Counted from the stretch's first letter, positions 1 to 64,000 are shown. The stretch is 64,000 nucleotides of DNA from an uncultured Gemmatimonadales bacterium (GCA_963740175.1 CAVUDL010000012.1:26434-90433); one strand, 5' to 3'. The notes: generated by a model not told the origin, from the sequence alone. A program made the numbers and translations.

Positions 1-1077
1 CTGACTTTCCACGAGGGTGAGGACGTCGACATCCCGAACTGCCGGATCCATCGCATCGCGCGGCCTTTCTGGGTCGACAACATCCGACCCGGGTTTTCGA
101 TGAAGAAGGTCATCTGCGACGTATTCATGTTCGCCAAATGTTTGCGCATGATGCGAAGCCAGCGGTACGACCTGATCCATGCCGTGGAGGAGTCTGCCTT
201 TATCGCGGCAGTCATGCGGCGTCTGAGCGGCATCCCGTATGTGTATGACATGGACTCTTCCCTGGCCGAGCAGCTGGTCGACGCCTATCCCGGCCTCCAG
301 TTCGCCTTTTCCACGCTCCGGCGCTTCGAGGCCCTGGCAGTGCGCCAGAGCCTGGGAGTCCTGACCGTGTGCGCCGCGCTCGAAGATGTAGCCCATGGAC
401 ACGCCCCGGGAAAACCGGTGGGAAGGGTCGAAGACACCACGCTTCTGGCGCCCGGAAGTCACTCCAATGGCCAGGGCGCCGACCCACTGGTGAGCCTCGG
501 GGTCGGCGCGGATGACCCGGTCGCCATGTACGTCGGAAACCTGGAGCACTATCAGGGGATCGGGCTGCTACTGGATGGATTCCGGCATACCCTGGCCCGC
601 CTGCCTGGCGCACATCTCGTAATCGTGGGCGGCTTACCCCAGGATGTTGAGCGCTACCGCAGGCGAGCCCAGCAGCTTGACATCAACTCTCAGGTACACT
701 TCCTGGGACCGCGCCCGATCACCGCGCTCAACGCGCTCTTGAGACGGGCCGATGTGCTGGTGTCTCCGCGGCTGAAGGGCCTCAATACACCGATGAAGAT
801 CTACTCCTACCTCGATTCCGGCACCGCGGTTTTGGCGACCAGACTGCGAACCCATACGCAGGTGCTTGACGACCGCATGGCCTACCTCGTCGCACCTGAT
901 CCAGAGGCATTCGGGGCCGGCCTGGCCCATCTTCTGGGCGACCCGGGACTGCGGTCCAGGCTGGCGACTCACGCCAAGGCCTACGTGCAGCAGGAGTTCA
1001 CTCCGGAGGCAGCGCATCGGAAGCTGAGCTCGTTCTACACCATGATCGAATCAAAGGCGTCCGGGGCCAAAGCGTGA
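1..1077 (+). CDS. Glycosyltransferase family 4 (GT-B fold); 5' end lies outside the window
   Basis: ORF 100..1077 stays open in the same frame back to base 1 (LTFHEGEDVDIPNCRIHRIARPFW...). The C-terminal GT1/GT4 region reads VSPRLKGLNTPMKIYSYLDSGTAVLAT. Its stop overlaps the next start (GTGA at 1074). Confidence 0.75.
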   Translation: MTFHEGEDVDIPNCRIHRIARPFWVDNIRPGFSMKKVICDVFMFAKCLRMMRSQRYDLIHAVEESAFIAAVMRRLSGIPYVYDMDSSLAEQLVDAYPGLQFAFSTLRRFEALAVRQSLGVLTVCAALEDVAHGHAPGKPVGRVEDTTLLAPGSHSNGQGADPLVSLGVGADDPVAMYVGNLEHYQGIGLLLDGFRHTLARLPGAHLVIVGGLPQDVERYRRRAQQLDINSQVHFLGPRPITALNALLRRADVLVSPRLKGLNTPMKIYSYLDSGTAVLATRLRTHTQVLDDRMAYLVAPDPEAFGAGLAHLLGDPGLRSRLATHAKAYVQQEFTPEAAHRKLSSFYTMIESKASGAKA

Positions 1078-2294
1078 GGAGTCTGTGGTACTCGCCCACG
1101 CTCCGGAGCGCGGTGATATACGGGGCGTCGGGATTGGGCTTTGCCGGAGCCAATCTGATCCTCGCCCGGGTACTTCCCACGCCGGAGTACGCGGTCTTTA
1201 CTCTGGTGATCGCTATCGTGAACCTCAGCTTTGCCCTGGCTCCCATCGGGGTGGACGGCATCGTCCAGCGGCGCCATCTCGACGCTGGCCCAATTCTGCT
1301 CAAACGAACCCTTGCTGCCGGAATCGTTACCGCGATGGCTTCGGTGGCGGTCGCAGCTCTGGCTTACCATCTGAACGGCCTCCTCCTCGTGCTCGTGTTC
1401 GCCGCCACCGTTGGAGGCGGAGCCATGGCGGTTGCCGGGGCCCAGTTTCAGAGCGAACAGCGGTACGGAATCTCCCTGACCCTGACCCAGAGTCCGAATC
1501 TGGTGTTGATCGTGGCGGCACTCGCGGTGATTCTCACCGGCACCCGGGAGGCGCGCCTGCCCCTGATCATCTCAGCGGTCGGGTTCGTGCTCTCCGGAGT
1601 CGTCGGGTGGTGGATCCTGTTTCGTGAACGTCCGTCCAAGCCGCACCACGGCACCTGGTTTCCCTGGGGAGAGGCACTGGCCTTCGCCGGCCTGAATGCG
1701 GCCGGGCTCCTACTGGTACAGCTCGATCGTCTCATCATACCGCACGTCCTGCCGCTTCACGATCTCGCCACTTTCGGTGTGTTGGCCGCGATCGTGGGCT
1801 CGCTGTTTCGGGTGCTGTCAATGGGCGTGGGCTACACTCTGGTGCCACGCTTGCGAGCCGCGGCCAGCATCCTGGAGCGGCGCCGGCTGATTGCTCACGA
1901 AGCGAAGCTTGTGAGCGCTGTCATTGTCGCGGGCTCTGTGGCCATCTGGTTTCTCACGCCGCTGATCGAACAAGCGTTTCTTGACGGCAAGTACCACCTG
2001 GGGGGAGCGCTGGTGGTCGCGACCATTTTCAGCGGGATCGCCAAGATCATGAATTCGTTCACTAAGGCGACGGTTACCGCCCTGGCCACGGGAACGGAAG
2101 TGTCGATCGTGAACCTGTTGGGTTGGGTCTCGGTGGGTGTGGCGGTTGCCGCTGCCGTTTTCGGGGCTCGGTGGGGGCTCGCGGGCGTCATCTATGGTGT
2201 CGGTTTCGGGTGGTTGGTGCGTGCCCTTACCGCATCCTATCTCACGCTTCGACACTTGAAGTTGCACGTCACCATTCCGGTCACGGCACCGTGA
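1074..2294 (+). CDS. Wzx/PST-type polysaccharide flippase-like polytopic membrane protein
   Basis: 406 aa and almost entirely hydrophobic helices (more than 10 predicted by eye), with the typical central LDRLIIP-type segment. GTG start overlaps the upstream stop; its own stop overlaps the next GTG (GTGA at 2291). Confidence 0.6.
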   Translation: MRSLWYSPTLRSAVIYGASGLGFAGANLILARVLPTPEYAVFTLVIAIVNLSFALAPIGVDGIVQRRHLDAGPILLKRTLAAGIVTAMASVAVAALAYHLNGLLLVLVFAATVGGGAMAVAGAQFQSEQRYGISLTLTQSPNLVLIVAALAVILTGTREARLPLIISAVGFVLSGVVGWWILFRERPSKPHHGTWFPWGEALAFAGLNAAGLLLVQLDRLIIPHVLPLHDLATFGVLAAIVGSLFRVLSMGVGYTLVPRLRAAASILERRRLIAHEAKLVSAVIVAGSVAIWFLTPLIEQAFLDGKYHLGGALVVATIFSGIAKIMNSFTKATVTALATGTEVSIVNLLGWVSVGVAVAAAVFGARWGLAGVIYGVGFGWLVRALTASYLTLRHLKLHVTIPVTAP

Positions 2295-3172
2295 GCGCAT
2301 CGCCCGCAGGGTCCGCAGGAACTGCGTGGGCCCTGGCCCTCTTCAACCGCTCGGTGCTGAAGCAGGCCAAGTTCAGGCAAATCGTGGCTCGCCTGGATGA
2401 CACCACTGGCAAGCGGGCGCTCGATATCGGGGCCGACAATGGTGTAATCAGCTATCTGCTCCGGCAGCGAGGCGGGCACTGGCACAGTGCCGATCTCGAC
2501 GAGACAGCGGTGTCATCTATCCGGCAGCTGGTGCAGACGGATGTCCACCAGCTGGACGGAGGCTCCACGCCGTTCGAGACCGGGGCTTTCGATCTGGTGG
2601 TGATCGTTGACTTTCTCGAACATATCCCGGACGATGGCGGTTTCGCGCGAGAGTTGGCCCGCATCATCAAGCCGGGCGGGCAGCTGGTCGTTAACGTGCC
2701 CCAGGACAGACCCGGTTCCTTCATCACCCGTCTCCGCAACGGCATCGGCTTGACGGACGAGTGGCACGGCCACCTGAGACCGGGTTACAGCGTTGACGGC
2801 CTGGCTGCGCTGCTGGGACCTTCATTCCGTATTGAAGAGGCACTGAGCTATTCTCGGGCCTTTTCCGAGCTGATCGACACCGGATTGAACGGACTGTACC
2901 TGAAGATGCAGCGGCGGCAAGGAGTTAGTAGCTCGACTGCCAAGGGTCCCGTGGTGACTGGTAGCGACCTCCGTAAGCACCGGAAACAGTTCCTGCTCCT
3001 CTCCGCGCTTTACCCGCTCCTCTGGGCCGTCGCAAAGCTCGACCACCTGCTGTGGTTTACCCCCGGATACAAGCTGATTGTCTCCGCCCGTCGCGCGCCG
3101 GTCCCTTCCGCGCCGGCGGCCAGTGATTTGATTGTGACCAACAGCACGGCCGGGGAACCGGTAGGTCGCTAA
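2291..3172 (+). CDS. Class I SAM-dependent methyltransferase
   Basis: Motif I ALDIGADNGVISY, post-I HSADLD and IIKPGGQLVV. The in-frame GTG at 2291 is chosen because the upstream part of ORF 2123..3172 overlaps the flippase and reads as out-of-frame junk. Confidence 0.8.
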   Translation: MSASPAGSAGTAWALALFNRSVLKQAKFRQIVARLDDTTGKRALDIGADNGVISYLLRQRGGHWHSADLDETAVSSIRQLVQTDVHQLDGGSTPFETGAFDLVVIVDFLEHIPDDGGFARELARIIKPGGQLVVNVPQDRPGSFITRLRNGIGLTDEWHGHLRPGYSVDGLAALLGPSFRIEEALSYSRAFSELIDTGLNGLYLKMQRRQGVSSSTAKGPVVTGSDLRKHRKQFLLLSALYPLLWAVAKLDHLLWFTPGYKLIVSARRAPVPSAPAASDLIVTNSTAGEPVGR

Positions 3173-3184
3173 GTAGCAGGTCTG

Positions 3185-4237
3185 GTGGACCCCGACGCCG
3201 ACGCCTTGACCAGACACTCTCCTGATCGGACTCTGATGCCGTTGTCCGCACTTTCGCATGTACTGGTCACCGGAGCCGCTGGCTTCGCCGGGCTCTCACT
3301 GGCGTTGGGCCTGGCCGCAGCCGGATACCGGGTCCGCGGTCTGGTTCGCAGCCGGGAGAAGGCTGTGACTTTGCAGCAGCAGGGGATTGATACGATCATC
3401 GGGGACATTCGCGACCCCGAAGTCCTCCGGCAGGCGGTGACTGGCGTGGACACGGTCTATCACCTGGCCGCCGTATTCCGCCGCGCCGGCGTGCGGGATT
3501 CGGAGTACCGGGAAGTGCACGTAGATGCCAGCCGGCACCTGGTGGAGATCAGTGCGGCAGCCGAGGTACGTCGGATTGTGCATTGCAGCACCGTGGGCGT
3601 TCATGGCAGTGTGTCTGAAAATGCGCCTGCCACCGAAGACGCGCCCTTTCACCCGGGCGACATCTACCAGGCCACCAAGCTCGAAGGCGAACAGGTGGCG
3701 CTGGAAACAGCCGACCGGCTGGGTGTGCCGCTCACCGTCGTCCGGCCGGGCCCGATCTATGGTCCGGGAGACAAGCGGCTCCTGAAGCTGATCGGCGGTG
3801 TGGCCAGGCGACGCTTCACCCTCCTGGGGGACGGCACACCGCGCTTCCAGATGGTGTATGTCGATGACCTCACCGAAGGGTTCCGCCTTGCGGCGGAGTC
3901 TCCTTCGGCTGTGGGTCGGATCTACATCCTGACCGGTGACGAGGCCCCCACACTGAATGAGTTGGTCCACGAAATCGCGGACATTGCCCATGTCGAGTCA
4001 CCGCGCTTTCGGCTGCCGGTGTGGCCCTTCTGGCTCGCCGGAGCCGTGTGCGAGGCCGTCTGCATTCCCTTCGGCATCGAGCCTCCGATTTATCGCCGCC
4101 GGGTGAAGTTCTTCACCAGCAACAGGTGGTTCGATACGTCTCGGGCGCGGCGGGAGCTGGGCTTCGCCCCCAAGGTCCGCCTGCACGAGGGCATCCAGCG
4201 GACCCTGGATTCCTACCGCCAGCTCGGCTGGGTTTAG
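3185..4237 (+). CDS. NAD-dependent epimerase/dehydratase (extended SDR)
   Basis: Rossmann motif VLVTGAAGFAG and catalytic YQATK (YxxxK). An alternative ATG start is at 3236. Confidence 0.85.
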   Translation: MDPDADALTRHSPDRTLMPLSALSHVLVTGAAGFAGLSLALGLAAAGYRVRGLVRSREKAVTLQQQGIDTIIGDIRDPEVLRQAVTGVDTVYHLAAVFRRAGVRDSEYREVHVDASRHLVEISAAAEVRRIVHCSTVGVHGSVSENAPATEDAPFHPGDIYQATKLEGEQVALETADRLGVPLTVVRPGPIYGPGDKRLLKLIGGVARRRFTLLGDGTPRFQMVYVDDLTEGFRLAAESPSAVGRIYILTGDEAPTLNELVHEIADIAHVESPRFRLPVWPFWLAGAVCEAVCIPFGIEPPIYRRRVKFFTSNRWFDTSRARRELGFAPKVRLHEGIQRTLDSYRQLGWV

Positions 4238-4253
4238 GAGACCGGTCCACCGC

Positions 4254-5048
4254 ATGGGCTACACTTCCGCGTACACCGAGCACTACCAGAAGCGGCAGAC
4301 CTCCGGCGATTCGTACGATCGCTCCCTGGCAAACCGTTTTGAGCTGGCCATCTTCCGGCTCGAAAGTGTGATCCTGCGAGATCTTTTTCGCCGGCTTCGC
4401 TCATCTGACCCGGATACGGCCTATCTCGATTATGCCTGCGGGACGGGTCGCATCATTGCCGTCTTCAAGGACCTAATCCGTCACAAGGTGGGGGTGGATA
4501 GTAGTGCCGGACAGCTGGCGGCGGCCCAGACAAAGGTTCCGGACGCCGAGCTCATCAACGGAAACGTGGTGGCAAACCCCGCGCTGCTGGGCGGCCGCCG
4601 GTTCAACTTTATCACCAGCTTTCGCCTGCTGCTGAACTTGGAGCCTGAGAATCGAGCTCCTATCCTGCGCGCGCTTCGGGATCTGCTCACCGCGGATGGA
4701 TACCTGATCGTGGATAATCACATGAATCGGTATTCGGCCCTGGGACTGACCGCCCTCTTTGCGCACAAGGTGCTTCGGGTGCCCAAGAAACCGCTGGTAC
4801 CACCGGGTCGGCGGGGTATTATCTCGACCATGTCAGAGTCGGAGATGCGGCGGGTGCTCGGTGAAGCCGGGCTCGAAGTGGTGGAGGTGCACCGCATTTT
4901 CGTCCTGCCGGGCCACGGACGGCTTCAGCTGCTTCCAACCCGCTGGCTCGTTCCCCTCGAAGCAGGCATCAGCCGAGTGGCGCTGCTGCGCCGGCTGTCG
5001 AAAAACCAGATCTACGTCTGCCGCAGGACCCAGCCCCCGCATCCGTGA
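4254..5048 (+). CDS. Class I SAM-dependent methyltransferase
   Basis: Motif I YLDYACGTGRI and LLTADGYLIVDN. Its stop overlaps the next GTG start (GTGA at 5045). Confidence 0.75.
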   Translation: MGYTSAYTEHYQKRQTSGDSYDRSLANRFELAIFRLESVILRDLFRRLRSSDPDTAYLDYACGTGRIIAVFKDLIRHKVGVDSSAGQLAAAQTKVPDAELINGNVVANPALLGGRRFNFITSFRLLLNLEPENRAPILRALRDLLTADGYLIVDNHMNRYSALGLTALFAHKVLRVPKKPLVPPGRRGIISTMSESEMRRVLGEAGLEVVEVHRIFVLPGHGRLQLLPTRWLVPLEAGISRVALLRRLSKNQIYVCRRTQPPHP

Positions 5049-6076
5049 GCGCCCTCCGGGTCCTCTACTGGGTTTTTAACTACATGCCGCAGTGGGAAGC
5101 CGTCTCCAAGGAGATCGCTTCGCTACGCACGGGCCTGGACGCGGGGATCGAAGGATCGCTTGTCAGCATCAACGACAAGGAATCCAGTTTCTCTCTGCGG
5201 GGCCGGGACAAGCGTATTCCCCTTCCCTACGGATTGTCGCTTTTCCCGCTCGTCAGTCCATACGCCGGACGGTTTGACGTGAATCACCTCTTCGCCTCCG
5301 CCGGTGAACGGCTCCTGACGCCGATGCTGTCGCGCCGGAACGGCGTTCTCACCATCGCAAAGGACACAGCGACGCTCCGCGGATTCGAGCGAAACCGGGA
5401 GTCGCTCAGGCGACTGAGGGCTATCGTCGTCCAGGGGGAGCGCGACGGCGAGATCCTGCGGCAGATCGGTGTGCGCAAGGAAAACATCTGGCTCATCCGC
5501 CCCGGTGTACCGGTGGCTGAGTACCGCGCGGCGCATGGCCAGTTCACGATACTGTTCGCTTCCAGTCCCCTGAACGCGTCCGACTTCCTCTCCCGCGGCA
5601 TCTATCTGATCATCGCGGCGGCCGCGACCCTGCCGCAGGTTCGCTTTCTTCTCATCTGGCGCAAGCATCACCTGGCCAAGCTCGAGCGCATCGTGGCCGA
5701 AGCCGGCGTGACCAACGTGGAGATTCAGAGCGGCGTGGTGGATGACATGGCAGCGGTGTACGACAGCGTGCATGCGGCGATTCTGCCCGGGCTCGAGCAT
5801 CGGAGCTTCATCCCCTGCCCCAGGAGTGGCCTGGAAGCCCTCGCCCATGGCAAGCCTTTGCTGCTCTCGCCCCTGATTGCCATAGCACCATCGGTCGCGC
5901 AGGCCGGGGCCGGCGTGGTGTTCGAGCCGAACGTCGCCGGGTTGAGGTCAGCCATCATGCTGCTTCAGTCGGATTACGCGGGCTACCAGGCGAACGCCCA
6001 GCGTTACATCTCCGAGAACTTCTCCCCCTCGACCCATCTCGAGCTGCACCGGCAGCTTTATCAGACCCTTCGATGA
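5045..6076 (+). CDS. Glycosyltransferase (GT-B, GT1/GT4-like C-terminal domain)
   Basis: The C-terminal half resembles a GT1 nucleotide-sugar binding domain (ILPGLEHRSFIPCPRSGLEALAHGKPLL). The N-terminus is divergent. Confidence 0.55.
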   Translation: MSALRVLYWVFNYMPQWEAVSKEIASLRTGLDAGIEGSLVSINDKESSFSLRGRDKRIPLPYGLSLFPLVSPYAGRFDVNHLFASAGERLLTPMLSRRNGVLTIAKDTATLRGFERNRESLRRLRAIVVQGERDGEILRQIGVRKENIWLIRPGVPVAEYRAAHGQFTILFASSPLNASDFLSRGIYLIIAAAATLPQVRFLLIWRKHHLAKLERIVAEAGVTNVEIQSGVVDDMAAVYDSVHAAILPGLEHRSFIPCPRSGLEALAHGKPLLLSPLIAIAPSVAQAGAGVVFEPNVAGLRSAIMLLQSDYAGYQANAQRYISENFSPSTHLELHRQLYQTLR

Positions 6077-6219
6077 TTTAGTGACATCGTGTCACGCTCT
6101 GACGGTCGCAAGTGGCAAGCCGTTCCAGCCTCTAGCGGACTCTGGATTCCTACCGCCGGCTCGGCTGAGTCTAGGATTCGGCTCCCTGATCCGAAGCAAT
6201 CCCCTGACCGGAGCGAGAG

Positions 6220-7497
6220 CTAACGTGCTCTAGAGCCGGCCTCCCGCGTGGGCCTGCCCGTTCGCACCCCACTCGCCCGCTCCAACTCAGTGAGAAGTCG
6301 CCAAGCACTCTCGTGCCAGGAGAAGTGCTGCGCCCGGGCGATGCCCCGGGCTCGGAGGTCTTCAGCTAGCCCCGGTTCGAGGAGAAGCCGCGACATCGCC
6401 GCCGTAAGACCAGGGACATCGTCGGGACCGACGATCAGCGCCGCGTCGCCTACCACCTCCGGACAGGCGGGCGCGCTTGACGTAATCACGGGACAACCGC
6501 ACGCCATCGCCTCCACCAGGGGTATACCGAAGCTCTCGTAGTACGAAGGGAAGAGGAGGGCCCCGGCCAAGCTGTATATGGCCGGCATGTCTCCATGGTC
6601 GATGAGTCCGGGAATCTTGACTGCGGCCGGATCGACAAACCCCCGGAGCACCTCGGGGGTCAAGCGGTTGCTGATCCCGGCACCGAGGATGACTAGTGCA
6701 GGGCAGTCGGGCACCGAAGCCCGGACCTCGGCGTACGCCTTCAGAGTTCCTTCAACATTTTTTCGCGGGCAGAGCGCCTGTCCGGCGTACTCGATTCGCG
6801 CGTACCCCTTGACCACCATCAGGAAAAACCGGCTAGTGGGCAGATCATACTTCTGCCGGACTCGGTCGAGGATCGTGCAGTCAGTGATCCGGACAAAACG
6901 GTCGTCTGCTGCGGCGTAGACAGTGGCCATCTTCTCCCGAGGCACCTTTGCCACAATCTCCAACTCGGCGGCCAGGCTGTCGGAATTTGTCAGGACCCGC
7001 GCTGCCCGGCGGCAGAAGAGGGGGATCGTTGCCATGTTGTACAGCCGGTTTATTCGATCACCCAGTTGAGTGTAATACTCGGGAAAGGTCCAGTACTCGG
7101 TTCCCCGCTGCTGAACTACAGTGGGACAGGGAGCCACGACCGGAATACTGAACTTGTGGTGAAACAGCACGTCCAGCTTCTCTCGTCTGGCCGCCTGTGG
7201 GAGGAGGACCTGGTCCCAAAGCAGCTTCCCACGGGCCGGGACCACCCGCTCCTGTACGTTGGCCACATGCGCGTAACGGCCGCGCTGCTGGTCTCTCATG
7301 TAGAACAGCACGTACTCATTGTACTGATCCACTTCAAAGAGGGCGTCGCAAAGCTGACGGATATAGACTCCTGCACCGTCATACTCATCGACGGCACGGA
7401 GCATGATACCGATCCGTAAGGGCCGCGATTGGTTGGTAGCAGGGTCTACCGGCAGCGCTGGCTTCGCTCGCTGAGGGAGATCGAGACTGGTCTGCAT
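6220..7497 (-). CDS. Glycosyltransferase family 4
   Basis: Classic GT4 E-x7-E region LLFPSYYESFGIPLVEAMACGCPVITS. Intact 425-aa ORF. Confidence 0.85.
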   Translation of the reverse strand: MQTSLDLPQRAKPALPVDPATNQSRPLRIGIMLRAVDEYDGAGVYIRQLCDALFEVDQYNEYVLFYMRDQQRGRYAHVANVQERVVPARGKLLWDQVLLPQAARREKLDVLFHHKFSIPVVAPCPTVVQQRGTEYWTFPEYYTQLGDRINRLYNMATIPLFCRRAARVLTNSDSLAAELEIVAKVPREKMATVYAAADDRFVRITDCTILDRVRQKYDLPTSRFFLMVVKGYARIEYAGQALCPRKNVEGTLKAYAEVRASVPDCPALVILGAGISNRLTPEVLRGFVDPAAVKIPGLIDHGDMPAIYSLAGALLFPSYYESFGIPLVEAMACGCPVITSSAPACPEVVGDAALIVGPDDVPGLTAAMSRLLLEPGLAEDLRARGIARAQHFSWHESAWRLLTELERASGVRTGRPTREAGSRAR

Positions 7498-8093
7498 GCC
7501 GCCGGTGTTCCTTTCATGCGTGGTTCCCTTGAGGAAGATCTCTGACTGCAGCTTCCAGCCGAGCGCTTCCGCCTTGGAAAGCTAATGAAGCACCGGCGAT
7601 TCCGGGTTCCGAATCGGCGGCACCTCGGCCCTCAAGCGCCTAGGATCTTGCGGAGACCCGATAACTTGCCTGTTACCCTGCTCTAGGACATTGACCTGAG
7701 TCACACCCGATGGCTAGCCGAATGACTGAGATCGGCTTGCCGATTCCGTCCGGTCCGGCTAGCATCGTCAAGCACGGCATAACTCGTTGCCCGCCGCTCC
7801 GTTCCACAGTTAGCCTCGACCGGGGAGCCACGCCGCCCCGCGGCGGGAGAGGGTATGAATTATCGCCTCGTCCTGATAGTTCACGGCCCTGGCATCGCCG
7901 CGCAGCTGGCCTCTCGGCTGCCGATCCGACCGCCTACCGCCGGGCCTACGAAGCCTTTCCGCTATTTCATCCTCGGCTGGGAGACCTACCGCCTGCTGGA
8001 AGGGGCTGGCGCCGTGTACCCGAGGCGCAGACGCAGTGACCGGGTCCGTCGGTCGCGCCAGAGGTTCCAGCCAAGCAGCTCCACTCATCCAGC

Positions 8094-9599
8094 ATGGACG
8101 CGATGGCTGACCCCCGGTCGCCGGGCCTCCGCTGGTCGAGGGTTCCGGGCGGTGCCTTCGGGCGCAGCGTCGTGACGCTGGCATCGGGAACTGCGATCGC
8201 GCAGCTCCTGCTAGTGCTCGCCGCGCCGGTGCTCACTCGCCTCTACACCCCAGCGGACTTCGGCGCGCTCGCGGTCTACTCCTCGACGCTCACCGTGCTC
8301 CTGGTGGTCGCGTCGCTGCGCTACGAGTTGGCGATCCCGCTCCCGGAGAACGACGAGCCCGCCGCCTCGCTGCTGGCGCTGGCTTTCGTGCTCCTAGCAG
8401 CGATGGCCGCGCTCGTCTCACTGCTGGTGTGGCTCGCCGGCGATGCGTACGTTGCGGCGGTGAACGTTCCGGCGCTCCTGCCATACCGATGGCTGATCCC
8501 GGTTGGCTTCGTCGGCGCGGCGACGTACCAGGCGCTGTCGTATTGGGCGATCCGGCGCCGCCAGTTTGGCCGAGTGGCGCGCACCAAGCTCAGCCAGGGG
8601 GTCGGGCAGGTGGTTGCTCAGGTCGGGTTAGGTGTTGTGGGGGCCGGGGCTCCGGGGCTGGTCATCGGCGACGTGATCGGGCGGGTGGCCGGTAGTGGCG
8701 GGCTCGCGCTCCTGGCGCTGCGCGAGCGCCGGCACGCGCGGGTAACGGTGGCGAGTCTCCTTGCGGTCGCCAGTCGGTACCGGCGCTTCCCGTTGCTCAC
8801 CACCTGGTCGGGACTCCTCAACGTTGGAAGCCTGCAGCTACCCTCGATCCTCTTCTCGGCCGGGTTCGGCGCCGCGGCGGCCGGCCTCTACGCGCTCAGC
8901 TTTAAGATGCTGGTGCTGCCGACGATGCTTGTCGCGCAAGCAGTCGGCCAGGTGTTCCTCTCGCGAGCGGCTACGTTCGTCCGCGAGCCAGAGCGGCTGC
9001 GCCAGCTCACCGAGCGAACCGCGCTCACGCTCTTTGCGTGCGGGCTCCCGATGTTCGGCGCGGTGGCGCTCGGCGGGCCGCAGCTCTTCGCGACGGTTAT
9101 GGGAGAGGCGTGGGAGCCGGCCGGACGCTACGCTCAGCTCCTGGCCCCCTGGTTCGCGTTCTGGCTCGTGAGCAGTCCACTCAGCGGGCTGCTCAGTGTC
9201 CGCGAGTGGCAGGCATCGGCGCTGGCTTTCAGCGCGTTCGAGTTCGCGCTGAGGCTCGGCGCGCTCCTCATCGGGGTGCGTCACGGCTCCCCGATGCTCG
9301 CCGTCATGCTGCTTTCGGCCGGCGGGATCGTCATCTCAGTCACCTCGATCGCACGCTTCATGGTCGCGGGGCACAGCTCAATCAGCCGGGTGCTCGACCC
9401 CGCCGCGCGACTTCTCGCACTGGCCACGGCGTGCCTCCTTCCTGCCGCTATCGCGCTCCAGACCGGCAGCGAACGCGTGGCGATCGTCGCCGGAGTGCTG
9501 GCGATCGGGGTGTACTACATCGTCGTCCTCCGCTCGGCCGCAGCGTCGCGCATCCTGCACCTGGGCGTCGCCGCGCCCACCGCCGGCGCTTCGTCATGA
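8094..9599 (+). CDS. Wzx/PST-type oligosaccharide flippase family protein
   Basis: 501 aa, about 12-14 hydrophobic helices, flippase-like N-terminus (SVVTLASGTAIAQLLLVLAAPVLTRLYTPADFG). Its stop overlaps the next ATG (ATGA at 9596). Confidence 0.65.
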   Translation: MDAMADPRSPGLRWSRVPGGAFGRSVVTLASGTAIAQLLLVLAAPVLTRLYTPADFGALAVYSSTLTVLLVVASLRYELAIPLPENDEPAASLLALAFVLLAAMAALVSLLVWLAGDAYVAAVNVPALLPYRWLIPVGFVGAATYQALSYWAIRRRQFGRVARTKLSQGVGQVVAQVGLGVVGAGAPGLVIGDVIGRVAGSGGLALLALRERRHARVTVASLLAVASRYRRFPLLTTWSGLLNVGSLQLPSILFSAGFGAAAAGLYALSFKMLVLPTMLVAQAVGQVFLSRAATFVREPERLRQLTERTALTLFACGLPMFGAVALGGPQLFATVMGEAWEPAGRYAQLLAPWFAFWLVSSPLSGLLSVREWQASALAFSAFEFALRLGALLIGVRHGSPMLAVMLLSAGGIVISVTSIARFMVAGHSSISRVLDPAARLLALATACLLPAAIALQTGSERVAIVAGVLAIGVYYIVVLRSAAASRILHLGVAAPTAGASS

Positions 9600-10855
9600 A
9601 GATCGTGTACCTCACCCAGCGGCTGCCGTTCGGAATGGGCGAGACGTTTATCGTGCCCGAGGTGGCCCGGCTGCTCGCCGCCGGGCACGAGCTGCTGATC
9701 ATCCCGCGTTTCTCCAAGGATCCGGTGGTGCACGACGATGGAGGCGCGCTCCTGGCCAACACAAGGACGCTGCCCCGCACCATCGAGATCGCTGCTGCGG
9801 TGGCTGCCGCGATGGCGCGAGAACCCCGCCGGTCCCTGCAGGCGTTCTGGCAGCTGCACCGTACGCGACCGCGCCGCCGGGCGCTTTCCAACGCGGTGGC
9901 GACCGCGCAGGGGATGTGGGTCGCACGCGTCGCCCGCGAGTGGGGCGCCGACCACATCCACGCGCACTGGGCCCACCTCACGGCGACCCTGGCCATGGGC
10001 GCGAGTGCGGTGAGCGGGATCCCGTGGAGCTTCACCGCCCACCGCTACGACGTGGTGCTCAACAACCTGCTCGCTGAGAAGCTGCGCTCGGCGCGCTTCG
10101 GCCGCTTTATCGCCCAGGAGACCCTCGCCCTCGCTCGTTCGCTCGTCCCCTCCGATGCAATGGAGCGGGCGACGGTCCTGCACATGGGCGTCTCGCTGCC
10201 GCCGGCGCCCATCGGGGAACCGCCGTCGCGTGCCGTGCCAGTCGTGCTCTGCCCGGCGCGATTCGTCCCGATGAAGGGGCATCGCCATCTGCTGGATGCA
10301 GTGGCCCATCTGATGGCGCGGGGGATCGCGTTCGAGCTGTGGCTGGCGGGTGACGGGCCGGAAAGTGATGCGATCGCGCAACGCGTCGACCAGGTTGGTC
10401 TCGGCGATCGCGTACGCATGCTCGGCATTGTGCCGCACGCCAAGCTGCTCCGGCTCTACCATGAGCGGGAGGTGGACTGCGTGGTGCTTCCGAGTGTCGA
10501 TCTCGGCGGCGGCATACACGAGGGAATCAGCGTGGCACTCATCGAGGCGATGGCGCACGGCGTTCCCACCATCGCGACCAGCACCGGGGGCCTTCCCGAG
10601 CTGCTCGACGGCGGCGCCGGCGTGCTGGTACCCCCCGGCAATCCCGCTGCGCTGGCCGACGCGCTGGAGCGCGTCCTGGGCTCGGCGACGCTTCGAGCAG
10701 AGCTGGCGCGCGCCGGGCGGCGGCGCATCGAGGAAGGGTTTGACGTCGCGGCGATCGCCCGCGAATTGGTGAGCCGCTTCGCTGGAAAGACTGCCCACGA
10801 TCGCGGGCGCACGCACCCTTCGAGGACAGCGGCCCCCGGCCGGGCTTCGCGGTAA
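9596..10855 (+). CDS. Glycosyltransferase family 4 (WcaL-like)
   Basis: MKIVYLTQRLPFGMGETFIVPE... and E-x7-E region LPSVDLGGGIHEGISVALIEAMAHGVPTIATSTGGLPELL. The upstream part of ORF 9038..10855 overlaps the flippase and was discarded. Confidence 0.8.
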   Translation: MKIVYLTQRLPFGMGETFIVPEVARLLAAGHELLIIPRFSKDPVVHDDGGALLANTRTLPRTIEIAAAVAAAMAREPRRSLQAFWQLHRTRPRRRALSNAVATAQGMWVARVAREWGADHIHAHWAHLTATLAMGASAVSGIPWSFTAHRYDVVLNNLLAEKLRSARFGRFIAQETLALARSLVPSDAMERATVLHMGVSLPPAPIGEPPSRAVPVVLCPARFVPMKGHRHLLDAVAHLMARGIAFELWLAGDGPESDAIAQRVDQVGLGDRVRMLGIVPHAKLLRLYHEREVDCVVLPSVDLGGGIHEGISVALIEAMAHGVPTIATSTGGLPELLDGGAGVLVPPGNPAALADALERVLGSATLRAELARAGRRRIEEGFDVAAIARELVSRFAGKTAHDRGRTHPSRTAAPGRASR

Positions 10856-10861
10856 GCACCC

Positions 10862-12142
10862 ATGCGCCGCGTCCTCATCGTCACCCGCAATTTCGCGCCG
10901 ACGAGCCACGTCTCTGTAGAGCGCGCGACGAAGCTGGCGAAGTATCTCCCCCAGTTCGGCTGGCGCCCCACGGTGCTCACCGGGGCGCGGGCGACGGTCG
11001 GGCTCCCGGAGGATCCGCAGCTGCTCGATCAGGTAGCCGGGGTCGAGATCATCCGCGCGCAGGCGCCCGAGCTTTCCATATTTTACGGCGGGCGGCACAG
11101 CGCAGGGGAAGGGCAGCGCGGCGCCCCGAAGCGGGGCATCCTGCACCCGAAGGCTTGGCTCGTGCCCGACGCGCAGTTGCTCTGGTATCCGTTCGCGGTG
11201 CGCGCCGCGCTGCGCCGGGGCCGCACCGCGCGATGGGACGTCATCGTTGCGACGTCGTACCCCCCTACGGCGATCCTCATCGCGCACACGATCGCGTCCC
11301 GGCTACGGGTTCCCTACGTGACAGATTTCCGCGACTCGTGGACCACCTACCACCATGCCCCGCGACGGCCGGCGCGGCTCGCCGAGCTCGAGCGGCGGCT
11401 CGAAGCGAGGATGATCAGAGAGGCAGCCGCGGTCGTCGCCGTCGACGCACGCATTGTGGAGCACGCGCTCGCACGCATCGCGCCCGCCGACCGCCCGCCA
11501 GTCCATATCATCCCGAACGGCTACGACGAGGACGATTTCCGCGGTGTCGTTCCCGCTGAGCTGCCACCATTCTCGATCGTCCACACCGGCCAGTTGCGTC
11601 GCTCGCCGCGCCCTCTCTGGGAGGCGGTGTCGCACGCCATGCGCGAGCGACCGGAGCTGCGGGGACGCGTGCATCTTTGGCAGATCGGGTTCGCAGACCC
11701 GCGCGCAATTCCTGAGCTGGAGGCGCCACCCGAGGGCGTTACGCTGCACCATGTGCCCCCAGTCCCGCAACGCGAGTCGATCTCCTACATGCTTGGCGCC
11801 GACCTGCTGCTCGTGGAAGAGTTTGGGTCGATCATGCCCTCGAAGACGCTGCAGTATCTGCGGGCAGGCCGCCCGATCCTCGCCTTCCTCGATGAGGGGG
11901 GCATGATCCGTGACGTCCTCCACCTCATGCCGCAGGCGTACCTGGCGGGGCGCGATGAGGCGGCGCGGGTGGGCGTACTGATCGCTGCGCTGGCTACCCA
12001 GCCACGCGGGGACCGCCCCAACGAGGCGAGCGACGCCCTGGCCGTGTACTCACGACGCGAGATCGCCCGCCGCTTCGCTGCGGTGCTCGACGCTGCGTGT
12101 GGGAACGTCCGCAGCAGGCCCAGCCTAGACCCAGCACCATGA
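10862..12142 (+). CDS. Glycosyltransferase (GT4-like N-terminal domain)
   Basis: MRRVLIVTRNFAPTSHVSVERATKLAKYLPQFGWRPTVLTG is typical of the Glyco_trans_4 subfamily. Intact 426-aa ORF. Confidence 0.6.
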   Translation: MRRVLIVTRNFAPTSHVSVERATKLAKYLPQFGWRPTVLTGARATVGLPEDPQLLDQVAGVEIIRAQAPELSIFYGGRHSAGEGQRGAPKRGILHPKAWLVPDAQLLWYPFAVRAALRRGRTARWDVIVATSYPPTAILIAHTIASRLRVPYVTDFRDSWTTYHHAPRRPARLAELERRLEARMIREAAAVVAVDARIVEHALARIAPADRPPVHIIPNGYDEDDFRGVVPAELPPFSIVHTGQLRRSPRPLWEAVSHAMRERPELRGRVHLWQIGFADPRAIPELEAPPEGVTLHHVPPVPQRESISYMLGADLLLVEEFGSIMPSKTLQYLRAGRPILAFLDEGGMIRDVLHLMPQAYLAGRDEAARVGVLIAALATQPRGDRPNEASDALAVYSRREIARRFAAVLDAACGNVRSRPSLDPAP

Positions 12143-12284
12143 GGTGTTCCTCGATCCCGAAGACCTGCCCGGTCTGCTGCCGGGGAGCCTCACCAGCAAC
12201 GCCTCTTCCTCCCGTGCGCGCTCGGTCCCCGGTCGCGCCCGCGACGCCGGTTTGGACACCCATGGTCTGGCATAGACAACCTAC

Positions 12285-13790
12285 GTGAACAGCGCCACCA
12301 CCAAGAAGGCACTGCTCCGATCCACGTTCAGTGGTCTGGGCAATCAGTATGCAGGCACGATGATCACGGGCCTGGGGCAGCTCGTGGTGACTGCCGCGCT
12401 GGCTCGGCTGCTTTCCCCCCAGGACTACGGGCTGGCGGGCCTGGCCGCGGTCTACGTGGGGCTGGCCACGGTTCTGGCACAGTTCGGCATCAGCGCCGCT
12501 CTGATTCAGCGGGTCGAGCTCACTCCCCGGTACATCCGTGCCGGCTTCACTGCCAGCATCCTGCTAGGCATCGGCACCACGCTGCTGGTCTGGTGTACCG
12601 CTCCCCTCGTCGCCTCCGCGCTGGGCACGACAGAGCTCACTCCGGTCATCCGCGGCCTGAGCTTTAGTTTTCTCCTGGCGAATCCCGGCGTTGTGGCGGA
12701 GGCCTTGTCCCAGCGGAACCTCATGTGGCGGCGGCTCATGTGGGTGGAGGTCACCGCGTTTCTTCTGGGCTACGCCTTCCCCGCTCTGCTGCTGGCGTCC
12801 GCGGGTTATGGTGTCTGGGCACTGGTGGCCAGCTCCCTGAGTCAGAGCCTGGTGCGCTCCGCGACACTGCTGAGTGTTCAGCCTCACCCCAAGTGGCCCC
12901 GCATCGGTCATGAGATCCGTGAGGTGCTGCACTATGGCTCCCAGTTCACCCTGGCCCGGATCTTCAACTACACCGCGGGCCAAGGCGACAACCTCGTCGT
13001 TGGGCGGGTGCTTGGCGTTGTCTCGCTTGGATATTATGGCCGGGCGTTCAAGCTGATGACGATCCTGGTGACCTATTTTGCCACGGTGGTCACCAAGGTG
13101 CTGTTTCCCATTATGTCACGGCTTCAGGGCGATCGAGAGCGGCTCCGTTCCACCTACCTCACCGGGGCCGCGGTGCTTGGGCTGGTGAGCGCTCCGCTTG
13201 GTGCCCTGCTCGTGGTACTCGCTCCCGAATTCGTGGGAGTCATCCTGGGGCCGAGATGGGAGCCAGCCATTGTGCCGTTCCAGATCCTCACGGGTGGCAT
13301 CATGCTGCGCAACGTCTACCTGATGGCCTATTGTCTGGATGGCGCCCTGGGCGCGATGCGGAAGCGGACCCTGCGGGACGGCGTGTATGCGCTGGCAGTC
13401 GTGTTGGGGAGCCTGGCCGGAACCCGATTCGGCCTGGCCGGGGTGGCCACCGGAGTAGTGTTGGCAATCGCGGTGAACTATTTGATCGGCGCTGCCATGA
13501 GCCTCAGCATGCTGGGTGCGACCTGGCGCGACTACGCAAAGTCGCAACTCCCGGCCTTTGCGCTGGGGTTTCTAACCGCCGCCCTCGCCTACCCCCTCCG
13601 AGTTGGGCTGCTCTCAGCGGGACTCAGCCAGGTCGTCGTGCTCCTCGGCACCGGTGCAATCAGCCTGATCGCCCTGGCACTGCTCTACGTCATTCGGCCC
13701 ACGGTTATCGGAGAGTACGGGACTCTAGCCGTGCGGCACCTGACTGCGGCACTCTCCTCCAGGCTCAATCCCGGCCCCGCCTCTAGCTGA
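12285..13790 (+). CDS. PST/MOP-family polysaccharide biosynthesis protein (Wzx-like flippase)
   Basis: 501 aa, polytopic, with typical family segments GDNLVVGRVLGVVSLGYYGRAFKL and FPIMSRLQ. Confidence 0.75.
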   Translation: MNSATTKKALLRSTFSGLGNQYAGTMITGLGQLVVTAALARLLSPQDYGLAGLAAVYVGLATVLAQFGISAALIQRVELTPRYIRAGFTASILLGIGTTLLVWCTAPLVASALGTTELTPVIRGLSFSFLLANPGVVAEALSQRNLMWRRLMWVEVTAFLLGYAFPALLLASAGYGVWALVASSLSQSLVRSATLLSVQPHPKWPRIGHEIREVLHYGSQFTLARIFNYTAGQGDNLVVGRVLGVVSLGYYGRAFKLMTILVTYFATVVTKVLFPIMSRLQGDRERLRSTYLTGAAVLGLVSAPLGALLVVLAPEFVGVILGPRWEPAIVPFQILTGGIMLRNVYLMAYCLDGALGAMRKRTLRDGVYALAVVLGSLAGTRFGLAGVATGVVLAIAVNYLIGAAMSLSMLGATWRDYAKSQLPAFALGFLTAALAYPLRVGLLSAGLSQVVVLLGTGAISLIALALLYVIRPTVIGEYGTLAVRHLTAALSSRLNPGPASS

Positions 13791-13885
13791 GCGTCAAGGT
13801 GCGGAGGATAGGAAAGATCAGAGGTATTCACTTCGAGGGCCGGCAACGCAATGGACAGTCGCTAGACTGCAACCTAGCTTCTGGC

Positions 13886-14644
13886 ATGGCTGACAGCCCC
13901 GAGCCCCTGGAGAGAGGCTCCGAGACTCTGCGCGAGGATGCGGACATCGGAACCTCTTCGGAAGACTATGCCCGCCGGTTTACCGGCGGGGTAGGACGCT
14001 GGTTTGTGGCAACGCAAAGCCGGTTGACGCTCGGCCTCTTGCGGGCTCTTCCCGCGGGGGCGTCGATCCTCGATGTCGGCGGAGGGCACGCCCAGATCGC
14101 GCCACCGCTGATCGAGGCGGGATACGAAGTCACTGTTGTCGGCAGCGATCCCGTCTGCGCCGCTAGGCTGGAGCCCTGGATTGCCCAGGGCCGCTGTCGC
14201 TTCGACGCGGCAGACCTTCGATCACTCCCTTATCCCGATCGATCCTTCGACGCGGTGGTGTGCCTCCGGCTTCTGCCCCACAGTATCGAGTGGACCGCGC
14301 TGGTCCGGGAGCTTTGCCGGGTAGCTCGCCGCTCGGTGGTACTGGATTATCCTTCGTCCCGTGGCGTCAACGCATTCTCCAGCCGCCTGTTCCACATCAA
14401 AAGATCAATCGAGCTCAATACCCGGCGCTTCCTGATCTTCACACCTCAGCAGGTCAACAATGCCTTCCGCGAGCAAGGCTTCACCGTGCGGGAGGAGCGT
14501 CCCCAGTTCCTCTTTCCCATGGTGCTGCATCGCCTGACCAACCACGCGAAGATCAGCCGGATGGTAGAGACCCCAGGCCGGCTCCTGGGCCTTACCCGCT
14601 GGTTCGGATCACCCATCCTGATCCGGGCAGACCGGCGCGGCTGA
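13886..14644 (+). CDS. Class I SAM-dependent methyltransferase
   Basis: Motif I ILDVGGGHAQ, acidic post-I VTVVGSD and FDAVVCLRLL. The ATG at 13886 is preferred over the ORF start at 13799. Confidence 0.7.
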   Translation: MADSPEPLERGSETLREDADIGTSSEDYARRFTGGVGRWFVATQSRLTLGLLRALPAGASILDVGGGHAQIAPPLIEAGYEVTVVGSDPVCAARLEPWIAQGRCRFDAADLRSLPYPDRSFDAVVCLRLLPHSIEWTALVRELCRVARRSVVLDYPSSRGVNAFSSRLFHIKRSIELNTRRFLIFTPQQVNNAFREQGFTVREERPQFLFPMVLHRLTNHAKISRMVETPGRLLGLTRWFGSPILIRADRRG

Positions 14645-14662
14645 GCGCCTGACCCGAGGGAC

Positions 14663-15847
14663 ATGCGACTCTCTTTCCATCAAAGGATCCTGCTCATCCT
14701 GGTATGTCTGGGCGCGATTCCGACCGCGCTTGCGATGCTCGGGTGGGGCTTGACGATTCGGTCGACGACCCGCGCGCCCGGGGCCCGGGATGCCGTGGAA
14801 GGAGTGGCCGGCTCGGGTCGCGCGCTGCTGCACACCATAGACTCCACCCGGCTCCGGCCCGCGGAGCGGAAGGCCCTGGCGGACCATGCCACCGAGCTGA
14901 ATACCGCTATTGGCCAGCTCCAGCGCGCCGAGACGTTCAGCCGCTACTACTACGCGGGACTCGGGCTGGTGATTTTACTGCTGGGCGGAGCCTTCCTGTA
15001 CGCCTCTATGAGATTCGGGGGCCATCTTTCACGCCAGTTGAGTCGTCCTATCGAAGAGCTGATCGGTTGGACCGGGAACATTCAAAGGATGGAGCCGCTG
15101 CCACCGGACCGGCCGAGGCGGGGGGCGCCAGAGTTTGCCGCACTCCGGACCGCACTGCGCGACATGGCCTCATCGCTGGAACGGGCCCGGTCACAGGAAA
15201 TCGAGGCCGAGCGACTCCGGGCCTTCAGGGAGACGGCCCGCCGGGTGGCGCATGAGATGCGCAACCCGCTCACACCGATCCGGCTGGCCGTCTCTGAGCT
15301 GGCACGGTCGGGCGCCCCTGATCACCGGGACGCGATCGATGTCCTGGTGGCTGAATCGGCCCGTCTGGAACAGCTGGCGCGGGAGTTCACCGAATTCGGT
15401 CGCCTTCCTGAGGGACCGCCTGCACCCCTCGATTTTACCGAGCTCTTGTCGGAACTGGCGCGGACCTCATTGCCGCCTGCCATGAAAGTGAGTCTTCGCC
15501 TGGACCCCGGAACTCCGGTCCTCCCCGCCCATTACGACCCCATGCGGCGGGCCTTCAGCAACATCCTGCGGAACGCGGTTGAGGCGTGCGGCGAAGTCGG
15601 CGCCCTCGAGATCACCGTTGCGCCCGACGATAGTGGCGTCCGAATCGAAATCTCGGACCACGGCCCCGGCGTGCCGCCCGACATCGCCGACCGGATCTTC
15701 GATCCCTACTTCACCGGCAAAGCGGGAGGCACCGGACTTGGGCTGGCCCTGGTCAAGCAGACGGTAGAGATGCACGGCGGAACGATCCAACTCAGGGATA
15801 CGCCCGGCGGAGGGGCGACGTTCGTCGTGCGGATGGCCCACCGGTGA
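14663..15847 (+). CDS. Sensor histidine kinase (2 TM + HAMP + HisKA + HATPase_c; NtrY/NtrB-like)
   Basis: H-box VAHEMRNPLTPI, N-box NILRNAVEA, G-boxes DHGPGV and GGTGLGLALV. Its stop overlaps the regulator start (GTGA at 15844). Confidence 0.85.
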   Translation: MRLSFHQRILLILVCLGAIPTALAMLGWGLTIRSTTRAPGARDAVEGVAGSGRALLHTIDSTRLRPAERKALADHATELNTAIGQLQRAETFSRYYYAGLGLVILLLGGAFLYASMRFGGHLSRQLSRPIEELIGWTGNIQRMEPLPPDRPRRGAPEFAALRTALRDMASSLERARSQEIEAERLRAFRETARRVAHEMRNPLTPIRLAVSELARSGAPDHRDAIDVLVAESARLEQLAREFTEFGRLPEGPPAPLDFTELLSELARTSLPPAMKVSLRLDPGTPVLPAHYDPMRRAFSNILRNAVEACGEVGALEITVAPDDSGVRIEISDHGPGVPPDIADRIFDPYFTGKAGGTGLGLALVKQTVEMHGGTIQLRDTPGGGATFVVRMAHR

Positions 15848-17217
15848 GCGGCGGGGAGCAGGTTCTGCTGGTAGATGACGAGGCCAACATACGCCGGATG
15901 TTGGGGGCCTTGCTCCGGAGTGAGGGCTTCAGCGTCAGTGAGGCGGCCAACGGCAACGCGGCGCTGCTGCTGCTCGACGAGGAAGACCCGGACGTCGTCC
16001 TCCTGGACCTGATGATGCCTCCGGGGCCAGACGGCCTGGAAACCCTCACCCGCATGCGAGAACGCGGCCGCTCCGCTCCGGTCATCATGATGAGCGGCAA
16101 GGCTCAGCTGAACGATGCGGTTCAAGCGGTGAAGCTGGGTGCGTTCCAATTCCTGGAGAAGCCGCTCAGCCCCGAAGGCGTCCTGGTGACGGTCCGGGCG
16201 GCGCTCGAGCTGAACCGCACCCGGGCGGAGAATCGAGCGCTTCGCGCCGAGCTGGGTCGCCGGTCGGACCTCATTGGAAGCGGATCGGCCATGCAACAGG
16301 TGGCGGACCTGATCGCCAGGGTGGCACCCACCGAGGCCAGAGTCCTCATTACCGGAGAGTCGGGGACGGGGAAAGAGCTGGTGGCCGCCGCGATCCACGC
16401 CGCCAGCCTGCGATCCGCCCGCGCCTTCGTGACGGTGAACTGCGCGGCTATCCCGCGGGACCTGGTCGAGTCGGAAATGTTCGGGCATGAGCGGGGCTCC
16501 TTCACCGGGGCAACCGAGCGGCGGTTGGGACGGTTCGAGCTGGCCCATGGTGGAACACTGTTTCTGGATGAGGTGGGCGACCTGAGCCAGGAGGCGCAGG
16601 CTAAGCTGCTGAGAACGCTGGAGACCGGGGAGCTTCAGCGGATCGGCGCGGAGAATACGACCCGGATCGACGCCAGAGTCGTGGCGGCCACCAACCGGGA
16701 CCTGGCCGAGGCAGTGAGTGGCGGCGGGTTCAGGGAAGACCTGTTCTTCCGCCTCAACGTCTTTCCCATCCACCTGCCGCCCCTGCGTGAGCGCCTCGAA
16801 GATCTGCCGGCCCTGGTGGCCCACCTCGCCGAGCGGGTGCGGCCGCGCCACGCGGTGCACTTCACCGATGCCGCGCTCGACGCGCTGGCCTCCTATTCCT
16901 GGCCCGGCAATGTGCGCGAGCTTGCCAACCTCGTGGAACGACTCAGCATTCTGAGTGGTCCCGTGGTGGACGCTCCTGCGGTGCGGCAGGTGCTCCGCGG
17001 CTCATTGGCGTCACCGTCGACCAACTCGCCAACGCTGCCGGCACAAGGCTTGAGCGATGCGCTGGACGAGTTCGAGCGAGGTCTGATTGCCACTGCGCTG
17101 ACGCAGGCCCAGTGGAACATGGCCGAAGCAGCCAGAATCCTGCAGACCGATCGCGCCAACCTGTACCGCCGGATGCGCCGGCTGGGTCTGGAGAAGAGCG
17201 CCGACCCGCAGTCCTAG
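15844..17217 (+). CDS. Sigma54-dependent response regulator (REC + AAA+ + Fis-type HTH; NtrC/NtrX-like)
   Basis: REC domain (LLVDDE...DVVLLDLMMP), Walker A GESGTGKE, sigma54-contact loop variant GSFTGA, Walker B LFLDEV and a C-terminal HTH (AEAARILQTDRANLYRRM). Confidence 0.9.
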   Translation: MSGGEQVLLVDDEANIRRMLGALLRSEGFSVSEAANGNAALLLLDEEDPDVVLLDLMMPPGPDGLETLTRMRERGRSAPVIMMSGKAQLNDAVQAVKLGAFQFLEKPLSPEGVLVTVRAALELNRTRAENRALRAELGRRSDLIGSGSAMQQVADLIARVAPTEARVLITGESGTGKELVAAAIHAASLRSARAFVTVNCAAIPRDLVESEMFGHERGSFTGATERRLGRFELAHGGTLFLDEVGDLSQEAQAKLLRTLETGELQRIGAENTTRIDARVVAATNRDLAEAVSGGGFREDLFFRLNVFPIHLPPLRERLEDLPALVAHLAERVRPRHAVHFTDAALDALASYSWPGNVRELANLVERLSILSGPVVDAPAVRQVLRGSLASPSTNSPTLPAQGLSDALDEFERGLIATALTQAQWNMAEAARILQTDRANLYRRMRRLGLEKSADPQS

Positions 17218-17241
17218 CACCATTTCCCGATCGAGAGCCTC

Positions 17242-18972
17242 ATGCGCCTGCTTATCGCCGGCCTGACGCTGATGCTGGTCTCCCCGCTTCGGGCGCAGGA
17301 CAGCGTCATCGTCATCGACCCCAATGCGCCCCCTACCGACTCCGTCGTCGGGGCCGGGCCGCCCCCCGAGGTGATCGCGGAGCTGATCGCACTGTACAAC
17401 GATTCCGGCGCTACCCGGATGCAAGGCGATGTCACGCTCCCGGCCGGCACCAAGTTCGAGGGTGGTCTGGCGCTGTTCCGGGGGGCATTGAGGATCGCCG
17501 GCCGCGTGAGCGGTCCGGTCACGGTTGCCAACGGAACCCTGTACCTCCTGCCGGGAGCATCGGTCCAGGGCGACATCCTCGTGGTCGGCGGCCGGCTGAT
17601 CCGCTCGGAACAAGTCGAACATATCGGCCAGGAGCGGGTGTATTGGGATGCGGCACCAGTGGTTCGCACCCCTGAAGGTTGGCTGGCCCTGCGAGAGCGA
17701 CGACGAACCCTCAGCGAGATCGCCACCGCGCGAACATCGTTTCAGGTAGGGAAGGTCAGAACCACCCTGTCCCTTTCAACCGGCGGGACCTACAACCGGA
17801 TCGAAGGGCTACCCCTCCAGTTTGGACCGCTGTTTGAGCTGCGCCCCTCGCGCAGCACGTACGCACGACTCGACTTGCGGGGTATCCTCCGAACCACAGG
17901 GAGTTCCGAGGCCCCTGGCGATTTCGGCTATATGGCGCGCGCCGATTTTCGGGTTGAGGGGAAGCCTGAGTTCGGCATCAGTGGCGAGGCTGTACAGCCA
18001 GGTCGACGCGATCGAGGACCAGCCGTTCTCGCGCAGCGAAGTTGGCTGGTCGGCCTTCCTCCTGCAACGGGACTATCGGGATTATTTCGAGCGCGAGGGC
18101 GTGGCCGGCGCCGTGTACGTCAAGCCGCACCCGGCATGGCGGGTGGAGCTGAGCCTGAGCCGTGACGCGGAGCGTTCGGTGCGGGCCAACGATCCCTGGT
18201 CACTCTTTCGAAATAGCGACACCTGGCGCCGCAATCCCCTGATCGACGACGGGCACTATTTCACCACCGGCCTGGAAGTGGAGTTCGATACTCGGAATGA
18301 TCGGGACCAGCCTACCAGCGGCTGGATGATTCGGGGGCGCTTCGAACATTCCACCAGCGATGACATCGCCCCCGTCGCGTTGCCACCAACGGTGCGGCCC
18401 ACCCCCGAAACCGGCGGCGGATACGGCACCGGCCGCCTGCTTCTCGATGTTCGGCGATACGCCCGCCTGACTCCGAAGCTGCAGATGAACGTCCGACTCC
18501 GTACCGATAGCTGGATCGAAGGAGACCGGCTCCCGATGCAGCGGCGCGATTCTCGCTGGGCGGCCTGGACCTCCTCCCGGGGTTCGATTTCCGCGCTTTC
18601 ACCTGCGCCCCCAGTGGCTTCAATGATCCCGCCGACCCGGCTCTCTGCGACCGGATGATCATCACCCAGGTCGAACTGCGGAGCAGGGTGACTCTCAACC
18701 TTGGCTACCGAATGCCCGACCGGGAGGGCAGCCCGGGACGCTTCATCGGGATCAAGGAGGCGGACCTGGTGGTCTTCGGAGACGGAGGCAAGGCGTGGCT
18801 GGCCGGGAGTGGCCCGGGCCAGGTGCCGGTCAATAGCCTTCCAGTCCTCAAGGAATGGGAGTTCGATGCCGGGGTCGGGCTCGACGCGGGCGGAATCGGC
18901 GCCTACCTCGCCAAGAGTCTCTCCGAGGATGAGCCCGTCAAGTTCGTAGTCAGGCTGCAGCGCCGGTTCTAG
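17242..18972 (+). pseudogene. Outer-membrane protein: signal peptide + bactofilin-like (polymer-forming) beta-helix repeat + Omp85/surface-antigen-like beta-barrel; frame broken twice
   Basis: The protein continues across three frames (ORFs 17242.., 17822.., 18655..). I confirmed by hand translation that ...LPMQRR joins FSLGGLDLLPGFDFRAFTCAP...MIITQVELR after a shift near 18555; another shift lies near 17990. It ends in the OMP-type terminal Phe (VRLQRRF). Confidence 0.6.
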
Positions 18973-19688
18973 TGTCACACCGGCGCCTTTCCCGGTTCCT
19001 GGCGCGCCATTGGCGCGGCTGGGTAGTCGCACTGGCGGCGATCACCGGTGGGCTGCCCGGTAACCTGCGGGCACAGGCCAACCCGGTGCGGCTGCTCGTG
19101 AGCCTCACCCCGGACTCCGCTCCCACCGGGGCGCGCGCTCCGGTCGTGCGCTCGGAAAACCTGCTCGGCTCCGAGAGCCGCTGGCTCGCGGCGCTGCGTT
19201 CGGGGCTCCCGGTGCGGCTGCACTACCGGGTGGAGATATGGCGCTCGCGGGAGGGGTGGTTCGACGACTTCGCCCGGCAGCTGGAGTGGGATGTCGTGGT
19301 TCGGCACGAACCGCTACTCGACCAGTACACGCTGCTGACGCTGGTCGGCCAGCGAAGGCAGGAACGCCGCTATGCGACGCTCGACGCGCTCGGCGCCGCG
19401 CTGGCCTTCGCCTACCAGGTGAATGTCAGGCCGGACCAGCCGGGAGGGTATTACTATGCCGCCTCGCTCCAGGTGTCGACGCTCTCCGACTCGGATCTGG
19501 ATGAGCTGAAGCGCTTTCTTGCCGGGGACATCGGAGAGGCGGCGCAGGGAGGCGAGGGTATCGGCGATGCCGTGGGACGCGGCACGACGCGGTTTCTGCT
19601 GCGGCTTGCGGGACTGCCGAGTCTCCGGCTGGAGGCGCGGAGTCCACGATTTGTGGTGCGGCAGAACGGGCAGGCGGCACCGCGGTAA
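18972..19688 (+). CDS. DUF4390-like periplasmic protein
   Basis: Signal peptide, then RLHYRVEIWRSREGWFDDFARQLEWDVVVRHEPLLDQYTL, which matches my memory of DUF4390. Its GTG start overlaps the OMP stop by 1 nt. Confidence 0.5.
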   Translation: MSHRRLSRFLARHWRGWVVALAAITGGLPGNLRAQANPVRLLVSLTPDSAPTGARAPVVRSENLLGSESRWLAALRSGLPVRLHYRVEIWRSREGWFDDFARQLEWDVVVRHEPLLDQYTLLTLVGQRRQERRYATLDALGAALAFAYQVNVRPDQPGGYYYAASLQVSTLSDSDLDELKRFLAGDIGEAAQGGEGIGDAVGRGTTRFLLRLAGLPSLRLEARSPRFVVRQNGQAAPR

Positions 19689-20243
19689 CTAGATGGTGCC
19701 TCCGAGTGCCCGGAGCGCCTCATCTCCGTAGAAGAGCTTGATGTACTTGGCCTGGGTGACCGACAGACGGCGTACCGCCCAGGACAGATGCACGAAGTGC
19801 GGCTCACGCGGGGCACCCAACGGATGCATGCCGCACTCCTCAGGAAGATGATTCCCCTTGCGAGTGTTGCACGAGCTGCAGGCCGTCACCACGTTGCTCC
19901 ATTCGTTGTCGCCGCCGCGGGAAAGCGGGATCAGATGGTCCCGCGTGAGACATTCCCGGTGCCTGAGGTCGCCCTGACCCCGATGGCAGTACTGGCAGCG
20001 GTAACCGTCGCGAGCGAAGAGGAATGTATTGGTGACTTGACGGCGGAAGCGGCGGGGAACGTGAACGAACTTGACGAGGCGTATAATCGCCGGTTTGGGA
20101 AGCGTCAGCCGTTCGCTTCGAACGATGTCGCCCCCGTCCGATTCGACGATCTCGGCTTTGCCCTCGATGACCAGACGAAGGGCACGCCGGACCGGGACCA
20201 TGGTCAACGGCTCAAAGGAGGCGTTTAGCGCCAGACACCGCAA
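19689..20243 (-). CDS. Small HNH endonuclease
   Basis: CQYCHRGQGDLRHRECLTRDHLIPLSRGGDNEWSNVVTACSSCNTRKGNH (HNH/CxxC pairs). The in-frame TTG at 20243 gives the family-typical N-terminus MRCLALNASFEPL. Confidence 0.8.
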   Translation of the reverse strand: MRCLALNASFEPLTMVPVRRALRLVIEGKAEIVESDGGDIVRSERLTLPKPAIIRLVKFVHVPRRFRRQVTNTFLFARDGYRCQYCHRGQGDLRHRECLTRDHLIPLSRGGDNEWSNVVTACSSCNTRKGNHLPEECGMHPLGAPREPHFVHLSWAVRRLSVTQAKYIKLFYGDEALRALGGTI

Positions 20244-20486
20244 GGGACTTCTCCAAAGACGCGATGAACGCGGATGGCAACCCGAAGAATCGTAATGTGC
20301 GCCTCCGGCACTGCGCAAGTGAAGCGTGGTTACTATCTTGGCCTCTCTCGGCTTTCGGCTTGTAGCACCTATGACCGCCAGAGCTCACACCTTCAAGCTC
20401 AAGTTTCGGCCCTTTGGGCACGCATCTTTAAGGCCTGCGGTACGTTTCGATGATAAGCTGGCGTCGAGGTGAGCCGGAGCCCAGGG

Positions 20487-20930
20487 CTACTTCACCAGCT
20501 TCTGGATCCGGCTAGCGATCTCCTCCCGATGGCGCTGGCTCCGGGTAATCACCAACACAGTATCATCCCCGGCGATCGTGCCGATGATCTCGGACCAGCC
20601 TGCCTGATCCAGCGCCTCGGTCACCGCACCGGCCGATCCGCTGGCAGTCTTCAGAACCAGAAACGGCCCCACTCCGTCCAGGCTCACCAGCAGCGCGGGC
20701 AGGACCTGCCCCAGCTCGGGCCGCACCGCCGAGCGGTGCGGATGGGTGTAGTAGGCGCCTCCCTGGGGGTCCGCCAGCTTCGCCAGTCCCAGCTCGCGTA
20801 TGTCGCGCGAGAGCGTGGCCTGGGTGACCACAAACCCGTCATCGGCGAGTGCCTCGCGCAACTCGTCCTGGCTCTCGATTCGTCGCTCGCGCACGACGCG
20901 CAGAATGGCAGCATGCCGTTGGATTTTCAT
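20487..20930 (-). CDS. argR: Arginine repressor
   Basis: wHTH QDELREALADDGFVVTQATLSRDIRELGL and C-terminal GTIAGDDTVLVI. Its ATG overlaps the upstream stop (ATGA). Confidence 0.85.
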   Translation of the reverse strand: MKIQRHAAILRVVRERRIESQDELREALADDGFVVTQATLSRDIRELGLAKLADPQGGAYYTHPHRSAVRPELGQVLPALLVSLDGVGPFLVLKTASGSAGAVTEALDQAGWSEIIGTIAGDDTVLVITRSQRHREEIASRIQKLVK

Positions 20931-22169
20931 AGGGCTCGGTAGACGTCCCTTCCGGCCAGGCAGGTGAGCAACAGGTCCGCCGGCAGAGCTGGCGAGTACA
21001 TGCTCGGCCGGCTGCCGCCTCGGACCCGGAGCCGGCGGCTTGAGGACGACGCAGTCGGCCCACTTCCCTGTCCGGAGGCTGCCGGTCTCGGCCTCGAGCC
21101 CCAGGGCCCGGGCGCCTCCCAGGGTGCAGAGCTCGACCGCCTCGTCGGCCGTAGAGACAGCCAGGCCGGCCGCGGCACGCGCTTCCGCCAGCAGATCGAG
21201 CCGGCCGACGCTGACCTCTGAGTCGGTTCCCAGACCGACCCGAACGCCGGCCTGCAGCAGGGTAGAGAGCGGCGCCTCACCATGGCCGTGCGCCGCGTTG
21301 GACAGCGGGCAGTGCGCCACGGCGGCAGCATGCCGGCCAGCAGCTGGATGTCGGCCGGCTCGGCCTGCACCGCATGAATGCACAGCGTTCGCTCGGTGAG
21401 CGCCCCGTGCTCGGCCAGCCACTCGATCGGCGTTCGCCCCAGGGCTGGCGGCAGCGGAATTCCCCGCTCCCGCCACGCCTCGGCAAATGGACCGGACCCG
21501 CTCGCCAGGAGTTCGGTTTCCGCGGGCGACTCGGCGACGTGTACCGCCAGCGGCAGCCCCTCCGATGCTGGCCCACTGCGCCACCGCTTTCAGGAGCGGT
21601 CCGCTGACGGTGTAGGGGGCGTGGGGCGAGACGCCGATCCGAACCCGCTGGACCGCCCACCGCCCGGCCTGGATGACCCGGTCGCGCAGCGCCGCCAGAC
21701 TCTCCTGCGCCTGCGAAGGATGGGGCCCGAACACCTCCTGATACGCCACGCCGGATCCATCGGCCTCGGCCAGGGCCTGGATGGCGGACCCGGAGTCACC
21801 GGTATCGGCAATGGTGGTCACGCCGGCGGCGTAGCAGGCCTGGAGCCCCCGCCGCGCCGCTTCGACGTACTCGGCCGCGCTGCGGGTCGTTTTCAGCTCC
21901 CGGAGCTGCTTGATCCAGGCGGCGAAATCGCGCTCTTGGATCTGGTCCGCGAAGCCGGTGAGTTCCAGATGGGTATGCGTATTGATCAGGCCGGGCAGGA
22001 TGACCGCTTCACCAAAATCCTCGGCGGCGCATCCGGCAGGCCGTGGCACTCTCGAGTCGGGGCCCACGGCCTCGATCCGGCCGTCGGCTCCGATCAGCAG
22101 TGCGGCGCGCTCGATCGGAGCCCCCTCAACCGGAATCAGCCACCGGGCGGCCAGCCGGCGCGCCCGCAT
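20927..22169 (-). pseudogene. Amidohydrolase-family deaminase (chlorohydrolase/MtaD-like), frame broken at least 3 times
   Basis: ILPGLINTHTHLELT and SPHAPYTVS. Hand translation shows VAESPAETELLASGSGPFAEAWRERGIPLPPALGRTPIEWLAEHGALTERTLCIHAVQA in a different frame (about 21365-21545) from both flanks. The C-terminus ...DLLLTCLAGRDVYRAL is in a third frame. Confidence 0.75.
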
Positions 22170-22315
22170 GTCAGCGCGGCGAGTTGGGCGCCGGGCCCGT
22201 CCCTCCCATGACTCCCGTAGTGCCGCCGGTCGCGGGGGCACCCTGCGTACTCGGCTTGGGAGCAGGTGATCCCACGGCCGGAGCAGTGGGCGGCCCCGGC
22301 GTGGTGGGCTGCGGC

Positions 22316-24457
22316 TCAGGGGGACTCGCCGCCCATCACGCCGATGGACCCGAACGGCGAATGCACCGGGCAGAACGCCGTCGGCTCGGTCCCCGGAATG
22401 AACGACTCGATGTAATGCACGTCCTTGGGACAGAACGGCGTCGCCTTGTAGCCGGTGGTCTTGTCCACGTCCAGTGCGCTGAGCCCGGCCGGCCGGGACC
22501 AGCCCGCGCGGGACGCTCCTGCGCTCGTACACCTCGCTCATCATTGCACTCCATGCCGGTGCAACCAGCACGCCGCCCTGCGCGTTTGCCTTGATCTTGC
22601 GCGGCTGATCGAACCCGACCCAGAGTCCGGTCACCATGTCGGGCGTGAAGCCGATGAACCAGACATCAAAGCCGTCGTTGGTGGTGCCGGTCTTGCCGCC
22701 GGCAGGAAAGTTGATGCGGGCGCCAACCGAGCCCACCGCCGTACCATGACGGACCACGTCCCTCAGCGCGTCGGTCATCAGCCACGCATGCGAGGGTGTC
22801 CATCACCTCCACCGTTCGCACCGGCGGCTGCCACACGATCTTGCCGCCGCGGTCTTCGACCCGCAGCACCGCATTGGGAACGGTGCGGGTCCCCAGATTG
22901 GCGAACGTGGTATAGGCCGCGATCATCTCCAGCGGAATCACGTCGGCCGAGCCGATGTGAATCGACGGGAATGCCGGCACCCGGGTGGTGAGCCCGAACT
23001 TGGTGGCCTCGCTGATGACCGCCTGCTCTCCCAGCTCCATGCCCAGCTTGATGGCGATGATGTTGCGCGAGAGGTACAGCGCTCGCCGCAGCGTCATCGG
23101 CCCGTCGAACTCCAGATCGTAGTTCTGCGGCGCCCAGGGCGGCTCGGTAGGATCCAGCTCCACGCTGAGCGGGTCGTCCACCATCACATGCGAGAGCGGA
23201 TATCCTGCCTCGACCGCGGCGGCGTATACGATCGGCTTGAAGGTAGAGCCCGGGCTGCCGGAGCGCCTGCGTGGCCCGGTTGAACTTGCTGTCCTCGAAA
23301 TCGCGGCCGCCCACCATCGCCCGGATGTAGCCGGTCTTGGCCTCCAGCGTGACCGCCAGGCCCTGCAGGTACGGGGTCGTCGTCCGGCTGTTGTCCTCGC
23401 GTTGTCCGAGCGGGAGTCCATGTACTGCCGGTAGGTCTCGTGGGTGAACTTGCCATCGGCCCCGCTCTCGATGGCTTCCAGCCGCGCCTCCAGCGCGCGC
23501 TCGGCCGCCTGCTGAATATCGAGATCCAGGCTGGTGTAGATCCGGTAGCCCATGGTGTAGAGCTCCCGGCCGAATCGCGCCTCCAGCTGCTGCCGCACAT
23601 ACTCGACGAAGTACTCGGCCACGCCGCTGTAGTCCGAGTGGGAGGAGAGCAGCAGCGGATATGCCTTCCAGCGCTCGGTCTCGCTCGCCATTCAGCAGCC
23701 CGTTGTCCCGCAGCAGATTGAGCACGGTGTTGCGGCGCTGGATGTTGAGATTGGGATTTCGGCGAGGATTGTAGCGGGTGGGAGCCTTCGGGATGGCGGC
23801 GAGGGTGGCCGCTTCCGCGACGTTGAGATCCCGAACCGATTTCCCGAAGTACCGCTGGGACGCGGCCTCCACGCCGTAGGCGCCGTTTCCGAGCGGGATC
23901 TGGTTGAGGTAGATCTCGAGGATCTTGTCCTTGGGATACTTCTTCTCGATCTCGCGCGCCACCTTCGCTTCGCGGAGCTTGCGGCGGAGCGACTTGTCCG
24001 TTCCGCTGATGTCCTCGACCCAGATGTTCCGGGCCAGCTGCATCGTGATGGTCGAGAACCCTTCGGCGAACCGGAGCTGGAAGACGTTGGTCTTGATGGC
24101 GCCGAAGACCCGGAACCAGTCGATGCCGTGGTGGCTGTAGAACCGCTTGTCTTCGGTGGCGAGGAACGCGGTCTTCACGTACGGCGACATCTCGCCGAGC
24201 GGAATGACCGTGCGGCGCTCGAGGCCGAGATCGGTGATCAGCCGTCCGTCGGCGGCGTACACCTTGGAGGCCTGGTCGGGATCGTAGCCGCCCAGCTCCT
24301 CGATCGAGGGGCAGGTGTTGCCGGCGCAGGCGCGGCTCCACGCCGCCGCCAGCACGGCCAGGCCGAAAGCGACCACCGCGAGGAATCCGACCAGAATGTT
24401 GCGGCGCGCGCGGGGGGAGAGCCGCGAGGGCTTCAGGCGAGAGAGGCGGCGGCCCAT
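22316..24457 (-). pseudogene. mrcA: Penicillin-binding protein 1A (GT51 transglycosylase + transpeptidase), frame broken at least 5 times
   Basis: EDKRFYSHHGID, RKLREAKVAREIEKKY, GSTFKP (SxxK), YLSRN and KTGTTND are spread over ORFs 22778..24580, 22666..23691 and 20487..22778. I translated by hand a C-terminal tail ...DVDKTTGYKATPFCPKDVHYIESFIPGTEPTAFCPVHSPFGSIGVMGGESP* ending at 22316. Confidence 0.85.
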
Positions 24458-24563
24458 CCGGAAGGATCTTGGGCATTCGGAGGATCCAGCGGATCCTGTG
24501 GATGGGTCATGTGGCAAGCTAGCCAATTGCGAGGCTCTATTCCAGCGGGTACCATTGGCGGCT

Positions 24564-25821
24564 ATGACCGAACTGCTCAAAACTTTGACGGCCCGCGGCT
24601 TGCTCCAGGACGCGACCGCCGGGCTGGCCGAACGGCTGCAAAAGGGCCGGCTTACGGCCTATGTCGGCTTCGACCCGACCGCCGACTCGCTGCACGTCGG
24701 AAACCTCATCCCGGTGATGGGCGCGGCCTGGCTCCAGCGGTTCGGGCACACGCCGATCATCCTGATCGGCGGCGGCACCGGAATGGTCGGCGACCCCAGC
24801 GGCAAGCGCTCGGAGCGGCCGATCCTGCCGCTGGAGCAGATCGATCGGAACGCCGGCGCATCCGGGATCAGCTCGCCCGTTTCCTGTCGTTCGAGGCCGC
24901 GGCAAGCAATGCCGCGCGGATGCGGAACAACGCGGACTGGCTGCGCGATCTGCCGCTCATGGACTTCCTGCGCGAAGCCGGCCGGTACCTCACGCTGGGC
25001 TGCATGCTGCAGAAGGAGAGCGTGCGAAGCCGGCATGGAAAGCGGCATCAGTTACACCGAATTCAGCTACATGGTGATCCAGGCGTACGACTTCTGGCAC
25101 CTGTTCCGGACCGAGGGCTGCGAGCTGCAGATCGGCGGCAGCGACCAGTGGGGCAACATCACGGCGGGTATCGAGCTGATCGGCAAGCGCGAAGGGAAGC
25201 AGCGTACGGGCTGGTCTTTCCTCTCATCACCACGGCGTCGGGCGCCAAGTTCGGCAAGAGCGAGGCCGGCAACATCTGGCTCGACCCGGCGAAGACCAGC
25301 CCCTACCAGTTCTATCAGTTCTGGATCAACACCGACGATCGGGACGTCGAGCGCTACCTCAAGCTGTTCACCTTCCTCCCGCTGGATGAGATCGCCGCGC
25401 CCATGGCCGAGCATGCCCGCGATCCTGGCAAGCGGCTGGCGCAGCGGCTCCTGGCCGGAGACATCACGGTGCGGGTGCATGGGCGGCCGCGGCGGAGCAG
25501 GCGATGAAGACCAGCCAGGAGCTGTTCGGCGGCGGCTCGCCAGCGACAGCCTCACTGGCGTCGAGTCCGGAACGACGGATCTCCCGAGCGGCAGCTGCCG
25601 GGCTTGTCGGTGGTGGAGCTACTGGTGGCAAGCGGCCTCGCCACCTCGAAGGCTGACGCGCGGCGCGGGATTCAGGGCAAAGGCTTCTACCTCAACGACG
25701 AGCCGATCGAAACGTGGACCGGGAGCTCGATAGAGGCCGAGCTCCAGGGTCCGCCGGAAGGGCGCTTCGTGATGCTGCGGAAGGGAAAGAAGAACTACGT
25801 CCGGCTGGTGCTGGAGCCTAG
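24564..25821 (+). pseudogene. tyrS: Tyrosine--tRNA ligase, frame broken at least 5 times; 3' end uncertain
   Basis: MTELLKTLTARGLLQD..., class I HIGH-type motif DSLHVGNL, GGSDQWGNI, KFGKSEAGNIWLD (KMSKS-type loop) and S4 domain LVASGLATSKADARRGIQ alternate between three frames. Shifts lie near 24853, 25035, 25203, 25490 and 25580. Confidence 0.85.
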
Positions 25822-25859
25822 CGCACTGACTCACGAGCTGCTAGCGCGGCACGCTGATC

Positions 25860-27406
25860 CTACCACGCGTCGCCGCGTGGTGGTCGGCGCGGCGGCTTGG
25901 CACCGAGCAACCCGAACAAGACCCCGCATGACCTCTCGCACAACCGTTCTTCCGACCGGCGACGACACCGCGTCCCGCGCCATCTCCGCCATCGTCTTTT
26001 CCGGCTGCGGCCTGGCTACCCGGCCGCCATTTCGGTCCTGCTCGACCGGCTCGGGTGCCGTACGCGCCATCCTCGCGGCCAGCATCTCCCGCGCGCTCTC
26101 CCGGTCCAGCGGCTTCCCGTACTCCGCCAGCAGGCTGGACTGGCTGATGTCGGCCTGCAGCTCCTCGGGCGTCAGCGGCGCCATGCGCGAGGCCGGCGGG
26201 ATGAGCCGGGTGGCCACGACCGGGGTCGGCGCGCCGCGGCGTTGAGCACGGTCACCACCGCCTCGCCGATGCCGAGCGACGTGAGCGTCTCCTCGAGATC
26301 GTAGAAGGACGTCTTGGGAAAGGTGCGGACGGTGGCCTTGAGCGCCTTGTCGTCGTCCGGCGTGTGGGCGCGCAGCGCGTGCTGGATCCGGTTGCCCAGC
26401 TGGGCCAGCACGCCCTCCGGCACGTCCTTGGGGGTCTGGGTCACGAAGTAGACGCCGACGCCCTTCGACCGGATCAGCCGCACCACCTGCTCGATCTGGT
26501 CGAGGAACGCCTTGGGCGCGTCGTCGAAGAGCAGGTGCGCCTCGTCGAAGAAGAAGACCAGCTTCGGCTTCGGCAGGTCGCCCGCCTCGGGCAGGTTGTG
26601 GTACAGCTCGGCCAGCATCCACATCATGAAGGTCGAGAAGAGCAGCGGCTTGTCCGCGACGTCGGGCAGCTCGAGGCAGGTCACGACCCCGCGGCCGTCG
26701 GAGGTGAGCTGGAGCATGTCCTTCACGTCGAACTCGGGCTCGCCGAAGAACCGCTCGGCGCCCTGGGACTCGAGCTCCACCATCTTCCGCAGCAGCACGC
26801 CCACCGTAGGCCTCGGACATGCCGCCGTACTGGGCGAGGGCCGGCTTGCCATCGTCCGAGGAGAGGAACTGGAGCACCGCCCGGAGATCGGGGAAGTCGA
26901 GCAGCGGAAGCTGATTGTCGTCGGCGTACTTGAAGACCATCGTCAGGACGCTGGTCTGGGTGTCGTTCAGCGAGAGCACCTTGCCCAGCAGCAGCGGCCC
27001 GAACGAGCTGACCGTGGCACGGAGCTGCACCCCCAGCGCACCGGTGAGGCTGACGAACTCGACCGGCACGCCTGGCGGCCTTCCAGTCCCAGCCGATCTC
27101 GCCGGCGCGGCCTGTGACGCGGTCGCGGGCTCGCCCGGCACGGCGAGGCCGGAGAGGTCGCCCTTCATGTCGGCCACGAACACCGGCACGCCCTGAGCCG
27201 AGAGCTGTTCGGTGAGCAGCTGAAGCGTCTTGGTCTTGCCGGTGCCGGTGGCGCCGGCGACCAGCCCGTGGCGGTTCGCCATCGCGAGCGGAAGCCGAAT
27301 CTTGGGCTCCTGGTGGACCTGGGTTCCCTCGAGCGCTGCGCCGAGCACCAGCGACGGCTCCTCGGTAGCCGTAGCCGGCAGCCAGCATGTCGGTAAACGC
27401 GGTCAT
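25860..27406 (-). pseudogene. HerA-like helicase/ATPase (DUF853, YjgR-like), frame broken at least 4 times
   Basis: Walker A GATGTGKTK and Walker B-like KLVFFFDEAHLLF. Pieces lie in ORFs 25831..27348, 26172..26852 and 26723..28618 (the N-terminus MTAFTDMLAAGYGY). A one-base shift near 25905 restores a plausible C-terminus ending at TAG 25860. Confidence 0.75.
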
Positions 27407-28611
27407 GCCTGCTCCAGTATGTCGACCACCCGCTCCATCTCCTCCACCGTGTTGTACAGGTGCGGGCTGAGCCGGATGGCGCCCTCCCGCATGCTGCAGA
27501 TGACCCGAGCCGCCTTGAGCGCCGGAAGCGCTCCCCACATCCGCCGGCGCACGCAAAGGATGCCCGAGCCATTGCTCGCCCACCGGGGATACCACGCGCA
27601 CTCCCGCGCCGCGCCGCCCAGGCCAGCACCGGAGCATGCAGCGCCTGGAGGTGCTCGGCGATGCGCTGGATGCCGACTCGAGCAGCAGCCCGACCGATGC
27701 ATTCATCCCGGCAAAGTCCTGATACGGAAGGGTGATCAGCTCGAACCGCCGGGCGTCGCCCCGCAGGGTGTCGCGGTACTCGGTAAGCCGGGTGAAGTCG
27801 TCGGTGCCCTCGAACGCCATCCAGCCGGTGACCGACGGACTCAGCTCGCGGATCAGCTCCCGGCGGACGTACACGAAGCCGGAGCCCCAGGGCGAGAGCA
27901 GCCACTTCTGGCCGCCGCACGCCAGGACGTCGACCGGGGTTTTTCTGAGGTCGACCGGCAGCTGCCCCACGCCCTGGATGGCGTCCACGACGAGGTAGGT
28001 GCCGGCCGCCCGGGTGGCGGCGGAGAGCCGAGCGAGGTCGACCGTGTAGCCGTTGCTGAACTGCACCAGTGAGACCGCGAGTACCCGGACCCGCGGATCG
28101 CCGAGCCGCTCCAGCAGCCGGGCCTCGTCGGGCCACCCTTCGCGGTGGTGGGCGCCAGCTCGAGCGTGATGCCGCTGTCCTTGAGCAGCAGCCAGGGATA
28201 GACATTGGCCGGAAACTCCCGGTCGCTCGCGAGCACGATGTCGCCCGGCTGGAGCGGAAGCGCGCGGGCCGCGAGGCTCAGTCCGAATCCGGTGTTGATG
28301 GTGAGGGCGATCTCCTCCGGCGTCGCGCCGATCAGCTCGGCGGCCAGCCGGCGGGACTCGGCCATGGTGGCGAAGAGCTCGCGGTCGGGCAGCTGGAAGG
28401 GGGCGGCGCGCTTGCGGTTGAACTCGTCGAGCACCAGCCGGGTTCGCTCCGGCAGCGGGCCGACGCTGGCGTTGTTCAGGTAGGTGGTGTCGGCGGTCCA
28501 GGGGAACTCCGCGCGGCGGAGTCTCCGAGGTCGTACGGCGGTGAGCGGTGAGAAGTGAGAGGTGAGAGGGTACCCGCCTCCCCCCTCCCTTCTTCTGACC
28601 GCCCTTCTCAC
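27403..28611 (-). pseudogene. Class V aminotransferase-fold PLP enzyme (cysteine desulfurase/SufS-like), frame broken at least 3 times; start uncertain
   Basis: TTYLNNASVGPLP, PLP-lysine context ACGGQKWLLSPWGSGFVYVR and C-terminus IRLSPHLYNTVEEMERVVDILEQA. Its stop overlaps the next ATG (ATGA at 27403-27406). Confidence 0.7.
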
Positions 28612-28646
28612 TTCTCACCTCTCACCTCTCACTCACCTCTCACTTC
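28540..28646. repeat. Heptad-built palindromic intergenic element, copy 1
   Basis: The left arm is GGTGAGC GGTGAGA AGTGAGA GGTGAGA GGG. After a 31-nt loop, the right arm is CCC TTCTCAC TTCTCAC CTCTCAC CTCTCAC.... Hand pairing gives a stem of about 30 bp with 1 bulge and 2 mismatches. Confidence 0.85.
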
Positions 28647-29478
28647 GCAGCTTGGGATCGTACGCCTCGCGCAGCGCGTCGCCCACGAGGTTGAAGCCGA
28701 GCACGGCGGCCCCGATGGCGAGGCCGGGCGCGAACGAGATCCAGGGCGCCACGCGGAGCAGGTCCCGGCCGTCGGCCACCATCGCGCCCCAGCTGGGGGT
28801 GGGCGGCTGCGCGCCCAGGCCCACGAACGAGAGCGCGGCTTCGGCCATGATCGCGCCGGCGATGCCGAGCGTGGCGGCGATGATCACCTGGGTCCGCACG
28901 TTGGGCAGCAGGTGTCGCAGGAGGACCCGGCGGTCGCGCGCCCCGAGGGCCCGGGCGGCCAGCACGAACTCGGAGTGCCGGAGCACCAGCACCTGGCTCC
29001 GGACCAGCCGGGCCATGCCGGCCCAGCCGACCACCCCGATGACGACGAAGACGACCGGCAGCGAGGGCTTGACCGCGGCGGCCACCGCGATGAGCAGGAG
29101 GAGCGTGGGGAATGCGAGGGTGATGTCGGCCAGACGCATCACCAGGGCGTCGACCCAACGGCCGTAGTAGCCGGCCAGCAGGCCCAGGAGCACGCCAAGC
29201 GTCACCGAGACCGACTGGGAGATGATGCCGACCGAGAGCGAGAGGCGGGCCCCGTAGAGCACCCGGCTGAGGACGTCGCGGCCCTGGGTATCGGTCCCCA
29301 GCAGGAACCGCGAGCCCGGCTCGACCAGGTAGGCATTCCTGAGGTCCCCCGTGATCGGGTTGTGGGGGGCCAGCCAGGGCGCGAACACGGCCGCAAGCAC
29401 CACTACCGCGACGAAGAACAGGCCCAGCTGAAAGAACCGGTCGCGCCGCAGCCGCTCCCGCAGCACCCCCTCTGGCAT
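28633..29478 (-). CDS. ABC transporter permease, DppC/OppC type
   Basis: Intact 281 aa with six hydrophobic segments and EAA-loop AEAALSFVGLGAQPPTPSWG. Its last codons (KLRSER*) run into the repeat arm. Confidence 0.85.
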   Translation of the reverse strand: MPEGVLRERLRRDRFFQLGLFFVAVVVLAAVFAPWLAPHNPITGDLRNAYLVEPGSRFLLGTDTQGRDVLSRVLYGARLSLSVGIISQSVSVTLGVLLGLLAGYYGRWVDALVMRLADITLAFPTLLLLIAVAAAVKPSLPVVFVVIGVVGWAGMARLVRSQVLVLRHSEFVLAARALGARDRRVLLRHLLPNVRTQVIIAATLGIAGAIMAEAALSFVGLGAQPPTPSWGAMVADGRDLLRVAPWISFAPGLAIGAAVLGFNLVGDALREAYDPKLRSER

Positions 29479-29571
29479 CCTGTCCCGTGACGTGGGTTAC
29501 TCCGTCGGGGTGAGCCGGCACAACCCGTCGACATCCGCTCTCACCGCGCGGAGCGCACGATTCTTGCACTT

Positions 29572-30674
29572 TTGTTCCGGCGGAACGTCCACTGCAACCT
29601 TTGGCAGGGCCGCTTGATACCGGATAGCCCCTTTACCCTGGTCCTCAGCGGCGGCGGCTTGAAAGGGCTGGCCCACATCGGCGTGCTCCGGGCCCTGGAA
29701 GAGCGGGGCCTGGTGCCGAACCTGGTGGTGGGCTCCAGCATCGGATCGCTCATCGGCGCCGCCTGGGCCGCCGGGGTCCCGGCCAGAAGATGGAGGCGCG
29801 GGCCCGACTGGTCCGCCGCCGGGACGTCTTCCAGGTGGCCCGGGCGGACGTCGCGTTCCGCCGGCTGCTTGCCCCCGCCCTCTATCGCCGCGAACCGCTC
29901 GAAGCCCTCATCGCCAGCCTCGTCGGAGACGTCACCTTCGGCGATCTCCAGCGCCGGCTCCTCATCAATACCGTCGATCTTCACTCCGGCATGCAGGTCA
30001 TGTGGGGGCTCCCCGGTCTCCGCAACGCGCGGGTGGCCGACGCGGTGGCGGCCTCGTGTGCCCTGCCCGGCATCTTCCCGCCGCGGGAGATCGACGGCCG
30101 CGCGTACGTCGACGGCGCGGTCGTCGAGAACCTGCCGGTGCGCATGGCGGCCTCGCTGGGCCAGGGGCCGATCCTCGCGATCAACGTCGCCGCCACCAGC
30201 GTCCGCCGCTCGGCACTCGAGACTCAGGGCTTTGCGGCCACCTACATCCGGGGGCTCGAGATCGTGATGCAGACCCAGATCGAGACTCAGCTGCGGGACT
30301 GGAAGGGGCCGCCTCTGGTGCTGGTGCAGCCCAGGGTCGAGCACATCTCGATGTTCGCCTTCGACAAGACCGAGGAGCTGATCGAGGCCGGCTATCGCGC
30401 CACGGCGAACACGCTCGACCAGCTGGGCACCCAGCTCGGCGGCATCGCGCAAGGCATGCACCCGACTCGCCGGCTCCGGGTGCTGGTCGACGAGGATCGC
30501 TGCGTCGGCTGCGGCTCCTGCGTGGTTCAGGCCCCCCAGGTATTCCGGCTGGATGCCCGGGGCAAGGCCGAGGTGATGACCCCGGTCCAGAGCTGGTCTC
30601 CCATCGATGGCGCCTACGTCCTCAATTGTCCCACCTACGCGATCAGCGTGCGTCCGGAAGACTCTGCGGCCTGA
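29572..30674 (+). pseudogene. Patatin-like phospholipase fused to a C-terminal single-cluster 4Fe-4S ferredoxin domain; one frameshift near 29790
   Basis: Patatin oxyanion box SGGGLKG, nucleophile elbow GSSIGS and catalytic Asp in YVDGAVVENLP. The C-terminus reads VLVDEDRCVGCGSCVVQAP...NCPTYAISV (CxxCxxC...CP). The start is uncertain. Confidence 0.75.
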
Positions 30675-31326
30675 CCTCGAAGATGAACACCGCCGCGCCG
30701 TCCTGTCGAAAGGGCAGCAGGTTGCGAAGCGGCGTGCGGTAGTAGCGCCGGATCCGGACGGCACCCCAGGGCGAGAGTGCGCGCTCGAGGCTGGTCACGT
30801 CGTACTCCCGCTTGTGGTCGGGGTCCCAGAAGTCCTTCCCACCGGCGTAGTCCCCACCAGCACCCCGCCCGGAGCCAGGAACTCCACCAGCTCCCCCACG
30901 AACGCAGCGTCGTCCCGGACGTGCTCCAGCACTTCGTTGCAGTACACCAGATCGAACTGGCCTGGCCCCGGCGGCACGGTAGTGAAGGCCGGATGGGCGC
31001 GGCACCACGGAACTTCTCGGCCTGGCTGATGGCGGCGCGGGAGATGTCGTACCCCACCGCTCCGCCGCCGAGTTGCTGGAGCCGCAGAGTGAAGATGCCA
31101 TCCATGCACCCGAAATCCAGAACCTTTTGCGGTCGGGCGGAAACCGGCGCAGCAGCACGCGCTGGCGCCAGAGCAGATGTCGCATGCGCCAGTCGAGATC
31201 GAGCGCGCGCGGGCCCTGCCTGTCGAGCCATGCGCGATACTGCCGGTCGTAGTCCGCGCTGGGGGAGGCGGGTGAATGTTCGCGCTCATCGACCTCCGCA
31301 CTCCCAGCTCGTGACCGATCCGGCAA
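30643..31326 (-). pseudogene. Class I SAM-dependent methyltransferase, frame broken at least 3 times
   Basis: Three frames carry KVLDFGCMDGIFTLRLQQLGGGAVGYDIS (motif I), FDLVYCNEVLEHVRDDAAFVGELVEFLAPGGVLV and KDFWDPDHKREYDV. The start is ATG 31326 or ATG about 31293. Confidence 0.6.
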
Positions 31327-32463
31327 GCTCGGTGGCTACCCGCTCCCAATTGTAGTAGGTCTCGACCGCGCGGCGGCCCTCGGCGCCCAGCCGCCGAGCC
31401 AGCTCGCGATCCTGTAACAGCTGCCGCACCGCGCCGATAGCAGCCTCGGGCCTCTCGGCATCCACCAGCAGCCCGGTCTCGCCATCCCGGACCGCGTCCG
31501 GAATACCGCCGCCCGACCCGGCAACCACCGGGATCCCTGAAGCCGAGGCTTCGCTGAGGGAGATCCCGAAGCCTTCGACCATCAGGCCCGCGGCCGGAGA
31601 GGCCCAGGTAAATCTCGGCGGTGTTATAGAGCGCGGGCAAATCGGAATCAGGAACGTTGGTCAGAAATCGGACCCGGTCGGCCACGCCGAGATCCCGCGC
31701 CAGACCCTCGAGCTGGCCCCGCCGGTCGCCCGACCCGACACGGATAGCGCAGGTCGGGATACTCGTTGGCCAGCGCGGCAAGAACGTGAAATACCGTGTC
31801 GATGCCCTTGTGCGCCACCAGGCGGGCAACGGTCAGCAGCCAGCGGCCTTCCTCCAGGCCATAGCGGGCCCGAACGGACGTCGGGTCGATCCCCGGGCGA
31901 AAGTGCTCGGGATCGGTCCCCAACGGGAGAAGGCGCACATCGATGTCGTCCGGTCGAAAGCCCAGCTCTTTCAGCACGATGCGGCCAGATCCCTGGTCCA
32001 GCGGCTGATGGCTACCACCACCGAGGCTGACCGATGATGGCCCGGGCGGCCGCGCTTGATAGCGGAATGGCGAATCCGGTGTTGCAGCAGCAGGAGATCG
32101 GTACCATAAAGAAAGATTCCGTAGGGGTTCCCAAGCGCTTCCGGATCCAGCGAGCAGGATATCCTGCCGGCTTGAAGTTGCCGCACCAGACGAACTCCGG
32201 CACGAATTCACGGGCCAGAGCGCTGGCCCGACGAGACCATGGGAGCAGCCCCTGAACCGTGCGAAGCCGCCGGCTGGGAACCTTGAGCCGGTCGACCCGG
32301 TTTGGCAATCCAGCATCCACTTCAGCGCTCCCGGGCTGCTGTCCGGTCGAGACCACGAGCGTCCCCGGCGGATAACGCTGGCCAGCTCGCCCATCATGCG
32401 GGCGATGCCGCCGCCCATGGGAGGAAAATCGAACGTCAGCAGCATCTGGGTTGCGGATCGCAT
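31286..32463 (-). pseudogene. Glycosyltransferase family 4, frame broken at least 4 times
   Basis: N-terminus MLLTFDFPPMGGGIARMM, middle LLTVARLVAHKGIDTV and E-x7-E region MVEGFGISLSEASASGIPVVAGSGGGIPDAV are distributed over three frames. Confidence 0.7.
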
Positions 32464-32527
32464 GACCGACAAAGTAGTGGAGTCACTATCTTTCCGCCTC
32501 AACCGCAGACGGAAGCAAAGCCCCATT

Positions 32528-33516
32528 ATGCACACCCTGACTCCCGACCCTCGAGGCAATTCTGCGCGTCGTCGTGATCGGAGCTGGACGCAGGCACAAG
32601 AACGAGGCTGCAATCGCGCGGGCGGTGCGGTCACTGGGCCATCCCTGCCGGCTGGTCAATGCGGTGACATGGACCCAGAACCTGGGCCGGCTCGCAGCAC
32701 CCCTCCTGAGCGGCAGGTACGATCATTCGAGCCGGATACCGTGATTCTCGCGCGGCACGCCACGCTGCTCGGTGAACAGCGACTCAAGCGGCTGCTGCGC
32801 GGCCGCTACTCGGCGTTCTGGTATTTCGATCTTCGGGTGCCGCCGATCCCTGACGTGGTCAAACTTGGCCGCATGGTCGACGCCATGTTCGTCACCTACC
32901 TCCCGACGGTAGAGACATACCGCGCGCTCGGGGTGTCGAACGTCTTCCACCTGCCCCAGGGTATGGATCCGGAGCTGGACCAGCCCGCCCGCTCGGTTCC
33001 GGACAGTATCGGTGCGAGGTGGCCTTCATCGGAGGCAATTCGCCCCACCGCAACACGGTCTTGCGCGATGGCCCATTACGATCTGCAGATTCGTGGCCCC
33101 GGCTGGCGCAAGGCACCGCCGGACCTGCCCATAGCGGTGGGCCGATCTACGGGAAGCCTACGCGCAGGCGGTCGGTGGGGCGGCGATCTCGCTCGGCGCG
33201 CATTCGTTGCCTGAGATGGCGTCGCAGACCGCCTCGGCGTCGAACCGCATGTGGAAGGTGATGGGCTGCGGCGGGTTCTATCTCGGCGAATGGGTGGAGG
33301 GCATCGATGCTCGGCCGGGACGGAGTGCACTGTGCCTGGTACCGCAACCTCGGACACGGCATCGAGCAGGTCCGGCACTATCTGGATCGGCCCGAGGAGC
33401 GGACCCGGATTGCGGAGGCCGGGCGGCGCCACGCCCTGGAGCACCACACCTATGCCCACCGGGTCCGTCTTCTGCTCGAAGGGCGGGGGTACACCCTGCC
33501 TCAGACGATCGTGTAG
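32528..33516 (+). pseudogene. CgeB-family / DUF3880-type glycosyltransferase-like protein, frame broken at least 4 times
   Basis: Fragments in different frames: LRVVVIGAGRRHKNEAAIARAVRSLGH, VAFIGGNSPHRNTVL, SNRMWKVMGCGGFYLGEW and RTRIAEAGRRHALEHHTYAHRVRLLLE. The family call is from memory. Confidence 0.5.
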
Positions 33517-34362
33517 TTCCGGAACTCGAAGACCCTCGCGCCGGTCAGCCGTTCGATAGCGGTGGAGATGTAGTAGCGGAGAAACCGCCAGCGGAATCTT
33601 CGCGGTCCGATGACCCGGTCGGGATCGAAGCTGCGGGTGTCGATCCAGCGGCGGGCCACCTCAGGGTGAGTTCCCTTGAACCGCTTCAACCCGGCATCCA
33701 GGCCAGCAGTGGCAGGCTCTCGTTGGCGTCGCGCCAGGGATACATGGTGCGGCCGAGGTCGCGCTTCTCCCGCAGAGCCTGCGCCGGTCGGGCCCAGCCG
33801 TAGTGGAACATCTCGGCGCTGGTCAGCCGGGCCCGGATCTTTCGATGCTCGGGGCCGACCCGAAACCCCTGAGCGCCCTGATAAGGCCGGATGTCCAGCT
33901 CCGGCGCCAGCCGCACCGCTCGCACCTCGCGGCGGTACCAGCGCCGGTGCGTGGCGACCGTGTCGAAGCCTCCGTAGAAGTGGATGTACCGGACCAGCAG
34001 GCCCTCGATCCGCGCGTCTCCGTCCCACTCTGGATCGCGGCCGCCAGCTCTTCCGCACCGCTCTCGTGCAGCACTTCATCGGCCTGGATGTACACGCCCC
34101 ATGGATGGGCGCAGGCCCGCATGGCCCGATGGGTCTCGAGCCCGAGCACGGTGTTTCGCCGCGTCATGTCCCATTCGGTCTCCAGGATCCTGATCTTGGG
34201 ATCTCCGATCGAGCGAACCAGCGCGAGGGTGTCGTCCTCCGAGCGGCCCACATTGACCACCACTTCATCGCAGATCGGCAGGATGGACCGGATGCTCGCC
34301 TCGACCGGGAAGTCGAGCTTGATGGCGTTGCGGACGATAGTGAAGCCCGAGACCTTTACCAC
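33501..34362 (-). pseudogene. Glycosyltransferase family 2-like, frame broken at least 2 times
   Basis: VKVSGFTIVRNAIKLDFPVEASIRSILPICDEVVVNVGRSEDDT..., then IHFYGGFDTV..RRWYRREVRAVR and FKGTHPEVARRWID in other frames. GTG start at 34362. Confidence 0.6.
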
Positions 34363-35460
34363 GGAGCCGCTCCGAGAAGGCCGGTTCTGGCTGGGGGAAG
34401 CTGGTCAGAACGGCCTCGTACAGCCGGGCGGTGCGCTCCACGGTGTGCTCCAGCGAGAAGGTCACTCGGGCGGTGTGCCTTCCGGCCGCGGCGAGACGGC
34501 TGGCGAGCTCCGGCTCCGCCAACAGCTCGTCGATGGCAGCTGCCCAAGCCTGTGGCCAGTGGCGCACCAATCGCCCATCCACCCCGTCAGTGATCAGATC
34601 GAGGTTGCCGGTCGCGGCAGAAGCGATGACCGGCTTCCCCAGCGCCATTGCCTCGAGCAGAGCCTGCGACAGTCCCTCCGACCGGGATGGCAGCAGTACC
34701 AGCTCCAGCAGCTCGTAGAGTGGACGAACATCGGGAGTGAACGGCAGGCAGACCACCGCGTGTGGTGCCGTCGCGCTCGGCGACTCGGCCAGCGCTGTTG
34801 GGATCCACCCCGGCCAGTACCAGTCGCACCGGGGTACGCACGCATCCAGGGCGCGCAGCACCACGTGCTGATCCTTCGGCCGGGCCACCACGCCGATGGT
34901 GCGCCGCGGGGCTCCCAGCCGATTCGCCTGCTCCACTCCTGCTCCCCAGGGTCAGCCGGTCGATTCGCTCGGTAACCACTCCGTTAGGTATCACCGTCAG
35001 CTTCCTTCGCGGGGTTCCCCGGCGAACCAACGCCTCACCAACGGCCCGGCTGACCGCGACCACCTGGGCCGCGGCCACGCCGACCAGCCAGTTCTCCAGG
35101 ATGAAGGTGCGTGGCATCTGGCGTCGGGTTGCACCAACGGGGCGCGCAAGCGACCAGTCAGGGCCAGCCAGGTCAGCGCTTCACGGTCTCGCGCGCTCTG
35201 GGAGTTGATCAGGTCGACAGGATGCCGGTCAGAACCTCCGCCAGCGCGGCCGCATTGCCGCGACGGCGATGGGGCAGCAGGGCGAGCGGATGCACCTCGA
35301 GACCGCCGGCCGTGCGAGCGACTCGACCTCGGACTCGGGGGGGCAGACAAATCGCACGTGCATCCCCGCCGAGCCAGCCGAGGCTGAGGTGCAGGGTGGA
35401 TGTGACTGAACCCGCGCCACCGCCCTGATGAAGCACCTGCAGCACGGTGGGCGCACTCAT
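34356..35460 (-). pseudogene. Glycosyltransferase family 4, frame broken at least 3 times
   Basis: N-terminus MSAPTVLQVLHQGGGAGSVTSTLHLSLGL, middle KLTVIPNGVV and C-terminal LLPSRSEGLSQALLEAMALGKPVIASAATG lie in different frames. Its ATG overlaps the upstream stop (ATGA at 35457-35460). Confidence 0.65.
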
Positions 35461-36265
35461 GAAGCGGGAATACCATAGGGCGTCCAAACCAGCCGGGGGG
35501 CCCGGTTTTCCTCGTACAACTTCTATTGCGTGCCAGCTGCAGCGGATCGGCGTAGGGCCGCGAGTGCTCGACATGCATGACGGGGTTGGTGTAGCGAATC
35601 GAGCGGCCGTGCACGCCAGGGCCTGCAGCGGTGTCCGAAATCAGCATCCTCGAAGCCGTAGGTGAACCGCTCGTCGAAGCCGCCTACCGCGCGCATGTGA
35701 TCCGCCCATGCCGATGAGTTCCCGCCCCGCCAGCTGGGCTCCGAGGCACACGGCCATTCATCACGTCACGTATACCAGGGAGGTGTCGAACCAGCAGCCG
35801 CCGCCGCTTGTTGACTCTCCCCACCAAAATCCGGGCCGGTCGAGAGGCCTGTGGAGATGTCTGCGGGGGTGAGCCGATCCGAAAGATGTCGGCTCAGGTA
35901 TACCGCGCCGCCCGCCAGGTAGCTGTCACGGCGGGCAGATCCACGTGGATTTCCAGGCAGTGCCGGCCCGGAATGCAGTCTCCATCGAAAAACACAAGGT
36001 AGTTACCGGTGGCTTCCTGAATGGCCTTGTTGCAGATGGTACATTTGCGAAAGCCATCGTCCGCATGCCAGACATGGCGCACCGGAAACGACGCCCGAGC
36101 CGCGAATCCGCGATGAGCGCCGCGGTGTCCGGACCGCTGCCATCATCGGCGATCAGCAGCTCAAGTCCTGCAGGCTTTGCCTCTCCAGGCCGGAAGCACG
36201 AGCTCCAGACCCCGAGGGTTGTTGTAGGTCGTGACGACGACTGAAGCCGCTCGGCCCCGGATCAC
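35457..36265 (-). pseudogene. Glycosyltransferase family 2, frame broken several times
   Basis: [63 protein letters not shown] and VGGFDERFTYGFEDADFGHRL..IRYTNPVMHVEHSRPY were read by hand over three frames. Its GTG overlaps the ABC exporter stop (GTGA). Confidence 0.6.
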
Positions 36266-38091
36266 CGCTCGGCCCCGAGGGCGGTCTCCTCCCCCCGGAA
36301 CTGGAGATCGTAGAGCCGGCGGTAGAGACCGCCGGCGCGAAGCAGCTCCTCGTGGCTGCCGCGCTGCACCACGCGCGCCCGCATCCAGCACCACGATCTC
36401 GTCGGCATCGCGCACCGTCGCCAGGCGGTGGGCGATCACCAGCACGGTGCGCTCCTGCATCAGCCGCTCGATGGCCTGCTGCACCAGCCGCTCCGATTCG
36501 GTGTCCAGCGCGCTGGTGGCCTCGTCCAGAATCAGGATCGGCGGATCGCGCAGCAGCGCCCGAGCGATGGCGATCCGCTGGCGCTGGCCGCCCGAGAGCC
36601 GGGTGCCCCGCTCGCCCAGCATGGTGTCGTAGCCCTGGGGCAGCTCCGCGATGAACGCGGCCGCGTTCGCCGCCTGGGCCGCCGCCTCGATCTGCTCCGG
36701 TGTGGCGCCGGGCGAGCCGTAGGCGATGTTCGCGCGCACCGTGTCGTTGAGCAGCACCGTATCCTGGCTCACGACGCCCATCAGCGCCCGCAGCGAGCGC
36801 CGGCCGATGCCGGGTGAGCGGCACTCCGTCCATCAGAATCTGGCCGATGGTGGGATCGTGGAACCGGGGAACCAGATCGGCCAGCGTCGTCTTCCCCGCC
36901 CCGGAGGGCCCGACCAGCGCGACGACCTTCCCTTTGGCAAGGTGAACGAGACGTCGCGCAGCACCAGATCGCCGTCGCCATAGCGGAAGGAGACCCGGTC
37001 GAACACAATCTCGCGCTCGAACCTGGCGAGCGATCGCCCGGGCCGATCGATCTCGGTGGCCGGCTGGTCGAGAAAATCGAAGACCCGCTCGGCGCTGGCC
37101 AGGGTCACCGCCATCACGGCCGGAAACGAGGCGATGGTCTTGAGCGGCGAGGTGAGCTTCAGCGCCGCCATGAGGAAGACGATGATGGCCTCGGGTGCGA
37201 GCGGAGCGGCCAGGCCCACCAGCCCGGGCTTCGTGCCGGCCCAGATAATCAGGATCACGAGGAACCCGGAGAACACCTCGGTCACCGGACTGGTCAGGGA
37301 GGAAAATCGCTGGGTGCGGATCACCCGCTTTCGGTAGCGTTCCGCCTGAGCCCTGAAGTGGGCCGTCTCGCGGGCCTCCTCCCCGTACGACCGGATCAGC
37401 CGGATGGCGCCGAGCCGCTCCGCCACGGTGGCCGTGATCTCTCCCCGTTCGTGGGCCCGGGCGCGCGCATGGGCCCGCAGCCGCCGCAGGAGGACTGAAG
37501 GCCCAGCACCAGAAAGGGAACGAACGCCAGGGTGAGCAGGGTGAGCCGCAGCGAGATCTGGCTCAGGATGAACAGCGTCACCGCGACCACGACGAGATTC
37601 TGGAAGAACGAGAGCAGCGAGGCCGTGATGACCGTCTTGGTCTGATCCACTTCGGTGATGATTCCCGAGATCAGCTGGCCGGCCCGGGTGCGCTGAAAGA
37701 AGCCGAGATCCAGGGTGAGCAGGTGGCCGAACAGCCGGGTGCGAAGGTCGCGCACCAGCCCCTCCTGAGCCCGCACCGAGACTGGGTGGACGCATAGCTC
37801 ATGGCGTTCTTGAGCACGAGGCCGAGCACCAGAAGCACGACCAGGCGCGCGGCTGCCTGGCCCGGAGTGAGACCGGCCATCAGGGGCTCGACCAGCCGGT
37901 CGATCAGCGCCTCCAGCTGGGTGGAGCCGGCCCGCAGGCTTCCGGCGGTGCCGAAGAGATGTTTCAGCAGGGGGACCAGCAGCACCAGGGTAAAGCCGTC
38001 GAGCAGCGAGGCCAGCATGGTGGCGCCAGCCCGATCGCAGCAGGCCCCGGTAGGGGACGACGAGCCGCAGGAGCCTGAGCTCGGGGCGCAC
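36262..38091 (-). pseudogene. ABC exporter, fused permease/ATPase (MsbA-like), frame broken at least 5 times
   Basis: TMD segments (FFQRTRAGQLISGIITEVDQ), Walker [10 protein letters not shown] (read by hand), signature [14 protein letters not shown] and Walker [14 protein letters not shown] hand-verified shift near 36375 restores ...[26 protein letters not shown]...* ending at 36262. Confidence 0.8.
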
Positions 38092-38093
38092 CG

Positions 38094-39659
38094 TTAGCCG
38101 TGCCGCGGGGTGAGCAGCGCGATCGGCAGGAGCACCTCTTCGGGCGACACGCCGCCATGGAGGAACGCTCCTCGATAGCGGGCCTGGTACTCCCGCAGCT
38201 TGGTGGGGTAGACGAAGAAGCGGTCGCCGGTGGCGAGCAGGAGCCGGGTGCCCGGCGTCCGGGTGGGCAGGCCGAAGCTGGCCAGGTCATCCACCACCAG
38301 CGCCGAGTCGGGATCCTGGGCCCGCAGATCGTCGCCGAACTTGTAGCGCAGGTTCGAGGTGGTGTCGCGCTTGGCGAACACCGTCGCCGGGGTGTGGCAG
38401 TGGATCGAGCCGTGGTCAGTGGTAAGCAGGACCGGCACCCGCCGGCGCTCGGCCTCCCGCAGCGCGTCCCAGAGCGGCGAGCGCTCGAACCAGGTGCGGG
38501 TGAGGTTCCGAAGCGCGGGGGTGTCGCGGGCCACTTCGAAGAGAGTCGAGTTCTCCGTGCGGCCGTGCGTGAGCTGGTCGATGAAGTTGAAGACCAGCGC
38601 GGTGACGCCGTCCTGGGCCAGGTGCGCCGGCAACCGCTTGAGCAGGCCCTCGCCGTCCGCTGCGGTGAACACCTTCTCGTAATGGACCGGCACCTGGCGG
38701 CCGGTGAGCTCGCGCATGTGCTCGGTCAGCAGCTCGGCCTCATGGGCGTTGAGGCTCGCATCCTCGTTGTCGTGCCACCACTTGGGATAGCGCGCCTTGA
38801 TCTCGGCGGGAAAGAGCCCGCTGAAGATGGCGTTCCGGGCGAACGGCGTGGCCGTGGGCAGGATCGAGAAGTAGTGCGCCGTCTCGATGTCGAACCGGGC
38901 GCTGATCAGCGGGCGGATCATGGCCCACTGATCCAGCCGGAGGCAGTCCACCACGACCAGCATCGCCCGCCCGTGCATGTCGAGCACGGGCCGCAGGAAC
39001 TCCGCGCCGATATCCACCGAGAGCGGCGGCCGGTCGGTGTCGCCCTCGTGCAGCCAGCTGGCGTAGTTCCGCTGCAGATAGCGGGCAAAGTCCTGCCGCA
39101 TGCTGTCCTGCAGCGTGCGCAGCGCGTCCTGCAGTCCGGGCTCATCCGCCTGGCCCAGCCGCACCTCCCACTCGGCCAGCTCGACGACCACTTCGACCCA
39201 CTCGCGCCAGGCCAGCGGACTTCCCCGCCGCGCCTCGAGCTCGCGGAAGCGGGTGGCGAAGTCTCGCGAGAGCCGCTGCTGCCGGATCCGGTCGCCCTCG
39301 AGCAGCCGGGTGACGACCGAGAGGATCTGCCGCGGGTTGACCGGCTTGATGAGGTAATCGGAGATCTCGGCGCCGATGGCGTCCTTCAGCGTCTCGGGCT
39401 CCTCGCTCTTCGTCACCATGACCACCGGCATCCCGTGGTCGATGGCGCGGATGGCCTGAAAGAGTTCCAGTCCGCGCCGGCCGGGCATCTGCTCGTCGAG
39501 CAGGACGACGCCATAGGGCTGGCGCTGGAGCAGGACCAGGGCGTCGTCGCCATGGGTGGTGGTCTCGACGGCAAAGCCCTGCTCCTCGAGGAACAGGATG
39601 TGAGACGTGAGGCTCTCGACCTCATCATCCACCCACAGAATGCTTTTGGGCCGGGGCAT
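38094..39659 (-). CDS. PorX-like response regulator with C-terminal PglZ / alkaline-phosphatase-superfamily domain
   Basis: Intact. REC domain ILWVDDEVESLTSHILFLEEQGFAVE...VVLLDEQMPG...IKP, then a PglZ-like region (VVVDCLRLDQW, LPTATPFARNAIFSG, FNFIDQLTHG, LLTTDHGS). Only 2 nt separate its TAA from the GTG of the ABC exporter. Confidence 0.8.
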   Translation of the reverse strand: MPRPKSILWVDDEVESLTSHILFLEEQGFAVETTTHGDDALVLLQRQPYGVVLLDEQMPGRRGLELFQAIRAIDHGMPVVMVTKSEEPETLKDAIGAEISDYLIKPVNPRQILSVVTRLLEGDRIRQQRLSRDFATRFRELEARRGSPLAWREWVEVVVELAEWEVRLGQADEPGLQDALRTLQDSMRQDFARYLQRNYASWLHEGDTDRPPLSVDIGAEFLRPVLDMHGRAMLVVVDCLRLDQWAMIRPLISARFDIETAHYFSILPTATPFARNAIFSGLFPAEIKARYPKWWHDNEDASLNAHEAELLTEHMRELTGRQVPVHYEKVFTAADGEGLLKRLPAHLAQDGVTALVFNFIDQLTHGRTENSTLFEVARDTPALRNLTRTWFERSPLWDALREAERRRVPVLLTTDHGSIHCHTPATVFAKRDTTSNLRYKFGDDLRAQDPDSALVVDDLASFGLPTRTPGTRLLLATGDRFFVYPTKLREYQARYRGAFLHGGVSPEEVLLPIALLTPRHG

Positions 39660-39675
39660 GCCTAAACCTAACCGG

Positions 39676-39772
39676 CGTGAGCGGTGAGCGGTAAGCAGTG
39701 AGCGGGCTACAGCGATCCCTGAGAGCGCCACTACAACTTTCCCTCTCACCGCTTACCGCTTACCGCTTACGC
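39676..39772. repeat. Heptad-built palindromic intergenic element, copy 2
   Basis: CGTGAGC GGTGAGC GGTAAGC AGTGAGC GGG, a 35-nt loop, then CCC TCTCACC GCTTACC GCTTACC GCTTACG. It lies in the divergent region between the PorX-like gene and GT9. Confidence 0.85.
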
Positions 39773-39787
39773 TGGTACTTTCTCCCC

Positions 39788-40850
39788 GTGCCCCACGCCT
39801 CCACCTCTCCGAACATCCTGGCGGTTCGTTTCAGCTCTATCGGGGACATCCTCCTCACCACGCCGCTCCTGCGAGCGATCCGGCGCACCCATCCGGGCGC
39901 CCGCGTCACGGTGCTCACCAAGCGGGAGTACGTCCCGCTGCTGAGCCACAACCCGCATGTGCATCGCGTGCTCGGCTTGGCGCCGGGCCGCTCGCTGTTC
40001 AGCCTGGCCGCCGAGCTCAGGGGGGACCGATACACCCACCTGCTGGATCTCCACGACAACCTGCGAAGCCGGGCGTTGCGAATCCTGGTGCCAGGCCATT
40101 GGCGGTCCTATCCCAAGCACCGGCTGGCCCGCGCCTGGCTGATTCGGGCCAAGCGAAATCGATATCGCGACCGGCGGCCGGTAGCGGAGCGGTACTTTCC
40201 GCCGCCCGCGATCTGGCGTGAAACCCGACGGCGGCCCGCCGGAGTTCTTTCTGGGGCCGGGAGGCGGACGAGCAGGTAGGGGCGTGGCTGACATCGGTGG
40301 GCTTCGAGCACGAGCTCGACATCGTGGCGGTGGCGCCCGGGGCGGCGCATGCGACCAAGCGCTGGCCGCTGGAACACTGGCGCAGCGCTGGTGGACCGTG
40401 CCGTCATGGATGGCTGGCCGTGGTCAGTCGTGGGCGGCCCCGACGATGCCGACCTTGGCGCTTCCCTCGCTGCGGGCAGCAGCGGCCGGGTGGCCAACGC
40501 TGCGGGAAGTTTCGGGCTGCAGGCCACCGGAGCCCTGCTCCGGCGAGCCCGCGCACTCGTCTCGGGTGACACCGGTGTCATGCACATGGCCACTGGAGTC
40601 GGGACGCCGGTGGTGGCGCTGTTCGGCCCTACGGTCGAGGCATTTGGTTTTTTCCCCTACACCGCCAAGGCACGGTGGTGGAGCTGCCGCTCCCATGCCG
40701 GCCTTGCACCGCGCAGGGAAGCGCCCGCTGTCCCGCTGGGCCACCACCGCTGCATGATCGATATCCAGCCCGGCGTTGTATACGAGGCGCTGCGGAGCCG
40801 GTTGCGCGTGACCGGCTGGGATCCGGCGGCGAGCGCGCTGCTGGCTCTGC
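39788..40850 (+). pseudogene. Glycosyltransferase family 9 (heptosyltransferase-like), frame broken at least 4 times; 3' end uncertain
   Basis: ILAVRFSSIGDILLTTPLLRAIRRTHPGARVTVLT, VAPGAAHATKRWPLEHW, LVSGDTGVMHMATGVGTPVVALFGPT and PCRPC..GHHRCMIDIQP alternate between frames. Confidence 0.7.
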
Positions 40851-40905
40851 TGTCCCAGGTGGGCCGGGGCCCAAGCGCGGGGGGATCTTTGCCCTCTGGC
40901 TCACG

Positions 40906-41196
40906 GTGCGGGTCGCTCAGGATCTCCTGCTGGATCCGCCACCGGCCGAGCGGGCGCAGCGCCGCCGGGTACAGGCGCTGGAACAGCGGTTGTCGAGCCT
41001 CACCATGCCGCCGCCACTGAGGCGCGCGTTCGGCGCGGCGGTGCAGCAGCTGCGCGATGCCCGGCCGGACACCGCGGCCCAGGTGCTGAGCCAGCTGGTG
41101 GCGCCGGCGCGGGAGACCGGGGGGCCGGAAGCGGGTGAAGCCGTGGCGCTGGCGGCGCGGCAGGCGCGGGAAGCCGGCAGGCGGGTAAGCGGGTAA
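40906..41196 (+). CDS. Hypothetical small protein, or an out-of-frame tail of the GT9 gene
   Basis: This is only the open frame VRVAQDLLLDPPPAERAQRRRVQALEQRL...; I recognised no motif. Its stop TAA lies inside repeat copy 3. Confidence 0.2.
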   Translation: MRVAQDLLLDPPPAERAQRRRVQALEQRLSSLTMPPPLRRAFGAAVQQLRDARPDTAAQVLSQLVAPARETGGPEAGEAVALAARQAREAGRRVSG

Positions 41197-41262
41197 GCGA
41201 GCCGGGCATCGTAGGCATAGCTGGGACGCGGCCTCGCCTACCCGCCTGCCCCGCTACCCGCC
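41176..41262. repeat. Heptad/octad-built palindromic intergenic element, copy 3
   Basis: GGCAGGC GGGTAAGC GGGTAAGC GAG, a 32-nt loop, then CTCGCCTACCC GCCTGCCC CGCTACCC GCC. Hand pairing gives about 27 positions with 4 mismatches. Confidence 0.8.
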
Positions 41263-41273
41263 TATACTCCGCC

Positions 41274-42149
41274 ATGCCACGCCTTACCAAGAAGACCCAC
41301 CACGCTTCCGCTTCAGTGCTGGAGAAGTTGGTCGCGGGGATCGACGAGCGCATCGGTGGGGCAGCCCCGGCGGACACCGTCCCGACCGGGTTCGCCTCGC
41401 TCGATCGGCTCCTGGCAGGTGGACCGCGGCGGCGGGACCTGGTGGTGCTGGCGGGAGACGTTGGCAGCGGCAAGTCCGCACTGGCCCTGGGCATTGCCAT
41501 CCGGGCGGCGGCGGCCGGGTCCCCTACCATGTACTTCTCGGGCGAGATGGGTCCGGAGCGCGTCATGGAGCGCGCACTCGCGTTGGAGGCGAAGGTGTCG
41601 GTCGACGATCTTCGTCAGGGCCAGCTCGACGACGTCAGCCGAGCCGCGGTGGGCGCGGCCGCGGTCCGGCTGCGAGATGCCCCGCTGCTGGTGAAGCCGC
41701 TCCTCGGGACCGACTTCGCGGAAGTGAGCGAGGCGCTCGACATCGTGCCCCGACGCCAGCTCCTGGTGGTGGACTCACTGCAACTCACAACTCCTCCGCG
41801 GGCCGCCGCGCGTCTTGAGGAGCGAGTGGCTCAGGCGGTCCGCGCCCTCAAAGCCCTGGCGGTCGCCCGAGACCTCGTCGTGCTGGTCACCGCCCAGCTG
41901 CCGCAGCTGCGCGCGACCCGACCCGATCCCCGTCCGACCCTGGACGATCTCGGCGGGTTGGGCGCGATCAAACAGAACGCTGATGTGATTCTGATGGTCT
42001 ATCGGGAGGAGATGTATCGGCCCGCGCAGGGCGTGGAGGGCGCCACCGAACTGATCCTGGCGAAGAATCGCAACGGTCCCACCGGTTTCGTGGACCTGTA
42101 CTTCTATCCTCGCTGGCTCCGCTTTGTGGACATGCTGGATGCGGATTAG
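41274..42149 (+). CDS. DnaB-helicase C-terminal-domain-only (RecA-fold) ATPase
   Basis: TGFASLDRLLAGG, Walker A GDVGSGKS, Walker B LLVVDSLQL and DnaB-like tail ADVILMVYREEMY...ELILAKNRNGPTGFVDLYF. At 291 aa it has no N-terminal primase-interaction domain. Confidence 0.7.
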   Translation: MPRLTKKTHHASASVLEKLVAGIDERIGGAAPADTVPTGFASLDRLLAGGPRRRDLVVLAGDVGSGKSALALGIAIRAAAAGSPTMYFSGEMGPERVMERALALEAKVSVDDLRQGQLDDVSRAAVGAAAVRLRDAPLLVKPLLGTDFAEVSEALDIVPRRQLLVVDSLQLTTPPRAAARLEERVAQAVRALKALAVARDLVVLVTAQLPQLRATRPDPRPTLDDLGGLGAIKQNADVILMVYREEMYRPAQGVEGATELILAKNRNGPTGFVDLYFYPRWLRFVDMLDAD

Positions 42150-42161
42150 GAGCGAATCCTC

Positions 42162-42602
42162 CTAGCTGCCGGCCGCCTTCGGCTCCGCGGCTGCGGCCTT
42201 CGCCGAATCTGCTCTCACAACCGCTCCCGCCAGCTGCACCATGGTTCCGGCGCTGTCGGTGGTCGGCCACACACTGACCCAGAGGGGCGGGCCGTCCTGC
42301 TCGGCATACAGCACGATCGTCCCGTCCGGCTTCTTCATATCGCTTACCAGCCGCCACTTTCCTTGACTCAGCACGCCCCGATAGTACTCGACCACCCTGG
42401 CGCGCCTGAGTGGGGGTGTACAAGGTGACCTGAAGCGCATCTTCGCTGCCGGCGCGCGAGACGAATTTGGCGTCCGGGAGGCATGGGAAGATTCGGAAAG
42501 ACGCTGAAAGCGTCGGGCGGCTTGGGCGGCGGAGCAGAATCCGAGCCGCAGGCGGCAACCAGGACGCAAACCAGCACCGAGAAGATGTCTGAGAGAAGGC
42601 AT
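42162..42602 (-). pseudogene. Small lipoprotein, frame apparently broken about 3 times
   Basis: The signal/lipobox segment SVLVCVLVAACGSDS, DAKFVSRAGSEDALQVTLYTPTQAR and VVEYYRGVLSQGKWRLVSDMKKPDGTIVLYAEQDG lie in three different frames downstream of ATG 42602. Confidence 0.45.
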
Positions 42603-42716
42603 AGGGGGTGAGCTTAGCGGACCCGTCGCGTTGCCGCAAGCGGGTGCGGCCCTTATGTTTCCGCATGCCGCAGCGATCTTCCCACAATCATCCAGGCCCC
42701 CCGCGTCAGAAGGAGT

Positions 42717-43472
42717 TTGGCTATGGCCGGCCATAGCAAATGGAAGCAGATCAAGCGCAAGAAGGCGATCACCGACGCCAAACGCGCTTCGTCCTGGACC
42801 AAGGTCATTCGGGAGATCACGGTCGCGGCCCGGGCCGGAGGCGGCGATCCGGCCGGCAACCCGCGACTTCGTACCGCCATCGATGCGGCCAAGGCGGTCA
42901 ACATGCCGGGCGAGAACATCGATCGCGGAATCAAGAAGGGGACCGGCGAGCTCGAGGGCAGCGTATACGAGGAGCTCACCTACGAAGGCTACGGGCCGGG
43001 CGGCGCCGCGATCTTCATCGAGGCCACCACCGACAATGCCAACCGGACGGTGGCTGAAATCCGGCATGCGTTCAGCCGTAACGGCGGCAACCTGGGGGCG
43101 ACCAACTCCGTGGCCTGGATGTTCGATCGCAAGGGACAGATCTATATCGCAACCTCCCGGCACGACGAGGACACCGCACTGGAAGCCGCGCTCGACAGTG
43201 GGGCCGAGGACTTTGCCCGCGAGGGCGATCAGTATGTCGTCACCACCACTCCGTCGATGTTCCACGCGGTGCAGGACTCGCTTCGCGGCAAGGGGTTCGA
43301 GATCGACTCGGCCGAGCTCGCCATGGTGCCGCGCAACACCGTCCGGGTCGAGGGCGCTGATGCCGAGCGCATCGTGCGGCTCATGGACGTACTGGAAGAG
43401 CTCGACGACGTCTCCAAGGTCTTCTCCAACTTTGATATCGACGCAGCCCAGCTGGCCGAGGCGGAAACCTGA
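42717..43472 (+). CDS. yebC: YebC/PmpR-family transcriptional regulator
   Basis: MAGHSKWKQIKRKKAITDAKRA... is the canonical family N-terminus. Intact 251 aa. Confidence 0.9.
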   Translation: MAMAGHSKWKQIKRKKAITDAKRASSWTKVIREITVAARAGGGDPAGNPRLRTAIDAAKAVNMPGENIDRGIKKGTGELEGSVYEELTYEGYGPGGAAIFIEATTDNANRTVAEIRHAFSRNGGNLGATNSVAWMFDRKGQIYIATSRHDEDTALEAALDSGAEDFAREGDQYVVTTTPSMFHAVQDSLRGKGFEIDSAELAMVPRNTVRVEGADAERIVRLMDVLEELDDVSKVFSNFDIDAAQLAEAET

Positions 43473-43482
43473 GGCCAGGCCA

Positions 43483-43995
43483 TTGAAGGTGCTTGGCATC
43501 GACCCCGGCACCGCCATCATGGGCTATGGAGTCGTGGAGGGCGTGCCCGGCCGAGCGTCGCGGCTGCTCGAATGCGGGACCCTCACCACCGGCGCCCGCG
43601 ATCCCCTGCCCGCACGTCTTCGCATCCTGTACGATGGGGTCGCCGCCCTGATCGCACGTCACACCCCTGACGCGGTCGCGGTCGAGAGTGCCTTCTACGG
43701 CAAGAACGTCCGCACCGCGGTAGTGCTGAGTCACGCCCGCGGAGTGATCCTCCTGGCCGCGGAGATGGCCGATGTCGATATCGCCGAGTACTCCCCCGCG
43801 CTGATCAAGAAGACCATCGTGGGTCGCGGGGCAGCGCTGAAGCCGCAGGTCGGATACATGGTCGCCCAGCTGCTGCGGCTGAAGGCGGCGCCGGCCCCCG
43901 CCGATGCGGCCGATGGCGTCGCCGTCGCGCTTACGCACCTGATGACGGCACCGGGCCGGCTGCTTTTCGGCCGCCGTCCTGTCGGCATCCGATGA
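43483..43995 (+). CDS. ruvC: Crossover junction endodeoxyribonuclease RuvC
   Basis: (L)KVLGIDPGTAIMGYGVV, AVESAFYGKNVRTA and ADAADGVAVAL. In-frame TTG start at 43483; the rest of ORF 42631..43995 overlaps yebC and was discarded. Confidence 0.85.
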   Translation: MKVLGIDPGTAIMGYGVVEGVPGRASRLLECGTLTTGARDPLPARLRILYDGVAALIARHTPDAVAVESAFYGKNVRTAVVLSHARGVILLAAEMADVDIAEYSPALIKKTIVGRGAALKPQVGYMVAQLLRLKAAPAPADAADGVAVALTHLMTAPGRLLFGRRPVGIR

Positions 43996-44597
43996 TCGCT
44001 ACCCTGACCGGCGTGCTGGCCGAACGACATGGCGAGACGCTCGTGGTGCAAACCGATGGCGGCGTCGGGTATGCCGTCACCGTGCCGGTTGGGGTGGCGG
44101 TACGGCTCCCCGCGAGAGGGGCGCGGGTCAGCCTGTTCACCGAGCTGGTGGTAAAAGAAGACGGCTGGGCGCTGTACGGGTTCGATACCGGCATCGAGCG
44201 GCAGGTGTTCCAGCGTCTTCTCGGCGCCAGCGGTTTTGGTCCCAAGCTGGCGTTGTCGCTATTGTCCGCCCTGGGCCCGGAGCGGACCGTCCGCAGCATC
44301 CTCGCCCGCGATCTCGCCGCCCTGAGCTCCGTCAGCGGAATCGGCAGGAAGAAGGCTGAGCGGCTGGTGCTGGAGCTGCAGGATCGCTTCAGCGACTTGG
44401 TGGTAGAGCCCGCCATGCCGCGGGTAGCCGGCTCCGAGGACGCGGTGCAGGCGCTGATGGGCCTCGGTTACGCCGTGTCGGCCGCCGACGACGCCGTCCG
44501 TGCCGCGCTGGCAGCCGGTGCACCATCCGAAACACCTCAGTTGATTCGGCGCGCCCTCCAACAGCTCACCGCCACCCGCGGAGCCCCAGAAAGATGA
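43992..44597 (+). CDS. ruvA: Holliday junction branch migration protein RuvA
   Basis: MIATLTGVLAE..., HhH motifs LLGASGFGPKLALSLL and LSSVSGIGRKKAERLVLEL. ATGA overlap with ruvC. Confidence 0.9.
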   Translation: MIATLTGVLAERHGETLVVQTDGGVGYAVTVPVGVAVRLPARGARVSLFTELVVKEDGWALYGFDTGIERQVFQRLLGASGFGPKLALSLLSALGPERTVRSILARDLAALSSVSGIGRKKAERLVLELQDRFSDLVVEPAMPRVAGSEDAVQALMGLGYAVSAADDAVRAALAAGAPSETPQLIRRALQQLTATRGAPER

Positions 44598-44771
44598 CCG
44601 TACCGGCAACGACGGCCGAGTGGATTTGCACCCGATGCGGCGCCACCAACCGCAAGCTGGTGGCGCTTCGGACCAGCCGGATCAGGCGACCGATGCGTGA
44701 CCTGCCACGCCCGACATATCGTCGAGCCGGATATCCGGCCGGTACGGTGGAAAGCCAGGTTGGACAAGTGA
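44594..44771 (+). pseudogene. Small zinc-ribbon protein (2 x CxxC), one apparent frameshift
   Basis: The ATG overlaps the ruvA stop. Frame 1 gives EWICTRCGATNRKLVA. A +1 shift between about 44660 and 44700 gives ...CVTCHARHIVEPDIRPVRWKARLDK*, ending at TGA 44769-44771. Confidence 0.4.
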
Positions 44772-44860
44772 GCAGTGGGGGATGAGCAGTGAGAAGCAGC
44801 AAGTGAGGTGAGAAGGGAGGAACTCGAGCCCTCTCACTTCTCACCCCTCACCTCTTACCT
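44767..44860. repeat. Heptad-built palindromic intergenic element, copy 4 (imperfect)
   Basis: AGTGAGC AGTGGGG GATGAGC AGTGAGA ... AGTGAG GTGAGAA GGGAGG, a central CTCGAG-containing loop, then CCCTCTCAC TTCTCAC CCCTCAC CTCTTACC. It pairs with internal loops. Confidence 0.75.
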
Positions 44861-44867
44861 TCCAGCC

Positions 44868-45893
44868 ATGACTCGACTTCAGGTCACCACTCCAGAACCC
44901 CTGCCCGAAGAGACCTCCGCGGATGCGGCGCTCCGGCCTTCCCGGCTGGACGAGTTTGTGGGGCAGAATCAGGTCAAGACCTCGCTCCAAATTGCCATCG
45001 ACGCGGCCCGCCAGCGGCGCGACACGCTGGATCACACCTTGTTCTTCGGCCCGCCCGGATTGGGAAAGACCACTCTCGCCATTCTGATGGCGCGGGAGAT
45101 GGGCGTGCAGCTTCGCACCACTTCCGGACCGGTGCTCGAGAAGCCGGGTGACCTGGTCGGTCTGCTCACCTCGCTGACCACCGGCGACATGCTGTTCATC
45201 GATGAGATCCACCGCATGAAGCCGGCACTGGAGGAGTTCCTCTATCCCGCCATGGAGGACTTCCGGATCGACGTACGCATCGCGGACGGCCCCAACGCCC
45301 AGACCATCCCGATGACACTCGAGCGGTTCACCTTGATCGGGGCCACGACCCGCTTCGGGCTGTTGACCCCGCCGATGCGGGCGCGCTTCGGGATCGTGGA
45401 GCGCCTGGGCTTCTACCCTCCGGAGGATTTGCAGCGGATCGTCAGCCGTTCCGCCGAAATCCTGGGAGTTGTGATCGACCCGCAGGGTGCGGCCGAGATC
45501 GCCCGGCGGAGCCGCGGAACGCCGCGAGTGGCCAACCGGTTACTGCGCCGAGTGCGCGACTATGCCCAGGTCAAAGCGGACGGCCGCATCAGCGCCGGCG
45601 TGGCGGACGCGGCGCTCGAGCGGTTGAACGTGGACGAGTTCGGGCTGGATGACATGGACGCTCGGATCCTGACGACCATCATCGAGAAGTTCGGCGGCGG
45701 GCCGGTGGGATTGGGCACGGTCGCCGTGGCGGTGGGCGAGGATGCCGGTACCCTGCAGGACGTGTACGAGCCATACCTGATCCAGCAAGGATTCCTCGAG
45801 CGGACCCAACGGGGCCGCTGTGCAACACCGCTCGCATACCGACGCTTCGGTCTCACCCCCCCAGGTCGGCAGGCAACGATCTTTGACGCCTGA
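44868..45893 (+). CDS. ruvB: Holliday junction DNA helicase RuvB
   Basis: [12 protein letters not shown], Walker [10 protein letters not shown], Walker B LFIDEIHR and [19 protein letters not shown] at 44868 lies just after the repeat. Confidence 0.95.
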
Positions 45894-47017
45894 GCCACTC
45901 CGCACCTCCGACTTCGATTACGAACTCCCGCCCGAGCTCATCGCCCAGGAACCGCTGACCGATCGGGCCGGCAGCAAGCTGCTGGTGCTGCTGAGGAACG
46001 ACCGGAGGCAGGGACCGGCCGACCGCCGCCAGCTTCCGAGAGCCGGTGTATTGCCGCGGCGGATCAGCCTCCTCGGAGAGCGCATCCCGATCGGTACCTC
46101 CGCCCTGGTGGACTCGACCTTTCAGGAGCTGCCGTCCCTTATCGCCCCCGGCGACCTTGTCGTTCTGAACACCACCAAGGTCCGGCATGCCCGCTTGTTG
46201 GGAAGCCGCCGGTCGGGCGCCCCCGCCGAGGTCCTGCTGATCCATCCGGGCGCGGGTGACACGTGGGTTGCGATGGGCCAGCCGGGCACGGCGTTGCGGC
46301 CCGGGAAGCAGGTCGAGCTGGGCCCGGGCGCGTGGGTCGAGACCATCGAGGTATTGCCCGATGGGCACAGGGTGGTGCGCTTCATCGGCGTGACCGCCGA
46401 GGAAGCGATGAGCCGGTTTGGGCAGCTACCCCTGCCCCCGTACATCACCCGTCCCCCATCCGAGCTCGACGAGTCACGCTATCAGACGGTCTACGCCCGC
46501 GTAGAGGGAAGCGTCGCCGCGCCTACAGCGGGCCTGCATTTTACGTCGGCCCTTCTGGACACTCTATCAGCCGGGGGCGTGATCGTGGCGGGGCTGGACC
46601 TGGAGATAGGGCCGGGGACCTTCAAGCCGGTCGAGACCGAAGATCCTTCACAGCACACCATGCATCCGGAGGCTTACGAGATACCGCCGCGACTGGCGGC
46701 GCTGGTCGAGCGGGTACGCGAACATGGCGGACGGATATGGGCGGTGGGAACCACAGTGGTACGGGCCCTGGAAAGCGCCGCCCGCGATGACGGTACCGTC
46801 AACACCGGCAGAGGGGAGACCCGCCTGATGATCACGCCGGGGTATACCTTCCGCGTCGTGGACCGCGCTGCTCACCAACTTCCACCTGCCACGCTCCACC
46901 CTGTTGATGCTGGTCAGTGCCTTTGCCGGCCGCGAGCTGACCTCGGGCGCCTACCGGCACGCCGTGGCGCAACGTTACCGCTTTTACTCGTATGGCGACG
47001 CCATGGTCATCCTGTGA
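45883..47017 (+). pseudogene. queA: S-adenosylmethionine:tRNA ribosyltransferase-isomerase, one frameshift near 46865
   Basis: SDFDYELPPELIAQEP, LPLPPYI, YQTVYA and AAPTAGLHFT. The C-terminal [21 protein letters not shown]...[13 protein letters not shown] is in another frame. TTG start at 45883. Confidence 0.85.
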
Positions 47018-47030
47018 TGCGGGTACCAGC

Positions 47031-49111
<2,081 letters not shown>

Positions 49112-49115
<4 letters not shown>

Positions 49116-49648
49116 CGCTGCGTCCCCTTCATCTCCTCGGCTCCCCCGTCCTCCGGCAGCACAGCCTCCCGGTCAGTACTGTCGACGACGAGGTGCGCCG
49201 CCTGGTCGCTGATCTGTTCGAAACGATGGACGCCGCCAAGGGAGTCGGCCTTGCGGCCAATCAGGTGGGGGTGGCGCGCCGGGTGGCGGTGGTGGACGCC
49301 GAAGGGGACCGCTTTGTCATGATCGATCCCGTCATCGTCGAGACCGAGGGCCGGGCCACCGCGGAGGAGGGCTGCCTCTCCATTCCCGACATCTACGGCG
49401 ATGTCACCCGGCCGGAGCGCGTCGTGCTCGAGGCGCTGGACGAGAACGGAACCCCCTACCGCAAGGAGGCTACCGGCCTTGCAGCGCGGGCCATCCAGCA
49501 CGAGATCGATCACCTCGACGGAATCCTCTTTCTCGATCACCTCAGTCTGATCAAGCGGCAGATGCTCCTCTCCCGCTGGCGCCGGGAACACAAGGATGAC
49601 GCGGGTTACACCAAGGAGGTCCAGGCGGCGTCTGCCCGGACCGGGTAA
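49112..49648 (+). CDS. def: Peptide deformylase
   Basis: GVGLAANQVG, EGCLSIP and HEIDHLDG. Confidence 0.9.
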
Positions 49649-50571
49649 TGAGGATCGTCTTTTTCGGAACGCCGACGTTCGCCGTTCCCTCCCTCGAGGC
49701 GCTGCTACACGGCCGGTTCACCATCGCCGGCGTGGTAACCCAGCCTGACAAGCCGCACGGAAGATCCCGTTCCCAGTTGATCGCACCGCCGATCAAGATC
49801 GTAGCAGAGCGCGCGGGCCTCCCGGTGCTTCAACCCGTCCGCCCCGTGGGCGACGTCTTTACCACCAGCTTGCGGCGCCTCGAGCCCGATCTTGGCATCG
49901 TGGTCGCCTACGGCCATATCCTGCGGCCCGAGGTCCTGTCCCTTCCACCCCGGGGACTGATCAACGTGCATGCCTCGCTGCTTCCCCGGCACCGGGGCGC
50001 GGCACCGATTCAGCAGGCGATCCTCGCGGGCGACCACGAGACTGGCATCACGATCATGCAGATGGAGGAAGGCCTCGACAGTGGGCCGATCCTGCATCGG
50101 GTCGCCACGCCGATCGAACGGGACGAGACCGCCGGGGAGCTCGCCCAGCGTCTGTCGGACCTTGGCGCCGCCGCGCTGGTGGAGGCGCTCTCACTGCTCT
50201 CCGGGGGCCTGGTACGACCCCAGGCGCAGGACCATTCGCAGGCCACCTACGCTCCGAAGCTCGACCGGGAGGTCACCCGAGTCGTTTGGGACCAGGACGC
50301 CGCGGCATTGGTTCGACACATCCGGGCGTTCGATCCGGCGCCGGGTGCCTGGGCCAACCTGGATGGCGGCACCCTCAAGCTGTTTGGCGCACGAGAGGCC
50401 TCGGGCTCCGGCGAGCCCGGCACTGTACTCGAGGCGGGGGCCCGGCTGGTTATTGCGGCCGGAGACGGCGCGCTAGCTGTCTTGGAGGTTCAGCCGGCAG
50501 GAAAGACTCGACTGCCGGTTGAGGCCTGGGTCCGCGGCCGGGGAATTATGGCGGGCAAGCGCCTGGCATGA
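49648..50571 (+). CDS. fmt: Methionyl-tRNA formyltransferase
   Basis: MRIVFFGTP.FAVPSL and NVHASLLPRHRGAAPIQ. Confidence 0.9.
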   Translation: MRIVFFGTPTFAVPSLEALLHGRFTIAGVVTQPDKPHGRSRSQLIAPPIKIVAERAGLPVLQPVRPVGDVFTTSLRRLEPDLGIVVAYGHILRPEVLSLPPRGLINVHASLLPRHRGAAPIQQAILAGDHETGITIMQMEEGLDSGPILHRVATPIERDETAGELAQRLSDLGAAALVEALSLLSGGLVRPQAQDHSQATYAPKLDREVTRVVWDQDAAALVRHIRAFDPAPGAWANLDGGTLKLFGAREASGSGEPGTVLEAGARLVIAAGDGALAVLEVQPAGKTRLPVEAWVRGRGIMAGKRLA

Positions 50572-51191
50572 GACCGTTGCCCCGGGTCCATGCATTTACA
50601 GATGGTGACATCATGTCCGCACCCGATTTCGGCATACGTGCGGCGGCAATCGCGGCCGGCGGCGCTGCAGTGGCATTGCATGCCCGGGACCGGAGCGGTG
50701 CGGCTGCGCGGCTTGCCGCCGGCGCCCTGAGGCTGGTCGCGCTCGCCCGCCCTCCGGAAGCAGCAGTCTTTGTAAGCGGCCGTCCGGATATTGCAGCGGC
50801 CGCAGGGGCACACGGCGTGCAGCTCGGCGCCGGCGATCTCACTCCGGCAGATGCCCGCGCGGTTCTGCGCCACGGATGGATCGGCCGCTCGGTTCACAGT
50901 CTGGAGGAAGCCAAAGTTGCGGTGGAGGAGGGCGCCGATTTTCTCGTGGTCGGAACCATCTATCCGACGCCGAGCCACCCCGGACGAAACCCGGCCGGGC
51001 CAGGCCTGGTGCGCGACGCAGCCAGCCTCGGACTGCCCGTCATTGCCATCGGAGGCGTCACGCCCGAACGGGCCCGTGAGCTGAGAACTGTCGGGGCGTA
51101 CGGAGTCGCTGCGATTCGATCGCTCTGGCACGCCCCTGATCCGGCCGCCGCCGCCCTCGCCATGCTGGCGCCCTGGATGGAGGATCTATGA
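50568..51191 (+). CDS. thiE: Thiamine-phosphate synthase
   Basis: TIM-barrel ThiE pattern (GADFLVVGTIYPTPSHPG...PVIAIGGV) followed directly by thiS and thiG. Confidence 0.8.
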   Translation: MRPLPRVHAFTDGDIMSAPDFGIRAAAIAAGGAAVALHARDRSGAAARLAAGALRLVALARPPEAAVFVSGRPDIAAAAGAHGVQLGAGDLTPADARAVLRHGWIGRSVHSLEEAKVAVEEGADFLVVGTIYPTPSHPGRNPAGPGLVRDAASLGLPVIAIGGVTPERARELRTVGAYGVAAIRSLWHAPDPAAAALAMLAPWMEDL

Positions 51192-51397
51192 CCGAGCTGG
51201 AGATCCTGGTCAACGGCGAGCCGCGCCGGCTCCCGGGCCCGGCTACCGCCTCCGATCTACTTCGGCACTTGGGGCTCGACCCACGCACGGTGGTGGTGGA
51301 GCTGAACCGGAGGATTGTCCGCCGCCCTCACCTGGATGACACCTCATTGACTGACGGAGACGCTGTGGAGCTGGTGCACTTCGTGGGCGGGGGATGA
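51188..51397 (+). CDS. thiS: Sulfur carrier protein ThiS
   Basis: 69 aa with a C-terminal GG (HFVGGG). ATGA overlap with thiE. Confidence 0.8.
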   Translation: MTELEILVNGEPRRLPGPATASDLLRHLGLDPRTVVVELNRRIVRRPHLDDTSLTDGDAVELVHFVGGG

Positions 51398-51410
51398 GCG
51401 TGACCCTAGG

Positions 51411-52226
51411 GTGTATCTTTCGGGCATGACTACCGTCCAGTCTGAGCCCACTACCGACTCGCCTCTCATCATCGGTGGACGACGCTTTCGGTCGCGCCTG
51501 ATGGTGGGGACCGGCAAGTATCGGAACAATGACGAGATGGTCCGTGCCATTGATGCGTCGGGCGCCGATATTGTGACCGTGGCGGTGCGCCGGGTGGACC
51601 TCGATCGAAGCAAGGATGAAGGGGTTCTCTATCATCTGAGTCCGGAGCAGTACTTCCTGCTGGCCAACACCGCCGGCTGTTATACCGCCGATGAGGCCAT
51701 TCGCTATGCCAGGCTGGCGCGCGAAGCCGGCTTTAACGAGTTCGTGAAGCTCGAAGTGATCGGGGACCGGGAGACGCTCCTTCCCGATACCGAGGGACTT
51801 CTCATGGCGGCCCGGGAGCTGGTGCAGGATGGCTTCAAGGTGCTCGCGTATACCAATGACGACCTGATTACCGCACTGCGGCTGGAGGACGCGGGCTGCG
51901 CCGCCGTGATGCCGCTGGCGTCGCCCATCGGCAGCGGCCTGGGTCTGCTCAACCCCTACGGCATCCGTACCATCAAGCGGCGGCTCTCGGTGCCGGTCAT
52001 CGTCGATGCCGGCGTGGGCACTGCCTCGGATGCCTGCCTCACTATGGAGCAGGGCGTGGACGGCATCCTCATGAATACCGCGCTCGCCGAGGCCCGCGAT
52101 CCGGTTGCCATGGCCGCGGCCATGCGGCTGGCCGTCGAGGCGGGACGTCTCGCCTTTCGTGCCGGACGAATGCCGAGACGTGAAGTCGCCATGCCCTCGA
52201 CCCCTGACTCAGGAATGCTCGAATAG
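51411..52226 (+). CDS. thiG: Thiazole synthase
   Basis: LMVGTGKY, VKLEVIGD, LPDT, VMPLASPIGSG and VIVDAGVGTASDA. Confidence 0.9.
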   Translation: MYLSGMTTVQSEPTTDSPLIIGGRRFRSRLMVGTGKYRNNDEMVRAIDASGADIVTVAVRRVDLDRSKDEGVLYHLSPEQYFLLANTAGCYTADEAIRYARLAREAGFNEFVKLEVIGDRETLLPDTEGLLMAARELVQDGFKVLAYTNDDLITALRLEDAGCAAVMPLASPIGSGLGLLNPYGIRTIKRRLSVPVIVDAGVGTASDACLTMEQGVDGILMNTALAEARDPVAMAAAMRLAVEAGRLAFRAGRMPRREVAMPSTPDSGMLE

Positions 52227-52269
52227 GCGGGCAACGGTCGCCGGGGCGGCATGTCCGTGCTGACGTCCT

Positions 52270-53577
52270 ATGAGCCAGAGCTCCGGCATAGGGCCACGGC
52301 AGGCGGCACTCAGAATCCTGCAGCAGGTGCGGAGCGGCGACACATTCGACCTGGCGCTTGATCAGTCGGTGAGCGCGCTGGCAGAGCCGGACCGCAGATT
52401 GGCCCATGAGCTGGCGGCCGGCGTCTTGCGGCATCGGAGCGTTCTCGATGCTCAGCTCGCCCCCATGGTCCCCCGAGGCTGGTCGAGCGTGAATCCCGAG
52501 CTGCAGGATGTCCTCAGACTCGGTCTGTATCAGTTGACTGGGCTAGATCGAGTTCCCGATCATGCGGCAGTGAACACCAGCGTTACCCTGGCGCGGTCCG
52601 CCGGTGGTGCCAGGGCGGCGGCGTTTGTAAATGCCGTCCTGCGGCGGGCGGCCCGTTCCGAGCCGACATCAAGCCCCGGTCCGGGCGATCCGGCCGAGCG
52701 GCTCGCGGTGGAGCACTCCCATCCGCTCTGGCTGGTGCGTCGCTGGATGGCCGCGTTCGGTATCGCGGGAGCGGAGGGACTGCTCCGCTGGAATAATTCC
52801 CGTCCCCGCCTGGTGCTCCAACCGGCTCGAGCCGATGTGGCAACGTTGGCGACGCGCTGGCGCGCTTCGGGTCTGGAGGTCGAACCGGCGCCACATGGTG
52901 CGGGGCTGATCAGCACAGCCCGGAGCCGCCCGGCCGAGCTGCCGGGGTTTCACGAAGGCGACTTCATCGTGCAGGATCCGGCTCAGGCGATCCTGGCCGG
53001 GTTCGCGGATGTATCCCCGGAAGCCCTGATCTACGACGTCTGCGCCGCCCCGGGTGGCAAAACTATCGCGCTCGGTCGCGCGGCCAGGACTGTAGTTGCC
53101 GGCGAGGTGAGCCGGTCGCGCGCCAGGCGGCTGGTGGAAAACCTCAAGCGCGCAGGCAGGGGCAAGGAGCTGGTGGTGGTTGCGGATGGACGGCATCCGC
53201 CGCTTCGGCGGGCTGATGTGGTGCTGGTGGACGCGCCCTGCCTCGGCACCGGTACCTTTGCACGTCACCCGGATGCCCGCTGGCGAGTGACGCCGGATGC
53301 GCTCGCTTCTCTCGAGAAGTTGCAGGCCGAGCTCCTCACCCAGGCTGCCACGGTAGTGCCGCCCGGAGGTTTGTTGGTCTACTCGACCTGCTCCGTGGAG
53401 CCGGAGGAGAATGCAACTCAGGTTCATCGGTTCCTGGCAAACCACCCGGCCTTTGAGCGCGAGGCCACCGATGCGATTGACGCGGACCTGCTCTCCCCGG
53501 AGGGAGATCTGACGATTCTGCCGCAAGTTCATGGAATGGACGGGGCGTTCGGTGCCCGGCTCCGGCGAGTGCGATGA
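52270..53577 (+). CDS. rsmB: 16S rRNA (cytosine967-C5)-methyltransferase
   Basis: NusB-like N-terminus, DVCAAPGGKT, DAPCLGTGT and YSTCSVEPEEN. Confidence 0.85.
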   Translation: MSQSSGIGPRQAALRILQQVRSGDTFDLALDQSVSALAEPDRRLAHELAAGVLRHRSVLDAQLAPMVPRGWSSVNPELQDVLRLGLYQLTGLDRVPDHAAVNTSVTLARSAGGARAAAFVNAVLRRAARSEPTSSPGPGDPAERLAVEHSHPLWLVRRWMAAFGIAGAEGLLRWNNSRPRLVLQPARADVATLATRWRASGLEVEPAPHGAGLISTARSRPAELPGFHEGDFIVQDPAQAILAGFADVSPEALIYDVCAAPGGKTIALGRAARTVVAGEVSRSRARRLVENLKRAGRGKELVVVADGRHPPLRRADVVLVDAPCLGTGTFARHPDARWRVTPDALASLEKLQAELLTQAATVVPPGGLLVYSTCSVEPEENATQVHRFLANHPAFEREATDAIDADLLSPEGDLTILPQVHGMDGAFGARLRRVR

Positions 53578-54143
53578 GAGCTCGCCGCCATACCTCATCC
53601 GGTCCGCTTCTCGAATCCGATGCCTGGCGCGCATTCCTTCGAGACATGGGCCTGATCGTTCTCACGTTCGTGGTCGGCTATGGAATCTCGGTGCTCTGGC
53701 TCTCGCCTGGCTCGGTTTTCACCAAGGACCATTCCCTGCCCCGAGTGCTGGAGCTGCCGGAACCGGAAGCGCGGCGCACATTGACCGAGCTCGGCTTCCG
53801 GGCCCGGCTTGACGGCGAGCGCCACAACGATGCATTCCCCCGTGGCACCGTCATCTGGCAGGACCCTCCGCCGGGAACCGTGCTGGCGCCGAACACGATG
53901 GTGCAACTGGTGGTGAGCGCCGGCCCATCTCTGGTGGCGGTGCCGGATGTAATCGGAATGAGTCTGCTTCAGGCGACGAAAATCCTGTCCGCTGGTGGGG
54001 TGCGAATGGGCTCGGTAGATACGGTGGCCGGCGGTCAGGAGCCCGGGGTCGTGCTCGCCACCCGGCCGTCATCCGGCGTGGGCCGACCGCGGGGCACCAC
54101 AGTATCCCTCGTGGTAAGCCAGGGGCCGGAGGGAACGCGATGA
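53574..54143 (+). CDS. Membrane-anchored protein with two PASTA domains
   Basis: One TM, then two PASTA-like repeats (LPEPEARRTLTELGF...VQLVVSAG and VPDVIGMSLLQATKILSAGGV...VSLVVSQG). Confidence 0.7.
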   Translation: MRARRHTSSGPLLESDAWRAFLRDMGLIVLTFVVGYGISVLWLSPGSVFTKDHSLPRVLELPEPEARRTLTELGFRARLDGERHNDAFPRGTVIWQDPPPGTVLAPNTMVQLVVSAGPSLVAVPDVIGMSLLQATKILSAGGVRMGSVDTVAGGQEPGVVLATRPSSGVGRPRGTTVSLVVSQGPEGTR

Positions 54144-54805
54144 CGGTCCGGATTGCGCCGAGTGTGCTGAGCGCTGACCTGGGGCGGCTTCCGGAGCAGA
54201 TAGAACGAGCCGTCTCCGGAGGCGCCGACTGGCTGCACGTCGACGTGATGGATGGACACTTCGTGCCGAATCTCACCTTCGGCGCCCCTCTGGTTCGTGC
54301 GCTGAGAAGACTCACGAACCTCCCTCTCGACGTTCACCTCATGGTCGAGCGTCCGGAGCGCTACCTGGGCGAATTCGCCGATGCCGGAGCGAGCATTTTC
54401 ACATTTCATCCCGAGGCCACGATCCACGTACAACGTCATCTGGCCACCAGCCGGCAGCTTGGCATGCTGGCGGGCGTGGCGCTGAATCCGTCGACACCGG
54501 TAGCCCTGCTGGAGGAGATTTTGGGCGATGTGGACCTGGTGCTGGTTATGTCGGTGAACCCCGGCTATGGCGGACAGTCCTATATCCCTCAGTCCACCGA
54601 CAAGATCCGCCGGACCCGTGCCCTGCTGGACCGGAAGGGTTCCCAGGCCGTGCTCGAAGTGGACGGTGGCATCACCAACGAAACCATCGCTGAGGCCTGG
54701 AGCGCCGGCGCCGACACCTTTGTGGCTGGGACGGCGGTATTCGGCACACCGGACCCTGCCCACGCCATCCGCGAGCTGAAGCGGCAATGCGCCGTGAAGG
54801 TGTGA
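54140..54805 (+). CDS. rpe: Ribulose-phosphate 3-epimerase
   Basis: IAPSVLSAD, HVDVMDGHFVPN, VMSVNPGYGGQ and VDGGI. Confidence 0.9.
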   Translation: MTVRIAPSVLSADLGRLPEQIERAVSGGADWLHVDVMDGHFVPNLTFGAPLVRALRRLTNLPLDVHLMVERPERYLGEFADAGASIFTFHPEATIHVQRHLATSRQLGMLAGVALNPSTPVALLEEILGDVDLVLVMSVNPGYGGQSYIPQSTDKIRRTRALLDRKGSQAVLEVDGGITNETIAEAWSAGADTFVAGTAVFGTPDPAHAIRELKRQCAVKV

Positions 54806-54813
54806 CCAGAAGC

Positions 54814-55353
54814 ATGTCGAAGCAGTGGACCATCGTGGCGGTGGTGGTAGCCGGACTTGTCACCGGCGCCGTGGCTCTTACCCGCTTCGGGCCCGACATC
54901 CAGCGGGTCGAAGTCGGAGCGCCGGCGCCCGACTTCCGCGCCATCAACCTTGCCACCGGGGACTCGGTTTCGTTCCGAGAGCAGTACAAGGGAGCGGTAA
55001 CTCTCGTCAACATCTGGGCGACCTGGTGTGTCCCGTGCCGGGTCGAGATGCCCGCCATGGAGCGGGTATACCGGGATCTGGCTCCGCGCGGCTTCAAGAT
55101 TGCGGCCATCAGTATCGATGAGGGTAGTCCGGAAGATGTCCGCGCATTCGCGCAGGACCTCGGATTGAGCTTCGATCTGCTCCAGGATCGCAGCACCAAC
55201 GTACAGCAGACCTATCAGACTACCGGCGTGCCGGAGAGCTTCCTTATCAACAAGGACGGGGTCATCGTGAAGCGCATCATCGGCGCCCATGACTGGGGCT
55301 CTCCCGTCAACCGCGCGTTGGCCGAGCGCCTCCTCGACGACAACAGGCGCTAA
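54814..55353 (+). CDS. TlpA-family thiol:disulfide oxidoreductase (redoxin)
   Basis: Signal anchor, then the active site WATWCVPC. Confidence 0.8.
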   Translation: MSKQWTIVAVVVAGLVTGAVALTRFGPDIQRVEVGAPAPDFRAINLATGDSVSFREQYKGAVTLVNIWATWCVPCRVEMPAMERVYRDLAPRGFKIAAISIDEGSPEDVRAFAQDLGLSFDLLQDRSTNVQQTYQTTGVPESFLINKDGVIVKRIIGAHDWGSPVNRALAERLLDDNRR

Positions 55354-56427
55354 GTGGCTGAGTGGATCCTCGGCATCGAGACATCCTGCGACGAGACCTC
55401 CGCCGCCGTGGTCCGCGCCGAAGAAGGCCGCAGTAGCCTCGCCTCACTCGCGATCCTCTCCCAGGACGTGCATCGGATCTTCGGCGGGGTGGTCCCCGAG
55501 CTGGCGAGTCGGGCCCACGTGCAGGCCATCGGCCCGGTGGTGGAGCGTGCTCTGGCCGATGCCAGTATCGGCCTGTCGCAAGTGGACGGCGTGGCGGTAA
55601 CCAGCGGCCCTGGCCTGGTAGGCGCCCTGCTGGTCGGCGTGATGTATGGCAAGACCCTCGCGTTCAGCCAGGACCGCCCGCTGATCGGCGTCAACCACCT
55701 CGAGGGCCATCTCTTCGCGCCGACCTTGGAGGATCCTGATCTTGCGCCACCCTTCATCGGCCTGCTGGTGAGTGGCGGTCACACTCTGCTGCTGGATGTA
55801 CCCGCCTGGGGCGAATACCGCCTGCTCGGTCAAACACTCGATGACGCGGCCGGTGAGGCGTTCGACAAAGTGGCAAATCTCCTGGGCCTGGGCTATCCCG
55901 GAGGGGCGCCGCTCGAGCGGCTGGCGCGCGAGGGTAGGCCGGGCCAGGTGCGCTTGCCCCGACCCATGCTTCAGGAGCTCGATCGCAGGGGACCAAACCA
56001 GTACGCCTTTTCGTTCAGCGGACTGAAAACCGCCGTGCTGCGTGCGCTGCGGCCAGCCGAGCCCGAGTCGCGATCAGCCGGTGAGCGCGCCGATGTCGCC
56101 CGGGCGTTTCAGGACGCGGCCATCGAGGTTCTCGTTTCCAAGACCGCCCACGCGGTCACGGCCGCCGGCTACAGCCAGGCCATGGTGGGAGGTGGTGTCG
56201 CTTGCAATCGAGCACTGGTTTCCGCCCTGAAGGAACGGCTGGCGGGAGTGGCCCGGGTCAGCGTAGCTTCCCCGCGGCTCAACACCGACAACGCGGCGAT
56301 GATAGCAGCGGCCGGCGCCTGGCGACTTCACCGTGGCGAGCGCAGTGGGTGGGATCTCGAGCCGCGTGACGATCTGCCGATCCCGGGCCTGGTGCCCGCG
56401 GCTCATTCTTTCGGGACCAAAACATGA
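55354..56427 (+). CDS. tsaD: tRNA N6-adenosine threonylcarbamoyltransferase
   Basis: ILGIETSCDETSAAVV, VNHLEGH, SGGHT and GGVACN. Confidence 0.9.
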   Translation: MAEWILGIETSCDETSAAVVRAEEGRSSLASLAILSQDVHRIFGGVVPELASRAHVQAIGPVVERALADASIGLSQVDGVAVTSGPGLVGALLVGVMYGKTLAFSQDRPLIGVNHLEGHLFAPTLEDPDLAPPFIGLLVSGGHTLLLDVPAWGEYRLLGQTLDDAAGEAFDKVANLLGLGYPGGAPLERLAREGRPGQVRLPRPMLQELDRRGPNQYAFSFSGLKTAVLRALRPAEPESRSAGERADVARAFQDAAIEVLVSKTAHAVTAAGYSQAMVGGGVACNRALVSALKERLAGVARVSVASPRLNTDNAAMIAAAGAWRLHRGERSGWDLEPRDDLPIPGLVPAAHSFGTKT

Positions 56428-57287
56428 ACGTCTATCCGCTCCAGTGGGATCTCGGTCCAATCGAGATCACCGGCTATGGCCTCATGATGATGGTGGCCTT
56501 CCTCATGGGGGGCTGGCTGATCGCCCTCCAGCTGCGCCAGGCCCGGCTCAAGGAGGATTACGCAGCCGATATGGTTGCGGCCGCGGTGATCGGCGGAATA
56601 ATCGGGGCGAAGCTGTGGTACGTGGCGCTTACTGGAGATGCGGATGCCCTGTTCTCCCGGGGCGGGCTCGTCTGGTACGGCGGATTTATCGGAGGCGCGC
56701 TGGCGGTAATACTGAATGGGTGGCGATTGCGGGTGCCAATCCGCTGGACCATGCAGTTGGGGGCGCCGGCCCTGGCTGCAGCGTACGCGCTCGGACGGGT
56801 CGGCTGCTTCCTGGTCAATGACGACTACGGCCGCCCTACCGATCTTCCCTGGGGAGTCAAGTTCCCCCAGGGCCTGCCGCCTTCGACCGCTGAAAATCTG
56901 AAGAACCTGTTTGACATCCCGATTCCTCCGGGCGTGGATCCCGGAACAGTCCTGGCGGTCCACCCCACCCAGCTGTTTGAGGTCGCCGCCATGCTGGTGG
57001 CGTTTGCGGTGCTCTGGGCCCTCCGGAAGTCCGGGCGCCCGGTGGGCTGGCTCTTCGGCCTGTACCTGGTATTCGCCGGGATGGAGCGGTTTCTGGTCGA
57101 ATTCCTGCGAGCCAAAGACGATCGCATTCTTGGATCCTTCACTCTGGCACAACTCACCAGTGTGATCATCGTGGTGATTGGAATTGCGATTCTCGCCCTC
57201 TGGCACCGCCGTCCAGGCCCCAATCCCGGACTCTATTTGGAGACAGGGAAGAAACTGTCACCGGCCAAAATATCGACAGCTCGCTAA
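56424..57287 (+). CDS. lgt: Prolipoprotein diacylglyceryl transferase
   Basis: YGLMMMVAFL, GRVGCFLVNDDYGRPTDLPWGV, HPTQLFE and RFLVEFLR. Confidence 0.9.
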   Translation: MNVYPLQWDLGPIEITGYGLMMMVAFLMGGWLIALQLRQARLKEDYAADMVAAAVIGGIIGAKLWYVALTGDADALFSRGGLVWYGGFIGGALAVILNGWRLRVPIRWTMQLGAPALAAAYALGRVGCFLVNDDYGRPTDLPWGVKFPQGLPPSTAENLKNLFDIPIPPGVDPGTVLAVHPTQLFEVAAMLVAFAVLWALRKSGRPVGWLFGLYLVFAGMERFLVEFLRAKDDRILGSFTLAQLTSVIIVVIGIAILALWHRRPGPNPGLYLETGKKLSPAKISTAR

Positions 57288-57409
57288 GCTCTTTAGAATC
57301 AAGCGCATAGGAGACGAAGGCAGGATATGTACAAATTCTGCACTTCCAAGCCACTTGAGGTGCTCTGCGACTAACGTTGTCACATAACAACTTACACGAT
57401 CGCCTGCTT

Positions 57410-57424
57410 TGGCACCGCCCTTGC
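57410..57424 (+). promoter_or_regulatory. Sigma54 (-24/-12) promoter
   Basis: TGGCAC CGCCC TTGC is an exact match to TGGCAC-N5-TTGC. It sits in a 300-nt non-coding gap, preceded by the most AT-rich stretch of the window (57290-57400). Confidence 0.6.
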
Positions 57425-57435
57425 CTTACCTATGC

Positions 57436-57573
57436 CCGGGAGGTCAGTAAGACCTCAAGGAAAGGTGGTAGGTCGAAGAAGGGTGGAGCGGGCACTTCGG
57501 TCCGTCTCCGTAAACTCAGGGGGCGATCTACCACTCCTCATGCAAACGGCCCGTCGCGAGACGGGCCGTTTTG
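57436..57573 (+). ncRNA. Candidate sigma54-dependent small RNA (about 140 nt, family unknown)
   Basis: The predicted start is about 12 nt after the -12 GC. Hand-folded elements: hairpin GAGGUC-AGUAA-GACCUC (57440-57456); long-range stem 57458-57475 with 57524-57538 enclosing hairpin 57485-57509; then an intrinsic terminator. There is no credible ORF and no plus-strand gene downstream. Confidence 0.45.
57544..57573. terminator. Rho-independent terminator, usable from both strands
   Basis: ACGGCCCGTC-GCGA-GACGGGCCGT is a perfect 10-bp GC-rich stem. It is followed by TTTT on the + strand and preceded by AAA, which gives a U-run for the minus-strand rraA transcript. Confidence 0.75.
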
Positions 57574-57593
57574 CGTTGTAGGGCGCACCGAGG

Positions 57594-58076
57594 TCAGTCG
57601 GTCAGCCTTCGATCCGACACCACGATCCCATCCTCATCCGCGTACAGGTACTCAGTCGGAGAGAAAATCACACCGGCAAAGGTCACTTTCCCACCCCTGT
57701 CGCCCCTTCCCAGCTTCTGGCACCGCAGCGGCGACGTGCTCAGGGCACGCACCCCCAGCTTGATTTGGCGCATCTCGACCGAGTCCCGAACGGAACCGTT
57801 GATGATCAGTCCCGCCCACCCATTGGCGTGAGCCATGCCCGTGAGTCGTCCTCCCACCAGCGCGGTACGGAGCGAGCCGCCTCCATCTATCACCAGCACG
57901 CGGCCTCCCCCCGGCGTCCCCAGCGTTTCGCTGACGAGCGAGTTGTCCTCGAATACCCGCAGCGTCTCGATCGGACCGCCGAACTTTCGCAGCCCGCCGT
58001 AGTCGGTAAAAACCGGGTCCGCGATTCTCACGACCTCGGGAAACTCGTCACAGAGGTCGGCCGTGGTGAACTTCAC
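57594..58076 (-). CDS. rraA: RraA-family protein (RNase E regulator / HMG-CHA aldolase family)
   Basis: FTTADLCDEF, VLVIDGGGS...ALVGG and GLIINGSVRD. GTG start at 58076 overlaps the upstream stop (GTGA). Confidence 0.8.
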   Translation of the reverse strand: MKFTTADLCDEFPEVVRIADPVFTDYGGLRKFGGPIETLRVFEDNSLVSETLGTPGGGRVLVIDGGGSLRTALVGGRLTGMAHANGWAGLIINGSVRDSVEMRQIKLGVRALSTSPLRCQKLGRGDRGGKVTFAGVIFSPTEYLYADEDGIVVSDRRLTD

Positions 58077-60022
58077 GGGTTCAGCGCCACCGCGTTCTGG
58101 AGGCGGTGCGGGCCTATCACAAACGTCCACAGGAGCGCCGCCAGAAGTAGCGCCAGGAGCACGCTTTGCGCGAGCAAGGACTCCAGCGTCGGATAAATGC
58201 CGAGCGCGGGCAGGCGGGGCGCCCACGAGAATATGGTAGTGGGCAGCACGCCGCCGGCCTGGAGTTCCGCCACTCCTTTGCCCGCAAAGACGAAGGCCAT
58301 GTAGTAAAGAAACGCGCTGGTGACGGCGAAGAAGGGCTTGAGCGGAAGCCGTACGCCGAACCGGCTGATGGCGATGTAGACTCCCACCAGAATAGCGGCT
58401 CCCAGCGCGATTCCCGTCAATATCGGCATACCGCTACCCGCACCGCCGGTCAAAAACAGCGCCTTGTAGAAGAGCACGGTCTCGAACCCTTCGCGATAGA
58501 CCGCGAGAAACGCCGCCGAGGCTAGGGCCAGCGAGGAACCGCTGGTGAGTGCGTCGTTGACCTTGCTCTTCACGAAATGGTTCCACTTAACCACCTCCAT
58601 CTTGGAGAGCAGCCAGTAGCTCACATAAAACAGCACCACGGTGGCGACGACCATCGTCATGCCCTCCAGGATTTCCTGGTGAGCAGGCGAAAGGTGGAAC
58701 ACCGTCTCGATCGCGACTGCGGTGGCGAGGCTGGCACCAACTGCGGCCGCCACACCAAGGTTGATGTCCCGCTTCCGGTGGGACGCGCCCATCTTCACCA
58801 GAAACGTCATCAGGGCCCCCACGATCAGAATCGCCTCGAGTCCTTCGCGCAACATGATCACCAGAGACTGGAACACCAGGTTGACCGGCGATAGCTCATT
58901 GCCCACCGTCAGCTCGGCTTTCTCCAGCCCGGTGTCCAACCGGTGGCGTAAAGCCTCCAGCTTCCCAGAGCCTCCGCTTCTCCCGACCTCTCCTCGCAAG
59001 GCAGCAAAGTCCGCTTCCAGCTCCGCGGCTAATGCCGGATCCTTGGCCCGCACTTCCCGCTCGACTTGTTCGAACGTCATATAGGCGTCGAACGCGCGAG
59101 TATTGGCCGACGAGTCGCCTCTCCGCGCGAGTGCGTACGTGGAATCGAGCTGAGCCCGTACCTCGTCGAAGACCTGTCCGGTCGCAGCCGCAGTCGCATC
59201 AGGCTGAGCCCGACGAATGGCGGCGACTTGAGCCGGGGTAGCGGTGGACTTGTCGGTCGCTTCGAGGGCAGCGAGCAGGTCGAGGTCCGACATGCGTCCG
59301 GTGGTCTCAAAGGACTGGAGGGTCGGCGGCACGGTACCGGCGGGAGCCGGCAAGCGGAGGAGGGTCGCGTACAGAGCGGCAGCCCAGCGGTCCTCAGCCG
59401 GCAAACTCCCCTCGAAGGAGGGCATCGCGGTGCCCACTACTCCTATGGTGATTCGGCGATAGTAGTCCAGCGGGGACTGATCCTGAAGCGCGCTCCGATC
59501 GGACAGGTTGGTTGGTGCCGGATCGAGTCCAGCTGCCGCGGGCCCATCCCCCCTGCCGAGCGTGCCGTGGCAGCTCGCGCAATTGGATTGATATACCTCT
59601 CCTCCCCGCACCAGCGACGGGGGCTGCTTGGGAATGTCGTCAAGTGTGACGCCCAGCTCACTCGCGATGCCGCTGGTCAGCCGCCGGACCTTAGCCTCCA
59701 CCGAGTCCGGAGCTCCGGTGCGATCCACCAGCAGGATGATCGAGTCGATCTGAGTGACAGCAACGCGCCTTATAGCCGCGGGTAAAGCGGCCGCAGATCG
59801 CCTCGACTCCTGGAGGAACAGGCGGGCTTCACTGACTTCCGCCGGTGAGACCACTCGCCCATCAACGATGCCGACCCGGTATTCCTGGGCGGCCAGTTGG
59901 GCCGTTGCCGCCAGCCGACGAACTATCGGCGCCGGGTCAGTGGGAGATGCGGTTTGTTGGGGGGTTACCAGGAGGGTGGCCCCGAGGACGAGGGCGCCTC
60001 CACCAATGAGAACCATTTTCAT
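58073..60022 (-). CDS. Cytochrome c / FTR1-family iron permease fusion
   Basis: Signal anchor, heme motif CASCHG in the periplasmic N-terminal half, then a polytopic FTR1 domain with two REGxE motifs (MLREGLEAIL and VYREGFETVLF). ATG at 60022 is preferred over the ORF start at 60097. Confidence 0.8.
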   Translation of the reverse strand: MKMVLIGGGALVLGATLLVTPQQTASPTDPAPIVRRLAATAQLAAQEYRVGIVDGRVVSPAEVSEARLFLQESRRSAAALPAAIRRVAVTQIDSIILLVDRTGAPDSVEAKVRRLTSGIASELGVTLDDIPKQPPSLVRGGEVYQSNCASCHGTLGRGDGPAAAGLDPAPTNLSDRSALQDQSPLDYYRRITIGVVGTAMPSFEGSLPAEDRWAAALYATLLRLPAPAGTVPPTLQSFETTGRMSDLDLLAALEATDKSTATPAQVAAIRRAQPDATAAATGQVFDEVRAQLDSTYALARRGDSSANTRAFDAYMTFEQVEREVRAKDPALAAELEADFAALRGEVGRSGGSGKLEALRHRLDTGLEKAELTVGNELSPVNLVFQSLVIMLREGLEAILIVGALMTFLVKMGASHRKRDINLGVAAAVGASLATAVAIETVFHLSPAHQEILEGMTMVVATVVLFYVSYWLLSKMEVVKWNHFVKSKVNDALTSGSSLALASAAFLAVYREGFETVLFYKALFLTGGAGSGMPILTGIALGAAILVGVYIAISRFGVRLPLKPFFAVTSAFLYYMAFVFAGKGVAELQAGGVLPTTIFSWAPRLPALGIYPTLESLLAQSVLLALLLAALLWTFVIGPHRLQNAVALNP

Positions 60023-60083
60023 CCAGTTTGTGGATCGCTCCGGGCAAACTAGAGTGACATGGTCGGAATTGAAAGTGGCAGGC

Positions 60084-60470
60084 CTATGGGGCTTCAACTA
60101 CCGCGATCGCGCCAGCCGAAATTGCGGAATGAGTGAGAGATATCTGGATCCGCAGTCCTCCCCGCTCCTGCGACAGGCGGGCGGCCAGACCGTGAAGCTG
60201 GATGGCTGGCCGCCCCTCGGGGTCTCGGGAAACCTCGATTTCGCGCCACCCAATCCCCCGGGCACCACTCAATGCCTGCATCGCCTTGTACACTGCTTCC
60301 TTGGCGGCAATCCGGGCAGCGGCGTGGCCGGTGGCATCGGGACGAGTGGAGAGATACTCCCGTTCTTTCTGCGAAAAGAAGCGGGTCATGGCCTGCTCGC
60401 CCTTATTGGCTAGTAGAGACCTGATCCGCTCGAGGTCAACCAGATCGATTCCCACCCCGATGACCGTCAT
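60084..60470 (-). CDS. acpS: Holo-[acyl-carrier-protein] synthase
   Basis: IGVGIDLVDLERI, FSQKEREY and AAKEAVYKA. Confidence 0.85.
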   Translation of the reverse strand: MTVIGVGIDLVDLERIRSLLANKGEQAMTRFFSQKEREYLSTRPDATGHAAARIAAKEAVYKAMQALSGARGIGWREIEVSRDPEGRPAIQLHGLAARLSQERGGLRIQISLTHSAISAGAIAVVEAP

Positions 60471-61159
60471 AGCTTGGACCACCAGAGCTCAGCCAGCGGC
60501 CGGAGCGGCGTCGGCAGAGGCAGGTAGCCACCCAGCACCAAACCCAGATAGGTAGCGACAGCCAGTGCGGCGCCGGTGATCAGCCAGAGCAGCCGTCTGG
60601 GGCGACGCCACGCGCGGACACGCTCGATCTCCACTTTCCAGCGATCCTGTTCCAGGCGGGCAATTGCGAGAAGGCCAAGCCACGCAGCTTCCAGCCGCCG
60701 GGCCGAACCCGCCAGCGCACGCTCCCAATCGTCCCGACCTGCCCGGCCTCGGCTGCCGGATGCTGCCGCGCCCGGTACCGTCTGCTCCAGCGCATCGAGT
60801 GCTCCCACGAAGCCCGCGCCGCCGCTTCCCAGGCGTGAGGCAATGGCGCGCACATCCTCCGGCCTCAACAGGGATGCCTGAAGCTGCGGGGCCGGCAGCC
60901 GCGACTCCATTGCAGCGTCCGCCAGTCTGGCGTTGACTACCTGGGCCAGGCGCTCAGCCGACGCAGCCACGGCCCGTTCCCACAGCCCAAGCCAGCCAAC
61001 CCGGGACAGCGAGGAGACCGCGCTTTGCCGGTCCCCCGCCGCCGCGAAGGACCGAGCCGCACCAGCCAGCTCGAAGATCCCGGTAACGAGGTCCATGCGG
61101 ATATCGTCCAGAACCAGGTCGAGCGAGCCACGATCCCCCCGCGCTGCGGGGGGGTCCAC
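60467..61159 (-). CDS. Hypothetical protein with a C-terminal transmembrane anchor (start uncertain)
   Basis: Ala/Leu-rich helical protein ending in LLWLITGAALAVATYLGLVLGG. Its stop overlaps the acpS ATG (ATGA). I recognised no motif. Confidence 0.4.
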   Translation of the reverse strand: MDPPAARGDRGSLDLVLDDIRMDLVTGIFELAGAARSFAAAGDRQSAVSSLSRVGWLGLWERAVAASAERLAQVVNARLADAAMESRLPAPQLQASLLRPEDVRAIASRLGSGGAGFVGALDALEQTVPGAAASGSRGRAGRDDWERALAGSARRLEAAWLGLLAIARLEQDRWKVEIERVRAWRRPRRLLWLITGAALAVATYLGLVLGGYLPLPTPLRPLAELWWSKL

Positions 61160-61202
61160 CAGCCTGCCGAGCGAGGGGCCCAGCTCAGGGATCGTCCAGG
61201 AT

Positions 61203-61910
61203 TCAGCTGTGGGGGGCAAAGATGGCCTGCAGGACGCGGTCGGTGTTGCTGAGGTTCTCGAACACGGCGTGCGGCGCACACGCCATGAGGTCCGCCACCG
61301 AGTAGGCGCCGGTAGCTACGCCCACGGCCCGTGCGCTGATGCAGGCGCCGCACGCGATGTCGGCGGGGGTATCGCCAATGATGACGACTTCGGCTCCGGA
61401 GGGAACTCGGCCGAAGTATCGCGCTGCGCGCTGAGCGGCGATGTGCGGCAGCTCTGTCCGTTGGGCTGCATCCGAGCCGTAGGCCCCGACGAGGAAGCGT
61501 TCAGGATCGAGCCCGCCGGACCGGAGCTTGAGGGCAGCGCCCCGCGCCATGTTGCCGGTGAGCAGGCCCAGCACCACGTCTTCAGACTGTTCCAGGCGGT
61601 CGAGCAAGGGGCCCACACCGGGCATCAGTGTGGTGCTGCTGGTGGGTTGCTGTAGCTCGTACTCCAGGAGATCGACATAGCGGGAACAGAGCGCCTCCAC
61701 CCGATCAGAGCGATGTGGTCCGGGAAGACCCGCAGCCTCAAGCAGCTCGGTGACGATCTGGGGATCCGTCTTTCCGTCGAAGCGGACCTGCTGCAAACCC
61801 CTGGCATGTCCTACCTGCTCGCTGATCGCGGCAACGATGGCTCGGCGGCCAGCGCCGGCGGTGAGGAGGATAGTGCCGTCTATGTCGAAGAGGACCAGCT
61901 TGCTTTTCAA
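61203..61910 (-). CDS. HAD-family hydrolase (phosphoglycolate phosphatase-like)
   Basis: Motif I LVLFDIDGTIL, motif II LLTGN and motif IV IIGDTPADI. TTG start at 61910 overlaps the upstream TGA (TTGA). Confidence 0.75.
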   Translation of the reverse strand: MKSKLVLFDIDGTILLTAGAGRRAIVAAISEQVGHARGLQQVRFDGKTDPQIVTELLEAAGLPGPHRSDRVEALCSRYVDLLEYELQQPTSSTTLMPGVGPLLDRLEQSEDVVLGLLTGNMARGAALKLRSGGLDPERFLVGAYGSDAAQRTELPHIAAQRAARYFGRVPSGAEVVIIGDTPADIACGACISARAVGVATGAYSVADLMACAPHAVFENLSNTDRVLQAIFAPHS

Positions 61911-62693
61911 CGCTCTTCCAGTCTCCGCACTGCCACGAGTCTCGGCCGCAGCGTTCCGCCACGGGTTCCAGGTAACCAGGGCTCGATCAGCATTCCACCG
62001 CATGCGAGCGTGGAATGGATCAGCGTGTCGGCCTCTCCCGCGAAAGCCACATGAGTAATGCCGCTGGTCGTTTCACCGGAGAAAAAGAGGAGGTCCCCCG
62101 GGCGAATGGCCTCGAGCGCGATGGACGCGCCGTGAAACACCTGCTGGGCCGAGTCTCGCGGCAGGATCACGCCACGGGCCGCGAACGTCGTTTGAACCAA
62201 TCCTGAGCAGTCCACCCCCCAGGGCGTCACGCCGCCCCACTGGTAGGGGCTCCCGGCGAAATGCTCCAAGGCCCAGCGTTCCGCCGCTTTGCCTCGGGCC
62301 GCAGCCGCAGACTCACTGGTGGGGCGAACCGTGCCGGCGGTGAGCCGGCCCCGCCGGCCGTCGGGCAATCCCACGGCGTCGCCCTCGAGGACAACCCGCG
62401 CGCGAAGCGGGAGCTGGAGATGCGATGAGCCGACCCGCACCGTGGCCCCGTCGCTCCACGCCGTCGCCCGCGCACGCCATTCTTCGACTGCCGCGTCGTT
62501 CGCCCTCGTGCAGATAGCCCGAGTTGATCCACCCATCATAGCCATCGAAGTGAGTGCAGACGCGGCGCCACTCCCCGCTCTGGCTGGTAACTGTGGCAGT
62601 TTCTCCCAGCACCAGCTGAGTGACCTGCTCTGCCCGAACCCGCGGCTCGGCCAGGACTGGAGCAACGGTGGCACGCGCTATGGCAGCTGGCAT
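61907..62693 (-). pseudogene. NlpC/P60 (C40) peptidase with N-terminal SH3b-like domain, one frameshift near 62500
   Basis: N-terminal VAPVLAEPRVRAEQVTQLVLGETATV..GEWRRV (SH3b-like) is in ORF 62313..62747. The catalytic part YQWGGVTPWGVDCSGLV...ITHVAF is in ORF 61907..62674. Confidence 0.7.
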
Positions 62694-62706
62694 AAGGTGC
62701 TCAGGC

Positions 62707-62886
62707 TCAGACGCCCTTCTCCGGGGCGGTGCGGGCGGCGCACTCACGACAGAGTGTGACCCCCCGGAAAGTGCAGATCAGGCAGATGAAAGTGCCGCAG
62801 CTGGTGCACGGGTATCCTTCCGAGGCGCGCTCTTCGCGGCCACAGGCGCGGCACCCCATGCCATCATGTTCCTGAACTTTGCCCAT
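62707..62886 (-). CDS. 59-aa cysteine-rich protein with four CxxC motifs (double zinc ribbon / B-box-like)
   Basis: MGKVQEHDGMGCRACGREERASEGYPCTSCGTFICLICTFRGVTLCRECAARTAPEKGV. It starts 8 nt after the activator stop and ends 13 nt before the C40 peptidase start. Confidence 0.5.
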   Translation of the reverse strand: MGKVQEHDGMGCRACGREERASEGYPCTSCGTFICLICTFRGVTLCRECAARTAPEKGV

Positions 62887-62894
62887 ACCCACAC

Positions 62895-64000
62895 TCACGC
62901 AATGATGTTGTAGCGTTTGATCTTGTTGATCAGCGTTGCACGCGAGATGCCAAGCTCGATCGCCGCGCGGGTTCGATTGCCGGCATGATGCTTCAAGGTG
63001 CGCTCGATGTGCTGCCGTTCCAGGTCCTCGAGGCTGAGCGGGGTGTGCCGTCGGTCGCCTACGCCCGCACGAGCCCGGAACTCGCCGGGCAGGTGCTCCA
63101 CACTCACCGCGGGCTGACCTCGTCCCAGGATGAGCGCGCGCTCCAGCACGTTGCGCATTTCCCGCACATTGCCGGGCCATGGGTAGGAGAGCAGCCGCTC
63201 CAGTACCTCGCCCGACAAGGCCGGAGGCCCATCAGGGAGCTCCGAGCGCAGGTCGCCCATCAGCCGAGTAATCAGTGCCAACCGGTCTTCCCGGGACCGA
63301 TCGCGCAGCGCCGGCATCGTCAGCGGCATGACGCTCAGCCGGTAATACAGGTCTTCCCGAAAGCGCCCTCCCTCCACTTCAGCCTGCAGATTCTTGTTGG
63401 TAGCGGCCACGAGCCGCACGTCCACCGTGATCTCACGGGTCCCCCCGAGGCGACGGAACGTCTTGGTCTCCAGCACCTTCAGCAGTTTAGGCTGGAGCTC
63501 GGGGGCCAGGTCGCCGATCTCGTCGAGAAATATGGTTCCGTGATCCGCGATCTCGAACAGACCTTGCTTTCGATCCTTGGCGTCGGTGAATGCGCCCTTC
63601 TCGTGACCGAACAGCTCGGAGTCCAGGAAGGTGGCGTTCAGGCCGCCGCAGTTCACCTCCACGAAAGGTGCTTTTGTCCGCGGGCTGAGATCGTGGATCA
63701 TGCGCGCGACCCAGCCCTTGCCGGTCCCGCTCTCACCGTTCAGCAGCACCGTAGTCCGCTCACTCTGGGCGAGAAGTCCCACCTGGTGGGCGAAGTCCTG
63801 CATACCCGAGGAGGCGCCGAGAGAGTCGAGGCCGTGTCCCGGTGCGCTCTGAACCAGCAGCGCCTCGTTGATCCGCCGCAACCTGGCCTTGTCGGCCACT
63901 CTCGCTGTGGCCGCGGCAAGGTGCTCCATGTCGACCGGCTTGGTCAGAAAGTTTTCGGCCCCGAGCTGCATGGCCCGCACCGCGGTCGGCACGTCCGCCT
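62895..64000 (-). CDS. Sigma54-dependent transcriptional activator (NtrC family); N-terminus outside the window
   Basis: Walker A GESGTGKG, sigma54-contact loop variant GAFTDA, Walker B IFLDEIGDL, YPWPGNVRE and Fis-type HTH AAIELGISRATLINKIKRY. The ORF is open to the window edge, where the end of the receiver domain is visible. Confidence 0.85.
   Translation of the reverse strand, partial: ADVPTAVRAMQLGAENFLTKPVDMEHLAAATARVADKARLRRINEALLVQSAPGHGLDSLGASSGMQDFAHQVGLLAQSERTTVLLNGESGTGKGWVARMIHDLSPRTKAPFVEVNCGGLNATFLDSELFGHEKGAFTDAKDRKQGLFEIADHGTIFLDEIGDLAPELQPKLLKVLETKTFRRLGGTREITVDVRLVAATNKNLQAEVEGGRFREDLYYRLSVMPLTMPALRDRSREDRLALITRLMGDLRSELPDGPPALSGEVLERLLSYPWPGNVREMRNVLERALILGRGQPAVSVEHLPGEFRARAGVGDRRHTPLSLEDLERQHIERTLKHHAGNRTRAAIELGISRATLINKIKRYNIIA

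Follow-up and report, generated by a model that had tools for sequence, protein, structure and literature searches.

The window, that is, the whole stretch of 64,000 nucleotides analysed, carries four intergenic hairpins, in each of which a purine-rich tandem array of 7-8 nt units is followed by a loop and by the complementary pyrimidine array. Our favoured reading, held with somewhat more conviction than doubt, is that such hairpins represent a "palindromic microsatellite" architecture, born and turned over in place through slippage and arm-to-arm correction, and tolerated as REP-like stem-loops. Judged by their sequences, none of the four derives from another, and they do not form a dispersed sequence family.

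Four hairpins in the window

Each hairpin lies where the original prediction had placed it and consists of a heptad or octad array with its own complementary array. Copies 1 and 2 are strong, copy 3, built of 8-nt units, is moderate, and copy 4 is partly degenerate. The features are as follows.

28540-28569, + strand: copy 1, purine-rich heptad array (5' arm), GGTGAGC GGTGAGA AGTGAGA GGTGAGA GG (TRF period 7, 4.3 copies)
28570-28603: copy 1, loop, C-rich and unlike the loops of the other copies
28604-28646: copy 1, pyrimidine-rich heptad array, CTTCTCAC TTCTCAC CTCTCAC CTCTCAC TCAC CTCTCAC TT
28633-29496, - strand: ABC permease gene, with its stop inside the copy 1 pyrimidine array
39671-39706: copy 2, purine arm (36 nt), GCGTGAGC GGTGAGC GGTAAGC AGTGAGC GGG
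39707-39740: copy 2, loop (34 nt)
39741-39776: copy 2, pyrimidine arm (36 nt), CCCTCTCACC GCTTACC GCTTACC GCTTACGC TGGT
41176-41199: copy 3, purine arm of 8-nt units, GGCAGGC GGGTAAGC GGGTAAGC G
41235-41263: copy 3, pyrimidine arm, CGCCTACCCGCCTGCCCCGCTACCCGCCT
44594-44771, + strand: small conserved zinc-ribbon ORF between ruvA and ruvB, with intact orthologs in L001-L033
44766-44820: copy 4, purine arm, its outer part (44766-44800) degenerate, AAGTGAGC AGTGGGGG ATGAGC AGTGAGA AGCAGC
44830-44861: copy 4, pyrimidine arm, CCTCTCAC TTCTCAC CCCTCAC CTCTTAC CTT

By TRF, the arrays of copies 1, 2 and 4 have period 7 with 4.1-5.9 copies, and copy 3 has period 8, with only 2-3 units of 8 nt each (GCGGGTAA). 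The window holds 10 occurrences of the motif GTRAGNNGTRAGNNGTRAG, where shuffling predicts 0.00, and no further array of at least three units was found in the 64 kb besides the four hairpins. The best ungapped stem of copy 1 has 30 bp, 26 of them Watson-Crick, and its RNA folds at -51.9 kcal/mol (+ strand) and -58.3 (- strand), with z about -4.4. Copy 2, whose arms are 86% complementary, reaches -67.7 kcal/mol as RNA (z -9.5; as DNA, z -7.5), and copy 3 has a z of -3.8. In copy 4 the inner purine part (44801-44820) is intact, AAGTGAG GTGAGAA GGGAGG, and gives a good inner stem in which about 44801-44820 is paired with 44830-44849; z is -2.4 for RNA and -0.3, not significant, for DNA. Rfam 15 covariance models gave 0 matches at gathering score in the whole window.

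The gene contexts proposed beforehand, between co-directional genes for copies 1, 3 and 4 and between divergent genes for copy 2, were all confirmed, except that copy 4 lies between the zinc-ribbon ORF and ruvB and not directly after ruvA. The ATG of this ORF overlaps the ruvA stop (ATGA), and in the window the ORF is frameshifted, with 178 nt from ATG to stop. Arms had also been said to run into the ends of ORFs; indeed, in copies 1, 3 and 4 the 5' arm contains the stop codon of the gene upstream. The copy 1 pyrimidine array, read on the minus strand, supplies the ABC permease gene with its final codons and its stop, TGA (complement of 28633-28635), the last purine-arm unit of copy 3 contains the TAA stop (41194-41196) of the heptosyltransferase ORF, and the first purine unit of copy 4 contains the TGA stop (44769-44771) of the zinc-ribbon ORF. 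Copy 2 is the exception to this adjacency: a minus-strand PglZ-domain response regulator gene has its start codon (complement of 39657-39659) 12 nt from where the purine arm begins, and the pyrimidine arm is followed by TACTTT (39776-39781) and then by the GTG start (39788) of the heptosyltransferase gene. The copy 3 pyrimidine arm is followed by TATACT (41263-41268) and the ATG (41274) of a DnaB_C-domain gene, and ruvB starts (ATG 44868) 6 nt beyond the end of the copy 4 pyrimidine arm.

Turnover and birth at orthologous sites

At the orthologous intergenic sites of relatives the hairpins are built from other units, and within any one genome the units of the two arms are reverse complements of each other. 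At the copy 2 site the units are GGTGAGC/GCTYACC in the window, GGTGAAC/GTTCACC in L001 and GGTAAGGC/GCCTTACC in L003; at the copy 3 site, GCGGGTAA in the window and AAGCGGGG in L002; at the copy 4 site, AGTGAGA in the window, GGGAAGGA in L002 and CACGAAGG in L005. Strictly periodic hairpins of at least 12 unit types occupy the copy 2 site in 23 of 77 orthologs, and the loop there is almost nil in L002 and 92-134 nt long in L303 and L380, where it encloses another palindrome. Arm complementarity is 0.89 within a locus versus 0.56 in cross-locus pairings (best register), and the best-matching arm was the partner from the same locus in 19 of 21 cases. The hairpin is absent from L306 and L308 (97% PglZ identity), from L236 (97% permease identity) and from all distant relatives. 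Such a comparison of orthologous intergenic regions had been suggested from the start, and both presence/absence and unit-number variation were found; the idea of slippage-prone arrays is borne out, as unit number and unit sequence vary between close relatives.

The empty site of L236 reads ...GAGAGGTGAGCGG, where the GTG that begins the next gene overlaps the stop of the permease gene. The hairpins of L209 and of the window are expansions of exactly this sequence. Some of the stem, including its outermost pairs, is native coding sequence (...GAG AGG TGA G...). Moreover, sites with an array and no complementary arm occur in L211, L212, L215 and L233.

A MITE-like element had also been proposed, but neither this nor any other mobile element found support: only a 5-nt core is common to the copies, the palindrome itself is all that there is by way of terminal inverted repeats or target duplications, native coding sequence lies in the stem, and each orthologous site retains a hairpin while the unit changes. 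Perhaps the hairpins are non-autonomous mobile elements, either REP/REPIN-like and mobilised by a RAYT or MITEs, that insert at gene ends and diverge fast, a reading which we consider unlikely. The hairpins are, in its favour, intergenic palindromes with a GTRAG core common to four copies within 16 kb, and their presence or absence varies among close relatives; in addition, another palindromic element, clearly dispersed (GTCATCCTGAGSG...CGCTCAGGATGAC) is found in the same sites of relatives or in their hairpin loops, so these spacers do receive mobile palindromes. Yet the loops are unrelated and nothing beyond the core is shared, the hairpin feet carry no GTAG or CGTC head, the outermost pairs are native coding sequence, the unit differs per site and per ortholog while the arms stay matched, and array-only intermediates occur. 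When filled and empty sites were compared (L001 with L306, L209 with L236), no clear target duplication was seen and native sequence lay in the stem.

It is hardly credible that the hairpins are assembly artefacts, whether fold-back chimeras or collapsed reads. The window does contain apparent single-base indel errors, and the end of a related contig (L022, 180-400) resembles a fold-back; however, hairpins recur at the same sites in many assemblies that were produced independently and with different technologies, isolate genomes carry them as well, an independent soil-metagenome unitig covers copy 2 fully with 11 mismatches, and the arms are imperfect and the loops unique.

Spread, period and handedness

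A pattern search of genome contigs recovered the GTGAG-type hairpin in at least 120 genome stretches from many phyla, cultured isolates included. Among the matches listed are Gemmatimonadales, Acidobacteriota, Planctomycetota, Chloroflexota, Proteobacteria (with the isolates Mesorhizobium, Phyllobacterium and Oceanisphaera), Bacteroidota and Cyanobacteria. Gene ends of many soil bacteria carry such fast-evolving hairpins. Their period is 7 in 121 hairpins, 8 in 9 and 9 in 5.

The G-rich arm had been noted to come first on the + strand; this is automatic for both strands of any such palindrome, but the handedness behind it is real: exchanging the arms gives a different sequence, one that is at least 15-20 times rarer in public genomes. 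In genome contigs the mirror order (CTCAC array first) was found in 8 stretches versus at least 120 purine-first ones, and at least 2 of these 8 are spurious; two consist simply of adjacent hairpins, and another has NN in the middle. Viral contigs gave 12 purine-first and 0 mirror-order cases, and an unbiased set of periodic hairpins comprised 35 purine-first, 3 pyrimidine-first and 24 balanced ones. Purine-first handedness holds across phyla, and the pyrimidine arm is therefore always towards the downstream gene.

Terminators, RNA elements and binding sites

The hairpins had been judged not to be simple terminators, and this is upheld by the missing U-tract, by the copy between divergent starts and by similar hairpins inside a ribosomal-protein operon of another phylum, where a Pyrinomonadaceae contig has eight of them, between S3/L16, S17/L14, L5/S14/S8, S8/L6, L6/L18 and S5/L30/L15. 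An intrinsic terminator scan called 0 of the 4 copies, and no T-run follows on either strand.

They might nevertheless be functional RNA elements, that is, bidirectional factor-independent terminators or attenuators, RNase III sites or 3'-end stabilisers, whose pairing is selected and not mutationally corrected; we give this a minor but appreciable chance. The stems begin a few nt from the upstream stop codon in copies 1, 3 and 4 of the window, and hairpins lie 1-10 nt after ruvB in L021, L023 and L033 and 4-13 nt past the stop in L096. Both arms change jointly, and, from known hybrid stabilities, a pyrimidine-rich 3' arm would weaken the RNA:DNA hybrid at closure and favour pausing or release, which would account for the handedness. 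The gene for a 23S rRNA intervening-sequence protein (PF05635) has such arms on both sides in L035, and stems of 23S rRNA intervening sequences are RNase III substrates. On the other hand, besides the absent U-tract, hairpins stand between ribosomal-protein cistrons that need co-expression, copy 2 is upstream of both flanking genes, and near-identical relatives lack a hairpin. Moreover, among 24 hairpins of known orientation G.U pairs are not above A.C on the sense strand (17 versus 26), and in only 7 of the 24 does the sense RNA fold more stably.

Quite unlikely, in our view, are repeated protein-binding sites in DNA or RNA, or phased -35-like hexamers (TTTACC/TTCACC/CTTACC) serving the following promoters. 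A TAYNTT-like box does lie 5-7 nt before the start codon after copies 2 (both sides), 3 and 4, L001 has TTTACC 17 nt upstream of TACCTT, and the constant direction of the pyrimidine arm would suit such sites. Yet the unit sequence is unconserved between sites or relatives, so there is no single recognition sequence, a 7-nt period does not hold sites on one helix face, a consensus promoter scan had no matches at the hairpin positions, and the same architecture occurs inside operons.

Origin and maintenance

In the palindromic microsatellite model that we prefer, a chance two-unit proto-repeat at a gene end would have been expanded by replication slippage. Gene ends would be purine-rich on the sense strand because of stop codons and Shine-Dalgarno-like runs, and an inverted copy would be tolerable only downstream of the ORF, hence the purine-first order. 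What keeps the arms complementary may be quasi-palindrome correction through intrastrand template switching, selection for pairing, or a combination of the two. Replication slippage and template switching are established mechanisms in E. coli; we infer both their action in this organism and the role of gene-end purine bias in the handedness. When transcribed, the hairpin would form a 20-36 bp stem-loop within the operon mRNA; being tolerated between cistrons, it would not be an efficient terminator. A REP-like effect seems most likely, with a stable stem-loop just past the ORF protecting or punctuating mRNA segments, and the hairpin would replace the ancestral stop/start overlap that couples translation. 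Near-neutral mutational turnover may account for much of its persistence.

Against the gene-end account of handedness, units with no stop codon or Shine-Dalgarno likeness (e.g. AATGCGG, GGGATGC) are still mostly purine-first, and copy 2 lies between two divergent starts and not at a gene end. Clade-wide persistence at one site with about 90% arm complementarity could equally well stem from selection for a function. In addition, the GTRAG core of all four copies hints at a genome-specific influence beyond the local model, unless TGA/TAA stops seed the hairpins.

Two properties do not depend on the unit sequence, the period of 7 nt and a purine-first handedness that is near-absolute across phyla. 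They might also be taken to indicate a dedicated process, either break healing or a gene-end punctuation system, and not generic slippage, a proposal that we find improbable. In the first case, reiterative copying of a short template would lengthen both 3' ends of a double-strand break before they are joined; a G-rich array, a loop and a C-rich array would follow automatically. In the second, an RNase or the ribosome would read a general punctuation system in several soil phyla, which, if true, would place a private hairpin at nearly every cistron boundary, as in the Pyrinomonadaceae ribosomal-protein operon.

Comparison with known systems

Like REP/BIME elements and REPINs, the window hairpins are intergenic imperfect palindromes, often just past stops and also inside operons, and REP/BIME are transcribed stem-loops able to stabilise upstream mRNA. 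The REPs, however, are dispersed copies of a conserved 20-40 bp sequence, RAYT-associated and with a GTAG or CGTC head, which is described in PMC3733652 as the hallmark of two REP superfamilies. None of GTAG, CGTC or their complements was found at the feet of the four window hairpins. The distinction from REP/BIME drawn originally from the heptad periodicity is reinforced by the lack of conserved sequence and head and by evolution in place: the copies have no more than the GTRAG core in common, their loops and unit flanks being different, and other loci have a different unit at every site. Eukaryotic foldback (FB) transposons also have long inverted arms built of short tandem subrepeats. Their resemblance, and that of 23S rRNA intervening sequences with the heptad arms of L035, is architectural only, as the window copies have no cargo or transposase.

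Cyanobacterial STRR arrays are said, in work by Vioque from 1997, to lengthen a helix of the RNase P RNA. The STRR heptanucleotides of heterocystous cyanobacteria and the TAACTGA repeats of Beggiatoaceae (PMC4679880) are likewise intergenic tandem heptamers, often by start or stop codons, and Mrazek 2007, as summarised in PMC4679880, found that among the long simple repeats of prokaryotes it is heptamers that are most over-represented. They differ in being mostly single direct arrays of a genome-wide unit and in seldom forming inverted pairs (1 of 170 sets in Beggiatoa, PMC4679880; "only a few" in Nostoc); the window has heptamer arrays, but its units and phylum are not those of cyanobacterial STRR and its arrays are paired.

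The closest precedent is found in Xanthomonas campestris and X. axonopodis, with their convergent inverted pairs of GGGAATC heptamer arrays, near the upstream ORF end and conserved in location but variable in length and sequence (Rehm et al. 2015, PLoS One, PMC4692102). Both systems join tandem heptamers to a nearby complementary array in convergent order with the G-rich array first, are intergenic and far nearer the upstream ORF end than the next gene, recur beside the same genes in related species while varying in length and sequence, and typically have about four units. In the window, arrays of at least two units (period 8 in copy 3), convergent order in all four copies and conserved location with variable length and sequence are all found. 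What is missing is the unit GGGAATC with tracts of at least 3 G in at least 4 units: GGTGAGN and GGTAAGC have G-runs of 2, and copy 3 has only three GGG runs. The G-tracts of GGGAATC form G-quadruplexes in vitro, whereas GTGAG/GTAAG units have no G3 tracts, and a quadruplex explanation is therefore inapplicable here. Furthermore, Xanthomonas has one dominant unit genome-wide and belongs to another phylum, while here each site has its own unit. Handedness, joint arm turnover and the putative stop-codon seeding are described here and not in the Xanthomonas paper (PMC4692102).

Four periodic hairpins and their gene context

All four elements of the original prediction were found in the window, at 28540-28646, 39671-39776, 41176-41263 and 44766-44861 (copies 1 to 4). 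Each is composed of a purine-rich tandem array of 7-8 nt units (purine arm), a loop and a complementary pyrimidine array (pyrimidine arm). Tandem Repeats Finder detected the following arrays:

28540-28569 and 28606-28643, period 7 (copy 1)
39677-39705 and 39748-39770, period 7 (copy 2)
41166-41199, period 8 (copy 3)
44830-44860, period 7 (copy 4)

An inverted-repeat search placed copy 2 as the top inverted repeat of the whole window, with arms of 36 nt that are 86% complementary, and copies 1 and 3 were also among the repeats found. RNA folding of the + strand gave -51.9 kcal/mol for copy 1 (z -4.5), -67.7 for copy 2 (z -9.5), -62.4 for copy 3 (z -3.8) and -48.4 for copy 4 (z -2.4); folded as DNA, copies 1-3 were still significant and copy 4 was not. 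There are 10 occurrences in the window of three successive GTRAG units spaced 7 nt apart, versus 0.00 expected, and no array of at least 3 units exists in the 64 kb beyond the four elements. The Rfam scan of the window gave 0 matches and the tRNA scan none. The window comes from the chromosome of an uncultured Gemmatimonadales bacterium and has a G+C content of about 66-70%. Its RuvB shares 92% identity with soil MAGs, the identity for its ABC permease is 97%, and its PglZ-domain response regulator shares 98% identity with soil metagenome contigs.

The features adjoining the hairpins are:

28633-29496, minus strand, ABC permease gene ending ...DPKLRSER*, its last codons and TGA stop overlapped by copy 1
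44594-44771, plus strand, small zinc-ribbon ORF, motif TAEWxCxRCGxxNRKLV...DRCxxCxxxH...RPVRW, its ATG overlapping the ruvA stop (ATGA)
39776-39790, 41263-41276 and 44856-44870, and 39657-39675 on the minus strand, TAYNTT-like boxes

Copy 1 precedes a class-V aminotransferase gene, and copy 2 occupies the spacer from the start of the PglZ response regulator (complement of 39657-39659) to the heptosyltransferase GTG (39788). The heptosyltransferase ORF has its TAA stop (41194-41196) inside copy 3, which ends 11 nt upstream of the ATG of a DnaB_C-domain gene. Copy 4 does not directly follow ruvA; between ruvA and ruvB lies the zinc-ribbon ORF of about 58 codons, which almost every Gemmatimonadales locus conserves there. 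The first unit of copy 4 holds the stop of this ORF (TGA, 44769-44771), and the pyrimidine arm of copy 4 ends 6 nt 5' of the ruvB ATG (44868).

The zinc-ribbon ORF measures 178 nt from ATG to stop and therefore holds a 1-nt frameshift near 44690-44700. The heptosyltransferase gene (39785-41196) is split across frames, with an in-frame stop at 40277-40279, and the aminotransferase N-terminus (about 28460-28480) is seemingly one G short (CGGAGTTC versus CGGGAGTTC-type orthologs). Homopolymer indel errors, which are typical of long-read assemblies, are probably present in the window. The TAYNTT-like boxes (TACTTT, TATACT, TACCTT and TAGGTT) stand 5-7 nt 5' of start codons; none of these four starts has a Shine-Dalgarno sequence, and the box is kept in orthologs without hairpins. 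This suggests that transcripts in this lineage are leaderless.

A shared architecture with strong handedness

The hairpins are a shared architecture, not a sequence family. A generic search of the window and about 200 fetched loci, for stems of 18 bp or more whose arms show internal periodicity, returned 136 periodic hairpins, with period 7 in 121. Leaving out the hairpins used to fetch loci, 62 remain (the unbiased set), and their units are varied: ATTGCGG, AATGCGG, GACGATG, GTAAATC, AGTTCAA, GGGAAGGA, CACGAAGG and others. As for the exact GTGAG-type pattern (three units, 5-35 nt, three complementary units), at least 120 stretches matched in the genome collection. The matches listed span Gemmatimonadales, Pyrinomonadaceae, Gemmataceae, Chloroflexia, all Proteobacteria classes, Bacteroidota, Cyanobacteria and Synergistia, with Mesorhizobium, Phyllobacterium leguminum and Oceanisphaera litoralis among them as isolate genomes. 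Hairpins of this type were also seen in twelve viral or proviral contigs of IMG/VR (L289-L300).

It had been predicted that the G-rich arm comes first whatever the gene orientation. This holds, but trivially so, since a purine-first palindrome reads alike on both strands. The mirror arrangement, in which the pyrimidine array leads, is a different sequence, and it was matched by 8 stretches in the same collection versus at least 120 purine-first ones; two of the 8 are junctions between adjacent purine-first hairpins and another carries NN in its middle. Viral contigs gave 12 purine-first versus 0 mirror stretches, and the unbiased set holds 35 purine-first, 3 pyrimidine-first and 24 compositionally balanced hairpins. 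The handedness is strong, at a ratio of at least 15-20 to 1.

Joint turnover of both arms at orthologous sites

Because gene order around ruvB is kept throughout Gemmatimonadales, three window sites are directly traceable in relatives. Their units, in the window and in related loci (L001-L005), are:

Copy 2: window GGTGAGC/GCTYACC; L001 GGTGAAC/GTTCACC; L003 GGTAAGGC/GCCTTACC
Copy 3: window GCGGGTAA; L002 AAGCGGGG/CCCCGCTT
Copy 4: window and L001 AGTGAGA; L002 GGGAAGGA/GTCCTTCCC; L004 and L005 CACGAAGG/CCTTCGTG

The comparison of orthologous regions that the original prediction had proposed revealed that presence or absence, as well as the units, vary at fixed sites among relatives. In relatives more distant than about 90% protein identity, the spacers are short and without any such element. 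A metagenome scan yielded 77 orthologs of the copy-2 spacer, 23 of which carry periodic hairpins by strict criteria, and these comprise at least 12 types of unit, 7, 8 or 9 nt long; in all 23, the consensus units of the two arms are reverse complements of each other, either exactly or with one transition between them. Among 21 copy-2 orthologs, arm complementarity was 0.89 within a locus versus 0.56 across loci in the best register, and the own partner arm was the best match in 19. This measure was chosen over pairwise identities of ortholog arms, which were too register-dependent; similarly, MAFFT realignment of stem halves followed the unit register, precluding structure-pair counts. Even close relatives differ, as the copy-2 site is cleanly empty in L306 and L308 (97% identity; ...AAACATACGCTGTACCTT...) and retains the pyrimidine arm alone in L376 (98% identity).

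Probable in-situ birth at the copy-1 junction

L236, a related locus whose permease is 97% identical, has no hairpin at this junction: its permease gene closes with ...GAG AGG TGA, a stop overlapped by the GTG start of the aminotransferase (AGGTGAGC). In the window and in L209, exactly this junction sequence is expanded to GTGAGAG/GTGAGAA units, with a complementary array added downstream, so that the last codons of the permease itself form the outermost pairs of the stem. Purine arrays are present and the complementary arm is absent in four other relatives (L211, L212, L215 and L233), and L223 has eight purine units versus barely two pyrimidine units. A different, clearly dispersed palindrome occupies the junction in L210, L212 and L215. 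Judged from these junction sequences, the pattern is as in-situ growth would predict, and insertion of a pre-formed element would be hard to reconcile with it. "Slippage-prone arrays" was one of the right parts of the earlier interpretation.

Alternative identities and the level of action

A REP or MITE identity was rejected, on the 64 kb of the window, because the hairpins do not share a sequence and lack both a GTAG/CGTC head and defined termini; they had correctly been described as unlike REP, and "MITE-like" was wrong. Efficient terminators were rejected as well, in agreement with the view that these are not simple terminators: no T-run is present at any of the four window hairpins, consensus scans there called neither terminator nor promoter, and such hairpins lie between consecutive ribosomal-protein genes in a Pyrinomonadaceae MAG:

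L096, 1470-7000, S10/spc cluster with eight heptad hairpins of individual units

These separate S3, L16, S17, L14, L5, S14, S8, L6, L18, S5, L30 and L15, starting 4-13 nt past the upstream stop and ending 10-24 nt ahead of the next start. The presumed S14 gene is flanked by two hairpins of identical units.

An assembly artefact was rejected given the hairpins' presence in many independent assemblies, in isolate genomes and in one independent unitig from soil runs that spans copy 2. The soil runs shared only 8-14% of words, and their contigs matched in fragments, with sequence of related strains.

If selection acted on the sense transcript, transitions that leave G.U pairs in the sense strand should be tolerated. 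In 24 hairpins whose flanking gene orientation is known by homology, no excess of G.U tolerance was found (17 G.T-type versus 26 A.C-type mismatches in sense-strand stems), and the sense RNA was the more stable fold in 7; an RNA-specific signature is thus absent. Arm matching may be kept at the DNA level or may merely reflect youth, and an RNA effect of the hairpins may be compatible with this result. For the Mesorhizobium locus L158, from a cultured carrier, RNA runs gave weak, unspecific matches only.

A home-made gene caller (GC3 and purine-at-position-1 rules), applied to contexts and stop distances of about 150 hairpins, was not relied on, since it confused sense and antisense frames in high-GC DNA and GTGAG arrays stop every frame. 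Its histogram (71% of stops within -10 to +14 of the stem) and sense/antisense wobble count were discarded, and manually verified cases only were used instead.

Other palindromes and composite hairpins in relatives

A dispersed palindrome (...GTCATCCTGAGSGnnGCG...GATCCTTCGCTnCGCTCAGGATGAC...) occurs in relatives, inside heptad-hairpin loops or at the same junctions, and looks like a REP/MITE-type element targeting hairpin loops or gene ends. It is absent from the window, as is the GTCATCCTGAGSG palindrome of relatives. The related or pattern-matched loci hold:

L001 9900-9990, L002 9900-9960, L003 4690-4800, dispersed palindrome
L210, L212 and L215 at about 3880-4000, and L324, L334, L303 and L380, dispersed palindrome
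L035 4505-5063, (AGTGGGA)x6 and (CTCCCCA)x7, 468 nt apart, just upstream of ruvC
L026 17189-17452 and L030 17028-17289, complementary heptad arrays about 210 nt apart in an apparent rsmB-like coding region
L063 3170-3420, nested composite hairpin, outer AAGCAGA/CTGCTTT, inner ACAGGAA/CCTGTTT, RNA fold -126 kcal/mol
L007 12601-13413, (GACGTGAG)x5 and (CTCACGTC)x4, 737 nt apart
L007 12715-12850, 21-nt tandem repeat GTCATCCTGAGCGAAGCGTTC x6, between these two arrays

Between the L035 arrays lies a minus-strand ORF of 123 aa that belongs to the 23S rRNA intervening-sequence protein family (PF05635, E 1.7e-34), which makes this a heptad "hairpin" with a gene in its loop. The unit is GGGATGC in one and GGGGACG in the other of the L026 and L030 genomes, pairing being kept despite the different units. 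The (CTCACGTC)x4 array of L007 lies in frame inside a tgt-like ORF. Near a contig end, L022 (180-400) carries a permease 3' end and a heptad hairpin followed by an imperfect inverted copy of the permease coding sequence; this copy may be either a convergent paralog or an artefact of fold-back during assembly.

Proposed mechanism and significance

It is established that the hairpins are handed, abut stop codons, are tolerated within operons and change both arms jointly, and they appear to have originated in situ. Any explanation must meet four facts: the strong handedness; rapid turnover at fixed sites, where the unit changes in the two arms jointly; birth from native stop-codon sequence; and tolerance in essential operons. 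Slippage may expand chance proto-repeats at gene ends, which would be purine-rich on the sense strand owing to TGA/TAA and Shine-Dalgarno-like runs; GT[GA]AG is a stop codon with flanking G. As an inverted copy would be possible only downstream of the ORF, the purine-first order would follow. Selection could keep the arms matched, as could intrastrand template switching, which in E. coli is well established to bring about quasi-palindrome correction. The transcribed product would be a long stem-loop directly after the ORF, to which the REP stem-loop is the nearest functional analogue.

Moreover, the hairpins shift stop and start codons and break ancestral translational coupling, the ancestral stop/start overlap having been replaced by a hairpin at two window junctions. 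In annotation they give rise to spurious ORFs and to low-complexity tails on proteins, and they are likely to cause difficulties in assembly. Handedness and fixed-site turnover are sharp, testable regularities.

Comparison with known heptamer repeats

According to the summary in PMC4679880 of the Mrazek survey, heptamers are the most over-represented long simple repeats in prokaryotes and the favoured unit length there. The closest description is that of Rehm et al. 2015 in Xanthomonas (PMC4692102), with 183-186 GGGAATC arrays per genome, 70-75 of them convergent inverted pairs. Those arrays are intergenic, at a mean of 28 nt to the upstream ORF and 160 nt to the next; their loci are common to two species while length and sequence are variable, and no function was found, G-quadruplex formation being proposed (PMC4692102). 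The Xanthomonas pairs are convergent, as are the purine-first elements here, which have the same type of architecture without any quadruplex potential. The sole detailed study of inverted heptamer pairs invoked G-quadruplexes, which are inapplicable to the unit type here. Most STRR repeats of cyanobacteria and TAACTGA repeats of Beggiatoa are unpaired, whereas the elements here are paired. Literature searches gave no description of the class beyond Xanthomonas, cyanobacteria and Beggiatoa, and no paper was found on a cross-phylum class, handedness or joint arm turnover.

Follow-up and report, generated by a model that had tools for sequence, protein, structure and literature searches.

A conserved, structured non-coding RNA gene with a predicted sigma-54 promoter downstream of lgt in Gemmatimonadales

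Gemmatimonadota is an abundant soil phylum. The window, meaning the whole 64,000-nt stretch of DNA analysed here, comes from an uncultured Gemmatimonadales bacterium. In the window, a gap of 306 nt separates the stop codon of lgt (57287) from an RraA-family gene on the minus strand that ends at 57594, and in this gap the original prediction had placed a structured small RNA driven by sigma-54. Comparative analysis of the sequence confirms that the gap holds a real, non-coding, structured RNA gene with its own predicted sigma-54 promoter, kept across Gemmatimonadales. Conservation in about 190 related loci makes the element more than a chance assembly of motifs. The features of the locus are as follows.

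57328-57343, no strand assigned: upstream dyad TGTACAAATTCTGCAC, of the form GT-N11-AC, a candidate enhancer (UAS), at a fixed offset in relatives
57383-57395, no strand assigned: A/T-rich IHF-like element CATAACAACTTAC between dyad and promoter, with moderate support
57410-57424, plus strand: predicted sigma-54 promoter TGGCACCGCCCTTGC (-24 TGGCAC, spacer CGCCC, -12 TTGC), the sole exact match in the window
~57436-57576, plus strand: predicted RNA of about 140 nt, with the start placed from the geometry of the -12 element and the end from the terminator
57440-57456, plus strand: P1, 5' hairpin GAGGUC-AGUAA-GACCUC; the hairpin is kept, its sequence is free
57465-57475, plus strand: P2 5' strand GUGGUAGGUCG, 11 conserved pairs with 57524-57534
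57476-57480, plus strand: 5' side of the internal loop, AAGAA, columns invariant or at least 90% conserved
57481-57484 and 57514-57517, plus strand: P3, GGGU with ACUC, a 4-bp helix between P2 and the inner hairpin
57485-57509, plus strand: P4 hairpin, 9 pairs, CAC in the apical loop, with covariation
57514-57523, plus strand: P3 3' strand ACUC, then the 3' side of the internal loop, AGGGGG, near-invariant columns
57524-57534, plus strand: P2 3' strand CGAUCUACCAC, partner of 57465-57475
57535-57545, plus strand: single-stranded linker UCCUCAUGCAA, pyrimidine-rich, anti-Shine-Dalgarno-like, moderately conserved
57546-57572, plus strand: terminator hairpin of 10 bp (57546-57555 with 57560-57569), loop GCGA, then UUUU
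57594-58226, minus strand: RraA-family gene, convergent to lgt and the RNA
58073-60097, minus strand: FTR1/cytochrome c gene, convergent to the RNA
62895-64000, minus strand: gene for a sigma-54 activator (REC-AAA+-HTH), truncated at the edge of the window, the nearest candidate activator

The claim that no plus-strand gene follows the element holds, since the RraA-family and FTR1/cytochrome c genes are both on the minus strand. Genes downstream are opposite to the RNA in the window and in all relatives, including loci without rraA. A cis-acting leader or riboswitch was rejected because no locus has a co-oriented downstream gene; with the downstream genes convergent in all relatives and a terminator directly after the RNA, the earlier statement that the element is neither leader nor riboswitch stands. 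In the window, the element is overlapped by an ORF of 49 codons that starts 5' of the predicted transcription start. The ORFs here had been called implausible, and none is kept across relatives: no conservation in frame, start or length was found among them. A small protein gene was accordingly ruled out. A minus-strand 26-codon ORF recurs among relatives; it is a by-product of the invariance of the core.

The promoter was evaluated against shuffled sequence and against related loci. The exact sequence TGGCAC-N5-TTGC occurs once in 64 kb, compared with 0.07 expected from shuffles. Because 7 of 100 shuffles also give at least one exact match (a chance probability of about 0.07 for the window), the match by itself can do little but suggest a promoter; with one mismatch allowed, there are two sites in the window against 4.0 expected, which is below chance. 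In the lgt-rraA regions of relatives, the predicted -24/-12 element is retained. Of 69 genome loci, 67 have TGGCA[CT]-N5-[TC]TGC at a common offset, with free variation in the five spacer bases. The pattern TGGCA[CT]-N5-TTGC[ACT] occurs 154 times in 201 sequences (1.16 Mb), each time immediately 5' of the RNA core, and not once away from the core in that 1.16 Mb of related loci. A sigma-54 regulon sharing the enhancer was considered and rejected, as there is no other such promoter in the window or in the 1.16 Mb. A scan of 57000-58000 found no sigma-70-like site. In one clade, which carries two copies of the RNA module (see below), TGGCAC is kept and the -12 element reads nTGA instead of TTGC. 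Judged by sequence and architecture, sigma-54 dependence of the RNA is strongly indicated. Promoters of this class are off unless a specific activator is triggered.

Upstream of the promoter there are two further elements. The dyad lies about 107-110 bp 5' of the predicted start. GT-N11-AC is present at a fixed offset (-95 to -79 from TGG) in 52 of 68 loci, compared with 7.6 ± 2.7 in shuffles, and reads, for example, TGTCGAGAAATTTGACA in relatives. This dyad is a candidate enhancer for a sigma-54 activator. One clade has a GTC...GGTCG variant of it. Between dyad and promoter, an ACTTA-containing element reads ATCAACGACTTAC in many genomes, a perfect IHF consensus. Allowing at most two mismatches, WATCAANNNNTTR is matched in 24 of 68 loci where 8.8 would be expected (about three-fold); the matches cluster at -28/-29 from TGG, and the window's own site is degenerate. 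Between enhancer and promoter, an IHF site is frequent though optional in this promoter class.

The segment of about 140 nt that had been folded by hand 3' of the promoter folds far beyond shuffled sequence, and its stems covary. The minimum free energy (MFE) of 57425-57580 on the plus strand is -77.3 kcal/mol, compared with -54.7 ± 4.0 kcal/mol in dinucleotide shuffles (z = -5.6; none of 200 shuffles as good), and the minus strand folds more weakly, with z = -4.2. The covariance model scores 137.8 bits on the plus strand of the window, against 17 bits for the best minus-strand match. In addition, G-U pairs are kept in 56 and 63 sequences. Because these pairs would be A-C on the opposite strand, the RNA is assigned to the plus strand. 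Transcription probably starts at about 57436, where the 5' hairpin begins.

The covariation set comprises 65 sequences that were selected by Lgt and is therefore unbiased as to the RNA. RNAalifold yields 38 pairs, 19 of them with compensatory double changes. Paired cells amount to 98.7%, compared with 32-48% when the partners are slid, and the 19 covarying pairs compare with 9.2 ± 1.4 in shuffles, where the observed value was reached by none of 500. Covariation is found in the outer helices P2 and P4 and in the terminator. The 6-bp hairpin P1 is present in the MFE structure as proposed, and it is kept in relatives: a P1 helix of at least 5 bp is formed in 59 of 64 relatives, each folded alone, compared with 18 expected from shuffles. 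This hairpin is preserved through 55 different sequences, and P1 aligns poorly because its sequence is free.

The long-range stem had been described as having 15 pairs. The stem itself is real, and the pair count is lower, with 12 pairs in the MFE structure and 11 conserved, the extra outer pairs being lost in relatives. In P2, 100% of cells are paired, with compensatory changes from U-A to C-G (10 sequences at one pair). The inner hairpin, P4, was recovered where it had been drawn, and an additional 4-bp helix, P3, separates it from the outer stem. No P3 pair is ever broken, and G-U is replaced by A-U in L049 and L068. P4 has compensatory changes in five of its nine pairs, and C60, A61 and C62 of its loop are invariant. 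Four or more consecutive pyrimidines occur in the linker, the one sizeable single-stranded stretch of the RNA, in 39 of 65 sequences; the run is of CU type, such as CUCUCU, or UCCUC in the window. L042 and L044 have lost the linker. The hairpin of the proposed intrinsic terminator was correctly described as a perfect 10-bp GC-rich stem, and the T-run attributed to it amounts to 4 T followed by GCGTTGT, which is under the 5-T-in-8 criterion. The extended consensus terminator stem has compensatory changes in 12 of 14 pairs. With 22 nt between it and the rraA stop codon, this terminator may be shared by the two convergent genes.

The covarying helices frame a conserved internal loop. In the core, 34 of 73 columns are invariant, and mean pairwise core identity is 91% at the nucleotide level, compared with 73% for Lgt and 77% for TsaD as proteins of the same genomes. 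The invariant positions comprise the inner P2 pairs (GGUCG/CGAUC), AAGAA, P3 (GGGU/ACUC), AGGGGG, and CAC in the P4 loop. Columns C82-G92 are invariant except A85, which is at least 90% conserved (single exception, L026). The invariance falls on the two sides of the internal loop and on the pairs that close it, while outer P2 and P4 covary. This degree of invariance is riboswitch-grade.

The distribution of the element was determined at lgt loci. A search with the Lgt protein, taking one genome per species, yielded 80 loci with Lgt identity of 66-87%, nearly all labelled Gemmatimonadales or Gemmatimonadota. By blastn and covariance model, 70 of the 77 loci whose flank is long enough have the element about 140 nt 3' of lgt; it is absent from L012, L019, L025, L061, L066, L074 and L078. 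What is left in L077 is a terminator-like hairpin alone, and L059 retains a 3' remnant. The deletion in L012 is clean, with 16 nt separating the stop codons of lgt and rraA. Because the RNA-less genomes are scattered on a TsaD+Lgt tree, there were at least five independent losses, and these leave the neighbouring genes undisturbed. The scattered losses in turn indicate that the RNA is ancestral to the order and dispensable. Dispensability fits a conditional regulator, not a housekeeping RNA.

Metagenome contigs were scanned with a strict core, TCGAAGAAGRGT-N20-45-CTCAGGGGGCG, which gave at least 120 contigs. Among the contigs listed, 119 of 120 have the RNA at the lgt locus, and each listed RNA contig with enough flank has the context tsaD-lgt -> RNA <- (rraA) <- FTR1. 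The remaining contig, L152, is a chance match to the strict core and was rejected; it is the single strict-core match away from the lgt locus among the matches listed. Since the core is absent elsewhere among those matches, the module is not the mimic of an identical mRNA site. A repeat or multicopy element was also rejected, given one copy in the window and one per locus among the matches listed.

A more distant, monophyletic clade (L100, L103, L113, L120 and L154) carries two modules. Tandem rods, each comprising the P2-P3-P4 fold, lie 87-113 nt apart between one promoter and one terminator. The helices of the two rods are diverged and covarying, while the loop and its closing pairs are the same. 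The 257-nt two-module RNA folds as two identically shaped rods, with z = -6.0. The second module has no CU-rich tail.

Both sigma-54 activators noted earlier in the window are real: the proteins encoded at 15844-17217 and 62895-64000 contain a Sigma54_activat domain. The REC-AAA+-HTH activator of 62895-64000 is 448 aa at full length, in L091. Wherever a locus extends far enough, the activator gene is found in synteny about 5 kb from the RNA. Its product has an identity of 92-98% in most loci, 82% in the more distant L171 and 65% in the two-module L154; intervening and neighbouring proteins are 41-80% identical, compared with the 92-98% of most activator orthologues. There is no kinase adjacent to the activator gene, and no NCBIfam equivalog was found for the protein (best AtoC, 379 bits against a cut-off of 714). 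The loop of the 62895-64000 activator reads GAFTDA instead of GAFTGA. The pairing of RNA and activator was examined on longer contigs retrieved via FTR1. RNA and activator occur together in four close relatives, and in the RNA-less L019 the activator C-terminus is still there, with 88.7% identity. The activator is therefore not dedicated to the RNA, and, given the GAFTDA loop and this retention in an RNA-less genome, no activator can be assigned. The rpoN gene was not seen in the sequence examined, which is a 64-kb part of the genome.

At gathering thresholds, Rfam 15 gave no match in the window or in 13 related loci. In permissive mode, the top match is Yfr1 (E = 0.77; 16.4 bits where 38 would be required); the two-module form gives STnc370 at best, with 23.2 bits where the threshold is 54. 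All E values are 0.5 or higher. The original prediction had recognised no known family and had proposed an Rfam check; the outcome was the same for the window, the 13 relatives and the two-module form. Qrr, GlmY, GlmZ, CrcZ, Pxr, 6S, SRP and riboswitches were each discarded as identities, since no Rfam 15 family reaches its threshold. Known loop motifs were compared with the consensus by hand. The CGAAGAA of the core resembles a Kt-7 strand; a kink-turn was nevertheless rejected, because no register puts G-A then A-G beside the closing pair, and loop E was rejected because the consensus has no AGUA. CsrA-type GGA-in-loop motifs are not conserved in the consensus and the two-module sequences, likewise by hand. 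A limited literature check together with Rfam 15 found no described regulatory RNA of Gemmatimonadota. The RNA is a new family within a known kind, the sigma-54-dependent sRNAs, and not a new principle.

The explanation that we consider probable is a stand-alone sigma-54-transcribed regulatory RNA of about 140 nt that acts in trans, with the folded rod as a recognition platform, most likely for a protein. Of this, transcription, sigma-54 dependence, action in trans and the kind of partner are all inferred. The promoter would be silent by default. An enhancer-binding protein at the GT-N11-AC dyad would remodel the closed complex so that the promoter fires, and an IHF-like bend would probably assist activation. 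The transcript would run from about 57436 to the hairpin at 57546-57572 and would consist of the variable 5' hairpin, the rod P2-P3-P4, a short pyrimidine-rich linker and the terminator. The rod, essentially invariant in its closing pairs and its purine-rich internal loop (AAGAA facing AGGGGG), would be the functional unit of a trans-acting RNA; it most likely binds, and then titrates or recruits, a protein, while the linker may add a base-pairing arm. From these patterns we favour recognition of the folded module by a protein, for sequestration or as an adaptor in the manner of GlmY and RapZ, over seed pairing with mRNA, because the invariance affects both strands of a folded loop and because the fold was duplicated in evolution. 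The invariant module and its doubling in one clade would suit a protein-sequestering sRNA of the CsrB/RsmZ, CrcZ or GlmY type. Invariance alone is no proof of protein binding, since strong sequence invariance is reportedly also a property of the seed regions of Qrr-type base-pairing sRNAs.

The main rival, which we hold tentatively as a distinctly less probable reading, keeps the same sigma-54 gene and makes its product a base-pairing sRNA: the linker or an opened rod strand would pair with Shine-Dalgarno regions, probably with an Hfq-like chaperone, and the rod would be a mere scaffold or chaperone site. The architecture is typical of such RNAs, with a 5' hairpin, a single-stranded stretch before the terminator, and AAG repeats. 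A CU-rich linker is found in 39 of 65 sequences; joined to the P2 3' strand, it gives GAUCUACCACCUCUCU, which resembles the 16S 3' end, and the weak Yfr1 match spans ACUCCUCA and the terminator. However, conservation is lowest in the linker, which is without a pyrimidine run of 4 in 26 of 65 sequences and missing from L042 and L044, and the bases that never change are held within a stable rod, on both of its strands. The absence of a CU-rich tail from the duplicated second module also argues against pairing. A crude full-length duplex scan of 64 start regions in the window (about 1-2% of the genome) returned whole-length duplexes and is uninformative. Riboswitch-grade invariance in an internal loop between covarying helices, and tandem modules in a single transcript in one clade, would also suit a ligand-binding aptamer, in which case a trans-acting or sponge RNA would carry an orphan sensor of riboswitch type, doubled in one clade in the way of tandem aptamers. 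We regard this reading as unlikely, as no locus has an expression platform or co-oriented downstream gene, each genome has one such locus, no Rfam aptamer matches, and an enhancer-dependent promoter already gates expression and leaves less need for a second sensor.

The remaining alternatives concern the gene itself. It is very unlikely that the RNA is real and independent of sigma-54, arising from a sigma-70-type promoter or from read-through and processing of lgt mRNA, with TGGCAC-N5-TTGC conserved for another reason. Such a reading could draw on the two-module clade, which has no canonical GC at -12, on an RNA start site that is a prediction, and on the atypical GAFTDA loop of the nearby activator. 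Against it, GG and GC are held at exact spacing across a free spacer, P1 starts at the distance expected from -12, the 1.16 Mb contains no copy of the motif elsewhere, the dyad and an IHF-like site are placed at distances usual for enhancers, and 57000-58000 has no sigma-70-like site. Least credible of all is that there is no independent gene: the element would be a repeat, a small protein gene, or a cis element of its neighbours lgt and rraA, such as a 3' UTR or a terminator working in both directions. The terminator, being 22 nt from the rraA stop codon, could serve both strands, and the 49-codon ORF does overlap the element. Yet that ORF starts before the predicted transcription start and is unconserved in frame, start and length; the element is kept where rraA is absent and cleanly deleted elsewhere (L012, with 16 nt between the stop codons of lgt and rraA); there is one copy per window and per locus; and a terminator requires neither a conserved promoter nor a 73-column covarying core. 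The trans-acting sigma-54 RNA with a protein-binding rod thus stays the reading that we prefer.

As such, the RNA can be compared with known sigma-54-dependent sRNAs. The sigma-54 promoters of glmY and glmZ are activated by the REC-AAA+-HTH response regulator GlrR, which binds TGTC-N10-GACA dyads more than 100 bp upstream; IHF sites lie between, and IHF is required (PMC3045617). A further report describes GlmY as sequestering the protein RapZ via folded stem-loops (PMC7073468). GlmY and GlmZ are stand-alone sRNA genes with the layout enhancer, bend and -24/-12 that is predicted here; they have upstream hairpins, a single-stranded stretch and a terminator, as does the Gemmatimonadales RNA; and the Gemmatimonadales dyad, TGTC/TGTA-N9-GACA/TACA, is of the same type as the GlrR dyads. 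In contrast, Gemmatimonadales has one dyad of 17 bp where the glm genes have three of 18 bp, and its nearest activator gene is 5 kb off and not adjacent. The Gemmatimonadales RNA also belongs to a different phylum, has no paralogous second sRNA, and matches no Rfam family in sequence or structure.

Part of the Qrr RNA is extremely conserved across Vibrionaceae, where the conservation corresponds to single-stranded seed regions for Hfq-dependent pairing, and qrr1 adjoins luxO. Qrr RNAs of Vibrionaceae are about 100 nt long and depend on sigma-54 and the response regulator LuxO (PMC10162802). The Gemmatimonadales RNA is likewise a sigma-54-type small RNA of which a part is very conserved in sequence; unlike in Qrr, its invariant bases form a structured internal loop, and Rfam yields no match. 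CrcZ and NrsZ of Pseudomonas are sigma-54-dependent (CbrB and NtrC, respectively), have repeated modules in one transcript, and are encoded directly 3' of the activator gene. CrcZ acts by protein sequestration, and its modules are short A-rich motifs. The two-module form in Gemmatimonadales parallels this modular build, whereas the Gemmatimonadales module is a structured rod, single in most genomes. Pxr of Myxococcus, about 110 nt long, is confined to its lineage, forms several stem-loops and has a predicted sigma-54 promoter; whole-gene tandem duplication is reported in some of the relatives. The Gemmatimonadales RNA is similar in being a lineage-restricted, multi-stem-loop sRNA with a predicted sigma-54 promoter. 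It differs in that the duplication concerns a module within one transcript and not a whole gene, in phylum and genomic context, and in the absence of an Rfam match to Pxr.

A more speculative proposal, doubtful at present, is that the rod represents a new structural class of domain for sensing or docking, either a small-molecule aptamer or a site for an RNA-binding regulator. If so, signals from the activator and from the ligand or partner would be joined in one trans-acting molecule, and one clade would have doubled the domain for cooperativity or capacity.

The candidate is solid and deserves experiments. Its comparative support is unusually complete, with a predicted promoter, candidate enhancer and putative bending sites, a covarying structure, and a core that outconserves the flanking proteins. 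The compact folded motif could be used to fish for the partner directly, and the repeated clean losses and the module duplication are natural experiments on function. The locus offers a defined entry point to sigma-54 signalling in Gemmatimonadota: a single promoter with a single dyad and, 5 kb off, an orphan response regulator that is very conserved.

Sequence conservation is at least 90% across the lower 8 bp of the terminator stem (CGGCCCG/CGGGCCG; window 57542-57574; columns 143-177 of A1, the alignment of the RNA from relatives), whereas the 5' hairpin of the RNA is free in sequence. This conservation may arise because the hairpin also terminates the convergent rraA gene, or the hairpin may itself be a binding site. 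Immediately upstream, the P2 3' strand and linker (window 57524-57541) read GAUCUACCAC-UCCUC, with the consensus GAUCUACCACCUCUCU. The segment resembles the 16S rRNA 3' end, where the anti-Shine-Dalgarno sequence lies, a likeness that may be coincidental within a CU-rich stretch.

In a single clade of relatives, the RNA core module occurs twice within one transcription unit, and the promoter retains TGGCAC with nTGA at −12 in place of the expected TTGC. The two-module loci are:

L113:9447-9626
L120:8986-9172
L154:1307-1486
L103:7163-6980 (-)
L100:2893-2731 (-)

The RNA gene has also been cleanly lost at least five times, including at the following loci:

L012:3852-3869, where just 16 nt separate the lgt and rraA stop codons
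L019/L204:6899-6910
L059:3822-3940, where only the core 3' half and the terminator remain

Among the matches listed, at least 11 of 120 metagenome contigs (L082, L086, L091, L092, L094, L114, L155, L159, L169, L180 and L190) end inside the RNA core or within about 90 nt of it. Probably, assembly graphs were broken at a segment that is near-identical between co-occurring species.

Two convergent ORFs lie downstream of the RNA:

57594-58226 (-), RraA-family ORF, 210 aa
58073-60097 (-), fusion of an FTR1 iron permease with a cytochrome c domain of the cbb3 type

As listed, the two ORFs overlap by about 150 nt. Because the called rraA product in relatives is about 162 aa, the start of the 210-aa ORF is probably over-extended. 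The window FTR1 protein is 85% identical to P0004, a protein named Geminicoccaceae, and contig L064 (CAXMUQ010000157.1), labelled Acidimicrobiia, carries a Gemmatimonadales-like tsaD-lgt at 68-69% identity; both names probably stem from faulty binning or labelling of public metagenome-assembled genomes (MAGs).

The activator gene encodes an orphan sigma-54 response regulator with no adjoining kinase gene:

62895-64000 (-), orphan sigma-54 response regulator; counterpart L091:5408-6754 (-)

Its loop reads GAFTDA in place of the canonical GAFTGA. In one long-read MAG (L203:5780-7122), the gene looks frameshifted, with a 318-aa product and the rest in another frame, which could reflect a sequencing error or a pseudogene; the RNA there is intact, scoring 148.8 bits against the covariance model built for it. 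Across genomes, the protein is 92-98% identical, and neighbouring proteins there are 41-80% identical. The gene sits inside a conserved envelope-themed block comprising Omp85/TamA-like, TamB, YegS-like lipid kinase, the activator, a 61-aa ORF, NlpC/P60, HAD, an unknown protein and ACPS.
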